NCBI GenBank assembly: GCA_963575745.1 | Contig: CAUYUJ010000238.1 | Location: forward strand, 1 to 64,000 | DNA: 64,000 nucleotides | Source of the DNA: Prorocentrum cordatum | Taxonomy: Eukaryota | Direction of reading: 5' to 3' | In this document: positions 1 to 64,000 of the stretch, in pieces | How the letters are laid out: the number at the start of each line of letters is the position of its first letter | How positions within the stretch are numbered: position 1 is the stretch's first letter | The notes under the pieces: generated by a model | The model's database searches: none | The model's input: the letters and a program-made list of their open reading frames with translations, nothing else | What the model was told of the DNA's origin: nothing | Program-made: the position numbers and the translations under genes

Positions 1-233
1 TCTCCCCAGCAGCACGATGTGTGCAACAGCAGTACCTGCGCTGCTGCACGATCACGCCGCCCATCGACCACACCTGCGAGTGGCCCTTCCCCAGAGGAGC
101 TTGGCGTGCGGGCCCCCCGGGGCCCCCCCGACCGCGGAGCGCGATGCGATAGCAGCGGCCTGCGCTCTTGAATGCGGCCACCCTTCGCCCCCGCTGATCC
201 GCGCATCCGCGCACCAAAGGTCACTCTTGCCTA

Positions 234-373
234 CAGTCGACCCGCAGAGTAAGGATAGGCATCCCTCCCAAGGGTACCCTTGCATCCTTGCCTCCTGGGT
301 CCATCCTTGCATCCAAATGGGCGTCCAAGGCCCTTGCATCCTTATCGCGCATTCTTACTATGCGGGTTGACTG
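234..373. mobile_element. MITE family B (CAGTC-ended TIRs, TA-flanked)
   Basis: TA|CAGTCGACCCGCAGAGTAAG ... CTTACTATGCGGGTTGACTG|TA, with an internal AAGGGTACCCTT palindrome. Confidence 0.85.
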
Positions 374-1651
374 TAGGGGGGGAGGAGGGCTCCACCGTGC
401 CATGCGCAGACCACTGGCACCCTCGCCGGCGCAGCACCGCCTTGCGTGCAGAAGTTGGCAAAATCATTTGCGTCGGCGGCTAGGCAGAGGGACTGCGCTG
501 GCGAGTAAAGCGAAACGGGGCATCGTGAGGCGAATTCGGCCACCATGCAGGAGGGAGGGAGCAGGGGGCGACGAGGCGACGTCCGAGGGAGAAGTTGTCA
601 AAAACACGCGCACACAAAAAAAACTGACACTCTTGCCCAGGACAACTCTTGCGTGTCGCCGAGCTAACGGCCCTGAAGGCTTTGGAAGCGCGAGCGCGGC
701 GATCGGCCGGCCCAGTAGGCCGGCAGCGGGCGAGGTGGTGTCCGTGAGCGCCGAGCGGGAGCGCAGGCGAGCGTTGCAGTGCATAGGAGAAAGCGGTGCA
801 GGAGAGATGTAGGTTGTGTAAGAGCAGCTGCATACATCACCACGGCCAGATACGCTGCATGGCAGAATCCCCTGGAGATGCGATTGCGTAAGACACCACG
901 GCATTTCAAAAAGAGATGGGCGAGGCCAGAATCGGGTCCGTTGGCCGCGCCGCCAGAATTGGCGAAGTGTTCACAGCCATGGCGATCTGCTCGCAGCGGA
1001 CCTGCTCATCGGAGATGACAAGAACGGAACTAGTGACCGCAAAGTGTGTGCGATGAACTTACCAGGTATGTCTGGCAATTCAACGGGCGAAGAACGGTAG
1101 AAAATAAACTGTTCCGCCGCCGGGGACGCCTGCCCCCCGGCCGGCGTGGAGGGCCGCACGGAGAAGCACGAGAGAAGGAGGCAGAGGAGGAGGAGGAGGA
1201 GGAGGAGGAGGAGGAGGAGGCAGGAGGAGAAAGGAAAGCGGAGCTAATAGGAAGGAGATAAGGGGAAGAGAGTTGAGGGGCGGAGGGGCTTAGGAAGTAG
1301 TCAGAGATGAATGCGGAGTATTCGTCCTTACTGGCTTCTTCTTCTTCTGTTAGCTATAGCTGCGTAGTCTTTATGATTTAGTGAGAACGCGTATGGAGGA
1401 GGAGGAGAGGACTGCCGGTAGTCTCGTCGGGCGCGCTTGGACGAGCAGGCTCGAGAGGGCTGCCACGCGCCGCGCGCGAGGTGCGGGCTCGGCAGCCGCC
1501 CGGGGACCCCCCTTTGCCCCTCCCGTTTAGATCCCCCGCCATCCCGCCGTTGACGTCCGCATACCCCTGGAGGAAATGCGAAGGTAGGAGCACGAGTGCA
1601 GCACTGCGAGGAGAGAAGCAGGGGGGGGCCATCGCGGCCAGAGCGCCACAG

Positions 1652-1700
1652 GCTAGTGGGCACGGTGGACCGCGCGGTGAGCGGCGGCGTCTACTTCGAG
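1652..1700 (+). CDS. Candidate exon A of a multi-exon S1/OB-fold-like gene (LVGTVDRAVSGGVYFE)
   Basis: ccacAG|G acceptor, GAG|GT donor, coding-like codons; joins in frame to 5689. Confidence 0.6.
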
Positions 1701-1828
1701 GTGGCTCCCCATGATCGCTTTCTTGGAGCGTCAAGTATTGAGGTTTTTCACGTGTGGTCTTCTGTTTCACGCTCGGCACGTGCTTGTCTGCATGTTTTTG
1801 TTCGCTGTCTTCCTCAATATTCATCATA

Positions 1829-2035
1829 CGGTCTGGAACGTTGGGATAGCGTGTCGCTCCGCCAGTTCTGGCCCACCGCGCTTCGGCGCCACACGCTATC
1901 CATTTCCCGGCCCCCCAGCGTCAACGTCCCGAGCCTTTCCCAGCCTCCCGCCTCGCTGAGCGGAGCGACACGCTATCCGACCGCAGGGCACAGCGTGTCG
2001 CTGGGGCCGACGCGCTGTGCAAAAGCTCCTGACCG
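1829..2035. mobile_element. MITE family C (TA-flanked, with AGCGTGTCGC/GCGACACGCT subterminal motifs)
   Basis: TA|CGGTCTGGAACGTT ... AAAAGCTCCTGACCG|TA; homologues at 37809-37974 and 48076-48289. Confidence 0.75.
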
Positions 2036-3057
2036 TAGGTCCATGCGCTTCTCCTCAGCATCACCTTGTCTTGCTAGCTCCGGCCTTGGGCAGGGTCGGG
2101 CTGAGCTCGCAGGGCTGACGGGGGGCCGGGAGGGGACTCGCGCCGATCGCCTGCGCAGCACGGAGGCGCGAGTCAATTGCCCCCCCCCCCTTCTCCGCGC
2201 AACGCCACTCGTCGGTTTGTGCTGCTGTCCGAGCAGGGGCAGGACTGCCGCACCAGGCAGGGCAGGGGCGGGGCAGGACACGGGGCGCGGCCCCGCCGGA
2301 CAGGCTGTGGCGCAGCACGCTCCTCGTTGTTGGCCGGCCCCGGTCGGCGTTCGCCCTGGTTGCCCCTGCCCGCGCTTCGGCTGGCCATACGCATGGGAAA
2401 GGAGGAGGAGGAGGAGAGGGAGGAGGAGGAGGAGGAGGAGGAGGAGGAGGAGGAGGAGGAGGAGAGGGAGGAGGGAGGAGAAGGCGGGGAGGAGGAGGAC
2501 CCTCTTCACCCGCAGCCGAGCAGGGCTGATCAGTTTCTTGCTCTTAGTTTCGGCTGTAGAAAAATGTTTACTCTTGGAGCCAGCTGGGGGCCAGAGGTGG
2601 CCCAGCACTGGTTCTGGCCAGCAGGAGGGGAGGGCAGGTTCGAGCTGCTGGGCTCGACAGGGGTCTCTGCTTATTTCGGCCCCCTGGGGGTCGCGTTCGG
2701 CCCTGGGACCGTCAAAAACGGATCTCGAGTGAAAAACCGCACTCGATGGACCCAGGGAGGCCCAGGGACCGATTTTGAGCGGACTTGCCCTTTATCCCCT
2801 TCTCTTGGCCGATTTTCCCGAAGTCATACTGCCGCCTTCAACGTTCATACCTCGAGTTCGACTTCAGAGGCGCGCGTCGTCGCCAGCCTCCACTGCCAAG
2901 CGACATGCCCTCCACGATCGACCACGGCAGCCGTTAGGGCCAGCTCCGGCCCACTGCGTCCGCATGCCGTCGCTCGACCGCTCATGGCCCAAGGGGGGCG
3001 GGCTCGCGCCAGCCACCCACGTCCAAGCCTATCGCGGTGTCGGCGGAGCGGGGCACT

Positions 3058-4165
3058 CCTCCTCCTCCTCCTCCTCCTCCTCCTCTCCTCCTCCCTCCTC
3101 CTCCTCCTCCTCCTCCTCCTCCTCCCCTCCTCCTCCTCCTCATCCTCCTCCTCCTCCTCCTCCTCCCTCTCCTCCTCCTCCTCCCCTCCTCCTCCCTCCT
3201 CCCCCCCTCTTCCTCCTCCTCCTCCTCCTCCCTCCTCCTCCTCCTCCTCCTCCTCATCGTCCTCCTCCTCCTCTTCCTCCTCCTCCCCTCCTCCTCCTCC
3301 TCCTCCTCCTTCTCCTCCTCCTCCTCCTACCTCCTCCTCCTCCTCCTCCGCCTCCTCCTCCTCCTCCTCTTCCTCCTCCTCCTCCTGCCCCTCCTCCTCC
3401 TCCTCCTCCTCCTCCTCCCTCCGCCTGGTCTTGGCTTCTGCTCCTCTCCTCCTCATCCTTCCTCCTCCTCCTCCTCCTCCTCCTACTCCTCCTCCTCCTC
3501 CTCCCTCCTCCTCCTCCTCTCCTCCTCCTCCTACTCTCCTCCTCCTCCTCCTCACTCCTCCTCCCACCTCCTCCTCCTCCTCCTCCTCCTCCTCCTCCTC
3601 CTCCTCCTCGCTCCTCCTCTTCCTCCTCCTCCTCCTCCTTCCCTCCTCCTCCTCCTCCTCCTCCTCCTCCTCCTCCTCCTCCTCCTCTTCCTCCTCTTCC
3701 TCTTTTCCTCCTCCTCAACATCATCCTCATCAATATCATCAGAATCATCATGATCAGATTCATCAGCAGCAGCAGCATCATCAGCATCATCATTAACATC
3801 ATCATCAGCAGCAGCATCATCAGCATAATCGTCATCAGCATCAAAATCATCATCGAAATCGTCATCAGCATCAAAATGAACATAATCGTCATCAGCCTCA
3901 TCAGCAGCAGCATCATCACCAGCATCGTCATCAGCATCATCATCATCAGCAGCAGCATCATCATCATCACTATCATCATCAGAATCATCATCGTCATTCT
4001 CCTGCTCCTCATCTTTCTCCTCCCACTCCTCCTACTCTTCCTCTTCCTCCTACTCATCTTCCTCTTCCTCCTCCTCCTCCTCCTCCTCCTCCTCCTCCTC
4101 CTCCTCCTCCTCCTCCCGCTCCTCCTCCTCCTCGTCCTCCTCCTCGTCCTTCTCTTCCTCATCCT
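3058..4165. repeat. (CCT)n-(CAT/CAG)n-(CCT)n compound microsatellite
   Basis: Direct inspection; similar CCT/GGA tracts occur throughout the window. Confidence 0.95.
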
Positions 4166-5011
4166 GCCTCTCATCCCGCTTTGACGTATCTTGTTCGCTT
4201 GAAGTTAGGCTCCAAGAGCATGGCAAGACATTGGATATGTCTCAGCTTTGGAAGGGTTGCTTCCTTGGGATGCGTGGCCTCTGGTTCTGTCCGCATCGTC
4301 CCCTCTGCTCTCCTCCTTCTGCCAAAATGGCGCGGGGGGGAAAATGTGATTCTCCTCCCCTCCCCTTCCCAGGATCGTGGGCGCACTCAAGGCGAGGATG
4401 TCAAGTGTCCTCGCCATTGGCTGCTTATGCTCACAGCTTGTCTTTGTTCTTCCTCACACGCACACACACAGCCCACTCCACGTGGTCGGCCTCGGTCTGC
4501 ATGGCGTCTTCAGAAACGATGCCCTCTGGCGTCTTTTCGCGGATTTCCGGGTTCCCCGGATCTCCGAGGAAAACACACACAACGAAAAACAAGAAAACAA
4601 AAAGACACCGGATGAGCTCGGCCCCTCTGGACCGCTCCGGGGTCCGGGACCCCAGGCCCGTCGCGGCCGCCTTTAGCCAGGGGTGAGCAGCTGGGCTGGG
4701 GAGAGGGGATTCCAGGCCTCCCAAGATGGTCCGGGCCTCCTACGCGATAGGGTCCGAGCAGATGGGGTCGGAGGGTCTTTCCGCATCGGCAATGCGTCGG
4801 CGATGTGGTGCCCGAATTCCTCCACGCCGACGTCGCCATCATGCCTCGCCCACGTCGCCGAGGCTTCGCTGGTGCAACGCCGATACATCGCCGAGGCATC
4901 GCCGATGCAGCGCCGTCCTCCGACCCCCCTTGCTCGGACCCTATCTAGGAGGCCTCTAGATGAGGTCCGAGTAGATGGGGTCGAAGGATCGCAGTGCCAG
5001 GACAGGGGTTA

Positions 5012-5240
5012 ATCGTTCCAGAGCGCCCCGGGGCGCTCCGAGAAGGCCGCGATCGCGGGACTGCTGGGCGGGGGGCCAGGACAGTGAGGCATCGTTCCAG
5101 GGCGCCCCGGGGCGCTCCGAGAAGGCCGCGATCGCGGGACTGTCGGGCGGGGGGCCAGGACAGGGAGACCTCGTTCCAGGGCGCTTCGCTTCGGGGCGCT
5201 CCGAGAAGGCCGCGATCGCCCGAGAGACGCCCTCCAGAAC
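5012..5240. repeat. About 80-bp tandem repeat, 3 copies
   Basis: TCGTTCCAG..GGGGCGCTCCGAGAAGGCCGCGATCGC is repeated three times. Confidence 0.85.
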
Positions 5241-5688
5241 GGCTGGGGGGGGGGGGGGGCTGTCTGACGTCCGTGCGCGCCCCGAGGCCGTGCCAGCCCC
5301 GGGCGCCCTACGGCGCGTGCTGGCCGAATGCCCGGCCCTCTGCCGACCGCCCTCGACAAAAAAAGCAGAGGAGCGGCGCGCGCGGGTCACATGGCCTGGC
5401 TCAGGCACCTCTGACGGGCGAGGGGCAGGGTCGAGGGTCGACCGTGTGTAGTTCGTCAGGAAGTCCGAGGCGTCCGAGGCGGTGCCCGTCCGAGGGGATC
5501 GAGCAGTCGAGGATCCCAGGGAAGGTCGTGGCATCGAGGCTCGAGTCAGGATCCTCCTCCTCCTCCTCCTCCTCCTCCTCCTCCTCCTCCTCCTCCTCCT
5601 CCTCCTCCTCCTCCTCCTCCTCATTCTCCTCCTCCTGGCTCGAGGATCAAGGGGTCGAGGGGTCGGGGATCGAGCGGCCCTCCCCGAG

Positions 5689-5763
5689 GTGGGCCTCATC
5701 GAGCCGGCGTTCGGGCCCGGCCTGTACCTGGACCGGGCCCCCAGCTCGTTCCAGCGCGGAGAG
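5689..5763 (+). CDS. Candidate exon B (VGLIEPAFGPGLYLDRAPSSFQRGE)
   Basis: cccgAG|G acceptor, GAG|GC donor, phase 0/0; a unique GC3-rich island between (CCT)n and (GGA)n tracts. Confidence 0.6.
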
Positions 5764-7544
5764 GCGGGCGGGCGGCGAGGAGGAGGAGCGGCAGGAGGAG
5801 GAGGAGGAGGAGGAGGAGGAGGAGGAGGAGGAGGAGGAGGAGGAGGAGGAGGAGGAGGAGGAGGAGAGGAGAGGTATGGAAGGACAAAAGGAGAGGAGGG
5901 AGGGATGGAGGGAGGAGAGGGGAGGAAGGAGGGAGGAGTAGGAGGAGTACGGAGGATAAGGGAGAGGAGGAGGAAAGAGAGGAGGGGAGAAAGGGGAGGA
6001 GAGGAGAGAGAGGAGGAGGGGGGGAAGATAGGAGGGGGCGGAGGGAGGAGGAAGAGGAGGACCCTCCATCTGTGATCATGTCTTGTTCATCCTCCTCTCC
6101 GCCCGCGACGTGCGAGGAAGAGGAGGACCCTCAGATCATGGCGTTGCATTTTTTCGCAACAGGCGTTTTCGCTCTGCTTCGGGCCCCGGGTCCCTCACAG
6201 ATCGATCCAGCTCGAAAAAACGGCGCAGAAAGATGGGGTTTACGGCTCGGGTCGTGATGTTTCACGATGTTGTATATTGTATGCAACGTCAGAGGAGGAA
6301 GTGGAGGAGGAGGAGGAGGAGGAGGAGGAGGAGGAGGAGGAGGAGGGGGAGGAGAGTTCGGCTGGCCCACGTGAGCCATTCCATCCCAACCTCTCCCTCG
6401 CTCCTGGCCGTTCATTTCCCCGCATGGCCACCGCCCACTGCCTGCCCCTCTGACCTTCACCTCCCACCTCTGGTGGTGGAGGGGATGGTGGGGCTGCATT
6501 ATTCGCGGGGGGAGGACCAGAAACCAATGCCATTGGCTGCCCTTGGCTAGGGCCGGGGCGGCCGGGGCCAGCTCCCTGCACGCGAGTGCCACCGCCATCA
6601 GTCTCAGAGCTCGCCATCAGCAGCCTAACTGCTCTACCAGCCAACACCCAGCCTCATGCCGCCGAGGTCCTGGCTTGGGAACCTTCCTCGAGCTTCTACC
6701 TCGCCACCTGCAACCCGTCCCGTCACCTGCGCCGCAGCCTGAACGTCTCTTCGCTTGCCACCTGTCGACGCTAAGGGGTGGGTTTAAGGCTCGAGGTGCT
6801 TGGGGGGTGGGGGGAGGAGAAGCGGGAGCCAACCTCTGGCCGCCCTTGGCCAGGGCCAGCCGCAGCCCTCAGCCTGCGCGCCGTGCACCTCTATTGCCTC
6901 GACCAACTTTTCCGCCAGGGAGCCACCCATCTCACACCGCCGGGGCTGCTGCTCGGCCACCTCCTCTCCTGTGCGCGGCGCTCCGCTGCGGCCGGAGGCC
7001 GGCAGCCATCTGCCCGTCGCCTAGCACTGCACGCACCCTGCATCGATCCGTGGGCGGGCACATGGACGCGCACGTTGAGCGGCGGGGTCGGGCGGGGGTG
7101 GGGGATCCATGCGGAGCCATTTTCGACCCGCGCCACACGCTGGCGCAAAAAACCTCCCCCTTACCCCGTAGGTCCCCCTGGGGGGAGCCCCTCATTCTCC
7201 CGCCTCCTCCTCCTCCTCCTCCTCCTCTCCTCCCTCCGTCCTCTCCATGCCCTCCCTTCCTCCTCCTCCCGTCTTCTCCTCCTCCTCCTCCATTACTCCA
7301 ATCTCCTACTCCTCCTCCTCTCCTCCTCCTCCTCCTCCCTCCTCCTCTCCTCCTCCTTCCTCCTCCTCCTCCTCCTCCTCCTCCTCCTCCTCCTCCTCCT
7401 CCTCCTCCTCCTCCTCCTCCTCCTCCGCAAACCTCCCCCTTACCAGGTGGATACCCCTGGGGGGGGGCGCGGGCCCAGCGTCGCCCATAGGAACGCGTCG
7501 CCCGCCTCGGCGGGCGAGGGCCACCTGGTCGTGACTGGGGGCCG

Positions 7545-8230
7545 TCCCTTCCTGGCACCCCGTGGGCGAGGGGGACGGGACCCCTGCGCCATCCTACCTT
7601 TCTGGCGAGCGTGGCCCCGGCCACGCTTGCACCCTGCGGCCCACCACCCTCCAGCGCCTCACCTCGCACTGCAGCGGCACCGCCCCTTCGGGGTACCTTG
7701 TGGGCGAGGGGGAGGGGACCCTGCGCCATCCTACCTCATTGGCGAGCGTGGCCCCGGCCACGCTTGCACCCTGCGGCCCACCACCCTCCAGCGCCTCACC
7801 TCGCACTGCAGCGGCACCGCCCCTTCGGGGTACCTTGTGGGCGAGGGGGAGGGGACCCCTGCGCCATCCTACCTCATTGGCGAGCGTGGCCCCGGCCACG
7901 CTTGCACCCTGCGGCCCACCACCCTCCAGCGCCTCACCTCTCACTGCAACGGCGCCGTCCCTTCGGGGTACCTTACGGGCGAGGGAGAGGGGCCCCCTGC
8001 GCCATCCTACCTTTTCAGCGAGCCTGGCCCCGGCCACGCTTGCACCCTGCGACCCACCACCCTCCAGCGCCTCACACATCGCACTGCAGCGGCGCCGTCC
8101 CTTCGGGGTACCTTGGGGCGAGGGGGAGGGGCCCCTGCGCCATCCTACCTTTTCAGCGAGCCTGGCCCCGGCCACGCTTGCACCCTGCGACCCACCACCC
8201 TCCAGCGCCTCACACATCGCACTGCAGCGG
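7545..8230. repeat. 138-bp tandem repeat, about 5 copies
   Basis: CCTGCGCCATCCTACCT recurs at 7583, 7720, 7858, 7996 and 8134. Confidence 0.9.
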
Positions 8231-9634
8231 CAGGCTTTTTTCTTCCCCCAGGACGTGCCCTACGGCGCTACGCACCCTGCCCCTCGTGCTCCGCCTGAGC
8301 CACCCCCACCCGCCGCCTGCCAACTACGCCGCCGCGCCCGTGCCGCCTCCCGCTTCCTGGCCTCGCCTCATCTGGTTACCGTTCAGTTGTTATGCTTCCG
8401 TCTCCCCCCCAGGGGCGTTGGGGGGCACAGCTGCAGCCGAAATCGACGAGCAGGACGGGTAGCCTTCCCAAGGGTACCCTTGCATCCTCCGTTTGGTCCG
8501 TCCTCAGCCACTTCCGATGGCCAGCCCCGCCCCAAGAAGCTTCGCGAGGGGCGTCCGAGGAGATCTTCTTAGGATCCTCTTGGGGTGTCGTCGGGATTTC
8601 ATAGCGGCCTAGGGGGCCTCTTGGAGCATATTGGGTGCCTCGGGGGAGCCTCTTGGAGGAGGAGGAGGAGGAGGAGGAGGAGGAGGAGGAGGAGGAGGAG
8701 GAGGAGGTGGGAGGAGGAGGGGGGGAGGAGAAGGGAGGGGGAGGACGGGGACGAGGACGAGCAGCACGGGGGGGGGGGGAGAAAGAAGAAGAAGAAGAAG
8801 AAGATGATGATGATGATGATGAGGAGGAGGAGGAGGGGGGAGCAGGGGCGGGGAAGCGAAGAGGAGAAGAAGGAGAAAGAGGAGGAGGAGGAGGAGGAGG
8901 TGGAGAAGACGGCAACGAGAACGAGGAGGAAGAAGCAAGGAAGGAGGACGGAGAAATAAGGAAGCAATAGGGACAGAAGTAGAGAGAGAGAGAGAGGAAG
9001 GAGGTAGGACGGAGGAGGGAGGTCCGGGGGGGAGAGGAGGCTAGAGGGGAGAGAGGAGGAAGATCGGACGAGGGAGATCCATGGAAGGGGGGGAAGGGAG
9101 GCAGGAGGGAGGGAAAACGATAGACGAAGCAATAAGGAGTATTTGTGGTGGCCGAAACAGTGGGGGCAGTAGGGTGTTAGGACAGGGGCCGTCTCTCGCG
9201 AGGCGTTGGAGGGATTGGGTCGCGTAGGGGGGTTGAGCTCGGCGTGCGCGGGCAGTCCGGCGCGGTGGCGCGGAGAGGGCGGTGCTTATTCTGCGGACTC
9301 GGGGCACGGAAGAGGGAGGAAGATGCCCGCCACCTTTTCCGCCATCTCTCTATCTCCTCCCTCCCTCTCCCTCTTCCTCCTCGTCCTCATCCTCCTCCTC
9401 CTCCTCGTCCTCCTCCTCATCCGAATTGTCTCTCCTCATCATCATCATCATCCTTCCTTCTCCTCCTCCTCCTCCTCCTCCTCCTCCTCCTCCTCCTCGT
9501 CATCATCAGCATCATCAGCAGCAATGTCAGCGCCATCAACATCATCATCAGCAGCAGCATCATTCCCATCATCATCAACAACATCATCAGCATCATCATC
9601 AGCAGCAGCACCATCATCATCATCATCGTCGTCG

Positions 9635-9704
<70 letters not shown>

Positions 9705-10503
9705 AAGCAGCAGCATCAGCATCAGCATCAGCAGCAGCAGCAGCAGCATCAGCATCATCCTGTTCCTCCATCTCCCTCCTCCTCTCCCTCCTCCCCCGTC
9801 CTCCTCATCGGATCCTCCTCCTCCTCCTTCTCCTCCTCGGATCTTCCTCCTGACGTGCATGAGGAGGAACAGCGGGATGTGGGGTGGAGGGGGGGTGGGG
9901 GGGGGGGGGGGCAGGCCCCATGTTGCCACCTTGCCTGGCCCCTCGCTCGAGTCTCCAAAGAAGGGGCCGCGGTCGCGCCCGGAGCGGAGGGGGGGGGGGG
10001 GGGGGGCTCCACCAACCTCAGGATGATAATGAGAGGAGGAGGAGGAGGAGAGGAGGAGAGGAGGAGGAGGAGGAGGGAGGAGGCGGAGGAGAAGAGGAGA
10101 GAGAGAAGAGGAGGAGGACGACGACGACGTGGACAAAGCGGAGGAGGTGAAGGAGGAGCAGGAGGGGAGGAGTTCGTCTTCCCCTCCTCCTCCTCCTCCT
10201 CCTCCCCTCCTCCTCCTCCTCCTCCTCCTCCTCCCCTCCTCCTCCTCCTCCTCCTCCTCCTCCGCCTCCTCCTCCTCCTCCTCCCTCCTCCTCTTCCTCC
10301 CCTCCTCCCCTCCCCCTCCCTCCCCCTCCCCCATCCCCTCCCCCTCCTCTCCCCCTCCCATCTCGCCTCCCTCCCTCCTTCACTGCCTCCACCGTCCCCT
10401 CACCCACCTCCTCCGATGTCTACCCGCCCTTCTCTTCTCCCCCCCCCCCTCCCCTTCCCTCCGCTCCCTCGCCCCCCAGCGCCCCCGCGATCCGGGGACG
10501 GAG

Positions 10504-10566
10504 GCCGTGGACCTGGTGGTGGTCAGCAGCGACAAGGAGATACTGGTCACCAACAGGCCGCAGGAG
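10504..10566 (+). CDS. Candidate exon C (AVDLVVVSSDKEILVTNRPQE)
   Basis: ggAG|G acceptor and GAG|GC donor (alternative CAG|GA at 10563); completes an S1-like C-terminal half 'F..GE.V.L.VV..D'. Confidence 0.6.
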
Positions 10567-11458
10567 GCGCCGCGCAGGGGTGCCGCCGAATCTGTTGGAT
10601 CGGGCGGCGTTGGCCGCGTGGTGCCCCATGCTTCTGGGGCACCTGCCCCCTGATCTGTCGATCTGGCGTCTACGCGCCAGATCCACGGATCCGTGGTCCA
10701 TGTTATAGCGCGCGCCCGTAAGCCAGATAGTTTTTCGAGCGATGGGATGCAGGGGGCCAGATTGTTTGGGCACAGACGTTGCGGCATGTGTTGTCTGAAG
10801 GCCTGTGTCTCTCTGGCACGGCTTCCTGTCGATCGCAGGTCGCATCTAACCTTGTCCGCCCGCTTTATGTCTGCCGTGGCGCGTTCGTTCGGTCATTGAC
10901 GCTTCCGCTTGCTATCCGCAAGTCCGTTGATGTGCAGGCATCGGATGTGCATATACATGTCTTCTGGTGGTATCGTCCAATCGAATACTGATCATACCAA
11001 GCGGCGTCCCGCGCTCCTGCGTACACTAGCATGAAAGGGCGATAGGAGGCGGCAACCAGAACACATGTCCCCACGTGTTGAAATGGCAGACCTGGATCAG
11101 CGACGACATGAGCCATGGTTTATGTTGCGTGCGTTGGGAATCCGAGTCAATTGGTTGATTATCCAAGGGGATCGCTACCAGCCTTTGGCCAAAGTCATGG
11201 AGGTGTCATTGAATGATGTCTTTCATGGACCTATGATTCCAGGTAGCCAAGCTTGGCTTTATGACTGTGTACACACCCTGACGACGTGGTATGCAGAATG
11301 TCTACCAGTCACCCTGTTCCCAGGGTTGGCCGCCCGTGCATATCACCCCGCCGCCGCTGCACGAATACGCATCACGTGATCGTATCGTGGTTACCTCTCG
11401 CTCTCTCTCTCTCTCTCTCCCTCTTTCGCTCCCTCGCTCTCTCTCTCTCTCTCTCTCA

Positions 11459-11489
<31 letters not shown>

Positions 11490-12108
11490 TCTAACTGTCT
11501 CTGTTTATCTTATGTGTATATATATATACATACATACACATGTGTGTGTCTGTGTCGTCGGGCCGTGTGTGCGTGTCGGCGTCGTAGACTGGGGATACAG
11601 ATATACAGATACGCACATATACTTATATACATATATATGTATATGTGCACATGCATACAGACAGACAGACAGACAGGCAGACATACATACACGTATATAC
11701 ATATAGACACACAAAGGTATGTGTGCGTGTATCCCCCTTCGTGGGGGCGTGCCCCACTTTCCCGCACGCCCGCGCCCCCTCTCCACGCCGCTGCCGACGC
11801 AGAACGCAGGACCTTCCACAGTGCCGGCTCCAGGGGGGGGGGGGGGGCCTTCTGCTGGCCGCTTGACCCGCACACAGACGACCCGCGAGGACAGAGCAGT
11901 CTTGAGGAGGAGCCGAGAGAATTCTGGGCCCGCCTCGTGAAAAATACGGTCGAGCATATGATGGCGAAACCTCCTCCCGAAAGGCTCGGTCCACGTTTCA
12001 TAATCCATGTTCTGGGGACCTGGCCCAATGTCTCGAGCACGTTCGCCCCTCCTGCGAGAGCAGAAAAGCTGGTTTCTGTGAAGGGGCTTATGAAAAAATC
12101 TAGCCTTA

Positions 12109-12271
12109 AGTCGGGCATGTCCCTCTACAGGAGGGACATTCGAAAGTAGTAAATAACAAAAAGAAGCCTGGGGACGATGTTTGACATAATTGTGTTTGTT
12201 TTTCTTTTTCTGGCATGTAGTTTGAGTTAAGTTGTCGCCCAAGATCCCCCCGTAGGGGGACAGGCCCGACC
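12109..12271. mobile_element. MITE family A, reference copy (Tc1/mariner-type, TA-flanked)
   Basis: TA|AGTCGGGCATGTCCCTCTACAGGAGGGA ... TCCCCCCGTAGGGGGACAGGCCCGACC|TA. About 27-bp imperfect TIRs around an AT-rich noncoding core. Confidence 0.85.
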
Positions 12272-12533
12272 TAAAACTAGCCCAGGCGTCTTAAGTCATG
12301 GCTTGTTTGACCATACCTTCGGCCGTATGACGTCGGAGGTCTGGGGGCGTCGACCGACGAGCCGACGGCCTGCGAGCCTCGTGCCGGTGCTGGCGCAGCG
12401 TCCAGCAGCGCGGCGAAGGCCAGCGGGGCGGCCACCTGCCGGGGGACGCCTGCGCGCCGTGCCACCGACCCAGAGCTCGAGTAGCCCGATACACCAGAGG
12501 CACATCAGCCAAGGAGGCGGAGTGCCAGCATAA

Positions 12534-13231
12534 AGTTGGGCGTGTCCCTCTACAGGAGGAGTATTCGAAAATAGTCAAAAATTATCCCAGTGCGACCCTA
12601 CCTGGGAGTTGGAGCCCCTAGGAAAGCAGCATTAGTAGTAACAGTAAAGCTGAACTAGAGCTAAGCTAAAGCTAAGCTAAAGCTAGGCTAAAACTAAGCT
12701 CAAGCTAAACTAAAACTAAGCTAAAGCTAAGCTAAAGCTAAGCTAAAGTTAAGCTGAAGCGAAGCTAAAGCTAAGCTAAAGCGAAGCTAAAGCTAAGCTA
12801 AAGCTAAGTTAAAGCTAAGCTGAAGCTAAGTTAAAACTAAGCTAAAGCTAAGCTAAAGCTAAAGTAAAGCTAAGCTAAAGCTAAGCTAACGCTAAGCTAA
12901 AGCTAAGATACAACTAAGGTCAAGCTAAGGTAAAGCTAAGCTAACGCTAAGCTAAAGCTAAGCTAAAGCTAAGCTAAAGCTAAGCTAAAGCTAAGCTAAA
13001 GCTAAAGCTAAAGCTCCCAGGGGACTGGGGGGAACCGCTCCCAGGGGACGGGGGGAACCGCCCGGGGCGCTTTCCACTGCCCGGCCCCTTTAAGCTAGAG
13101 AGTAAGAACCCTTCTAGGCAGAGCCTAGGTAGGGAAATAGTCTGGGGATGATGTTTTTTTTATATGTATTGGGTATCTTTGGGTATTTTTTTTTTCGCCG
13201 AAAATCCGCCTGTAGGGGGACACGCCCAACC
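12534..13231. mobile_element. MITE family A copy carrying a nested satellite-filled element
   Basis: TIRs AGTTGGGCGTGTCCCTCTACAGG / CCTGTAGGGGGACACGCCCAACC; core interrupted at 12582-13134. Confidence 0.8.
12582..13134 (-). mobile_element. Non-autonomous Helentron/DINE-1-like element with an (AAGCTAAGCTA)n core, copy 1
   Basis: Asymmetric 11-bp subterminal IRs (CCCTACCTGGG 12596-12606 / CCTAGGTAGGG 13124-13134), terminal hairpin CTAGGC-AGA-GCCTAG, insertion in an A/T run with no visible TSD; second copy at 25218. Confidence 0.6.
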
Positions 13232-14180
13232 TGATGCCAGCAGGTTCGGGGGGCGGCCAAGAGGGGGGTTGATGACAGGGGGGGGGACCTCCTGGCCAGG
13301 GCCAGGATATCTGCCCCGACTTCGTGGGCCCCTTCTCCTGACTATGTCAGAGCGTCCCCGGCCCCCCCACCCCCCCGGGCCGCGCACGTGCCCAGGCCAT
13401 GATTCGCGACCTCCCTTGCCCTGGACGGCCCCGACAGATGCCCCACGGAGATTTCATATCCCCCGATGGCCCCCAGGGCCCACAGAAGCTCTGGGGCGCC
13501 TCCTCCTCCTCCTCCTCCTCCTCCTCCTCCTCCTCCTCCTCCTCCTCCTCCTCCTCCTCCCCCTTCCCCCTCCTCCTCCTCCTCCTCCTCCTCCTCCTCC
13601 TCCTCCTCCTCCTCCTCCTCCTCCTCCTCGTCCCTCCTCCTCCTCCGCCTCCTCCTCCTCCTCCTCCTCCTCCTCCTCCGCCTCCTCCTCCTCCTCCTCC
13701 TCCTCCTCCTACCTCCTCCTCCTCCTCCTCATCCCCCTCCTCCTGACCACCGCCGCCGCCCGGCGCCGCCCGCCTGTTCTTGTTCTCCTTCGCCGCCCCA
13801 GGCTCCGAGGGGCCCTGGCTCCGCCGGAGCCCCGCCGGGGGCGCGATCGGATGGGGGGGGGGGCGCGGCGGGCACGCGCGGGCCGCGGGGGGCACGTATC
13901 AGAGATCCTGGGGCACAGCATTAGGCGAGGAAAAGGAGGAGGAGGAGGAGGAGGAGGAGGAGAGAGGAGGAAAGGAGGAGGGAGGAGGAGGAGGAGGAGG
14001 AGGGGGACGGGGAGGAGGAGGAGGAGGAGGAGGAGGAGGAGGAGGAGGAGGAGGAGGAGGAGGAGGAGGAGGGGGAGGAGGAGGAGGTCGCCCGGGCCGC
14101 CGCCGCGGCACGCCGAGCACCAGATGCCGCGCTCGCCGCCCCCGCGCGCTGCGCGGGCCTGCGGCCGCCCCCCGCGGCAG

Positions 14181-14228
14181 GCCGTCGACGCGCTCGTCGA
14201 GCTGACCGGCCTCATGACCAGCGCCGAG
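14181..14228 (+). CDS. Candidate exon D (AVDALVELTGLMTSAE)
   Basis: ggcAG|G acceptor, GAG|GC donor, phase 0/0, all codons end in G/C. Confidence 0.55.
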
Positions 14229-14271
14229 GCTGGCCGCGGCGCGCTGAGCCTCGAGCTAGGCCGCGGGGGGC

Positions 14272-14472
14272 TTCGGGGGCGGCAAAGGGGGGGGGGGAGG
14301 ACCAGGCGGGGGTGGATCTCGCGGCGTGGGCCACGATGTTTCCCAGGCTTCCTGGCGCCCCTTCTCATTTCATCACGTCCCTGGTTTGTGCCTCCCTGGG
14401 CCGCGCACAGACCGCCAGCCATGGCTTGCACACCCCCCCTCTTGGACGCTCCCCTCTCTTGGCCGCCCCCCA
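14272..14472. mobile_element. GC-rich MITE-like element (GGGGGCGGC(C/A)AAG ends)
   Basis: Inverted ends; related pieces at about 13245-13433, 31500-31662 and 33036-33200. Confidence 0.5.
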
Positions 14473-15869
14473 GGGCTGGGGCACGGCGCGGCCGCCTCCG
14501 CAGCCCAGACCCCCTCGCGCTGTGAAGCAAAAATCGCGGCGGGAGGTTGTTCGCGAACTCCTTTCGGCCTCCGCGGGCCCGAACAGCCGGTCTCCCGGGA
14601 GGGGTCCAAGCTCCTGAGGCGCACGTCATGCAGAAGTCACGACGTCGGGGGTCTGGGAGTGCCGATTCGATCTGGCGCGGTTCGGTTCGCCAGCATCGGC
14701 TGGGGGCCAGCTGGAGCCAGGCGGGCGCGGCGGCCCGATGTCGCTCCGGCTCGGGGCGATCCGTCTCCGATCCGTTCCGAAGTCGCGAGTCGGTCCAGCC
14801 CAGGCTCGTCGGGGCAAAGCAGGGCCCAGGCCCGCTTCCAGAGCGGCCCAGGCCTTTCCCCGTGCCGTGTCTGGGCGGGGGCCCCACCCGAGCCAGCTCG
14901 GAGCTTGTCCCCGAGCGTCGCTCGGGCGTTTGGGCTTCGTGCTCTCTGCGCGCCTCCTCGCGGATCCGTGCGCTCCCCCTCGGGCCTGTGCAGGCCGCTC
15001 TGCGGAGCTGTGAGAGATTCGGTCGCTCGGCTCGCTCGCATGCCGTCTCTCAGAGGAGGAAGAGCCAGGCCGACCAACAAGTTCGCGTGCGTGGAGCTGT
15101 CCTGTGCGCTTACTGACCAGCACTGTCCCGAACGATTCCTGCTTTGGGCGCGTGTGCTACTCGGTCCGACTGCAGGGTTGTTGGTGATGCGTGTGGTTGT
15201 TCCGCTCTTTCTTTCGGGGGGCTGTCCTAATCAAGCTTGTGCGGGCCTTGTCCTTTCCAACGCTTGTTGGCTGTTGTCGAGGGTGCTTGGCGAGTCTCTA
15301 ACAATATCTGTTTTTCCCCAGATCGCCACTGAACAGCTAGATACGCAAACTTCCAATTTTGAGATGGGTTTCGCCCCTCGCAATTGTCGCAGACAGATTA
15401 CAGATGTGTCAGGGTCTCTTGGTGGATGGGCCCCCGCTCGCTTTTCAAGCACACTATTTCCGCTCGCCTTCGGCACATGCTCATATCTCACTCCTCCTTG
15501 TCTGCTCTTTGTTTCCCTTGTCCTCCTCATGTCCGGCATGCATAGAGGACGGTTCCATTGGTCTTCCCCCTCTGTGTTGCCCTTGCATCATCAAAGTATC
15601 CGCATGTCTTGCTCTGTATCCGCATAACCTCCTCTGCTATCCAGATGGCTTCCTCTGCATCCGGATGGATTCCTCTGTTATTCCAATGGGTTATTGTGGT
15701 CTTCCCAAGTCGTCAAAGCTATCCGAATGGCTGCCTCTGTATCCACATGGTTTCCTCTTGTGTCCGCATGGCTTCCTCTGCTGTGTCCGCATGGCTTCCT
15801 CTGTTACTCCAATGACTGATTGTGGCTATTCTGATGGCGTCCCAGCCGTCGTCCAACAGTCGTAAGCTC

Positions 15870-16505
15870 ACAAGTAGAGTAGAATAGAGTAGAGTAGAGC
15901 AGAGAAGATTTGAGCAGAGATGTGTAGATGGATATAATACAGCAGAATAAAGCAGAGTAGAGTAGAGCATAATAGAGCAACATAGAGAAGAGGAAAGAAG
16001 AGGAGAGGAGACGAGAGGAGAGCAAAAGAAGGGTAGAGGAGGTGAGAGGAGAGTAGCGTGGGGTAGTGTAGGGCAGGGTAGGGTAGAGTAGAGTAGGGTA
16101 GAGCAAAGCAGATTAGAGCAGAGCACTGTAGATGCTAGAGTAGAGTCATGTAGAATAGGGTAGGTCGAGCAGAGTAGAGTGGAGTAGCGTAGAGTAGAGC
16201 AGCGCAGAAGAGAGCACATTGGAGTAGCAGGAGTAGAGTAGAGAAGAGCAGAGCCGAGTAGAATAAGAGTCGAGTAAAGTAGAGTGGAGCAGCAGAAGAG
16301 TATAGTTAAGTTCAGTAGAGAAGAGTAGAGTAGAGCAGGGTTGTGCAGGGTAGACTAGAGCAGCGCAGAGTAGAGCAGAGTAGAGTAGATGGTATATTAG
16401 ACTAGAGTCGAGTCGGTCGAAGATAACAGAGAAGAGTAGATTAGATTGGAGTAGAGTCCACCCCAGTAAGGTCCAGTCTACTGCAGTCAACTACAGTCTA
16501 CTTCA
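15870..16505. repeat. Degenerate (AGAGT)n pentamer array
   Basis: Runs of agagtagagtagagc. Confidence 0.85.
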
Positions 16506-17066
16506 CTCTAGTATTTTGATATGTTTGAAAACTGCGCTGGCTGGTATTCCTGCTGACCATTTTTTATGCTGGCTCTGATTCCGACTTTGAGTTGTGTTTG
16601 TTGCGATATTTTGTTGCACCCATCCCTCGCTTCGCATTATGATATTACTGAACGCCATGCGCAGTACATGTGGCTTCCTTTGTCCGTCATACTTTGTGGG
16701 GCCGGCTGATAGCGAAAACATGTTATGATTTTAGATGTTGCGGTCGCAGCAAACTTCTTTCGCGCCGTCAAAACAGTGCGGTTCAGGGTCCGGTTCAAAT
16801 CGACGACAGCAGTTTGAGCGGGTCTTGCGAGGTCCGATTCGTAGTAGCCATCGATGTGGACCAGAACGTGGTATAAAATGCAGGTGAGCCCCGAAGCCTG
16901 CAGCTGGATCGGTTTTGAGTCTTTTGTCCCATAACTTCGGTGATCCGTCTTGCTCGCCGATGGGAGGCTTGGGCTGGGCTTGGGGATCCCTGGCGTTTCG
17001 AAGTTCTCAGAGCGTGTTCTGTAAGCCGAGAGCCCTCGACAATTCCTAGCGCCTCGCAAGAAGAGG

Positions 17067-17067
<1 letters not shown>

Positions 17068-17116
<49 letters not shown>

Positions 17117-17123
17117 CAATCAC

Positions 17124-17164
<41 letters not shown>

Positions 17165-17356
17165 CCATCATCATCACCATCATCATAAGGGGCTTTCGCC
17201 CAGGAACTGCACCATTCGCGCGCCGCTTGCAGGGCGGGGGTCCTTGGCCCGGTCTCTCTGGCCATGGCGTCTCGTTGCACGCTCGCATCATTACGAAAAT
17301 CATCATTATAAGCATCATCACAAGCATCAGTACCATCATCAACATCACACCATCAC

Positions 17357-17400
<44 letters not shown>

Positions 17401-17407
17401 CAATCAC

Positions 17408-17445
<38 letters not shown>

Positions 17446-17625
17446 CCATCATCATAAGGGGCTTTCGCCCAGGAACTGCACCATTCGCGCGCCGCTTGCA
17501 GGGCGGGGGTCCTTGGCCCGGTCTCTCTGGCCATGGCGTCTCGTTGCACGCTCGCATCATTACGAAAATCATCATTATAAGCATCATCACAAGCATCAGT
17601 ACCATCATCAACATCACACCATCAC

Positions 17626-17660
<35 letters not shown>

Positions 17661-17687
17661 CCACCATCATCATCATCATCATCATCG

Positions 17688-17723
<36 letters not shown>

Positions 17724-18315
17724 TCGCCATCATCGCCATCATCATCAGCAGCATCATCATCAGCATCATCATCATCAGCACTATCATCAACATAAACATC
17801 AAGAGTAGCATCATCATCATTTCCATCATCATCATCAAATCAGCATCACCATCATCAGCATCATCATCATCATCAGCACTATCATCAACATCAACATCAA
17901 CAGCAGCATCATCGCGAGGGCTGCGCCGTTCGCGCGTCCTACGGGCCCGCCAGCAGGCCCTGGGAGGGATCCTTGGCCACGTCCCTCTGACCAGGGCGTC
18001 TTGTCGCACTCCTGCATCCTCATGATGTTCATTATCATCAGCAGCATCATCATAATCAGCAGCAGCACCATCATCAGCATCATCATCATCATCATCATCG
18101 TCATCATCCTCATCATCCTTATCATCCTCATCCCCATCACCATCACCATCATCATCGTCGTCGCAGGTGGCGTCGAGATCGTCATCGTCATCAGCATCGC
18201 CGTCGTCGTCATCATCTGCAGCAGCATCATCCTCATCATCATCAGCATAAACAGCCTTATCATCAGCATAATCGTCATCCCACCATCCGCAGCATCCTCC
18301 TCCTCCTCCTCCTCC

Positions 18316-18359
<44 letters not shown>

Positions 18360-19042
18360 GTTATCAGCATCATGATCATCATCATCATCATCATCATCAT
18401 CATTATCAGCATTGTCATCATCGTCGGCATTATCATCAGCACCATCATTATCATGATCATCATCATCATCCGCATCATCATTATTGCCGCCGTCATCATC
18501 ATCATCATCATCATCATCAGCAGTATCATCATCGTCGTCCTCATCGTCATCCTCATCGTCATCGTCATCGTCGTCATCATTATCGACGTTGCAAGCGTCA
18601 TCAACATGGTCATCTTCATCATCAGAAACAGCATCAGCAGCAGCATCATCAACACCATCATTGTCGGCGTCATAGTAATCGCCGACAGTACCATCAGCAT
18701 CATCAACGTCATCATCATCATCATCGTCGTCATCATCGTCATCATCATCATCATCGTCGTCAGCATCATCATCTTCGCCATCACCATCATCATCGTCATC
18801 AGCATTATCGGTATCACCATGATTCGCACTATCAACAGCAGTAGCATCAGCAGCATCATCATCATCATCACCATCACCATCACCGTTATCGTCATCAGCA
18901 TCGTCATCATCATCACCACCATGGTCGCAATCATACTAATCAGCAGTCGCATCCGAATCAGCATCCTTATAAGCATCATCGTCATCGTCGTCATCATACC
19001 CATGATCACCACCATCACAATTTGCATAACGATCACCATCAT
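17068..19042. repeat. (CAT)n field containing a 269-bp tandem duplication
   Basis: CATCATAAGGGGCTTTCGCCCAGG at 17181 and 17450; a diverged third unit lies near 17920-18020. Confidence 0.9.
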
Positions 19043-20416
19043 TCGTGGCCACCTTCGGCGACACAAGCCTGGCTCACGGGCGCCCTTCGCACGCGGGAGC
19101 CCCGTCCAGCCGCAATGCTTCACATGGGTCGGCGACCGGGTCGAAGTCGGCGAACTGGTCGAGGGCCGTTGCCTGTGCGCTGCGAGGCTCAGCCAGGAGC
19201 TCCGCCAGGCGCCAAGACGGCCCAAGCCGCGCTGCCCACGAGGCGACTCCAGGCCCCCAACAGCGTCCCCAGGTGGCCCTGGCAGCGCTGGCTGGCCTCA
19301 ACAGGCCCCCCGAGCCCCGCGCAGTGAGAAACGCCGGCTCCCGGCAGTCTGTGTTGCGCGGCGACGGCGAGGGCGAAAGAGAGAACGAGAAGCAACCGGA
19401 CGACGGCGAGCGCGCGGGCGGGAGGCGAGAGGGCCGGCGGGTTCAAGCAGGCGGGCTGCCAGGTGCCAGGGCCATTGGCTCCCGCGCCGAGCAGGCGGCG
19501 AGAGGCGCCCGGCAGACTCGGGTGCTGGATCGGCGCTGCTGGCGTGTACTTGGCCGAAGGACACCCTCGCCGCCGATCGCACGGACTCGTCGAGGCCCCA
19601 CGGCAAGGCGGGGTCCGCGAGAGGCACGCCACGCTCATGGAGGACGCCCGCGGGCGGTCGTGCAGCCAGGGGGCCATCCTCTTGCGTCAGGGCCGCATCG
19701 CCTTCTGCGGGCGGGCACCCACGTCGCTTGCCAGGCGCGCGGGCCCACTGGATCCAAGTGGGGCGGCGGGAGTACGACTGAGTTGTGCGACTCCAACGCG
19801 TTCGCCAGCGAATCGAACCAACGTTAGCTCTGGGTCGTGTGCTTCGCAACTGTGACCCGCACAAGCCATCGGCTCTGATCGGACATTGGATTGATTTGCA
19901 TGTCGGAGGTGAAGAGAGTGCAGCTGGTTGGGCTTCCCGAAGCTGTAGCTTCCCATATAGTCTCGGGGGTCCCCCTTGCTCGATGGAAGACGCCTTGGGC
20001 CTGTGGCCTCTGGTGTTTGAACGCTTTCAGAGTGATCTCTCAATGCTCAGGAGGGAAAAAAACACACAGACACAATTAATCGACGATCCCCAGGAAAATA
20101 TGGGAAAATATGGGAAGTGGGGGGGAAGACAGAAACCCAGAAAATATGGGAAAATATGGGGACTATTTTTATTTGTGTGTATTTATTTGTGTGTCCTAAT
20201 TTCCCTTTAAATGCCAGGGTCTGCGACCGTGCCCTCAGCGCCGCATTGGCACAAAGCCTGGAAGCCCGCCGGCGCACGGCGGCCAAGGCCGAGGTGCCGC
20301 GCAGCGACAGGTGCCTGCAGCGGGAATGCGCGGGCACTTGCTCCGACCGCAGGAGCGCTGGGTCAGCATCGCCGGCAGCAGCACCATCGCCGCCACCGCC
20401 GCCGTCGTCCCCATGT

Positions 20417-20436
20417 GTAGCCCCGTTGGGCTCAAG
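20417..20436 (+). other. Relict dinoflagellate spliced leader (DinoSL-like)
   Basis: GTAGCC-CCGTTG-GGCTCAAG versus the DinoSL 3' part GTAGCC-ATTTT-GGCTCAAG. It lies 33 nt upstream of the ATG of an intronless gene. Confidence 0.65.
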
Positions 20437-20469
20437 GCAGGACGCCGCCAGGTCAGCTCTACTGCCCCC

Positions 20470-22020
20470 ATGGCTGTGGGCGCCACCGCCATCGCTGACC
20501 CCAGCAGGCGTGGGAGAAGGTCCCTGGCGGCCGCGCTGTCGCTGCTGGCACCGCTGGTCGCGCTGCGCGGGCCTGTCGCGCTCGTTGGCGGGGCCCCACC
20601 CCCGGCCCGCTGCGCCAGGCCCGGGCGGGCGGCATCGGCAGCGGACCGCACCGGCTCTCGCCTGGAGGCTCTGCGGGTGGCCGTGGTGGGCGCGGGGCCG
20701 TCGGGGCTCCTGCTGGCGCACCGCCTGCTGGCGGCCGGTGCCACGGTCGACGTGTTCGAGGGGCGCTCCGACCCGCGGGGCAGCGAGGCGGCGTTGGAGG
20801 GCCGCGCGTACGCCCTCGGCCTGGGCATCCGCGGGCGCACGGCGATCCGCACCGCTGGGGACGACCTGTGGGACAGCATCAAGCCCAAGGGCTACGGCAG
20901 CGAGAGGTTCCAGCTGCACCTGCCCTTCGGCCCCGTGGACCTGAGGACACCAGAGGATGGCGACGGGCTGGAGCCGAGCCTGCTCATCTACCAGAGCGAC
21001 CTCTGCGGGGCGATGCTGGATCAGCTGGAGAGGCGCTACGCCTCCTCCGGGCGGCTGCGGACTTGCTTCGGGGCGAATGTGAAGTCGGTGGACGTGGCTG
21101 CCGGAACGGTGACACTCTCAGAGCCAGATGGTGGCAGCAACATGTTCGGGCCGGTTGACATCGTCGCGGGTTGCGACGGCGTCAATTCAGTGGTGCGGGC
21201 CAGCGTGGAACAGGCTTGCTTTGGATTCACCGTGCAGAAGAAGCCGCTGCCAGGTTTCCTCAAGGTCTTGCGGTTCCCAAAGATGCCGACTGCCTTGGAA
21301 CCTACGGCCGTGCACGCCATCCCTGGCAAGGGCGGCTCGTCCGCTTTCATAGAGCCCACAGCGTTTGGCGCCTGCGCCCTCATCAACTGGCGCGACTCTC
21401 CGACAGAGCCAGACGCGGCCGAAAAGGGCAAGGGCGTGGACTGGAACAAGCTCGACGGCCCCGCGGAGGCGCGCGAGGCGCTGCGTAGCGCTTTCCCGCT
21501 GCTGGATGACGTGCTGGACGACGAGGCCGGCAGGCAGTTCGTCCAGCAGCAGCCCTCGAAGTCCGCCACTCTCAAGTGCAACACCTACCACCACGCCAAG
21601 GCTGTCCTGCTTGGGGACGCGGCCCACTCCACCGGGGGGGCCAGCGGCCAGGGCTGCAACTCGGCGCTGCAGGACGCCGCGGTGCTGGCGGACTTGCTGA
21701 TCGACGGCCCAGGCGACGTCTCGGGGGCCCTGAGGCGCTACTCTCTGCAGAGGGTGCCCGAGGGCCAGGCACTGCTCGAGCTGTCCCTGGGGCCGGGCGA
21801 AGACGTGAGCCCTCCGCAGCGCGTTCTCTACGGCCTGGCCCAGGCGGTAGGCAACGTGCTGAGCCGCTTCGGCATCGGCGAGCAGACGATGCAGACGAAG
21901 CTCACGACCACGCTCACTCCGGTTGCCCAGATCAGGCGCGAGCGCGATTTTTATTTTGGCAATTTTCCTTCCGACAAGGAGTTTGAGCAGTCCATCGTTG
22001 CCCTGGAGGCCAGCGGATAG
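20470..22020 (+). CDS. FAD-dependent monooxygenase, kynurenine 3-monooxygenase-like (class A flavoprotein hydroxylase), intronless, 516 aa, possible N-terminal organelle-targeting extension
   Basis: Uninterrupted ORF with GC3-rich codons. Rossmann motif RVAVVGAGPSGLLLAHRL..VDVFE, KMO-like GRAYALGLGIRGRTAI, DG motif DIVAGCDGVNSVVR and GD motif VLLGDAAHSTGGASGQGCNSALQDA. The ATG at 20470 is preferred over 20311 because it is the first ATG after the relict SL. Confidence 0.88.
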   Translation: MAVGATAIADPSRRGRRSLAAALSLLAPLVALRGPVALVGGAPPPARCARPGRAASAADRTGSRLEALRVAVVGAGPSGLLLAHRLLAAGATVDVFEGRSDPRGSEAALEGRAYALGLGIRGRTAIRTAGDDLWDSIKPKGYGSERFQLHLPFGPVDLRTPEDGDGLEPSLLIYQSDLCGAMLDQLERRYASSGRLRTCFGANVKSVDVAAGTVTLSEPDGGSNMFGPVDIVAGCDGVNSVVRASVEQACFGFTVQKKPLPGFLKVLRFPKMPTALEPTAVHAIPGKGGSSAFIEPTAFGACALINWRDSPTEPDAAEKGKGVDWNKLDGPAEAREALRSAFPLLDDVLDDEAGRQFVQQQPSKSATLKCNTYHHAKAVLLGDAAHSTGGASGQGCNSALQDAAVLADLLIDGPGDVSGALRRYSLQRVPEGQALLELSLGPGEDVSPPQRVLYGLAQAVGNVLSRFGIGEQTMQTKLTTTLTPVAQIRRERDFYFGNFPSDKEFEQSIVALEASG

Positions 22021-23249
22021 CGCGCAGTGAAGGAAGGCGGAGAGGGGGCGTTCTCGAAGCAGGGCTGCTTCTCTCTTCATCCCTCTCCTCCTCCTCCTGT
22101 TCCCCTGCTAGTCTATCTCAGACAGACAGACATTTTCGGCAGCGCTCGCTCGCACGGAAAAATCAAGACGCCCCCCCTGCTTGGAGCATCCTATGCAACA
22201 GCGGTGGGTGAAACGGTGGCCTCCTTGCCCCAGGACAACTTTTTTTAAGTTCTAGGGCACGGCGGCGTTTTCTAGCACAGTGTGTTCAGAGCAGCCCGCG
22301 CATTCGCAGGCGGTTCGGAAGGCTTCCAGATTGTGTGATTCCTCCCAGGCCAGACCACAGATCAGCCATTCCTCTAAAGGGTGGCTCTACGACTGTGCCA
22401 TGATGCGGATTGGCCAAAGAGGCCACGCGGGGCGCTCCGGCAAGGGCCTCGCCCTCGAGGGAGGGCAGGCGTCGACCCGGTCTTCTCCTCGGCGGGAGGC
22501 CGGCGGAGGCAAGAGGGGGGCGGCTCCGCGCCGCACTCACAGGAGGAGGAGGAGGAGGAGGAGGAGGAGGAGGAGGAGGGGGAGGAGGAGGAGGAGGAGG
22601 AGGAGGAGGAGGAGGAGGAGGAGGAGGAGGAGGAGGGGGAGGAGGAGGAGGAGGGGGAGGAGGAGGAGGAGGAGGAGGAGGAGGAGGAGGAGGAGGAGGA
22701 GGGGCGGAAGCGGGCGGACGTGACAAGGTCGTCTCTCGTCTCTGAGAGATGGGCCGCCTTGGAGGGGTTCCGGGTCTCTGGGCGCGCCCGCGCGAGCGAC
22801 GGCAGCAAGCGAAGGGCCGTCGTCGCCGACACCGGCCGCGCAGGCGGGCCCGCGCGAGGTCGCGCGGGGGCGCCCTTCGTTTCCGCTGGTGGCCCGACGC
22901 GCTGGCGGCCTGCGTGAGCCACCGCGCAGGGTCGCTGTGCCAGCTCGCGCTAGGCCCACTGCGTTGTCCGCCGCTCGCGCGGAGGGGGGGCGGTGAGCGG
23001 CTCCTCCCCGCGGCCCCTCCGCGGCCCGGCCCGCGCCCCGCTCTCCTCCCCGCCGCCGCTCCGGCACGCGTGGGCTCCGCGGGGGTCCGCTCGTCCCGCT
23101 CGGGCCCGTGCAGGCCGCCTCGCGGAGGAACTCGAGTGCCTCCTGCAGCCCCCGCGGGCAGGGGGAGGGGGGGGGACAAACGAACCTGGCGCGACCCCAA
23201 TCCGGGTAGAGCTTCCTGCCGCAGGGGCGAATTCTTGGGCGCCGTTTGG

Positions 23250-24575
23250 ACTGCTTGGCATTGCCTGGCGTTGCTTGGCCTTGCTTGGCCTTGCTTGGCG
23301 TTGCCCGGCATTGCTTGGCATTGCGTTGCATGGATTTCACTGCTTGGCGTTGCTTGGCGCTGCTTGGAATTGCCTCGCTGTGCCAGGGAAACCGAGGAAC
23401 AAGACTGGGGAGCCCGACGAACCCAAGCGAGGAGCAAGACCGGGGAACCCGATAAACAAGACCAGGGGACCCGAAGAAACCCAAGTAAGGAGCAAGATCA
23501 GGGAGCCAGATGAACAAGACCAGGGAACCCGAAGAAACCCAAGCGAGGAACAAGACGAGGGAGCCCGACGAACAGGACCACGGAGCCCGAAGAAACCCAA
23601 ACAAGGAACAAGACAGAGGAACCCGATGAGCAAGACCAGGGAGCCCGAAGAGAGAAGGCAAGGAGCAAGACTGGGAAACCCAGGCCCCATGTAAGGAAAC
23701 AAGACCGGGGAACCTTGAGGAACCCCTTTTGCAAGGAAACAGGATTGGGAAACAACGCCTACTTGGGGAATACGGACATGTTAGCCAGCGTGGACCCCAA
23801 ACAGTGGGTTGCTAGCAATCCATGTTGTGCAAGCTATGTTGAGCAGTCCATGTCGAGCAATCTATGTGGTGCAATTTGTGTGGAACAATATGTGCTGTGC
23901 AATCGATGTGGAGCGATCCATGTGGTGCAACCGATGTGGGGCTATCTATGGTGTGCAATATATGTTATACAACTAGTGTTGTGCAACATGTGTGGAGCAG
24001 ACTATGTGGAGCAATCGATGGTGTGCAACACATGTGTGCGCAATCCATGTGGTGTAACCTACGTGGTGCAATATATGTGGCGTAAATTTATGTTGTGCAA
24101 TATGTGTTGTGCGATCTACGTGGTGCAAACTATGTGGTGCAACATATGTGGTGCAGTCCTTGTTGCGGCGACTCGGCGGCGACGGGGCGGCGACGACAGC
24201 AATAAGGCGGCGCATACGACAGACGAGCCCAGACGACTGGCGGCGACGGGGCGGCGACGGCGGCAACAAGGCGGCGGACCCGACAAACGAGCCCACACGC
24301 GGTGCGGCGACGAAGCAGCGACGAGGCGGCGACGGCGGTGACAAGGCGGCGGACCCGACAAACGAGCCCAGACGAGGTGCGCGACGGCCGGCGACGAAGC
24401 AGCGACGTGGCGGCGACGGCGGCATCAAGGCGGCGGACCCGACAAACGAGCCCAGACGACGGACGGCGACGAGGCGGGGACGAGGCGACGGACTTCACAA
24501 ATGAGCCCAGACGACGGGCGGCGACGAGGCGGGGACGAGGCGGCAGCAAGGCGGCGGACCCGACAAACGAGCTCA
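23250..24575. repeat. Cluster of successive minisatellites (10-bp TTGCTTGGCN; CAAGACCAGGGAGCCCGA units; ATGTGGTGCA units; about 60-bp GGCGGCGGACCCGACAAACGAGCCC units)
   Basis: Direct inspection. Confidence 0.85.
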
Positions 24576-25102
24576 GGTCATTCCCATGAGACAAAGAAAT
24601 AAGAGCCCCTAGATGCAGGCATTGTTAAGGAAACAAGCGCACACAAGAAACCGCGTCTTGGCGACGGCCGCTCCCTCCGAGCCCCCCCCCCCTCGCGGGT
24701 CCAACGTTGAGGCCCCACGAGATGGTTCGGGAGGCCGCCGTTGCATGCCCCGAGCCTTCCGCAGTCAGACTCCGATCCAGCAACAGTTCTGAGCGCCCTC
24801 TCCCGAGTTGCCGAACGTTCCAGGCACCTTGCCGCAGAGCCGTGGAGACACGAGGGGGGGTCAAGAAGGGGCCTTGCCGTCCAGGGACCGAGAGGCTGGC
24901 ATCTCTTCCTCGGCAGGGGCGGCGCAGGGCCAGCGGAAGCGGGCGGAAATATTGAGGAGGGCGGTTCCGCCGGCAGAAGGCCAGCGGAACCTGGCGGAAG
25001 TATGAATCGCGCCCCCAAGAGATGTTTATATGTTGTTGCGATGCGAAGATGCCTGAGTCGGACACATAGGCGTTGGCCGATGTTTGCAGCCGCTTGCCTT
25101 TA

Positions 25103-26072
25103 AGTCGGGCCTGTCCCTCTACAGGAGAAATATGCAAAAATATGTGTTTTATGTTATTTTACATGTTGTTATATATATATATATGTATGTATATGTGTGT
25201 ATATGCATATATAAGAATTATCCCAGTGCGACCCTACTTAGGAGTTGAAGCCCCTAGGAAAGCAGCATTAGTAGTAACAGTAAAGCTAAGCTGAAGGTGA
25301 GCTAAAGCTAAGCTAAAGCTAAGATAAAGCTAAGCTAACGCTAAGCTAAAGCTAAGCTAAAGCTAAGCTGAAGCTAAGCTAAAGCTAAGCTCAAGCTAAG
25401 CTAAAGCTAAGGCAAAGCTAAGCTAAAGCTAAGCTCAAGCTAAGCTAAAGGTAAGCTAAAGCCAAGCTAAAGCTAAAGCTCCCAGGGGATTGGGGGAACC
25501 GCTCCCAGGGGACCGGGGGAACCGCCCAGGGGCGGGGTGCACTGCCCGGCCCCTTTAAGCAAAGCGAGTAAGAACCCTTCTAGGCAGAATTGTGTTGTGC
25601 TGCGCTATGCTATGCTATGCTATGCTATGCTATGCTATGCTGCGCTATGCTATGCTGGGCTATGCTATGATATGCTATGCTGCGCGATGCTACGCTATGC
25701 TATGTTGTGCTCTGCTATGCTAAAGCTCAGCGAAGCTAAGATGAAGGTAAGCTAAGCTAAGATAAACCTGAGCTAAGATGAAGCTAAGCTAAGCTGAGAT
25801 GAAATATGCTAAGCTAAGATGAGATAATCAACGCTCAGCTCAGGGGACGTAACTGGGGGAACCGCGGGGCGGATACTGGGGGAACCGCCCGGGGCGCTTT
25901 CCACTGCCCGGCCCCTTTAAGCCCAGAGAGTAAGAACCCTTCTAGGTAGAGCCTAGGTAGGGAACAAAAAGGTCAGAGGACAATGTTTGACAATCGTTGA
26001 GTATTTGGGCATATTTTGGAGTATGTTTTATTCTCCGCCTAACATCCCCCTGTACGGGGAGAAGGCCCGACG
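25103..26072. mobile_element. MITE family A copy carrying a nested satellite-filled element
   Basis: TA|AGTCGGGCCTGTCCCTCTACAGG ... CCTGTACGGGGAGAAGGCCCGACG|TA. Confidence 0.8.
25218..25962 (-). mobile_element. Helentron/DINE-1-like element, copy 2, with a duplicated terminal block and (GCTAT)n
   Basis: Same ends as 12582-13134 (TTATCCCAGTGCGACCCTAC ... GTAAGAACCCTTCTAGG..GAGCCTAGGTAGGG). The terminal block occurs twice (about 25480-25590 and 25840-25962). Confidence 0.6.
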
Positions 26073-28714
26073 TAAGCTTCCCTTCAAGCTGGAGTAGTGC
26101 GGTCGGCGCTTCGGGAAGACGCGCCGGTTTCGGCCCGGCCTGCGGCCTCGGAGGGGCCCAAGGCCACTGTGTGCCTTCGCCCCCCGCGCGGGCGAGCAGC
26201 GCCCCCGGCTTCGAGAAGCGGCTGCTTCCGCGGCGCACAGGCGTAGGGAGGCGGCGGGGCAGGAGGCGTTGCGCCGCCCGTCGCGCGTGGGCCCCCCCGG
26301 AGGGCAGGGGCGGGCGCAGCAGCTGCGCGCAGGCGGGGCAGCGGCGTGCGGGGGCCGCGCGGGATCGCGCGCGCGAGGCGTGGAAGGGCGGAGGTGCGGG
26401 AACTTGCTCTCGTCGCAGCGCCGCAAGGGCGATGCGCCCGCGCGCGTCAGTGGCCCGGGGGCGCACGGCACATCAGTTGACCGATAGCAAGAGGAGAGAA
26501 GGCGGGGGGGGGGGGGGGGCGGCCGCGGAGAACAGGCGAAGGAGGAGGGCACTCACCTCGGAAAGAGTTTCAGGATAAGCAAGTCGGCGCGGCAAGCCTG
26601 AGCTGAGGAGACCCGGCACTGGGCGCGGGACGGCGTCACGACAACACCCAGGGCCGAAGCCGAGGCTGCAGGCGCAGCTTGATGGAAGTGCGAGAACAGG
26701 AAGCACCGAAGTGCAGAAGAATTGAGGTGTGAGGAATGGAGGTACGGAAGAGCGAGGATGCGGAGGCACGGCAGTGCCGAAGCGATAAACTACGCAGGAG
26801 GAAGGAATCATGAGCCAGATCCAAGGGGGTCTTGGACCACAGGCTGTCCCCTCCCGGGGTGTCGGGGGATCATCTCGAGCTGGACAACGAGGGAGGAGGG
26901 CGCGGGAGTTGTGGCGACTGAGGGGGGTCGCCTCTCCTCTGGGCGACTGAGGGCTGTGAAGATGGCCAGGGATACAGTCGCCGCCCATAGCAACGATGAG
27001 GTGTGTTTCCCAAGGTGCCCTTATATCCATGCTTGTCCAGCCCATACTGGCCGATTTCGCGAAGCCCCCCGTGTGCACTTAGGGACGTTCGGGGGTCTTG
27101 CATCCTCACCTTGTATCCTTGTGGTGCAAGGTGATTGTAGTGAACGATGGTGAGGGGATGCATGAGTGAAGATGGCAGAGGAGGAGGCCAAGGACGATGG
27201 AGGTTGAAGATGAGCAGGGGTGACTGAAGGAGAAGGCGGCTTCCGCAGATGCGGCTCGTCCTTCAATCGGAGGGTTCGCCCTTGAGCTGGGAGGGCTCTT
27301 TGAGTTGCCGTCACAGCATTCGGATGGCTCCGTCCTCAAACTGGGGGGGGGAGGTGATACGATTGTCGACATAGGCGCGCGGTTGGACGCCCTCTACACG
27401 GTCTGGCGAGCGAAGGAGCTCTCGCGCTGAGCAGATGTGTTTTTGTGTCGAGCTCCTCCCCGCGACAATATCGCTGTTGCCATCCTCCTCGTCTTCCTCC
27501 TCACCGGATCCGTCGCTGTTCTGTCTGTATTAAGGTTTTGAGGTGGGTGGTTTCGCCAAGCATGCGCTTTCGGGTTGGAGATTCCGTCGGTTTCTGCTTG
27601 CCTCTGGTGTGGCCCGAGTCTTGCACATGTGGTACCCCGTCCGTTTCTGCAGGTACCAATCGCTCTGGGAGTGTAGGTGCCTCGTCGGTTTCAGCAGGTC
27701 GTTTCCAGGAAACCCGTGGTTGTAGGAATGCGACTGGGGAATCCCAGCCCGTGTTTCTCTGATGCCCTGGAAAGCAGTGCAAGCGCAGTCAATACCCGTA
27801 GTGAGGACGCATTACTTCATTGCCTCTTGCATTCCACACCTTCTGGCTGGGTGTCGCTGGAGTGGTTTCAACGTGGGCGCCCAAGGGTACTGCACCCTTC
27901 CCTGGTAGATTCTTGATGGGATCATAGTCGGGGAGGTTTGGCTAATCTTGCGACGGAGCTTCCCCGTCCCCACCCCCTAGCTCCTCAACTCGAGCCCATC
28001 CCCAAAACCCCTGCCGACAGCCCGCGCCCGTCCCCCCGACGACCCGATGGGGGGGCGAGTATGATCCCACTCGGAGTACTTGCTGTGGGCGCATGCTGCC
28101 ACCCTGCAAGTCAGATACTGCTCATCTTTCTGTTGGCAGGCCCTAGGCTCGTGACCCAGCGGCTACAGATCCAACGACCTCCCCGGCAGCAGCAGGGAAC
28201 GTGGCGGAGGAAGGAGGGGAAAGGAGGAGGAGGAGGAAGGAGGAGGAGGAAGGAGGAGGAGGAAGGAAGAGGAGGAAGGAGGAGGAGGAAGGAGGAGGAG
28301 GAAGAAGGAGGAGGAGGAGGAGATAGGAGGGGAAAGCCTCCCTTCCACAAGCCTCCGATGCCGAGTTCGGCTCGGACTCGCGCCCCCTTCGCTTGCGAGA
28401 GGGCACTCCGGCAGCGAGCTCCCCGCAGCTGTGCAGCTTGCCGGGGAGACCGGGGAGGCAGAGCACAAGAAAGCACGCGAGATGGCAGGGAAGGACCCAG
28501 ACCCCCTCGAGTAATGAAAAAATCACGACGGAAGGTTTTTCGCTATTTTCGGCCTCCGAAGGGCCCTTACCGGCCCTCGGGACCGTCAAAAAACGGCTCG
28601 GGATGAAAAGCCGGTCCCGGGGAGTGGGTCCCGACCTCTGGGGGTCGCGTCATGAAAAAATCATGACGTCGGGGGTCTGGGGACAGGGCAGGCTTGGAGG
28701 AGCTGGTAAGCTCA

Positions 28715-28868
28715 AGTCGGGCGTGCCCCTCTACGGGAGGGATATACAAAAATAGTCAACAAAATAGTCTGGGGACGATCTTCCGACTATGTATTTATAT
28801 GCTTTGCGCGTTTTTGAGTATTTTTCATTTTTCACTCCAAATGTCCTTGTAAGGGGACAAGCCCGACC
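28715..28868. mobile_element. MITE family A copy
   Basis: AGTCGGGCGTGCCCCTCTACGGG ... GTAAGGGGACAAGCCCGACC|TA. The core is uninterrupted at the site occupied in the 12534 copy. Confidence 0.8.
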
Positions 28869-29421
28869 TAATGGTAAGCCCTGCTGCCGCCCCAGGCCCT
28901 GACCCCCGGGGGCCTCCAGAGGCCCTGCGGAGGCCCGAGAGGAGGCCAAACACCGTTCGACGAATCCCCTTTTAAACGTCGAGGGTCGAAAGCAGAATCT
29001 CGTATTTGGTGGAGAAGGAGAAGGAGGAAGAAGGAGGAGGAAGGAGGAGGAGACGAAGGTGGATGAGGAAGGAGGAGGAGGAGGAGGAGGAGGAGGAGAA
29101 GAAGGTGGAGGAGGAGGAGGAGAAGGAGGAGGAGACGGAGGAGAAGGAGGAGGAGGAGGAGACGAGGAGGAGGAGGAGGAGGAGGACAAGGACGAGCAGA
29201 ACGAGAAGGAGGAGGAGGAGGTGGAGGAGGAGGAGGTGGTGGATGTCTTTGCGAATCCCCCACGCGTGGCTGCCCCCCCACCCACCCACGGCGGCGGAGG
29301 GCGGAGGGCCAAGCGGGCGGGGGGGGGGCTCCGTCGGGGGCTCAGAAGTGGGCACCGGCGCCGGTGTCGGCGGCTGCCCCCCCACCGCGGGAGGCTGATC
29401 CTGATCTCGGCGAGGGTGGTA

Positions 29422-29594
29422 TAGCAAACTTGCATATTCTGGATGGGCAACCTTCCCAAGGGTACCCTTGCATCCTTGCCTCCTCTGTCCATCCTTGGCC
29501 ACTTTCGTTGGCCGCGCCGCGCTCGAAAAGCTTCGAAATGGGCGTCCAAGGCCCTTGCATCCGAATCGCGCATCATTACTATACGCGTTGACTG
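29422..29594. mobile_element. MITE family B copy with a degenerate left end
   Basis: Shares CCCAAGGGTACCCTTGCATCCTTGCCTCC ... GGGCGTCCAAGGCCCTTGCATCC ... GTTGACTG|TA with 234-373. A partial copy lies at about 8432-8560. Confidence 0.75.
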
Positions 29595-29951
29595 TAGTAC
29601 TCGGGCTTCTCAGATGGCCGAGAGATTACCGACAGCACCAAGGGTCATCATCCCCCGGTGGAGGCAACCCCCTTGTGTCCGTGTTGGTGCCGAGCTCCGG
29701 GTCCCCAACATTGAAGCCAGAGCGGGGGTGCGTGGAGGGGAGGGTTTGCGGAGGGGGAAGGGGGTCCCAGACTTGCTCGCTCCGTGAGACAATCACGACG
29801 GAAGGTGTTTAGCAGTTCTTTGCGATGTAAGGGCTCTTCGGGCGCTGGGACAGTCCCAAAAACGATTTGGGATGAAGAGTCGGCCTTGGGGATGAGATCC
29901 ACACCGGCCGTGATCCACGTTGCGACGAGAGAACATCGATCTGCACAAACG

Positions 29952-30138
29952 AAATGGGCACGGAAAGAAAGGGTACAATGCCCAACAGCAGTTCCGTTCA
30001 TTTTGAACAGGACTCGCTGTCCACGCCGCCGCGGCCTGTGTCCATTCGAGACAGAAGGCCGCCTGCCCAACAGCGGCCGCTGTTGGTTTGGAACAAATTT
30101 TCTTGTTGGGCATTGTACCCATTTTTCCGTACCCATTT
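29952..30138. mobile_element. Foldback/MITE-like element with about 35-bp inverted repeats
   Basis: AAATGGGCACGGAAAGAAAGGGTACAATGCCCAACA ... TGTTGGGCATTGTACCCATTTTTCCGTACCCATTT. Confidence 0.65.
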
Positions 30139-30983
30139 GGGGCGTCCAAAATCGATGTTCGGAGGTCTTCGCGAGGAGTTCTTTAGTAGGTCGGCGCTGG
30201 ACCCCCCGCGGGGCCTCCAAAAGTAGATGGGAAGGGCGAGTGGAGGGAGAGGGGAGGGGGAGGGTAGAGGAGGTGCGAAGGAGAAGAGAGAGGGGGAGAT
30301 GAATTGACGAGGAGGTGGGTGGCCGAGGCGAGGGGGTGCGCAGAGGGAAAAAAGGGGAGAAAGATCAGCGGATGGCGGAGGCGGAAGGAGGGAGAAGGAG
30401 GGAGCCAGGAGTAGAGGCCAGCCGCGAGCCTGGGGTGGAAGCAAGAAGGGGCGGGCCTTCTCAGAAGGCTCGGAAGTCCAACTGCTCAGAAGCCCAGAGG
30501 GCTTCTGAGAAGCCCCGCCGCCTTCCGAGAAGGCCTTCTCCTTCCCACGTCCCCCCCTCGCTCGCCGCCGAAGGAGGCGAGGGTGGGGGCGGGCCCGTCG
30601 CCCCCCCCTCTGGGGAGGCGCTGTTCCCAGGCTCGAAGCGGCACCTCCCCCCTTTTTGGCCGCGGGCCTTCTTTGGGCTCCCCCCCCCTTCTTTTCGTAA
30701 ACGAAGTGCTCCCCGCCTGCACTGGAGTATTTCACTTTGGCACACGACCGCAGTGAACAAAAATAGTAATGTAGATCAGCATCACTTCATAGTAAAGGTA
30801 TCATGCCAGCCATTATCTCCATGATCACCATCCTTTTATCGCTTCGTACAGATATTTTCCCAAACGAGGTGCTCCCCGAAAAGCGGTTCGCTGCGGTTGG
30901 CTTTGCCTGTCTTCGTCGGGGCATGCTGCAGGAGTCGAGCACGAGAGAGGGGGGGGGGGGCGAGGGAGGGAGGGCGAGGGGTG

Positions 30984-31138
30984 AGTCGGGCCTGCGCCTC
31001 TACAGGAGGAATATCCAGAGGCAGTCAGACAGATAGTCCGGGGGCGATTCTCGCACCCTCCTTGACCCTTCTGGGGAGCATTTGTGGAGTGTTGTTTTTT
31101 TTCGCCCAAGATCCCCCTGCAGGGGCACAGGCCCGACC
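30984..31138. mobile_element. MITE family A copy
   Basis: AGTCGGGCCTGCGCCTCTACAGG ... CCTGCAGGGGCACAGGCCCGACC. Confidence 0.8.
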
Positions 31139-31686
31139 TCGGGCGAGGGCGAGGCGGCAGGGCGAGCAGAGGGGGAGAGAGAGGGCGCCGCCCGCCCCCG
31201 GGCGCGGAGAGGCGGGAGCACGAGAGCGCAGTGGCTCCGGGCCTCCCCCGCGCGGGGGCCCGAGAGCGGGCGCGGTCGGAGGGCCGCGCCGCGCCGGCGC
31301 ATCGCCGACGCACCGCCGATGCGGAGCCCGAGGTGCTTCGCGTCGACGCCGCCGCTGCACCGCCCACGTCGACGGCACGTCGCCGACGCGTCGGCGGTGC
31401 GGCCCGATCCTCCGACCCCATCGACGCACTACGGCGCGTCGCCGACGCATCGGCGATGCGGCCCGATCCTCCGACCCCGTCGACGCACATCCGGCCCCAT
31501 CCGGGAGGCCTCCAGGCACAGATATCTCCCCCTCTCTCCTGGCGCCGCTCCTCGCTTCCGCACGTCCCCATGTCCCCCCCCCCCCCCCGGGGCCGCGCGC
31601 GTGCCTGGAGGCCACGGCTTGCGAGCGCCCCTCTTGGACGCCCCCCCCTCTTGGGCGCCCCAGTGGAAGGGGGGGATGTCCAGCAG

Positions 31687-31733
31687 GTTCGCGCCTCGCG
31701 GAGGCGGCGGCGGCGCCGGCGCCGGCGTGCGAG
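31687..31733 (+). CDS. Candidate exon (SRLAEAAAAPAPACE)
   Basis: cagcAG|G acceptor and GAG|GC donor; ends in phase 0, compatible with the 35159 exon. Confidence 0.35.
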
Positions 31734-32374
31734 GCTGCACTCCACCAGCTGCCTGGGCCCGGCCAGTATTGAGCGAGCCCCGCTGTCGGAGAGCGGCGAT
31801 TTTCTTCGGGTGGAGCGACGGCGCGGCGTCGCAGGCCAATGCCCACGGCATCGCGACGTGGTCTTGCCGTACACCTTAGGCGATGCTTAAGAAAACCTAA
31901 GTTTTCGTCCAGAGTCTCGATTATTCTTAACGTTTTAATGTAAATCCCGAGATTTTGATAGAAGTTCTGGGTTTTATTCAATTTCTGAGACTATGAATTT
32001 CTTAACCCATGATTTCTTAAGCATTTCGCAGGGTGTAGAGAGGAGGGGGAAGAGGATCAGGCAGCCGTCGGACGCAGATCGGTCGCCCCGGAGTCTTCCA
32101 GATCGCTCTGGAGCTGCCGCTCGCGCCCGATATGAGGCGCTCCAAAGATGGCCTCGCCTTCGAGGATCGAAGGAGTTGTCATCTCTTCCTCGGCGGAAGG
32201 GCGCGGGAAATCGGCGGAAGTAAAACGAAGCCGCCTCCGCGGCGGAAGCCGGCGGAAGGCTGGCGGAAGGTGGCGGGAGCAAAAGACGTGCCCCAAAGAG
32301 ATGAAAACAGATTGTTGGGTTCAGAGTTTCCGGAGTCCGCCATCTATCTTCCAGGCCCGCTACCTCTCGGATAA

Positions 32375-32514
32375 GGTCGGGCCTGTCCCCCTACAGGCGG
32401 ATTTTGGGCGAAAAATTGAAAATCCAAAAAATATTCAAGAATAGTCCAAAAAATCGTCCCCATTCTATGTTTTGACTACTCTGAATATTCCCCCTGTACA
32501 GGGACAGGCCCGCC
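32375..32514. mobile_element. MITE family A copy (reverse orientation)
   Basis: GGTCGGGCCTGTCCCCCTACAGG ... CCTGTACAGGGACAGGCCCG. Confidence 0.75.
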
Positions 32515-32620
32515 ACCTCTCGGAGAGGAAGCACACGAGAGGCGCCGCGCACGTCCGAGAAGCATTTTGGCGCCAGAGATGACGGAGAGCAGAGCCGTCT
32601 GCAGCGCACGGCTAGCATCA

Positions 32621-32755
32621 AGTCGGGCCTTTCCCCCTACAGGAGGGAAATTCCAAACAGTCCAAAAAATAGTATGGGAACGCTTTTTTCTTTGAAAAAC
32701 TATTGTTGAGCAGTTTGGGAACTTGGGAACTTGCTGCAAGTATTCTCATTTTTTC

Positions 32756-32794
<39 letters not shown>

Positions 32795-32854
32795 TATATA
32801 TACCCCCCCCCCCCCAAAAAAAAAAAAAAAAAAGTGGGGGGGACAGGCCCGACC
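32621..32854. mobile_element. MITE family A copy with (TA)n and homopolymer expansion
   Basis: AGTCGGGCCTTTCCCCCTACAGG ... GGGGACAGGCCCGACC. Confidence 0.7.
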
Positions 32855-33701
32855 TGAGGCTGGCAGCGAGCACCGCCGCGAGGCAGCGAGACGTCAGGCG
32901 GGCACGCCGCGGGCATGCGGGCTGCTGGCGTCGGGCGAGCGCCCGGGGCAGAGGCGAGCCCCGAGCGCCCGCGCGGCGCCCGGGGCCGCAGGGCCCTCCC
33001 CCCCCCCCCCCGGAGGGAAGAAAACGCACAGACATTGGGCGTGGCTTAAGGGGGGGGGTCACAAATGGGGGGGTCAGAAGAGGTCCCCTTTCGGGCCCCT
33101 CCAGAGCCCCAGGGGGCTCGTTTAGGTACCGTTTGGGTACCTTTTCGGACCACGCTCTCCCCCCCCCCCATTTATGACCCCCCCATTACGCGGCGCCCAA
33201 AGACACGATGAGTCGCCGATTCCCCCCGAAGATGTAGGAAGATATGGGCAGCCGGGGGGGGGGAACAGACAGAGGCCCAGGAGAGGTGGGAAAAGGGGGG
33301 GGGGGGAGTCTGTTTCTCTGTGTGCAGTTGTCTGTGAGCCCCAGGGCCCCTTCAAGAAGACCCGTCTGCTCTGTAAGAGCGGTTTTGGTGGAAGGTAACT
33401 CTGCCTTCAAAAAACAAACTCTCTTATAGAGCATACACTATTGTTTGTGAGGACGGTTTTTTGTTTGAAGGCAGAGCTGCCCCTCTGCCCCAGTGCCGCC
33501 TTCTCCTCGCCGCCCTTCTCGGAGAGGGGACAGGCGATCATCCAGAACGGGTGATGCTGCCTTTTGAAAAAGGTTCTCACAGAGTAGACAGTTTTTTTGT
33601 CTGAACGGTTTTCTTTAGTCTGTAGGCAGAGCTGCCCCTCTGCCCCGGTCCTTTCTTCTCCTCGCCGCCCTTCTCGGAGAGGGGACGGGCGATCCTCCTA
33701 A

Positions 33702-34412
33702 AGTCGGGCATGTCCCCCTACAGGTGGAATATTCAAGAATAGTAAACAAAATGGTCTGCGGACGATGTTTCGTGCTCGTTTGCTTATGTTTGAGTCGGAG
33801 GTTGGGGGTTGGAAAGGAAGTGGCTCCAAATGGAAATCGGTTTCGGTTCGTGTCGTGCGTGCGGGCGAGGCGAAGCTGCGCGAGTTCCTACACTGGTAGG
33901 GGCCATCTATTGCCAAAAGGGCCGCCCCCCTCCCCCCGAGCGCTGGGCGTGGCTCCCGGTTGTCCCGGCGATTGTCCTGATGGTTGTGGTTGTCCCGATG
34001 GTTGCCCCGATGGTTGTCTCGGAGCTGTCCCAATGATTGTCCCGATGGTTGTCCCGATGGTTGTCCCGATGTTTGTCCCAGTGGTTGCCCCGATGGTTGT
34101 CCCGATGGTTGTGGTTGTCCCGATGGTTGCCCCGGTGTTTGCCCCGATGATTGTCCCGATGATTGTCCCGATGATTTTCCCGATGGTTGTCACAATGGTT
34201 GTCCCGATGGTTGATAGATAGATGAATATATAGAGATAGAAAGATATATATGTATATATGTCTATCGATAGAGATAGATGAATATATATAGAGAGAGAGG
34301 TATCGAGAGAAAGATAAACGGTGTGTCTATAAAAAGAGAAAGATAGAGATAGAGATATTGATAGGCAGAGAAATGATTATATAGATTCAGAGGTAGGTCA
34401 CAGAGAGTTAGG

Positions 34413-34450
<38 letters not shown>

Positions 34451-34726
34451 TAGATAGATAGATAGCGGGATGGACAGATAAATAGATACATATATGCGTG
34501 GCTTGCACAGGTAATTCGAGAGATAGGTCGATAGATAGATGGGTAGATGTGCGCGGCAATGGGAGGAAAGTTGGAGAAACCACCAACGAACCCAGAGCCA
34601 TCCCAAATCGACCGCCTCCCCCTCTCCCCCAAACCTCCTTATCACCCGTAGGGTGGTCCTATCGGTATGTTTTGACTATTTCCCATTTGTCTTCCAAAAT
34701 CCGCCTGTAGGAGGACATGCCCGACG
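33702..34726. mobile_element. MITE family A ends enclosing about 0.9 kb of inserted DNA (12-bp GTTGTCCCGATG minisatellite and GATA repeats)
   Basis: Left TIR AGTCGGGCATGTCCCCCTACAGG at 33702; right TIR CCTGTAGGAGGACATGCCCGACG ends at 34726. Confidence 0.6.
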
Positions 34727-35158
34727 CAGGATCATCCAGGACGGGCGATCAGTTTGTTGGATGGATCTCTCAAGCTCTCCACCGCCCCAAGCGCTGTGCT
34801 GCCGTCCGCCGCCTCAAGCGGGGTGCGTGGTCAGAGCTGGAGCACAGCAGAGCCACAGGAAAGGCGTGGCACTGACAGCGTAGCTCCGCACATGCGTCAA
34901 ATGCTCTGGCGAACAGGAGCACAGCACAGCACAGCAAGCACGCGAGCAAGAGCACAGGAAGCACACATGTGTCAGATGCTCCAGCGACTGGGCGGCCGAT
35001 TGGGCGAGTGCTGGCGCAAACCACAGAGCCCTCCCCCCGCCCGCAGAGAAGGCCCCGAGCTGCTGCCCCGGTGCCGCCTTCTCCCTCGCCGCCCCTCACC
35101 TCGGAGAGCGAAGCCCGAGCGACTCCGGGGCCGAGAGCCACGCGCCCGCCCTGCGCAG

Positions 35159-35200
35159 GCGCCCGCGGGCGCGCCGGAGGGCACCGTGGGCAGGCTGGAG
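35159..35200 (+). CDS. Candidate exon (APAGAPEGTVGRLE)
   Basis: cgcAG|G acceptor, GAG|GC donor, phase 0/0. Confidence 0.4.
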
Positions 35201-35303
35201 GCGGGGCCGCGGGGGGGCGCGGCGGGCGGCGGCGAGCTCCTTGCTGGGGTCGGGGGGGGCAGGGGCAGCCCTCCTCGTCCGCATCGTCCTCCTCGTCCTC
35301 CTT

Positions 35304-35339
<36 letters not shown>

Positions 35340-35599
35340 CTCCGCCCCCTCCACCTCCTCAACATCATCCTCCTCCTCCTCCTCTTCCTCCTCCCCCTCC
35401 TCATTATCATCATCATCATCGGCTTCATCCTCATCCTTATCCTTCTCCTGCTCCTCTTTCTCATCCTGATGATCCTCATCCTTGCTCCTCGTCCACGGCC
35501 ACGTCCGCCTCCTCGTCCTCCAAAGGCCACCCATGCTCCTCGTCCTCTTCCATCCCCATTCCTTACGGATAACTCCTCCCTGTCGCACCCAGAGACGTG

Positions 35600-36200
35600 T
35601 CGGTAGGGCGGGCCAGACGTTTCGATTGAGACTTCCTCACCATGTACGATCCATAAGCTTAAAATGTGCAACAGGTTCACGCATGGAGGGCGGGTCGTTT
35701 TCAACATGTGGTTCTCGCCTTAGCGCCGCACACATTTGTTTCAAAATTCACAAGAGATTCACAGATGGAGGGCGGGGCGTTGTTGTTTTATGTGGTTCTC
35801 GCTTTGGCGCCACGCATATCCGTTTTCAAAGTTTGTAAGAGCTTCACGGATGCAGGGCGGTCCCTGTTCAGAAATGTGGTTCTCGCTTTAGTACCGCGCA
35901 CATTCCTTTTAAGAGTTTACAGCCGTTTCAAGGACTAGTATGGCTGACGCCAGGGAATGGCGTTCTGGCACGATGTAGAATTCTCAGGGCGCAACAGACT
36001 CGCGGTGTTGAAGTCCCAGGAATGGTGCTCTAGCACGAATCAGGATCGTGAGGACGAAACAGTCGTGTTGATTCTCGGCGTTGAAGTCCCAAGAATTGTG
36101 TTCTGGCACGGTTTAAGATTGTTAGCCGATTGTTTTCCAACAGGGCATTTCCTTCAGTGAAAACAAACCAGTGCAGGGACCTGTGAATAAGGAATTTGAG
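35600..36200. repeat. Dispersed element: about 84-bp tandem units plus a unique tail, copy 1
   Basis: GTGGTTCTCGC..AGCGCCGC recurs at 35708, 35792 and 35876; the tail GAATGGCGTTCTGGCACGATGT...CTTCAGTGAA is shared with about 61780-62000. Confidence 0.8.
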
Positions 36201-37808
36201 GTAGGTTGTATTGCAACATCGTTGGTGGGTGTTGGGTTTACATTGGTCCTCCTCCTCCTCCTCCTCCTCCACCTTCTCCTCCTTTAGATTAATGAAGCCT
36301 CTAAAGGCCTCTGGAGACCTAGGCCTCTGATGGACTCTGGTGGGGTCTGGAGGCCTCTGGAGGCCTCCGCTGGGTGCACAGGTGCTTCCTGCGTAAATAC
36401 TTGATCCGCGCGGCTTCCCTTTCGTGACCGTGGAAGCTTCAACGGGAGCTCGGGCCAGGCCAGGCAGTGGACTGCCAGCGACCTTCGGAGACGGATACCT
36501 CCCGGGGGGCTCCTGAAGACCTCTGGGCGGGTCTGGGCAGGCCAGTTGGCGACGACCATCGTTCTGGGGGCGGCAGGTGCTGGGTCCTGCGGCAGGTCCG
36601 TGCCGTCCCGCCGCGGCGGCGACGCGTGCGTGGGCGGTCAAAAACGATCGCCATGATGCAAGCGGGTCCTGAGGGAAGCGGGTTCTGAGATGTTGTCTTC
36701 TTGTGGACCGAGCCCCAGGACTGACAAGAGCGATTCGGGATGAAGAGGCTTGGACTTGGGGAAGGGGCCCGAGGGGAGACCAGTGTTCTCCAGGACCCGC
36801 TTCTGTCACACTAAGACGAAGGCCCCCCGCGGCGGCCTCCAGAGTGCCCTAGTGGCGGGGACCTGTTGGGACCCTCTTGGGCCGTCTGGGCTCCTCTTGG
36901 GCCATCATGGGGCCACGTTCAGAACTCCGTACGTCATCTGAGCCCCAATGAAGCTCTCTTCTGGGCCTTCTCGGGTTTCCTCCTCCTCCTCCTCCTCCTC
37001 CTTCTCCTCATCCTCCTCCTCCGGCGTCGTCAAGACAGCAAATTTACCGCAGGCGGAGCTGGCAACAGTAACGAACCTCGGGGGCGCCAGTCATTGGACA
37101 AGGCGGAGCCTGTGGCGTCGATGAATGTGACCCAGGATGATCTCCGTCTCTATTTCTTCATGTTTGCCTACACCCGGGAACTGGCACCGAGGCGGTGGCA
37201 GGGCCTGCAAGTACAGGCGGCCCAGCTGCAGGCGCCGCGTGTGGCCCGGAGCTCGGTCAGCAAGCAGGCGGAACAGCTGCGGGCATGCATCGTCATCGGG
37301 GGCGTTGCGAGATCTGTCGTTGCCCCTCCCTTCCCCCCCCCCCTTCCAGCCCGTGGTCTCCGCGCCGCTGCTGCCCTCCTTCCCCTCTCTGCGACTTAGT
37401 CGGGGCACTGAGCCTGGTTAGCGGTTGGCGGCCCAACTGATATTATGGTTAGGCTTCAACGTCTGTCGGAAGGCAACCAGCCCAGGGAGGCAGCTCCGAT
37501 TTCGGCGCACGCGGGCCTCGATGCGCCGCGGGCGCCCTCACGGCAGCGTCACCAGGTGGAGCAGATCCAGAAGGGATGGCGCAGGTTCACGGGGCAGTGA
37601 GCAGGACGACAGGCGAGAGGCAGCAGCTGCACACGCGCACGAATGAGATCCAGTTGTTCTGCCGCGCAATCCTGCCACCGAGCTGGGGCGGGCGCCTATG
37701 GGAAGGGGCAGGGGGCGGGCGAGGTGCCTCCGAGCGCCCCGCCCGAACTATCGATCTTGGCACCACCTTCTGCCTGGAAGCTTCGGCACGCGCACACGGA
37801 TGGCACTA

Positions 37809-37974
37809 CGGCCAGGAGCGTTTGCTGATCTTGCCGCGCTGCCAAGTCTAGCCCACGGCGCCTCGGGGCGCCACGCCACCCTCGACCAAGCCCCCACACG
37901 AAAACGTCCCGAACTTCTCCCAGGCGTCTCGAAGGGGCCGCCGCCGCGACACGCTGGGCAAAAGTTCCTGACCA
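37809..37974. mobile_element. MITE family C copy
   Basis: TA|CGGCCAGGAGCGTTTGC ... GCGACACGCTGGGCAAAAGTTCCTGACCA|TA. Confidence 0.7.
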
Positions 37975-38800
37975 TACCCACCCAGCTGCACCTCATCGCC
38001 CGCACCTCGACGTGCTCATCCCGCACGGCGCTCTCTGTGGGGTCTGCTCGCTTCCTGGGGCGAGCACCTGCGTCTTCGGAGACCGATCGGAAGGTCACCC
38101 GCCGGGGCGCGGAGACAACCCCGCTTCGCGCATCACGGCCTGCGCCAGAGCGGCTGCCCTTCTCCAGGGCGGGCAGCGCGAGGGCGCGAATGGTGACCAC
38201 GCGTCGCGCCCCGCGGGCCGCGATGCGCGAAGTCAGGCGGTTCAGGAGGAGGAGGAGGAGGAGGAGGAGGAGGAGGAGGAGGAGGAGGAGGAGGAGGAGG
38301 AGGAGGAGGAGGAGGAGGAGGGAGGAGGAGGAGGAAAAGGAGGAGGAAGAGAGGAGGAGGATGAGGAGGAGGAGGATGAGGAGGAGGAGGAGGAGCACAG
38401 CATGAGCACACGTCTCCCAAGTGCCGCGCGGATGGGGCTGGCGCTGGGCCCGCCCCCCCCCCGTCCGTCCACGGGCGGCGCCCCGGCGACCCCCCCTCGC
38501 GAGCCCTGCCGCGCCAACGGAGAGGGTGCGGTATTTTTTGGATGTGCTTAATTTTTCGCCCAAAATCCGCCTGCAGGGGGACAGGCCGACCTAATCCTAC
38601 CTGACGCTGGCGCTTGGAACCTGGGGCGTGGTCAGCGTGCCGCGTCGAAGCTCAGAGGAGCAAAAGGCACCGACACCGCTGCCATTGCCTCGTTCTCGCG
38701 TTTTTGGAAGCCTCCTGGGAGGCCCTCGTCGCTGCCCGCTGGATTCGCCTCCACATCCTGGTCAGAACGCACGCCGGGAGAGGTCCTGGGAGTAGCATTG

Positions 38801-38905
38801 GGTCGGGCATGTCCCCCTACAGGCGGATGTGGTGCGAATTTGTTTTTTAATCAAATGTGCTGCACCATTTTTGAGTACTCCTCCTGTAGAGGGACAGGCC
38901 CGACT
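38801..38905. mobile_element. MITE family A short copy (a lone right half lies at about 38530-38591)
   Basis: GGTCGGGCATGTCCCCCTACAGG ... CCTGTAGAGGGACAGGCCCGACT. Confidence 0.8.
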
Positions 38906-40869
38906 CAGGAGTAGGGCCAGAACCGGCGGCGCGACACGTTGAGCAAACGTTCCTTGTCGCAGATCCCACGCTCCTATTGTGAAGGCCTGACGGTCAGTGC
39001 CGCCGACCCTGAAAGACATCGACAACGACCAAGAGGGGGGAGGAGAAGGAGGAGGAGGAGGAGGAGGAGGCGGCAGAGATAAGGAGGAGGAGGAGGAGGA
39101 GGTTGAGCAAACGTTCCCTGCCGCAGACCCCACGCTCCTACTTGCTTGTGCCACGCAAGCATCGGCGGCGGGGCTGTTGCTTTCCTGGCATGTGTCTAAT
39201 GCAATGCAAGCTCGGCAGGCCTGGTCGAGCAGCAACGCAGCGGCATTTGGAAAAAATGCTCCAGTATGCTCTGGTATGTTGCAGCCCAGATGCTTGCAAG
39301 GGCTCCCACCCAAGAAAGCAATAGAGCCACGGTCCCACCTGCCACTCCTTCCTCCGCATCCTCCTCCCCATCCTGGTCCTGATCCTCCTGCTCCTCCTGC
39401 TCCTGCGCCTGCTATTCCTGCTCCTCCTGCTCCTCCTGCTCCTCCTCCTCCTCCTCCTCCTCCTCCTCCTCCTCCTGCTCCTCCTCCTCCTGCTCCTCCT
39501 CCTCCTCCTCCTCCCCCTCCTCCTGGTCCTCCTGCTTCTCCTGCTACTCCTGCTCCTCCTCCTCCTCCTCCTCCTCATCATCCTCCTCCTCCTCCCGCCC
39601 GTCCTGCCCGTGCACTGCGAGGGCGCCGCCATCGCGCAGCTCGACTTCAGAAACTGGCAGATCAGCCTCGGCGTGGCCTCCGTCGTCGGCGCCCGACTGT
39701 CCGAGCTGCTGGTCGGCGTGGAGGTGGAGGCTACCGTCCTGAGGGCCACCCCGGGAGCTCAACACACACACACACACACACACACAACGAAAAAATCTAT
39801 TTGGGAGGACAATATTTAGATGCCCGCGTCGATCAAGATGTCGATATAGCTGCGCTGATACAGTGAGCACCGATGCATTTACAAAACGGATCTGCCTTGA
39901 TCTCGGGCGCGCGGGCGGGGCTTGGTCCGGAGCTCCCCAAGAGGGCCCCAAACGGCTCCACATAGCTTCCAGACGGCCACAAGACGGGCTACGAGGGCTC
40001 CAGGAGGCATTCCAGACGGTCCAAGAGGGCTCGGAGTTGCCGAGTAATCGGTCCAAGACGCTCCAGATAGCCTCCAGGCAGCCCAAGAGGCCACAAAGGC
40101 GCCCCAAGAGGCATCCAAGAGCTCTCCGACGAGAGCTACAAGAGGCACAAACCGTTTCAGTCTTTCTGGGAAACACATACGTTTAGCATGTGCGGCTTTT
40201 CGGGGGCAGCATTAGGGGAGGAATAGGCTCATGGCGGGGGGGGGCATCGACCCCCAATAGCCCATTGATCGCCGATAGGAGCCCGATAACCAGCCCCGCC
40301 CAGGACCGTGCGGATTTGCTCTCGGGGGCACATCGCCGATCCATCAGTGATGCATCGCCGATCCTGGGTCGACGTCTCCCCTCTGAGCCGGTCCCCTCCT
40401 CCTCCTCCTCCTCCTCCTCCTCCTCCTCCTCCTCCTCCTCCTCCTGCTCCTCCTCCTCCTCCTGCCCTGCTCCTGCTCCTCCTCCTCCTCCTCCTCCTCT
40501 CTCTCCTCCTCCTCCTCCCTCCTCCTCCTCGCTCCCCTCCTCCCTCCTCCTCCCTCCTCCTCCTCCTCCTCCCTCCTCAACGGTCGGGCCCCCTCCTCCT
40601 CCTCCTCCTCCTCCTCATCCTCCTCCTCCTCCTCCCCGCCTCCCCCTCCTCCTCTTCCTCCTCCTCCTTCTCTTCCTAAACGTTTCTCCTCGAGTATGGG
40701 GCCTTATCGTGGGCACAGCCGGATCCGTCTCAGAGTGCTGACCCAGGCGCACCCTGGCGGGCTTCGAGCTCTGACCACGCCAGGGCCTCCGATACGCCGT
40801 GGCTGGTGTGGTCCCGGTCCCTGGGAGCGGCTGGAGCCCTTGGAGGCCAGTTTTCGGGCTCACGGGCCA

Positions 40870-41045
40870 GTATCAGCCACGCGCAGAGGGGGGGGGTAGG
40901 GGGAGGGGGAGGGCTGCTCAGAAGCATTCCTGCTTCTTAGAAGGCGCGGGCCTTCTTAGATGCAGGGCGGGCGTCTTCTAAGAAGCAGCCAGCCTCCTTC
41001 TAAGAAGCCTTCCCCCGCCCCTCCCCCCTTGTGCGCGCCGCCAAC
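40870..41045. repeat. Dispersed repeat with inverted TTCTTAGAAG/CTTCTAAGAA motifs
   Basis: Homologous copy at about 51583-51750 (CAGCCACGCGCAGAGGGG ... CCCCT(T/C)GTGCGCGCCG). Confidence 0.65.
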
Positions 41046-41108
41046 CATCAGAAAACGCCCTAGGGGTCAAGAGCGACTGTCCCCAGGATGGGGCCGAGGG
41101 GATTCCAG

Positions 41109-41183
41109 GGGTGCGCCGCCACAGAGAAGCACGGCGTCCAGTGCCCAGAGCTGTCCACGATGACCCTCCCCGTCGGCTTCCTG
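41109..41183 (+). CDS. Candidate exon (GCAATEKHGVQCPELSTMTLPVGFL)
   Basis: tccAG|G acceptor, possible TG|GC donor, coding-like codons; in frame after the 35159 exon. Confidence 0.3.
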
Positions 41184-41379
41184 GCGCGGCCCCGGGGGTC
41201 CCGACCCTCTCCCAGGGGCAAGTGTCTCGCCCCGGGTCCGTTTCTGATGGCCCTTGGGCGGACTGGAAAACGCAGATGGTCGGAGGTCTGGGCCTCCCCC
41301 ACGACCGTTGCCCCTCGGCCGCCTGGCGCCCCGAGCGACGCACGCCGCCCAGGTCACGCGCTTCGGCGCCTGCTGCTTG

Positions 41380-41552
41380 CAGTCAACCTGCGTAGTAAGG
41401 ATGGGCTGTGATCCCAAGGGTGCCCTCGCATCCTTGCCTCCTCGACCCATCCTGGGTCACTTTCGTTGGCCGCGCCCCGCTCGAAAAGCTTCGAAACGGC
41501 CTTCCAAGGCCCTTGCATCCTTATCGTGCATCCTTACTATATGGGTCGACTG
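41380..41552. mobile_element. MITE family B copy
   Basis: CAGTCAACCTGCGTAGTAAGG ... CCTTACTATATGGGTCGACTG|TA. Confidence 0.8.
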
Positions 41553-42234
41553 TACGTCGGGGGGGGGGGCGCAGCGTCCCATGGAGAAGTGGACGAGTAA
41601 ACAGACATTATGGGTTCGTCGCCGCCGCCGTCGAGGCTTGGCAGGCCGCAGCCAGCGACCCAGACGAGAAACGCTGGTTTTCTTGATCGTCCATGCGCAG
41701 CCTGTGTCCCAATCGTTTGGTCGAGGTTCTTGCCTTGTGGCTCCTCGAGCGACACCGCCCAGGTCACGCGCTTCGGCGTCTTCTGCTACGTGGGCGCAGA
41801 GCAGGACGCGCTTCTGCCCACGAGCCAGATGTCCAGGCCCCCTCGGGCCCGCCGCAGCTTTGCTGCGGGGCTCGGCCGGCCATCACGCGGTCGGTGTCGG
41901 GGCACCCAGAATGTTCGAGGTTCGAGCTTCCCAGTCATGCGACGTCCTGAATTTGTTGATACCGTCAAGACGCTGAAGTAAGAACCACGTTGGACCACGT
42001 TGGTTTCAGGAGAGGAGCTTCATGCCGTGGAACGTGTTTGTGGCCTAGGTTCCGCCATGGCCAGGAAAGTCCCCTCTCTCCTTATTTTGCGTTTATCTGC
42101 GCCGTCGCCGCTTCGGTGGGCAGCGCTTTCTCAGATAGCAAGATCACGAAGCCGTTAGGGCAACCTCGCGAGCCACGCCGCTGGCGCACGAGACCAAGAC
42201 AAACCCGTGGGTTTCGGGCGGGGCGCCGCCGCGC

Positions 42235-42760
42235 TCAGGCGGGAGGCACCGCGAAGCCAAGCTCTGCGGCGAGCTGCTCGGCCTCAGCCATTGAGCTCGC
42301 CGCTCTCTTGTCGAACTCCCCGAACGCATTCGCAAGGACGCCGGCGGCCCGCGCTCCAGAAACTCGCGCGAAGGCGGCCGCAGGATCAGCATGTTCCGCA
42401 TGCACGTAGCGCGGGAGAGCATGACGTAGAGGTGCAGCCACCACTGCTCGTCCCACATGCCCGTGCTACCAGCGCCCTCATACCTCGGACGGTCGATGGT
42501 GACGCACTTGCGAAGCGTCTGACCTTGCGACAGCGTGGAGGTGAGGTAGGATTCGTGCGTCATGGTGAACCCCGTGCGGCGCACGGCGTGCTGCCCCGAG
42601 CTCTGCCACACGACTTCCTGCTCGATGGGCCTGAGCAAGTTCCGCGCCCGCGCCTCGGCCTCGCCGTCGCCTCCAATGCCTTCGTCACCCATGGGCAGCA
42701 GCCCGGCGACTTTCTGGTAGATAGGGGCCTTTTGAAGCCGTGCCCACATGCCCCGCGGAG
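42235..42760 (-). pseudogene. pif1: PIF1-like SF1 helicase C-terminal fragment, probably from a Helitron/Helentron-type element; frameshifted and 5'-truncated
   Basis: RRTGFTMTHESYLTSTLSQGQTLRKCVTID (motif V-like T..SQGQT) and HLYVMLSRA (motif VI-like YV..SR). The plausible C-terminus (NAFGEFDKRAASSMAEAEQLAAELGFAVPPA*) continues in another frame after about 42337. No Walker A region upstream. Confidence 0.75.
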
Positions 42761-43383
42761 GAAGCGGGGGCGAAAGAGCTGGCCTCGCGCGCCTTCTTCG
42801 CACCGCAGCCGGTTTGCGAACCCCATAAAGAATTGGGTTCCCACTCAAAACTTCCTCACCATCCATTCCGAGACGAGGTTCCCGCTCAAGACTAGATTCC
42901 GGATCCACACCCCACGACACTACAGGTGACGACGGTAATAGGATTTGGGTGACCCGTTCGGGTTCCCGACATGGTCTGCTTGCCCCATCGGGACAGGGCG
43001 CCCCGCCTGAGATTTCCCCGCAAATCACTCACAGACGAGGTTCCCGTCCGAGTATTCCTCCAGACCCTCGCTTCGGGAATTCAAAAGTGGCGGCATTCGC
43101 ATGGTCTGGATTACCCGTTCTGATGACGAGCTCCTAACATGATCTGGCCACATGATATGGCGGCCCCATTGGGAGGGTCGCCCGCCTGAGACGCCCCCAC
43201 GATTCAGTCACAGGCGAGGCTTCCGTTGGAAACCTTCCCTAGCTGAATGTGTGGGTGTGTGGGTGCCACTGGGATTGTTACTGATGATGTGGATGATGAT
43301 GGGATGTTGACTGCGATGGCGATGGTGTTCATGATGGGACGGCGACACTGGTGATGATGATGTTGTGATAGCGATGAGGATGG

Positions 43384-43416
<33 letters not shown>

Positions 43417-46400
43417 CGATGACGGTGTGGGTATAAGTGATTGATTGCGTGTGGGAGTGAGCGAAGCGATGATCATGATGGTGGTGATGGTGATGACGAC
43501 GATCGTGGTGATGAAGGCGATGGTGATGATGATGGTGATGGTGGTGATGATGATGATGATGGGTGGGTGTTCCTCCTGATGTTCCTGCGATGAGGTGTCG
43601 TGAGAAAACAAGAAGCCCACAGACGATGTGAAAGCGCACCCTGAAATGAAAATTGTTTGGGGGACCCATTGTTTTGGGTGTTGTTCCCCCCGCCCGCCTG
43701 GAAACAAACGAAAAAATGTTGTCCGTGTGTTTGTTTCGGGGGGGGTCCTCACAATTGCCCGGTTCCGCTTCAAAATGTGTTGTTTTTTTCGTTGGGGATT
43801 TACATGTTGATTTCTGTGTGGATTGCGGATGTTTGTTTGGTGAGACGATACAAAAGTTGTTGTGTGTTCGATGTGCAATCCTAGCGTGCGGCTTACCCTT
43901 GAAGTCCTGTTGTGTGACATGGTGAATTGTCAAGTTGGTTCCTGTTGCGTGTGTGAGTCTTATACATACCACGTTTTTATGCGATGTACACTATAACTTC
44001 TTCGCCGGGCGAGTTGCAACTTGATTTTTCTTGTGCGGGTTACACATGAAAAATTGCCGTGGGGCTGTACAACAGGATATTTGTTGTAGGGGGTGTACAT
44101 GTTGGTTCCTAGCGTGCGCGTTATCAGTAGAATCCTGTTGCGCGGTTTAACAATGGAGCTTCTGTGGGCGATTTACGCAGTTGCTTCTTATTGTAAAGTA
44201 CTCACGATTTGATTTCAAGTGCGCGGGTATTCGGAAATATTCGCAGGACAGCACGCCACGCAAGACAGCACAAATAGAGCGCAGCAAAACGAGCGAGAAA
44301 TCACGGGAACGCTTAGAAACCAAGTCGCGCGGCGAGGGGTTCAGAGGACGAAAACAGATTAAGACTCTCCGTCCGGATTGTTCCCTGACGCGACCATATG
44401 TGGGTCCGATCCTCGAGAATTGTAGGAAAGAGCCTCGATCATCGAGATTCTCTCTGACGCCCCTGCCCTTGCCCCTCCCTGGGGGCCTCTGGCGGGCTCC
44501 CGTCTCCGGGGATCGAGAGGCTCTTGCTTTCGCCTCTGCCCCACCCTGGGTGCTACTCTGGTGGGTTTCACGCGGCCGCGGCTGGATTCCCTGCGCAGCT
44601 CTGGCCTCAGACACGCTCGCATCGTGGAAAAAAACACAGCGGAAGGTTCGTTGCCACGTTCGGCCTCCAGGGGTCCTCGCCAGGCCCCGGGACTGTCGGA
44701 CAACGATTCGGGGTGAAAGACCAGTCCCAGGGAACAGGTGGGACGTCCAGGAAGCCCGCATTGAAAAGATCAAGGCATCCAATGTCTGGGGCAAAATCTC
44801 AGGGGCGGCCTAACCGACCCCTACCAAGCCATCCCCATCCGTGACGTCCTCCTCGCCTCGCCCCAAGACGTATGTATGCGGCCAGAGGGGAGCTCGAAAG
44901 GCGAGGATGACGTCACCGAAGGGCATGGTTTGCCAGAGGTCGGTGAGGCCGCGCCCCAAAATGAAGGCATCCAATGTCTGGGGCCAGAGCGCACCATGGG
45001 CCAAGTCGGACGACTCCCCCCCTGGACCTCACATGGGGCGGTGGAGGACGGCTCGTGCACGTGGGGTCCTGGGGCCTCTCCCCGTTCAGTTTTCCAGCGT
45101 GGAAAATGTGCCTCCTGCGTGCGCTTCTTGCGCCAGCAAGCTGCTTCTCGGCCACTTCAACTCGATCGACCCTCGTCCCTTTCGCGCGGGCGGGCGGGGA
45201 CCATCAGGGGCGGGGGCGCAACAGTGCAGCTCTTCTGCGTTCCAACGAAACGTTCCGTCGTTTCCAATGCAAACGTCCCCGTGATGCAAATCGTTTGCTT
45301 CGTTTGATGCGCAACACTCCCAGGCTGCAAATGCCACGCCTCCGCACGGCAGCGCCACGGAGCAACCTCTCTGGCTTGCAGCGCAACGCTTCCATGCTGA
45401 AATGCAGGGCCTCCACGTTGCGGCACGTGGCCCCCTGCTCTGCGGCCCCCACTGGCCCGCCGTGGTCGCGTGGGATAGGCTCGAGTCGACTCGGCTCTCG
45501 GCTCGATCAGCTCCCGACGTCGCACAGTCCTTTTTGGGGGGGGGGCACGGGCACAAGACAGACGAGGAAGCGCCCACCTGGCATGCGTCGCACAGTCGCA
45601 CCTCTCGGCCAGCCGCCCCCTCCGCACGCCCCCCTCTTGTCCCCCCATCGCTCGAAGAAGAAAGAACCACAGAAACGTAAACTTTTGGCGCTCCGCGCGG
45701 ATTTCTTGGATCCGCGCTAGCCCCCCCTGGCGGTGCCTCCGGCGCTGCCCCTGGCGCGCTATTTGTTCTTCTCTTCTAATCGCACCTCTCGGCAAGCCGC
45801 CCTCTCCGCACGCCCCCCTCTTTGTCCCCCAGCAGACGCCGCCACCGCCAGCCCCTGCGTGTGAGATCGGCACCGCGGGCCCGGCGCCAGGATCTTTGTC
45901 CTTTTGCTGTCGGAGCGCTCCGGACCGTCGGGAACGATCGCGGCGCCCGCTACACCCGTCGGACATCTTCAAAAAAGGAATCAATGTTCATGGGCTCCAG
46001 ATGTCGGTTTTCCTCCGTATGTTGGTATACACCTATATATATATACATATGTATACATATATCTATATATATATATATATATATATCGTAGTCTGGTCTT
46101 TTCAACAACTAACATCAACAATATATATGTGTGTTTTAACACAAAATGGGAACTTGACCCTGGGCGATTGCTTGAAGCCTCGGTTCTTCGCAGCACGCTC
46201 GCATATCAGGGCCTGGGCTGCTGTTCAAGAACTCGCTTGGAATGAAGCCCATTTTCTCTGCATGAGACATTATTTGCTCTAAGCAGAGGTGCACGTCTTA
46301 CAGAACCACCAGATCTCAGAGATCCCCGATTCATCCCTGTCCGATGTTGTGCCAGTCCCGGCTTCGTCTTCCGATGACGGCGAATAGAGACTGTATCCAC

Positions 46401-47438
46401 CCGTGCCTGCAGGTTCCTTGGGCGCGCCCTCGTCTCGGTTCGCCCGAGTCCTTGCCTACGGGGCCCTGGTCCATAGACTGTTTTTCTTCTGGATGTTCAG
46501 CTTTTGGCGGCTGGCCCTGGGGCCATCAAAAAAACACTCGGGACGAACAGCTTGGCCCAGGGAAGAGAACGAGAAGACCAGAGGCCTAGAGGCTCGAAGA
46601 TATTGAGCGGTCGGAGGTCTGGGCCTTTCAGACCCGAGCTCTTCCCCTCATTCCCCCTCGCTGCCACCACCCCCTCCTTGATTGTCTTCACCCTTCTCCG
46701 CAGTTCACACTGGCGCTTCTCCCGCTACTCCTACCCTCCCCCTCCTCCCCCTCCTCCCCCTCCTCCAACAACCACCCTCCAGCAGGATGGATCTGCTGGC
46801 CTTCGCGACTGTCTGGTCACTCCTGTGCCGCACAGATGGACTCGGTCTGGGGCGCCAGCCTGGACAGGGCTTGGATTCGCACAAGGTTTACCTCGAATCG
46901 ACCTTTTGCAGAGATCGAAGGAGTGCACACGTGTTCAGGCAAGGACAGGCAGGCTAGAATGAGCAGAATGAACAGAGCGCCGGCCAGGCAACCCTCGGAG
47001 TACGTGATAGGCGAGAAGCTGGAAGGAATGAGGACGACTGGAGTCCAAATCGTCGGAGGGGTCCGCACAGGAGGATGCGGGGCAGAGGGGGGAGTGACAC
47101 ATGATGGACCAGGAACTCGGAGCCCACCCCGCCTGGCATCATCGTGAACCGTGGCCCCCGGTGCTGCTGCCGCAGCCCAGATTCTGTGATGCGCAGCTCG
47201 GGAAGGCTGGCGCTCCGTCTCATCGCCTTCCTGCACGGCGGGGGCTGTGCTGGTGCCCCCCATCACGCTGCTGCTGGGCCGCGGAACGAAGCTTTGCTCG
47301 ATCATCGCCACACCTCAGCGAGGGAACGCAGATCGCCTTCCGGAGGCAGGCGCCCCCTGAAAATGCAGGGAGGAGAAGAAGCCATGGTTTGTTGCGAGGT
47401 CGAAGATCAAAGATTATTCCGCCCTGGTTTTAGAATTA

Positions 47439-47592
47439 AGTCGGGCCTGTCCTTCTGCAGGAAGAGTATTCAAAACTTGTCCAAAACTAGTCTGGGGACA
47501 ATTGTTTTAGCATGTTTTGAGTATTGTTGAGCATTTGTTGGGTACTTTTAATTTTTCGCCCAAACCCCCCCTGTAGGGGGACATGCCCGACC
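47439..47592. mobile_element. MITE family A copy
   Basis: AATTA|AGTCGGGCCTGTCC ... GGGGACATGCCCGACC|TAATT. Confidence 0.85.
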
Positions 47593-48075
47593 TAATTTTA
47601 GAAGTTCTGCCCCCCTTTTTCCCCCAAGGGCCTCGAGGACACCGACCTGGACACCCGGCGGCTCGAAGAAAGAGGAGGCGACTGATTGTGTTGTCAAGTC
47701 TGGGCCTGTGGAGGAGCATCTTTGGGCATCGGGACCACCGCAGAAGTACTCGGAGTGAAAAGCCAGAAACGGAGAATGGGGCAGGGCCAGGACAGGCAGT
47801 GAACCGTTCCAGAGCGTTCTGGAATGCTCCTGGAGCGATCCGGAGCACTCTGTAACGGCCGCGGCGCCCGACACATCCTCCAGAACCGCCGCCGGATCTC
47901 AGAGATCCCCGAGTTGTCCCGATCCGATTTTGTCTTGGCCATGGCTTCGTCTCGAAGAAGCGGTCAAGAAGTCCAGCGTGCACATGTCCCGACAAAAATC
48001 GAGCCGCAGGTTGTCTGGGCCAGAGGAAAACAGCGCTGAAAGAAGGAATGGAAAAAGTCTGGATGGATGGTGGTA

Positions 48076-48289
48076 CTGTCAAGAACGTTTGCTTAGCGTG
48101 TCGAGGCGCGGGTCTGGCCCATCACACTTCCGCGCGACACGCCGACCACATCCCAGTCCCCAAGCGTCAACGTCCCGAGCCTTTCCCATTTCTCCGCCCC
48201 GCTCTGCGGAGCGACGCGCCATCCGCTTGCAGGTCACAGCGTGTCGCGAGGGCCGTCGCCGCGACACGCTGAGCATAAGGTCCTGACCC
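48076..48289. mobile_element. MITE family C copy
   Basis: TA|CTGTCAAGAACGTTTGCTTAGCGTGTCG ... GCGACACGCTGAGCATAAGGTCCTGACC; the core AGCGTCAACGTCCCGAGCCTTTCCCA is shared with 1829-2035. Confidence 0.75.
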
Positions 48290-48953
48290 TGCTCACAGAC
48301 GGACGTGGGCGCCTGCCAGAGCATCGGAAGGCTTCCACCACGGTGGCGATCTGCTGTCAGCCGGCCTCTCGCGGGAGCGCGCGGGCCTCGGCCAGGTCCG
48401 GGGCACGCCGTCGCCTTCCCCGCGCTCGCATGCCTCTCGCGCGCGCGCGCTCGCGCCAGGCGGGCAGGGACGGGCGGGCAAGAAGGCAAGCAGACGGAAG
48501 GGGTCGACTGGGGTCGAGCCCCACAGTTTCGGTTCACCTCGCGCGTCTCACTTGTTCCTTAGTGAACCCCCGACCCCCTCTGTGTTCAGACGAGGGGCGC
48601 TCGGCAGGACAGGCGGTTGCAGGATCACCTTCATCAACCGTTAGCAGCAACAGCAGACGGAAAGGGTGACGCGCACACCGACGGGCAGAAAGAGAGCGCG
48701 TGAGCGAGTGAGCACGGCAAGGTCGCGCCGCGTCGACGCGCGGTGTCGACCTCGGCGCCGGCGTGCCAGGTTGAGCCCCGCCCGCCGCCCGAAATCGGCC
48801 GACATCGAAGGATGACCGCTTTCGGAAGGCGTCCGTCGCTCCCGGTTGCGCGCAGGTGGTCACGACATGAAGTTGTGCCACAGCATTGCAAGGCCATGGG
48901 AGGCCTGCAGAAGCAAGGAGTGGGCAGAATGATGCCCCTCGGGACTAGACTTA

Positions 48954-49081
48954 GGTCGGGCATGTCCTCCTACAGGTGGGCAATGGAAGAAAATAACAAA
49001 TGCTCAAAAAGAAAAGAAAAATCGCCCCAACATTGTTGGACTCTTCTTGAGCATTCCTCCTGTAGGGTGACATGCCCGACT
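48954..49081. mobile_element. MITE family A copy (reverse orientation)
   Basis: TA|GGTCGGGCATGTCCTCCTACAGG ... CCTGTAGGGTGACATGCCCGACT|TA. Confidence 0.85.
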
Positions 49082-49582
49082 TAAGACTAGACTCGCCCCG
49101 CTGTCGCGGGCACGTATAGGGAGGAGGAGGTGTCGAGGGGAGAGCCGGAGGCCTCTGGGAGGGATCCCAGCCGAAGATTTCTCTTGAGGAGCAAGCAACA
49201 TAGACCTCCCAGGGAACAAGCAATGTACAGAGAGAGAGAGAGCGAGTAGACAGGTGTAGTCTCAAGCGCCTTGGGCGAACCGGAGGAGCAGGAGGGCGAA
49301 GAGAAGGAGGAGGAGGGAGGGAAGAAGGGCGGGAGGGAAGGAGCAAGGAGGAGGAGGAGGCGGAAGAGCAAACGAGGGAGGGGGGGAGAAGGAGGAGCAG
49401 CAGCACCACCACGGGGAGGAGCGGGATGCGGAGGGGAGGCGATGAGGCGGGCGGAGGGGCAAGACCAGGCAGGAGCGCCTGCGCGCGCCAGCGGCCCGAC
49501 GCCGCGGGGAGGAGGAGGAGGACGGGGGCCCGGCTGTGCCGCAGAGCCGCCCTCGCCCGGCGTCCGCCCGGCCGCCCCCGAG

Positions 49583-49684
49583 GATCACCGAGATCGACCA
49601 GGTGCTCGGGCGGCTGTCGCTGTCCGACCGCCTGCTGGTCTCGGAGTTCTCCCTGGGCCAGCGGGTCTCGGGCCGCGTGACGAG
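49583..49684 (+). CDS. Candidate exon containing an S1-domain-like start (ITEIDQVLGRLSLSDRLLVSEFSLGQRVSGRVT)
   Basis: cccgAG|G acceptor, AG|GC donor, strongly GC3-biased. FSLGQRVSGRV resembles the S1 N-terminal motif (L/F)xxGxxVxGxV. Confidence 0.55.
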
Positions 49685-49757
49685 GCCGGGCCGGGGCTCC
49701 CGCGGGCCGCTGGCCTGGAGCCGGCCGGGGGTCGGAGGCGGCCCAGCATCAGTTGTT

Positions 49758-49912
49758 AGTCGGGCACGGCCCTCTGCAGGAGGAGTTTTCGAAGAGTCAA
49801 AACACAGTCTGGGAAGGATGTTGTTGTTCATGTCTGACTTATATCTTGGAGCATTGTTTGAGTATCTTATATGTTTCGTCCCACATCCGCCTGTAGGGGG
49901 ACACGCCCGACC
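49758..49912. mobile_element. MITE family A copy
   Basis: AGTCGGGCACGGCCCTCTGCAGG ... CCTGTAGGGGGACACGCCCGACC. Confidence 0.75.
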
Positions 49913-51879
49913 TGGCATTAGTTCTGGCCAGCAGGAAAAGGGGGGGTGCATCTTCGAGGCTCGGGGTTCGGGAAGGTCTTTGTTGCCTTCTCCGGCTTCT
50001 GGGGGGGGCCGCTGTCGGGCCCGGGAGGCCGTCAAGCACAGGCCATTGGCGGAGGGATCCGGGGACCGATTTTGAGAGGCGTTGGATGCATCTTCCCTCC
50101 TGACCGATGTCTAGGGTCCGAACCAGTTCAGACCCCCGGGCCGCCTCCAACCCCTCATTGTTCCTCCTCCTCCTCCTCCTCCTCCTCCTCCTCTGCCGTC
50201 CTTGCGTCTTCGTTCCCTTGGCTCCCCATCATGTTGCGAAAGACTCTTTCCGAAGTGTGCGATTGCACCTAATCTGAATCATTTGCGAGCGCAGGTTGTT
50301 CGACCCTGTGCAGCGATCGAAGTGCTCCTGATTCGACTGTCGGGAATGGGATTCCATTTAATGTTTGACACCGATGGGAGCACAGTGCTCCCACGCGCCC
50401 CACGGCCGCCCTTTTGTGGTTGACAATTGAGACTGTGTCGTGTGAAGCGTAGCCAGCCAGCCAGCGTCCTCATCCTCCTGACCATTCTCCTCATCCTGCT
50501 TTCATTTCGGGGCCCTCTGGGTTCCAGAACTTATGTGGCATGGTGCTCCCTCCCACCACGCACGGACATTGCTGGCCCGCGACCAGCAGGGCGTCCCTCG
50601 AGAACCACCCCACAGGCACCCCCCGCCAATATTCGGCCCGCCGCCACGGCCGTTACTATTGGAAAGCAAGCGGAGCTTGCCAGCGCCCACAGAGCTGGAG
50701 CGACGGATCCCCGCTAGGGCCCGAACGACCCTTGGATTCAAGACGACGAGGAATGCTGTTGATTTGCCTTACCCCTGTCAAACGCAAGCTGCGGCCTGCC
50801 TCAACCCGCACATCTAGACAACCGCGAATAGGTTCCACGAGTGTTCCGCCCAGCCCTGTCAACGACGCGACGAGCAACTTCTGGAACACGCCGGAGCCGC
50901 AGCGTTCGGTCTCCTCCACCACTGCCAAGCAGGAGAGGCTGGACAAGGAAGTTGTCGAGGCCCGCGCTCGGTCAGACACCGCGCGGGAAGACAACAAGAA
51001 ATTGTGGGAGGTGGTCATCCGTCTCCAGGAGACCGTGGCAAATTCTGGGGTAGAGTTGTACCTGAATTGGACACCTCCAACGCAGGCGATTGAGACAGGA
51101 AAGCAGTGTATCATTACTGTATTATCACTTCTGGGCGAGGCGCGATTCGCCATTTACTCCAGCTTAAATTCTGCTAGTTTGCTGGACTGGCTACATCTGC
51201 CGTTCTCGTTGACGCAACGACGCCTGGGAAGAGCATGTCAACCACTGCTGCTGGCGCTGGGGTTTTGGCCGCTCCTCGTGCGAAGATCCTGTATTCGGCC
51301 GTGTAGCAAGACAACGATTGGCGTACATTCACCATCAACACGTTCGACGGTGGAGCCGCGCGAGTCTTTACCAATCACGAGAGGAGCCCCCAGGATGATC
51401 AGCCAGGAGGTCCACTGCGAGATGCTTTCGAAATTGGTTGTCATAGCCGCCACAGGTTCGGCTGGGATCTCGCGCTCGACGGACCCAGGGCTACATCGCA
51501 TGCCGTTCGCACCCGCGGTCGCTGGTGGTGCATCAGACCAACCGGGTATCCTATAATAGAGCCTGGTCGCGGACAGCCAACGTTCAGCCACGCGCAGAGG
51601 GGGGTGGGGGGAGGGGGGGAGGGCTTCTTAGAAGCACCCCTGCTTAGAAGGCGCGGGCCTTATCTACAGATGTAGTGCCAGCGCCTTCTAAGAAGCAGCC
51701 TCCCTCTAAGAAGCCCTCCCCCCTCTCTCCACCCCCTCGTGCGCGCCGTCAAAAGCTTACGTCCGAGTGGAGGGCCACAAGACGAGCGACGTGGGTTTGC
51801 CTGGCCCCGCCGAGCGGCCGCCGTGGGCGGAGCCGGATGTGACGCGCCCGCAACCACGGGCGCTCCTCCTGACACTATT

Positions 51880-57715
<5,836 letters not shown>

Positions 57716-58515
57716 TAATCAGTCTGGGGCCGTCGGTGACCCCCACTCGTCGCCTCGTCAGGACGGGGTTCGGAAGACTGGCCGGGCGCGTGCCCTCGAG
57801 AAGCCCAGGGGCCGACGTTTACCGTGTCCCCGATTGGGGGGGGGGCCTTTGTCGTGCAGGCGCCTCGGGAAATATAACGAGCTACAGGACTCTCTGGAGA
57901 GGTGCAGACACTGTAATGTTTCATCCGTACACGTTTGTGGAGGCGGGTTCCGGGACCATCGGGAAACGGTTCGGGGTCAGACGTCCCGTCGATGGGGTCA
58001 TGGGGCCGGGGGGGCCCATGGATCAGACAAATCAGGCCCCCATGTTCCGGGAGGGCGGAGGGTGGAGCGGAAGAAGCGGCCCAGGGGGCAGAGGAGCGGA
58101 GGACTCGGCTAGTGACCTGTCCCTCCCAGGACAGAGAAGCACGGCGTGTACCTGAACATCGGGGCCTGCGTCGAGGCGTACGTGCCGAAGCGCCGTCTTG
58201 TGAAGAAGATCGGGTTATACAAGAAGGACGGGGCGCTTTCGGCTGCGCGCGGGGGCCCGATCCGCGGCCTGTCCGCCCCTTCGCTGGCAGTAGTGTTTGG
58301 GGTGTGTGTGTGACCGTGCTGCACGTGCGCACGGCAGCTGGTTGAGCACAACGAGGACGCGTGCATGCATCAGCACCCGCCACAATATAAGTACTCGACG
58401 CGGAGATCTCCATACGCGCGTCGCATGTTCCTGACAAGTCTCGCTGAGGGACTCCGTCTGTGAGCATCTGTGTGCGAGCGCGAGTCCGCGTAGACGACGG
58501 GGGCAAAGGCGACGG

Positions 58516-59870
58516 CGCGAACGGGGGAGTGATAGACCCGCTGACGGCTCCCCTCGGAGTGCTAAAACCAGCGCCTTTCTTGAGATACCCTCACAAACTG
58601 CTCCGAAAGCAAAGGATGTGAGGGGGGCAGAAACAGGTAGACTGGTTGAGACATCCCCACAATCTGGGCACGAACCTTGGAGTGCCCCCAACCCCTGGCA
58701 CCCCCCCCCCTGGGAGTGCTGAAACCAGCACATCACCTGAGACATCCTCACAATCTGCTCCAGAACCAGACGACGCTGGGCTTGAGACACCCCCACAATC
58801 TGGGCGCGAATCTTGGAGTGCCCCCACCCCTAGCGGTTCCCCTTTGAGGTGCCCAAATGCAACGTTTGTTACATCGCGGCGAGCAGGACCTACAGAAAAG
58901 TTTGAGTGAGGACGAGTGCGTCAGAGTGCTAGAGTCTGAGCGCGTATGAGCGCAATTGCCTCTGATTCCTTGAGTGGGCCCGAGTGAGTCTGAGTAGGGA
59001 GGTCATGTGACTGATTCTGCGAGAGGAAGATTGAGTCTGTGATGAACCAGCGCCCCGTCTGAGACATCCTCACGATCTGTTTTGAACTCAAACGGACTGC
59101 CCGCCAATACAGGCAAACCGCTTGAGACATCCCCACAACCTGGGCGCGAACGGGCCCGTGATACACCCCCTGGGCCCCCTGGGGGCCCCCCCGCAGTCCC
59201 CCCTTGAGGTGCTGAAACCAGCGCCTCGCCTGGGACATCTTCACAATCTGCTTGGAACACGCAGACGAGTCTGCCCACCAAAACATGCAAACTGTTTGAG
59301 ACATCCCCACAACCCAGGCGCGAACGGGGGAATAAAATAAACCTTAGTGGCTCCCTTTTAGGAGTGCTAAAACCAGCGCCTTGCCTGAGACATCCTCACA
59401 ATCTGCTCTGAACGCAAACGAGTCCAGCCACCAAACAGGCAAACCGTTCAAGACATCCCCACAACCTGGACGCGAACGGGCCCCTGATATACGTTTGGCG
59501 GCCCCCCTCTTCGGTGCTGAAACCAGCGCCTCACTTGAGACATCCTCGCAATATGCTCCGAAAGCAGAGGATGCTGGCCACCAGCACGGGCAAACCGCTT
59601 GAGACATCCTCACAATCTGGGCGCGAACGGGCCCGTGATAGACCCCCTTGGCGGCTCCCCTGTTGGGTGCTGAAGCCAGCGCCTCGTTTGAGATTAATCA
59701 CAATCTACTCTTAAAGCAGCGGATGTTGGCCACCAAAACAGGCAAACCGTGTGAGACATCATCACAATCTTGCCGCGAACGGGGGAGTGATATACCCCCT
59801 GGCGGCTCCTCCTTGGGAAAGCTGAAACCAGCGCTTCGCCTGAGACATCCTCGTTCCCTGGGCACGAACG
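58516..59870. repeat. About 153-bp satellite, about 8 diverged units, each with two TGAGACATCCYCACAA motifs
   Basis: GTGCT(G/A)AAACCAGCGCC-like unit starts at about 58559, 58716, 59040, 59209, 59363, 59514, 59668 and 59819. Confidence 0.9.
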
Positions 59871-61324
59871 AGGTTTTGAGTTTGAGTGAGTCTGGGTGTG
59901 AGTGAGTCTGGCTGAGTCTGGGTGTGTGTGAGTATGACTTGGTGTCAGTACGAGTGACTCTGAGTGCGAGTGAGTCTGAGTATGAGAAAGAATGTGTATG
60001 GGTGTGAGTGAGTCTGAGTGTTTAATGAGTCTGAGTGTAAGTGAGTCTGAGTGTGAGTGAGTCTGAGTATGAGTGAGTCTGAGTGTGATTGAGTCTGAGT
60101 GTGAGTGAGTCTGAGTGTGAGGGAGAACGGAGAGGAGAGGGAGGAGGAGGAGGAAGAGGAGGAGGAAGAGAGGGGAGGCGCCTAAGCAGCAAGAAGAACC
60201 CCATCTTACCACATAGGACAAATTGTCATCAGCAGGCGGTTGCGGTAAGAACGTGCCTCAGGGATGGCGTCGAGAGGGCCAGGGCCCAGAGACTCGAAAA
60301 TACCAGTCAGCCATCGGAGGCTTGGAGGCCTGCCACCCAGCCGGCGCTCACGGTTGGACGCGGAAACGGAACATCCGTTCGGCTGAGTTGCCCGGACAGG
60401 CAACACGCAACCTGGAGCGTGTTGACGCGTGGCTCAGCACGTAGGGAAAACGTGGGCTTGGCTGCACACGTTCGCCAGAACGTAGGGCCACGGGTTGAAC
60501 CGACACCTGGCGCCTCGACCCGGTGCGTTTCGAGCACGGCACGTGCTGCGTCTCAGCGCGGGCGTCGCAGGACAGCTAAGCCGCTCAGAGTCCGAGCCCC
60601 GCGGCCTTGCCTGAAGCACCCCAGGGAGCAGGAGCGGGAGCGGGAGCGGGAGGCTTTCGTCTGCCTCACTCCTGCTGCGCCCGACGGGGTCGCCAGTGGT
60701 AGTTCCCTCGCCCTGCCTTTCTGGCACGCAGCCTTCCTCTTCCTCCTCCTCGTCCTCACCAGCAGCAGCAGCATCAGCATCATCATCATCAGCATCATCA
60801 TCATTCTCATCATCATCATCATCATCATCATCATCAGCATCATCATCATCATAATCATCAGCATCCTCATCCTTATCCTCATCCTCATCCTTATCCTCGT
60901 CCTCATCCTCATCATCCTCATCATCCTCATCATTCTCATCCTCATCCTCATCATCCTCATCCTCATCCTCATCCTCATCCTCATTATGATCCTCCTCCTC
61001 CTCCCACTCCTCCTCCTCCTCCTCCTCCTCCTCCTCCTCCTCCTCCTCCTCCTCCTCCTCGCACTCCCCCTCCTCTCTACCCCGAGGCCTGCACGGGCTG
61101 GGGGTAGAGTCGTGGGGCCCCTGAAGTGGTCGCTGGCCCTGGCCTGGCCCGAGGGTCCGATGGCCAGGTCTTCCTTCGGAAGGTTTTCTGCGGGCGGGCA
61201 TCCGTCGGATGGCCCGCCGAGCGGTAGCTGGCGCGCGGGTTCGGGCGAGCTCAGGAGCCCGTCCGCCACACGACGTGACCCGACCCCTTTCCTCCTCTTC
61301 CATTCCGTTCCCTTGTGAATATTC

Positions 61325-62030
61325 CTTCCTGTCGCTTCCGAGACTTCACGGATGGAGAGCGGGTCGGTTTCAAAATGTGGTTCTCGTTTTAGCGCCGCGC
61401 GCATCCTCTCTACACATTTGCAGGAGCTTCCCGGATGGAGGGTGGGTCGTTTTCAAAATGTTGTTCTCGCTTCAGCGCCGCGCACATTCGTTTTAAAAAT
61501 TCGCCAGGGCTTCACGGATTGAGAAAGGTCGTTTTCAAAATGCGGTTCTCGCCTCAGCGCCGCGCGCATCCGCCATACAGAAGTGCGAGAGTTTCCCGCA
61601 TGGAGGGCGGCTGGTTTTCAGATTGTGGTTCTCGCCTTCGCGCCGCGCACATTCGCCAAAAAAACGCAAGAGCTTGACGGGTGAAGGGCGGCTCTTTTTC
61701 AAAATGCGGTTCTCGCCTAAGCGCCGCGCACATTTGTTCTAACGGTTACACCAGCTTCAAGGATTTGATTTGCGAATTTCCCTGAAATGGCGTTTTGGCA
61801 CGATGTCGGGTTCTCAGGCCGCAACAGTTAAGTTGAGTCGTGGTGATGAAGCCCCAGAAATGGTGCTCCGCCGGCACGATTCAGGATCGTCAAGACGCAA
61901 CGGTAACGGTGATTCGCGGCGTTGAAGTCCCAGGACGAATGTTTTGGCACAGCTTGGGATGTTCAAATGGTTGTGCTCCAACGGGGCACTTTCTTCAGTG
62001 AATATGAATCCTTGTATGGGGCCTATGAAG
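61325..62030. repeat. Same dispersed element, copy 2 (five about 83-bp units)
   Basis: Units at about 61377, 61460, 61542, 61625 and 61706, followed by the homologous tail. Confidence 0.8.
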
Positions 62031-63107
62031 AGGGAGGTTGGAGGGAGGATTGATTAGCGTACCGTTGATAAGCCTTGGGCTTACACTACGCACTGCGGAG
62101 CGCTGCGGTCTGTCCGCGAAGCCTGCACCGCGCACGCGCGGCGCGACGCAAAGACCTCCACCCCACCCCACATCCTCCGAATGTCCTCAGAGGCAGGGGG
62201 GGGAACCTCAGGAAACAGCCTCAGGACTGGGCTTGCACTGGTCCTCCTCCTCGTCCTCCTCCTCCTCCTGCTCCTCCTCCTCCTCCTCCTCCTCCTCCTC
62301 CTCCTCCTCCTCCTCCTCCTCATTGAAGGTCCCCCACTGGACCAGAGGTCCCGCAAGCTTGCTCGAGTCGCGCGTCGAAGCTACGAGCAACATCTTTCAC
62401 GCTCACCAGCCTCACCAGTCAGTTTGGTGAGCCAGAGGTGGAGAGGCAGCAGTCGCCCAGGGTTTCTCTTGTCTTGCCTTGCTTCCTCCTCCTCCTCCTC
62501 CTCCTCCTCCTCCTCCTCCTCCTCCTCCTCCTCCTCCTCCTGCTCCTCCTCCCCCTCTCTCCTCCTCCTCCTCCTCCTCCTCCTCTTCCTCCCCTCCTCC
62601 TCCTCCTCCTCTTCCTCCTCCTCCTCCTCCCCTCCTCCTCCTCCTCCTCCTCCTCCTCCTCCTCCTCCTCCTCCTCCTCCTCCTCCTCCTCCTCCTCCTC
62701 CTCCTCCTCCTCCTCCTGCATCTGCGCGGGAGCGAGAGCGGCGCGCCGTAGGCCCCTTCCCGCTCCGCCCCGCGCGAGCGGCAGCCGCGTGTCGTCGCCG
62801 TCGCCGCCGCCGGTCATGACGCTGCGGGCGTCCCGTCGTCTGTCGCGTCGTCGTCGCTGGCGCTGTCCCGGCGGCCGCCGTCGCTGCTGTTGCTTGTGGC
62901 TGCCTGTTTCTCTGCCTGGACCCCGTGCCACTTTCTGGGCGCGCGCGCGAGTCCAAGCTAGAATCCTAGAGTCCTCCTGCATTTTGCCTCCTGCTAGCGG
63001 GCGCCCCTCCCGAGGGGGACCTCCTCACGGAGCTGGAGATCGTAGACCTCGACGTGGGGGGAGGGGGGGGCGGCGCGACCACGACAATGACCACGACCAT
63101 GACGATA

Positions 63108-63163
<56 letters not shown>

Positions 63164-63777
63164 GGGTCCCGGCCGGGTCAGCGCGGAGGGGTTGAGGCCT
63201 CGACGCGATCGGGGGTTCCCGCGGAGGCTTTTGGAGGGCAGCCGGAGGCCTTCGGAGGCCTCGCAGGGCCCTCGGAGGGCTCGCAGGCCTTCGGAAGCTC
63301 CCGGGGACCTCCAGTGGCCTCCGGAAACTCATGGGGGCCTTCGGAAGGACCTTCTTCCTCGTCCTCCTCCTCCTCCTCCTCCTCCTCCTCCTCCTCCTCC
63401 TCCTCCTCCTCCTCCTCCTCCTCCTCCTCCTCCTCCTCCTCCTCCTCCTCCTCCTCCTCCTCCTCCTCCTCCTCCTCCTCCTCCTCCTCCTCCTCCTCCT
63501 CCTCCTCCTCCTCCTCCTCCTCCTCCTCCTCCTCCTCTCTTCCTCCTCGTCCTCGGGAGGCCTCTGGGGGCCTCGGGGGCCCCGTCTGCAGACCTCGGGA
63601 GACTTCCAGGCGGTCCGCGCCGCCTTGGCGCTGCGGCGGCGCAGGCGCAGGCGCTCAAAGGTTGGGGGTCCTCTGGGTGCCCGGCTCGGGCAGGGGCCCC
63701 GCAGGATTTTGTTTCCCTTCGCAGCGTGGCAGAGGCGACCCGCACGCGCGCTCGAGTAGCCGAGGGCGCGCGACATA

Positions 63778-64000
63778 CTAATTGACTGGCAGCAAGAGAA
63801 GACGGGGTGCAGCGGCCGCGGGAAACAGGCGGAGGAGGAGGGAGGGCACTCACCACAGAGAGAGTTTCAGGGTGAGCGCGCTGATGTGGCCAGCCTGAGC
63901 TGAGGAGGTCTGCCCCGCAGGGAGCAGGTCTGAGGTGGCCCAGCACTGGTTCCAGCCAGCAGGGAGGAGGGGAAGAGGTTCGAGGCGCTGGGTTCGAGCA
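63778..64000. repeat. Dispersed repeat related to about 26472-26615 and about 2575-2660
   Basis: Shared GGAGGGCACTCACC...AGAGTTTCAGG...AGCCTGAGCTGAGGAG (26.5 kb) and GAGGTGGCCCAGCACTGGTTC (2.6 kb). Confidence 0.7.

What the first reader, a model, noticed from the sequence alone, without database searches (positions are those of the whole stretch)
1652..14228. Hidden gene: four micro-exons 3.6-4.7 kb apart splice in frame into an S1/OB-fold-like domain
Exons 1652-1700, 5689-5763, 10504-10566 and 14181-14228 give LVGTVDRAVSGGVYFE|VGLIEPAFGPGLYLDRAPSSFQRGE|AVDLVVVSSDKEILVTNRPQE|AVDALVELTGLMTSAE. This follows the S1 pattern (GtV...GvfvdiG...af...F..Ge.V.v.V...d). Every exon ends in GAG, every next exon starts with G, and the donors are GT, GC, GC, GC. 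This fits known dinoflagellate splice preferences. The ORF track misses the gene entirely.
Basis: partly seen in the sequence, partly recalled or inferred. Interest (0 to 1): 0.72.

Follow-up and report, generated by a model that had tools for sequence, protein, structure and literature searches.

The report
Unannotated S1-domain exons of dinoflagellate gene
Three of the four proposed tiny exons really do join into an RNA-binding S1 domain, but they are the missing upstream part of a very long, already partly annotated gene of the dinoflagellate Prorocentrum cordatum, built in the way that is normal for this genome.

Summary
The four peptides and their splice motifs are in the sequence as described.

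A generic S1 profile built from E. coli gave the joined peptide only 2.2 bits. That test was too weak.

The same strand holds a real S1 gene at 39.6-63.1 kb. It is the public P. cordatum model CAK0789463.1 (264 aa), which maps at 100% over every HSP part inside an inferred exon.

Its dinoflagellate relatives are 700-1200 aa proteins with about eight S1 repeats. A profile of 191 of those repeats scores exons 1-3 joined at 30.2 bits.

That score is 41.5 bits, against at most 28.4 in 67 null sequences.

The domain falls on repeat 4 of the family profile, in the same order as the annotated exons, which cover repeats 5 (end) to 7.

Exon 4 is no better than chance.

No RNA evidence could be obtained.

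Verdict: this is a real but ordinary gene-model extension. Micro-exons, kilobase-scale introns and GC/GA donors are the norm in this genome (PMC10666404).

The parts
679..705 (+). Tentative 27-nt exon before exon 1. It would give the 'GD' end of the linker and the first two bases of the Arg codon that G1652 completes.
   Evidence: The all-phase spliced alignment at penalty 5 adds 692-705, joined in phase 2 to 1652. There is an AG|G acceptor at 677-78 and a CG|GC donor at 706. The evidence is weak: the piece is dropped at penalty 8.
1652..1700 (+).
   Evidence: Peptide and sites. 18 of 149 family proteins give weak tblastn hits here. It is part of the best chain in the traced spliced-alignment runs with family profiles.
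5689..5763 (+).
   Evidence: The best 2-exon chain of the region ends here at 30.3 bits, equal to the forced exon 1 to exon 2 score. Family profile states 353-377. On its own it draws no in-frame tblastn hit; the single overlapping hit among 149 relatives is in another frame.
10504..10566 (+). The donor could equally be CAG|GA at 10564, which would remove one codon.
   Evidence: The best 3-exon chain ends at 10504-10563 with 41.5 bits. Family profile states 378-398. A repeat-4-specific 'GE.. DL.V' motif runs across the exon 2|3 junction.
14181..14228 (+).
   Evidence: It ranks 21st of 1597 scored open phase-0 candidates between 10567 and 27235. 35 of the 2113 listed candidates end in GAG|GC, as it does. 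It draws 1 hit of 149 relatives, at E 7.5. It lowers the chain score from 41.5 to 31.7 bits. The 27.2-27.4 kb exon already supplies the linker and first strand of repeat 5.
20200..22017 (+). 606-codon open frame for an FAD-dependent monooxygenase. It lies inside the gap (putative intron) between exon 3 and the repeat-5 exons.
   Evidence: Pfam FAD_binding_3, 5.3e-19, 69.1 bits. First Met at codon 43.
27314..27405 (+). Probable exon for the first half of S1 repeat 5. The true 5' end may be the phase-0 acceptor at 27230 or 27236.
   Evidence: 26 of 149 family proteins hit 27242-27427. The all-phase alignment gives 27314-27405 with a GC donor. Acceptors are listed.
27543..27589 (+). Probable exon for the middle of S1 repeat 5. 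Its junction to 39622 is unresolved, because in frame it would need a GG...AG intron.
   Evidence: 7 of 149 family proteins hit here. Found by the all-phase alignment. Its length matches the family alignment.
34976..35200 (+). First exon of the public gene model (Arg/Pro-rich, 75 aa). Probably a prediction artefact or an alternative 5' exon.
   Evidence: P0240 aa 1-75 map here at 100%. No tblastn cluster of four or more of the 149 relatives lies here. It joins onto the tail of an S1 repeat.
39622..39744 (+). Exon a: the end of S1 repeat 5, the linker, and the start of repeat 6.
   Evidence: P0003 and P0240 map here. Acceptor GAG|G after a (CTC)n tract; donor AGG|GC.
41763..41836 (+). Exon b: the core of S1 repeat 6.
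   Evidence: 29.2 bits unspliced against the E. coli S1 profile, where the null maximum is 17.3. 98 of 149 relatives hit here. P0003 match 93% over an HSP whose two mismatches lie outside the inferred exon. Sites CAG|G and AG|GC.
46988..47032 (+). Exon c: S1 repeat 6.
   Evidence: GA donor, phase 2.
49583..49684 (+). Exon d: the end of repeat 6 and the start of repeat 7.
   Evidence: 100% identity to P0003 over 35 aa. GC donor.
58130..58226 (+). Exon e: the core of S1 repeat 7.
   Evidence: 54 of 149 relatives hit here. GA donor.
63015..63053 (+). Exon f: S1 repeat 7. I infer the end at GAC|GT; the alignment ran to 63056. The gene continues beyond the window.

Best explanation
Exons 1652-1700, 5689-5763 and 10504-10566 (or -10563) are real coding exons. 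Spliced together they encode the fourth S1 (OB-fold) RNA-binding repeat of a long nuclear gene of Prorocentrum cordatum.

The gene runs along the + strand of the whole window and out of both ends. After repeat 4 come probable repeat-5 exons at about 27.3-27.6 kb. Then come the exons of the public 264-aa model CAK0789463.1 at 39.6-63.1 kb, which cover the end of repeat 5 and repeats 6 and 7.

The public model is therefore truncated at its 5' end. Its relatives in other dinoflagellates are 700-1200 aa proteins with about eight S1 repeats. They carry an N-terminal presequence of the plastid type and a conserved C-terminal region.

My inference is that the product is a plastid-targeted multi-S1 RNA-binding protein distantly related to bacterial ribosomal protein S1. 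It would bind single-stranded RNA with a string of OB folds.

Shown here: the homology, the matching order of repeats, and the splice motifs. Inferred: that all these exons are joined in one mRNA, the targeting, and the function. Exon 4 is probably not part of the gene.
For: 1. Family profile. Exons 1-3 joined score 30.2 bits (E 1.5e-11, Z=1) against a profile of 191 S1 repeats taken from 33 relatives plus P0003.

2. Full-length family profile. The same peptide scores 21.9 bits with one placement, at states 337-399, which is repeat 4.

3. blastp. 74 of 149 representatives match at E<=10. The best is P0084, 44% identity over 66 aa, E 8e-12.

4. Unbiased recovery. The 3-exon score is 41.5 bits, against at most 24.7 in 15 natural nulls and at most 28.4 in 52 simulations. 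The all-phase version gives 25.5 against at most 19.9 at penalty 8, and 31.6 against at most 24.6 at penalty 5.

5. Same order as the family. The best path of the 890-state family profile over the whole + strand scores 131 bits. It starts at exon 1 (state 336) and runs through the six exons fixed by P0003/P0240 (states 459-624).

6. Repeat-4-specific motifs run across both proposed junctions.

7. The splice pattern equals that of the six protein-fixed introns of the same gene and the genome-wide figures: GC 51.4%, GT 24.7%, GA 23.8%, AGG acceptor 79.7%, mean intron 4709 bp (PMC10666404 Table 2, passages read).

8. GC3 is 0.95 for exons 1-3 and 0.91 for the protein-fixed exons. This is weak evidence, because background candidates average 0.80 +/- 0.18.

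9. Exon a begins with the tail of an S1 repeat, so the annotated gene must continue upstream.
Against: 1. There is no RNA evidence.

2. No protein in the 5.8-billion-sequence collection holds exon 1's peptide. No metagenome contig matches its degenerate DNA pattern.

3. A generic S1 profile from 13 E. coli domains gives only 2.2 bits, while held-out real domains give 9.5-78 bits.

4. Under the diffuse 890-state profile, exons 1-3 alone score 23.7 bits. That lies within the null range of 19.4-25.9.

5. Exons 2 and 3 alone draw no in-frame hit from the 149 relatives (1 out-of-frame hit and 0).

6. A complete same-strand FAD-monooxygenase frame lies between exon 3 and the repeat-5 exons. Its processing could separate the upstream exons from the annotated gene.

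7. The repeat-5 part of the model is weak, and its join to exon a needs a non-canonical intron.

8. The repeat assignment differs from expectation in 8 of 15 relatives. In some of these, repeat 4 was not in my domain list.
Confidence: 0.8

Rival explanations
1. The three pieces descend from S1 repeat 4 but are no longer part of a working full-length gene. The locus would have been split, for example by the FAD-monooxygenase gene and repeats, or it would be one of many partial duplicates. In that case the upstream exons are relics or belong to a separate transcript, and the 264-aa model (or a short isoform) is what is expressed.
For: The public model starts at 34976 with its own ATG exon. An intact same-strand ORF lies at 20200-22017. 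The public protein and the metatranscriptome-derived P0003 both end at the same residue, where relatives go on into repeat 8. The join between the repeat-5 exon and exon a is non-canonical. No database protein holds exon 1.
Against: All three exons are open and in phase, with good splice motifs and GC3 of 0.95. The domain is complete and keeps the repeat-4 signature. The annotated first exon has no counterpart in relatives and is joined to the tail of an S1 repeat, which makes no structural sense.
Confidence: 0.15
2. Chance. In 62% GC DNA that is open in all frames, four short pieces that loosely resemble S1 can always be found.
For: There are 1213 candidate internal exons in 14 kb. Other S1-like scraps occur, for example at 735-775 and 38985-39022.
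Against: 0 of 67 null sequences come near the family-profile score, 41.5 bits against at most 28.4. It is placed on repeat 4, in the right order relative to a verified gene on the same strand.
Confidence: 0.03
3. One reading: a stand-alone hidden gene made of exactly these four exons, including 14181-14228.
For: Exon 4 is open and in phase, with AG|G and GAG|GC sites and GC3 of 1.0. Linker exons need not be conserved.
Against: Exon 4 ranks 21st of 1597 scored candidates. It lowers the chain score. The next exon at 27.2-27.4 kb already provides the linker and first strand of repeat 5. 78 aa with no start codon is not a gene. The domain is repeat 4 of a longer protein.
Confidence: 0.04

Closest known systems
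Public gene model CAK0789463.1 / UniRef100_A0ABN9PBW3, 'S1 motif domain-containing protein', Prorocentrum cordatum (P0240, 264 aa)
   Same: It is the same locus and strand. Every part of its HSPs that lies inside an inferred exon maps at 100% to window 34976-35200 and exons a-f; whole HSPs that run into introns are 73-100% identical. Pfam S1 scores 54.8 bits with two stretches.
   Different: It starts with an Arg/Pro-rich exon that has no counterpart in relatives. So it holds 2 S1 repeats plus the tail of a third, where relatives have about 8.
Dinoflagellate transcriptome proteins with about eight S1 repeats: P0074 (EukProt EP00930_Biecheleria_cincta_P048910, 954 aa), P0227/P0229 (MMETSP, 939 aa), P0071, P0076 and others
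   Same: They share S1 repeats in the same order. P0003 aligns to repeats 6-7 at 33-37% identity.
   Different: They are known only as intron-free transcript contigs of about 2.9 kb. Their N-terminal presequence, repeats 1-3, repeat 8 and C-terminal region lie outside this window or were not found in it.
Bacterial 30S ribosomal protein S1 (bS1)
   Same: It also has tandem S1 OB-fold repeats. It gives the best named hits for P0003 among proteins of 302-2000 aa: 67 proteins at 27-34% identity, best E 5.1e-10.
   Different: From recall, bS1 has up to six repeats and no targeting presequence. The dinoflagellate family also has a conserved non-S1 C-terminal region that bS1 lacks, which I infer from the consensus; Pfam finds only S1-type domains in P0071. 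Identity is too low to claim orthology, and no ribosome association was tested.
Rrp5/PDCD11-type multi-S1 proteins of eukaryotes
   Same: They have many tandem S1 repeats. Pfam S1_RRP5 gives a secondary hit on P0076 (1.1e-9).
   Different: That hit lies under the stronger generic S1 hit. The HAT/TPR repeats of Rrp5 (from recall) do not appear among the Pfam hits for P0071, P0076 or P0084. The N-terminal presequence points to an organelle, not the nucleolus (inference).

Membership tests
S1 RNA-binding domain (Pfam PF00575) | Score at or above the curated 22-bit cut-off of PF00575 | not testable with these tools
   The joined peptide exists only inside my scripts and may not be typed into the Pfam tool. 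Each exon with its flanks gave 0 Pfam families at E<=10: 6 of 6 queries were empty.
S1 RNA-binding domain (Pfam PF00575) | Match to a generic S1 profile built without the dinoflagellate family | tested here: not met
   My profile of the 13 E. coli S1 domains found by PF00575 gives exons 1-3 joined 2.2 bits. Held-out real domains score 9.5-78 bits, in 13 of 13 cases.
S1 RNA-binding domain (Pfam PF00575) | Significant homology to domains that are themselves recognised as S1 | tested here: met
   30.2 bits, E 1.5e-11, against 191 repeats that were picked by the E. coli S1 profile. The orthologous repeat 4 of P0076 scores 26.7 bits on PF00575. That of P0071 scores 21.2, just under the 22-bit cut-off. 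Repeat 4 is therefore a divergent S1.
S1 RNA-binding domain (Pfam PF00575) | Five-stranded OB-fold beta-barrel | not tested
   Structure prediction accepts only unspliced window translations, so the joined domain could not be folded.
Dinoflagellate eight-S1-repeat protein family (P0071, P0074, P0076 and others) | Placement on the full-length family profile, in the same order as the rest of the gene | tested here: met
There is a single placement at states 337-399.
Dinoflagellate eight-S1-repeat protein family (P0071, P0074, P0076 and others) | N-terminal bipartite presequence, repeats 1-3, repeat 8 and the conserved C-terminal region | not testable with these tools
   These parts would lie outside the 64-kb window, and no whole genome is held. 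The public protein stops at the start of repeat 8.
Dinoflagellate spliceosomal introns | GT/GC/GA donor and AG acceptor followed by G | tested here: met
   All three introns between exons 1-3 and the next exon fit. So do the six protein-fixed introns. Genome-wide frequencies are in PMC10666404 Table 2.
Dinoflagellate spliceosomal introns | Junction-spanning RNA reads | not testable with these tools
The listed runs hold only 0.05-0.08 of the sampled words.
Bacterial-type ribosomal protein S1 | Orthology to bS1 and association with the small ribosomal subunit | tested here: inconclusive
   There is only 27-34% identity to bacterial S1 over one or two repeats. No tree was built, and association cannot be tested here.

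The most novel reading that the evidence does not exclude
The locus is one very long gene. It spans more than 62 kb within the window and probably well over 100 kb in all. It would encode a plastid-targeted protein with about eight S1 repeats, from a dinoflagellate-specific and unstudied family with its own conserved C-terminal region.

Two further points would follow. A complete FAD-monooxygenase gene would sit on the same strand inside one of its introns of about 17 kb. The public gene model would have been cut short because one intron (27590 to 39621) has a non-canonical GG...AG boundary that the annotation pipelines do not allow.
Probability: 0.3. Interest if true: 0.45.

Novelty: new member of a known kind. 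Interest (0 to 1): 0.3.

Why it matters
The result shows that a public gene model in a 4-Gb dinoflagellate genome is truncated by at least 33 kb and two S1 repeats. It also shows that homology-guided spliced alignment with family-specific profiles can recover 48-75-nt exons that ORF tracks and generic domain profiles miss.

The protein family itself has apparently not been studied. It has about eight S1 repeats and a plastid-type presequence. A 2026 review states that specific studies of dinoflagellate S1 proteins are virtually absent (PMC12787238, passages read). The family may take part in plastid RNA handling or translation.

The gene architecture is not surprising. It is the average for this genome.

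Tried and rejected
- Pfam scans. 150 long open frames gave nothing in 1-16000. Six exon contexts gave 0 hits.
- RNA genes. Rfam gave 0 hits and tRNA scanning gave 0.
- Generic E. coli S1 profile. It first led me to call the finding chance. I rejected that conclusion after family profiles became available.
- Sequencing runs. 24 runs were listed, all holding small shares of 0.05-0.08 of the words, probably microsatellite words. None was laid, so they count as no evidence.
- Exon 1 peptide. A protein search with its context among longer proteins found none. A degenerate DNA pattern for it in metagenome contigs gave 0 matches. A related-loci search with P0003 confirmed no locus.
- Extending exon 1 in frame to a GAG|GT donor at 1743.
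- 38985-39022 as the end of repeat 5. There is no S1-like continuation.
- 735-775 ('VVSVSAERER') as the end of repeat 3. It is in the wrong order.
- The fillers 12556-12589, 25961-26020 and 29173-29226 in the whole-window path. They are weak or low-complexity and I do not claim them.
- Earlier notes of this scan, searched by place, sequence and words. Nothing was found for this window.

Full report
**1. The observation**

Exon 1 is in frame from 1653. All four pieces have an AG|G acceptor. Their donors are GAG|GT, GAG|GC, GAG|GC and GAG|GC.

The setting made me suspicious. The window is about 62% G+C and crowded with (GAG)n, (CCT)n and (TCA)n arrays. It is open in most frames. The + strand of 1001-15000 alone offers 491 AG|G acceptors, 948 G|G[TCA] donors and 1213 open phase-0 internal exon candidates of 45-120 nt. 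Splice motifs and open frames therefore prove nothing here.

**2. First tests, which pointed to chance**

Pfam found nothing in 150 long open frames within 1-16000. Its only convincing hit in the window is an FAD-monooxygenase frame at 20200-22017. The six exon contexts gave no family even at E<=10.

The joined peptide may not be typed into the Pfam tool. I therefore built my own S1 profile from the 13 S1 domains that PF00575 finds in E. coli K-12. The joined exons 1-3 scored 2.2 bits. Held-out real domains scored 9.5-78 bits in 13 of 13 cases.

I then wrote a profile-to-genome chain search. The best chains in every other 14-kb piece, on either strand and even in reversed sequence, scored 17-25 bits. 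On that evidence the finding looked like chance.

**3. A real S1 gene on the same strand**

The same scan threw up an outlier. On the + strand, 41760-41837 scored 29.2 bits unspliced, where the null maximum was 17.3. It has a CAG|G acceptor and an AG|GC donor.

A protein search with its 47-aa context found P0003. This is a 172-aa protein from a 1148-nt contig, 93% identical over the match, with Pfam S1 at 57.1 bits. tblastn lays P0003 on six + strand exons:
- 39622-39744
- 41763-41836
- 46988-47032
- 49583-49684
- 58130-58226
- 63015-63053

The introns between them are 2.0-8.4 kb. All acceptors are AG|G. The donors are GC, GC, GA, GC, GA and probably GT, and the phases are mixed.

P0003's cluster holds P0240. 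This is CAK0789463.1, 'S1 motif domain-containing protein' of Prorocentrum cordatum, 264 aa. Over every part of its HSPs that lies inside an inferred exon it is 100% identical to the window; whole HSPs that run on into introns are 73-100% identical. Its first 75 residues (Arg/Pro-rich) lie at 34976-35200, and the rest are the six exons.

So the window is P. cordatum DNA. Earlier notes of this scan had guessed a dinoflagellate. Part of an S1 gene is already annotated here.

**4. Reversal**

An exhaustive search with P0003 found 793 relatives at E<=0.001. The best are 700-1200 aa proteins with 5-13 S1 repeats. Among them are a Biecheleria cincta transcript and MMETSP transcripts, all on contigs of about 2.9 kb.

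P0003 corresponds to their repeats 6 and 7. That leaves about 500 residues upstream, for which the public P. cordatum model has no counterpart.

tblastn of 149 representatives against the window gave + strand clusters at all five larger protein-fixed exons (9-98 proteins each). Noise on the other strand reached 8 proteins. Exons 2, 3 and 4 alone drew 1 (in another frame), 0 and 1 hits.

I then built a profile from 191 S1 repeats of 33 relatives plus P0003. Exons 1-3 joined scored 30.2 bits, E 1.5e-11 at Z=1.

I reran the chain search with this profile on 1001-15000 (+). The best 2-exon chain ended in 5689-5763 (30.3 bits). The best 3-exon chain ended in 10504-10563 (41.5 bits). That call reports only the last exon of each best chain; the traced runs described below return all three exons.

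The 15 natural null sets were minus strands and reversed sequences of five partly overlapping pieces. They reached at most 24.7 bits at any depth. The 52 Markov simulations of the region reached at most 28.4.

It scored 25.5 bits against nulls of at most 19.9 at penalty 8, and 31.6 against at most 24.6 at penalty 5.

**5. Which domain it is, and whether it is one gene**

Against an 890-state profile of 14 full-length relatives, the joined peptide has one placement, at states 337-399, with 21.9 bits. That is repeat 4.

A spliced alignment of that profile to the whole + strand gave a best path of 131 bits. The path begins at exon 1 (state 336) and passes through exons 2 and 3. It crosses repeat 5 on weak pieces. 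It then recovers all six protein-fixed exons with their exact boundaries (states 459-624). That recovery serves as a positive control for the method.

One result goes the other way. Under this diffuse profile, exons 1-3 alone score 23.7 bits, which is inside the null range of 19.4-25.9. The significance therefore rests on the sharper repeat profile and on the matching order.

In the other 8 it does not, in some because repeat 4 had not been picked up in my domain list.

blastp gives 74 of 149 representatives at E<=10. The best is 44% identity over 66 aa, E 8e-12.

Repeat 4 is a divergent S1 even in relatives. On PF00575 it scores 26.7 bits in P0076 and 21.2 in P0071, against a cut-off of 22. 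This explains why generic profiles fail on the window's copy.

**6. Exon 4 and repeat 5**

Between 10567 and 27235 there are 2113 open phase-0 exon candidates, and 35 of them end in GAG|GC. Exon 4 ranks 21st of the 1597 that could be scored. Adding it lowers the chain score from 41.5 to 31.7 bits.

The open frame at 27230/27236-27405 already carries the linker motif and the first strands of repeat 5. After a 137-nt intron, 27543-27589 follows. Exon a then begins with the tail of repeat 5. The lengths match the family exactly.

Exon 4 is therefore not needed and has no support. An unconserved linker exon still cannot be excluded without RNA.

The join from 27589 to 39622 keeps the frame only with a GG...AG intron. 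I leave this unresolved. It might explain why the public model stops short and uses an unrelated first exon.

**7. How it most likely works**

Shown: homology, matching order, and splice motifs.

Inferred: the exons are joined by the ordinary dinoflagellate spliceosome into one long mRNA. The published P. cordatum genome paper reports the following figures (PMC10666404, Table 2, passages read):
- mean intron length 4709 bp
- donors GC 51.4%, GT 24.7%, GA 23.8%
- AGG acceptors 79.7%
- genome G+C 59.7%

Full-length relatives begin with a signal peptide, an FVAP-like motif, a second hydrophobic stretch and an Arg-rich stretch. From memory, this is the class I plastid presequence of peridinin dinoflagellates (Patron et al. 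2005, not read here).

Their nearest named relatives are bacterial ribosomal protein S1, at 27-34% identity.

I infer a plastid-targeted, multi-OB-fold protein that binds single-stranded RNA, with a role in plastid translation or RNA processing. A 2026 review says that specific studies of dinoflagellate S1 proteins are virtually absent (PMC12787238, passages read).

**8. What remains open**

No RNA evidence could be had. No database protein or metagenome contig carries exon 1.

A complete same-strand FAD-monooxygenase frame lies in the 16.7-kb gap after exon 3. The public protein and P0003 both stop where relatives enter repeat 8. A split or decaying locus therefore stays a live rival, at about 15%.

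**9. Verdict**

Its core reading is right for three of the four exons: micro-exons that splice into an S1 domain. But it is not a separate hidden gene. It is the unannotated upstream part of an annotated, truncated gene, and its architecture is typical for this genome.

Interest is modest. The result is a gene-model correction and a pointer to an unstudied family of multi-S1 proteins.

Noticed in passing
window 20200-22017 (+): A 606-codon uninterrupted frame with an FAD-dependent monooxygenase domain (Pfam FAD_binding_3, 5.3e-19). It is the only long ORF in the window with a convincing Pfam hit. It sits on the same strand inside the putative 16.7-kb intron of the S1 gene. It could be a nested or retroposed gene.
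   Followed up: partly
window 34976-35200 (+): The first exon of the public model CAK0789463.1 is Arg/Pro-rich and has no counterpart in relatives. It is spliced onto the tail of an S1 repeat. It looks like a gene-prediction artefact or an alternative 5' exon.
   Followed up: partly
window 27589/27590 and 39621/39622 (+): Joining the probable repeat-5 exon to exon a in frame requires an intron that begins GG and ends AG (or begins GT and ends GG). The published annotation pipelines allowed only GT, GC and GA donors.
   Followed up: no
beyond window end (protein P0003 / P0240 C-terminus): The public protein and the metatranscriptome-derived fragment both end at the same residue, just where relatives start S1 repeat 8. 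The short contig carries about 630 further bases. This could be a retained intron or a genuinely shorter isoform.
   Followed up: no
window 52001-58000, N run 52306-52405: A block of 38-41% G+C with strong GC skew (about -0.5 to -0.57) and an assembly gap. It lies inside the 8.4-kb intron between exons d and e. Its composition is quite unlike the rest of the window, so it is probably an inserted repeat or element.
   Followed up: no
   Followed up: no
window 39325-39615: A long (CTC)n/(CTG)n pyrimidine-rich microsatellite lies directly upstream of the acceptor of exon a. Similar arrays lie within roughly 50-150 nt upstream of exons 2 and 3. Microsatellites may be serving as polypyrimidine tracts here.
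   Followed up: no
relatives P0071-P0088, C-terminal ~150 aa: Full-length relatives share a conserved non-S1 C-terminal region, rich in Pro, Trp and Lys. Pfam found only S1-type domains in the two full-length relatives scanned (P0071, P0076).
   Followed up: no

What the first reader, a model, noticed from the sequence alone, without database searches (positions are those of the whole stretch)
14229..49684. The retrogene may be nested, on the same strand, inside an intron of the S1-like gene
More + strand exon-like islands with the same junction signature occur beyond the monooxygenase: 31687-31733, 35159-35200, 41109-41183, and 49583-49684, which carries a new S1-like start (FSLGQRVSGRV). If they belong to the gene begun at 1652, a multi-S1 gene spans at least 48 kb and hosts a sense-oriented, trans-spliced retrogene. 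In that case cis-splicing of the host and SL trans-splicing of the guest would act on one primary transcript. I could not complete the exon chain (phases between 14228 and 31687 are unresolved), so these could be two separate genes.
Basis: inference. Interest (0 to 1): 0.7.

Follow-up and report, generated by a model that had tools for sequence, protein, structure and literature searches.

The report
Monooxygenase gene nested in S1-gene intron
A single-exon kynurenine-monooxygenase-like gene very probably sits, in the same direction, inside a 13-kb intron of a long gene for an S1 RNA-binding repeat protein, an arrangement already known to be common in dinoflagellate genomes.

Summary
The main idea holds; half of the exon list does not. 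RNA contigs from 4 of 4 runs (four studies) join 27354-27415, 35159-35200 and 39622-39744 on the + strand (GA..AG and GC..AG introns). Each contig runs a further 354-661 nt upstream of 27354, and no piece or joint is listed inside 20000-27351. The upstream exons therefore most likely lie before the monooxygenase.

It ends in TAG|GC in phase 1 and gives an open frame. This joint was not seen directly.

The monooxygenase (mRNA 20434-22131, CDS 20470-22020) is colinear with the genome in 4 of 4 runs, so it is an expressed single-exon gene.

- Confirmed by RNA: 35159-35200.
- Supported in silico: 49583-49684 (phase plus S1 profile).
- Not in the transcript: 31687-31733.
- Not supported: 41109-41183. 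The likely real exon is 41763-41836 (Pfam S1, E 0.0099).

The labels 'retrogene' and 'trans-spliced' remain unproven. The SL-like motif scores at chance level, though it abuts the mRNA 5' end.

Nested genes make up 6.5-25% of genes in published dinoflagellate genomes, so this is a new member of a known kind.

The parts
14181..14259 (+). Predicted host exon, the last one before the guest.
   Evidence: It is open in frame, ends ..CTAG|GC, and ends in phase 1 as the exon at 27354 requires. Its last two letters, AG, explain why all 4 contigs align from 27352. The letter before them is T, not G, which fits the alignment stopping at 27352. It is one of 13 of 431 AGG[TCA] sites in 1-19999 that pass lenient filters. 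It was not seen in RNA.
14260..27353 (+). Inferred host intron of 13,094 nt (GC..AG) that contains the guest gene.
   Evidence: The 3' end at 27353 is fixed by RNA contigs in 4 of 4 runs. The 5' end is inferred.
20417..20436 (+). Degenerate DinoSL-like motif that ends in the AG just before the guest mRNA body.
   Evidence: Local alignment to the 21-nt leader scores 11, with 16 matches, 3 mismatches and 1 gap. That is chance level for the window, but the motif abuts the contig 5' ends at 20434-20439. There is no match at 3 or fewer mismatches.
20434..22131 (+). Guest mRNA body: a single exon.
   Evidence: One contig of 1683-1717 nt per run, in 4 of 4 runs, lies colinear on 20434/5/7/9 to 22121/7/8/31. 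X18 and X3 show 0 other letters and no gaps.
20470..22020 (+). Guest coding sequence of 516 aa: a kynurenine 3-monooxygenase-like FAD monooxygenase with a non-conserved N-terminal extension of about 70 aa.
   Evidence: Pfam FAD_binding_3 scores 5.3e-19 and 69.1 bits against a cut-off of 22. PDB kynurenine 3-monooxygenases score 8e-29. There are 269 homologues at E<=1e-5. The named top ones are dinoflagellates at 56-62% identity, and several are called kynurenine 3-monooxygenase.
27354..27415 (+). Host exon of 62 nt with a GA donor.
   Evidence: RNA contigs in 4 of 4 runs. The joint to 35159 is resolved from 3 ambiguous letters.
35159..35200 (+). Host exon of 42 nt with a GC donor.
   Evidence: Joints on both sides in 4 of 4 runs.
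39622..39744 (+). Host exon of 123 nt with a GC donor. Its 3' part begins S1 domain A.
   Evidence: Contig piece 39619-39749 in 4 of 4 runs. The frame is continuous with the two exons before it.
41763..41836 (+). Predicted host exon: the core of S1 domain A.
   Evidence: - Pfam S1 (PF00575) is the only hit for this exon: E 0.0099 and 16.7 bits, at profile positions 14-39 of 74.
- Spliced after 39744 in a script, it scores 21.2 bits against an S1 profile built from 13 E. coli S1 domains. None of 300 shuffles reach that.
- Its first five letters differ by one from 39745-39749. That fits the contigs' overhang and their single unlisted mismatch.
49583..49684 (+).
   Evidence: Phase-compatible with 41836 and with 58130. 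Adding it raises the S1 score to 24.8 bits. Joined to 58130-58226 it scores 17.1 bits, and 0 of 300 shuffles reach that.
58130..58226 (+). Predicted host exon: the core of S1 domain B. It lies outside the finding's range.
   Evidence: AG|G acceptor and AG|GA donor, with a phase that fits 49684. The S1 profile domain scores 14.5-16.6 bits.

Best explanation
The + strand carries a very long gene with many small exons. Its exons are 42-123 nt and its introns 2-13 kb. Its product contains at least two tandem S1 RNA-binding domains.

One of its introns, most likely 14260-27353, contains a complete and separately expressed single-exon gene in the same orientation. That gene encodes a kynurenine-3-monooxygenase-like flavoprotein (mRNA about 20434-22131).

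Shown:
- Both mRNAs are present in the same four RNA data sets.
- The guest is colinear with the genome.
- The host exons 27354-27415, 35159-35200 and 39622-39744 are spliced together.
- The host mRNA goes on for up to 661 nt upstream of 27354.

Inferred:
- Those upstream letters come from exons before 20 kb, with 14181-14259 as the neighbour.
- The exons 41763-41836, 49583-49684 and 58130-58226 follow downstream.
- As in dinoflagellates generally, the guest mRNA is made by spliced-leader trans-splicing at the AG at 20435-20436 and by polyadenylation near 22.13 kb, while the host intron is removed by cis-splicing.
For: **Host transcript.** In 4 of 4 runs, from four studies, one contig of 1152-1445 nt holds 27352-27413, 35157-35197 and 39619-39749. 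The joints resolve to GA..AG and GC..AG on the + strand only. The same contigs extend 661, 577, 587 and 354 nt upstream of 27352. The table of best-supported joints lists both host joints in 4 runs each, but no joint into 27352 from 20000-27351.

**Guest.** Contigs lie colinear on 20434-22131 in 4 of 4 runs, with 0 mismatches in X18 and X3. The protein matches FAD_binding_3 and kynurenine 3-monooxygenases, and has dinoflagellate homologues.

**S1 identity of the host.** Pfam S1 scores E 0.0099 on exon 41763-41836. The spliced products score 21.2-38.7 bits, and 0 of 300 shuffles reach those scores.
Against: - No joint across the monooxygenase was seen. The upstream partner lies outside the 20 kb that could be laid.
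- The loose end at 27352 was not among the rows shown (323 rows hidden). Ten joints and 824 pieces were also hidden.
- The tool skipped simple repeats, for example 22532-22714.
- 14259 is one of 13 candidate donors, not the only one.
- The RNA-confirmed 102-aa stretch does not itself match the S1 profile: 1.6 bits, and 26 of 300 shuffles reach that.
- No upstream exon (1641-1709, 10477-10578, 14181-14258) matches Pfam S1.
- Contigs cannot show strand. The strand rests on the splice signals and the reading frame.
- The 23 letters beyond the guest's 5' end in X2 do not behave like a canonical leader joined at 20437. A canonical leader would have aligned back to about 20429.
Confidence: 0.75

Rival explanations
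1. There are two independent neighbouring genes. An upstream gene ends before 20.4 kb, and the S1-domain gene starts downstream of the monooxygenase. Its first exons lie in 22.1-27.3 kb, hidden in repeats that the laying tool skipped.
For: The joint across the monooxygenase was not observed. Read laying skipped repeats such as 22532-22714 and hid 10 joints, 323 loose ends and 824 pieces. Upstream exons show no S1 match.
Against: Between 354 and 661 nt of upstream mRNA in 4 of 4 runs would have to lie entirely in skipped repeats or in exons too short to lay. A joint carried by the same four contigs would rank with the two that are listed. Only about 0.2 of the sampled words of 14000-23999 are held by the RNA runs. 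That is about the size of the monooxygenase mRNA alone, so no sizeable terminal exon is evident in 14-20 kb. This last point is a weak one.
Confidence: 0.12
2. The spliced contigs come from a paralogous copy of the S1 gene elsewhere in the genome. The copy in this window, with the monooxygenase inside it, may not itself be the expressed or intact one.
For: The pieces carry 0-2 other letters. Dinoflagellate genomes are rich in duplicated genes. Exon fragments are duplicated inside this very locus (41324-41377 against 41738-41787 at 83%).
Against: In the runs where the monooxygenase contig is identical to the window over 1.69 kb (X18 and X3), the host pieces show 0 and 1 other letters. The single mismatch is explained by the exon overhang at 39745-39749. 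All joints fall on proper splice signals of this locus.
Confidence: 0.06
3. The monooxygenase is not an independent nested gene. It is an alternative terminal exon of the host, cis-spliced from an upstream host exon to the AG at 20435-20436 and polyadenylated near 22.13 kb.
For: The X2 contig has 23 letters beyond 20435 that fit neither the genome nor, by the alignment limits, a canonical leader joined at 20437. All four contigs start right behind an AG.
Against: Joining 14259 (phase 1) to 20437 puts the monooxygenase out of frame (read from the sequence). The Met at 20470 begins a typical presequence. Homologues elsewhere are stand-alone proteins of 450-530 aa. The 23 letters were not displayed, so nothing ties them to a host exon.
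Confidence: 0.07

Closest known systems
Nested (intronic) genes of dinoflagellate genomes: Amphidinium carterae (PMC12584245) and Polarella glacialis (PMC7245778). Passages read.
   Same: A short gene lies wholly inside a long intron of a host gene that has many short exons and long introns. In A. carterae 25.2% of genes are nested. In P. glacialis 6.5-8.4% are nested, and full-length transcripts validated this. Guest and host are both expressed.
   Different: Nothing fundamental differs. In this window the host is an S1-repeat gene and the guest is a monooxygenase. The passages I read do not state the strand of nested genes or how their transcripts are made.
DinoSL-tagged retrogenes of dinoflagellates (PMC12014239, PMC5585692; passages read).
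   Same: An intronless gene with a leader-like motif at its 5' boundary. These papers put retrogenes at 22-25% of Symbiodinium genes. One known route to retrocopy survival is insertion into an intron of an active gene.
   Different: The defining tag is a 15-nt relic inside the transcript, directly behind the new leader. Here the transcripts start 3' of the motif. The motif itself matches no better than chance sites in the window.
Proteins with tandem S1 domains, such as bacterial ribosomal protein S1 and eukaryotic Rrp5/PDCD11. The Rrp5 architecture is recalled, not tested.
   Same: The S1 domains follow each other directly. The end of one and the start of the next lie in one exon (49583-49684). 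Two domains are detected in the in-silico product.
   Different: Only two domains reach a clear score. No C-terminal HAT/TPR part could be looked for, because the gene runs off the window. No orthologue was retrieved.
Kynurenine 3-monooxygenase (FAD_binding_3, PF01494).
   Same: Pfam scores 69.1 bits and the solved enzymes score 8e-29. The match covers the Rossmann fold and the FAD-binding region. Sources name the homologues kynurenine 3-monooxygenase.
   Different: The protein has an N-terminal extension of about 70 aa that is not conserved in homologues (query coverage 86-90%). Substrate specificity was not tested.

Membership tests
Sense-oriented nested (intronic) gene | The guest lies wholly between two exons that are joined in a host mRNA. 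| tested here: inconclusive
   The downstream exon (27354-27415) is in RNA of 4 of 4 runs. Its contigs continue 354-661 nt upstream, and no joint is listed inside 20000-27351. The upstream exon (14181-14259) is inferred from phase, the AG end and the open frame. The joint itself was not seen.
Sense-oriented nested (intronic) gene | The guest is expressed as an mRNA of its own. | tested here: met
   Colinear contigs of 1683-1717 nt on 20434-22131 in 4 of 4 runs. The listed pieces contain no host exon.
Sense-oriented nested (intronic) gene | Guest and host lie on the same strand. | tested here: met
   The guest ORF is on +. The host joints give GA..AG and GC..AG only when read on +, and the frame is continuous on +.
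DinoSL-tagged retrogene | No introns in the coding region. | tested here: met
   The contigs are colinear with the genome, without gaps, in 4 of 4 runs.
DinoSL-tagged retrogene | A leader relic (DinoRL) is present in the transcript directly behind the new leader (definition in PMC12014239). | tested here: not met
   The contigs begin at 20434-20439, which is 3' of the motif at 20417-20436. The motif scores 11. Another + strand site scores the same, a - strand site scores 12, and 13 of 20 shuffles reach at least 11. There is no match at 3 or fewer mismatches.
DinoSL-tagged retrogene | An intron-bearing parental copy exists elsewhere in the genome. | not testable with these tools
   No genome is held for this window.
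SL trans-spliced mRNA | The 22-nt DinoSL is at the 5' end of the guest mRNA. | tested here: inconclusive
   One of 4 contigs (X2) has 23 letters beyond 20435 that do not fit the genome. They were not displayed, and the alignment limits do not fit a canonical leader joined at 20437.
S1 RNA-binding domain protein (PF00575) | A match to the S1 profile above Pfam's gathering score of 22 bits. | tested here: inconclusive
   The single exon 41742-41840 scores 16.7 bits, E 0.0099, covering a third of the profile. Spliced proteins could not be handed to Pfam. Against a home-made profile of 13 E. coli S1 domains the spliced products score 21.2, 24.8 and 38.7 bits, and 0 of 300 shuffles reach those scores.
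S1 RNA-binding domain protein (PF00575) | Several tandem S1 domains. | tested here: inconclusive
   Two domains (21.9 and 14.5 bits) appear in the in-silico chain 39622-58226. The RNA-confirmed stretch before them does not score. Ten other single exons gave no Pfam S1 hit.
Kynurenine 3-monooxygenase / FAD_binding_3 | A Pfam PF01494 match above its cut-off, and likeness to solved enzymes. | tested here: met
   69.1 bits against a cut-off of 22. PDB kynurenine 3-monooxygenases score 8.2e-29 over residues 157-553.

The most novel reading that the evidence does not exclude
Host and guest are made from one sense primary transcript. Each passage of the polymerase yields one of two products. Either the host mRNA forms, with the 13-kb intron and the guest inside it removed by cis-splicing. 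Or the monooxygenase mRNA forms, cut out of that intron by leader trans-splicing at 20436 and polyadenylation near 22.13 kb, which would abort the host message. The two genes would then be coupled and mutually exclusive at the level of RNA processing.
Probability: 0.3. Interest if true: 0.55.

Novelty: new member of a known kind. Interest (0 to 1): 0.28.

Why it matters
This locus adds one more well-documented example of a nested gene in a dinoflagellate. It has RNA support from four independent studies.

It also shows how much ab initio exon calling misses in these genomes. Half of the islands picked by eye were wrong. Real exons of 42-62 nt sit 4-13 kb apart, and exon fragments are duplicated as decoys inside the introns.

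Because guest and host run the same way, the locus could serve as a test case for an open question. Are sense-nested dinoflagellate genes transcribed on their own, or processed out of the host's precursor? The passages I read in the papers on nested genes do not address this.

Tried and rejected
**Pfam on open frames.** I scanned all + strand frames of at least 40 aa in 1-42717 (296 frames). Only the monooxygenase was found, because the host's exons are too short. Pfam on 11 single exons gave no S1 hit. Pfam on 12 long frames, 8 of them on the - strand, gave nothing credible.

**Protein searches with host exons.**
- 49583-49684: no hit.
- 39622-39747: no hit.
- The search of 1.84 billion representatives returned only low-complexity poly-Leu matches (13 hits).
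- The collection holds the window's monooxygenase only as a bacterial-style open frame (P0015), so spliced products are probably not in it.

**Other searches.**
- Exact-match scans of metagenome contigs with 36 and 25 letters of two confirmed exons found 0 loci each.
- A PDB search with exon 41742-41840 found nothing.

**Own scripts.**
- A home-made exon-chaining dynamic programme over 1-14259 produced poly-Glu micro-exons and GC-rich junk. I discarded it.
- A first S1 profile built from six domains was too weak.

**Candidate exons rejected.**
- 40090, the only AG|GCCAC site downstream. It lies in a degenerate repeat, has low third-position GC, and gives no S1-like frame.
- 41353, a partial duplicate of the 41763 exon: 5.1 bits.
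- 41109-41183: 1.0 bit.
- 31687-31733: skipped by the transcript in 4 of 4 runs.

**Parts of 20000-39999 without contig cover.** I draw no conclusion from these. Depth figures were not used to rank host against guest, as the tool warns.

**Earlier findings.** The search of earlier findings returned nothing.


Full report
**What the window is.** The DNA is GC-rich, about 0.55-0.67 in most 2-kb bins. It is full of simple repeats. It carries an N gap at 52306-52405. No whole genome is held for it. The closest named relatives of its one large open frame come from dinoflagellates: an Alexandrium transcriptome, Polarella glacialis, Symbiodinium pilosum and Effrenium voratum. The splice sites found below (GC and GA donors, AG|G acceptors) are of the dinoflagellate type.

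**The guest gene.**
- The frame 20200-22020 (+) matches Pfam FAD_binding_3 at 5.3e-19 and 69.1 bits, against a cut-off of 22.
- It matches solved kynurenine 3-monooxygenases at 8.2e-29.
- From the Met at 20470 (516 aa) it has 269 homologues at E<=1e-5. One unnamed protein is 86% identical. The dinoflagellate proteins are 56-62% identical. Several sources name their proteins kynurenine 3-monooxygenase.
- The first 70 or so residues are not conserved and look like a targeting presequence. This is an inference.
- In each of 4 of 4 RNA data sets (four studies), one contig of 1683-1717 nt lies colinear on 20434/20435/20437/20439 to 22121/22127/22128/22131. There are no gaps. X18 and X3 show 0 mismatches.
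- The gene is therefore expressed and has no intron.

**The ends of the guest mRNA, and the 'retrogene' label.** All four contigs start within 6 nt of each other, just behind the AG at 20435-20436. That AG ends a leader-like motif at 20417-20436, which has 16 matches, 3 mismatches and 1 gap to the 21-nt leader.

The motif is not better than chance for this window:
- another + strand site scores the same 11;
- a - strand site scores 12;
- 13 of 20 shuffles reach 11 or more;
- no site matches the leader with 3 or fewer mismatches.

Only its position, directly at the mRNA boundary, speaks for a relic. The published tag of dinoflagellate retrogenes is a relic inside the transcript behind the new leader (PMC12014239, passages). 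That is not the case here.

One contig (X2) has 23 further letters at the 5' end that do not fit the genome. They were not displayed. A canonical leader joined at 20437 should have aligned back to about 20429. So I cannot say that a leader was seen. The 3' ends cluster at 22121-22131, which is a weak hint of a poly(A) site.

**The host transcript: what RNA shows.** I laid 20000-39999, so that the guest sits at the very start of the stretch.

In 4 of 4 runs, one contig (X2 1445 nt, X3 1383, X13 1374, X18 1152) has:
- pieces at 27352-27413 and 39619-39749;
- joints 27413->35157 (3 ambiguous letters) and 35197->39619 (4 ambiguous letters).

Reading the sequence, only one placement of each joint gives splice signals:
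- intron 27416-35158 reads GA..AG;
- intron 35201-39621 reads GC..AG.

Both placements are on the + strand, and no placement gives signals on the - strand. The exons are therefore 27354-27415, 35159-35200 and 39622-39744, and their joined frame is open.

**Does the host span the guest?** The same contigs continue upstream of 27352 by 661 nt (X2), 577 nt (X3), 587 nt (X13) and 354 nt (X18). The table of best-supported joints lists both host joints in four runs each. It lists no joint into 27352 from anywhere in 20000-27351. A joint carried by the same four contigs would rank equally and should have been shown. The upstream exons therefore most likely lie before 20000, that is, upstream of the monooxygenase.

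The caveats:
- 10 joints, 323 loose ends and 824 pieces were not shown;
- simple repeats such as 22532-22714 were skipped;
- I could make only one such call.

**The likely upstream partner.** The alignment starts two letters before the exon, at 27352-27353 (AG). So the preceding exon ends in AG, and the letter before that is not G. The frame needs an exon that ends in phase 1.

Among 431 AGG[TCA] sites in 1-19999, 13 pass lenient filters for phase, open frame and codon bias. It lies in one of the few segments of that region with strong third-position GC bias. It reads through into 27354 without a stop.

I take 14181-14259 as the probable neighbour, at about 60-65%. That makes the host intron 14260-27353 (13,094 nt, GC..AG), with the guest 6.2 kb from its 5' end and 5.2 kb from its 3' end.

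**Downstream exons and the S1 identity.** All four contigs align five letters past the GC donor at 39745. In X18 and X3, whose monooxygenase contigs are identical to the window, the piece has one unlisted mismatch. An exon beginning at 41763, behind an AG, differs from 39745-39749 at exactly one letter.

- That exon (41763-41836) is the only piece of the window that Pfam recognises as S1: E 0.0099, 16.7 bits, profile positions 14-39 of 74.
- I built an S1 profile from 13 E. coli S1 domains, found with PF00575 in the K-12 chromosome.
- The script-spliced product of the RNA-confirmed exons plus 41763-41836 scores 21.2 bits. None of 300 shuffles reach that, and the best shuffle scores 6.7.
- Adding 49583-49684, which fits in phase, gives 24.8 bits.
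- 49583-49684 joined to 58130-58226, again fitting in phase, gives a second S1 domain at 17.1 bits, with 0 of 300 shuffles reaching it. The chain 39622-58226 scores 38.7 bits, with two domains.

So the host encodes at least two tandem S1 domains. The 102 residues confirmed by RNA before them do not score (1.6 bits, which 26 of 300 shuffles reach). No exon further upstream matches S1. The claim of a 'multi-S1 gene begun at 1652' is not established. No orthologue could be retrieved.

| Island | Verdict | Basis |
|---|---|---|
| 35159-35200 | confirmed | RNA, 4 of 4 runs |
| 49583-49684 | supported in silico | phase and S1 profile |
| 31687-31733 | not in the transcript | 27415 joins 35159 directly in 4 of 4 runs; contigs touching it are partial matches to GC-rich simple sequence |
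| 41109-41183 | not supported | 1.0 bit against the S1 profile |

The island at 41109-41183 shares an exact 17-mer with the start of the 58130 exon; that 17-mer occurs only twice in the window. It looks like a duplicated exon fragment. Likewise 41324-41377 is an 83% copy of 41738-41787, which covers the acceptor and start of the 41763 exon.

**How it most likely works.** The host is cis-spliced across the 13-kb intron. The guest is matured as its own mRNA.

Two routes are possible for the guest. It may be made from its own transcription start, or it may be processed out of the host precursor by leader trans-splicing and polyadenylation. My data do not separate these. Both mRNAs are present in the same four data sets, and contig depth cannot be used to compare them.

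A reference title in PMC12584245's list, seen only as a citation, says that tandem-array transcripts in a dinoflagellate are not polycistronic. That cautions against assuming a shared precursor.

**Comparison with what is known.** Nested genes are ordinary in dinoflagellates.
- In Amphidinium carterae 25.2% of genes are nested. [quoted passage not shown]
- In Polarella glacialis 6.5-8.4% of genes are nested, confirmed by full-length transcripts (PMC7245778, passage).
- Retrogenes are put at 22-25% of Symbiodinium genes (passage in PMC12014239). Insertion into an intron is a recognised way for a retrocopy to be expressed (PMC5585692, passage).

This locus is therefore a new member of a known kind. 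My two literature searches and the passages I read say nothing about the strand of nested genes or how their mRNAs are made. I did not read the supplements.

**Verdict.** Interest is low to moderate.

Noticed in passing
window 30010-30142: High-depth contigs in X2, X3 and X13 (contig depth 164-1223), and a shorter one in X18, match only about 79 nt (30010-30088) and carry loose ends. X2, X3 and X13 show the same loose-end letters on both sides. About 40 nt downstream, at about 30126-30142, lies a second spliced-leader-like motif with the same alignment score (11) as the one at the monooxygenase. It may be a repeat or a small RNA gene inside the host intron.
   Followed up: partly
window 41109-41137, 41324-41377, 41738-41787, 58130-58148: Exon fragments are duplicated inside the introns. 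41324-41377 is an 83% copy of the acceptor and start of the 41763 exon. An exact 17-mer is shared by 41121 and the start of the 58130 exon. These decoys misled exon calling by eye.
   Followed up: partly
window 52000-58000: An AT-rich block (GC 0.38-0.41) with very strong C-over-G skew (GC skew about -0.5). It is built of repeats that read as long poly-Tyr runs in + frames. An assembly gap of 100 N lies at 52306-52405.
   Followed up: no
window 20435 (5' end of the monooxygenase mRNA): In run X2 the monooxygenase contig has 23 extra letters at its 5' end that fit neither the genome nor, judging by where the alignment stops, a canonical leader joined at 20437. A low-depth contig of the same run covers 20250-20407 unspliced.
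   Followed up: partly
window 42378-42671, - strand: Two stretches with strong codon-position GC bias lie on the - strand inside a host intron. One holds a short motif that reminded me of Pif1/Helitron-type helicases. That is recalled, not tested. Pfam found nothing in the enclosing frame.
   Followed up: partly
window 17067-18915, 22541-22702, 14000-14087, 39345-39607: The host introns hold long trinucleotide arrays: (ATC)n over about 1.8 kb, and (GAG)n/(AGG)n and (CTC)n runs. They stay open in several frames and mimic coding sequence in composition-based exon finders.
   Followed up: no
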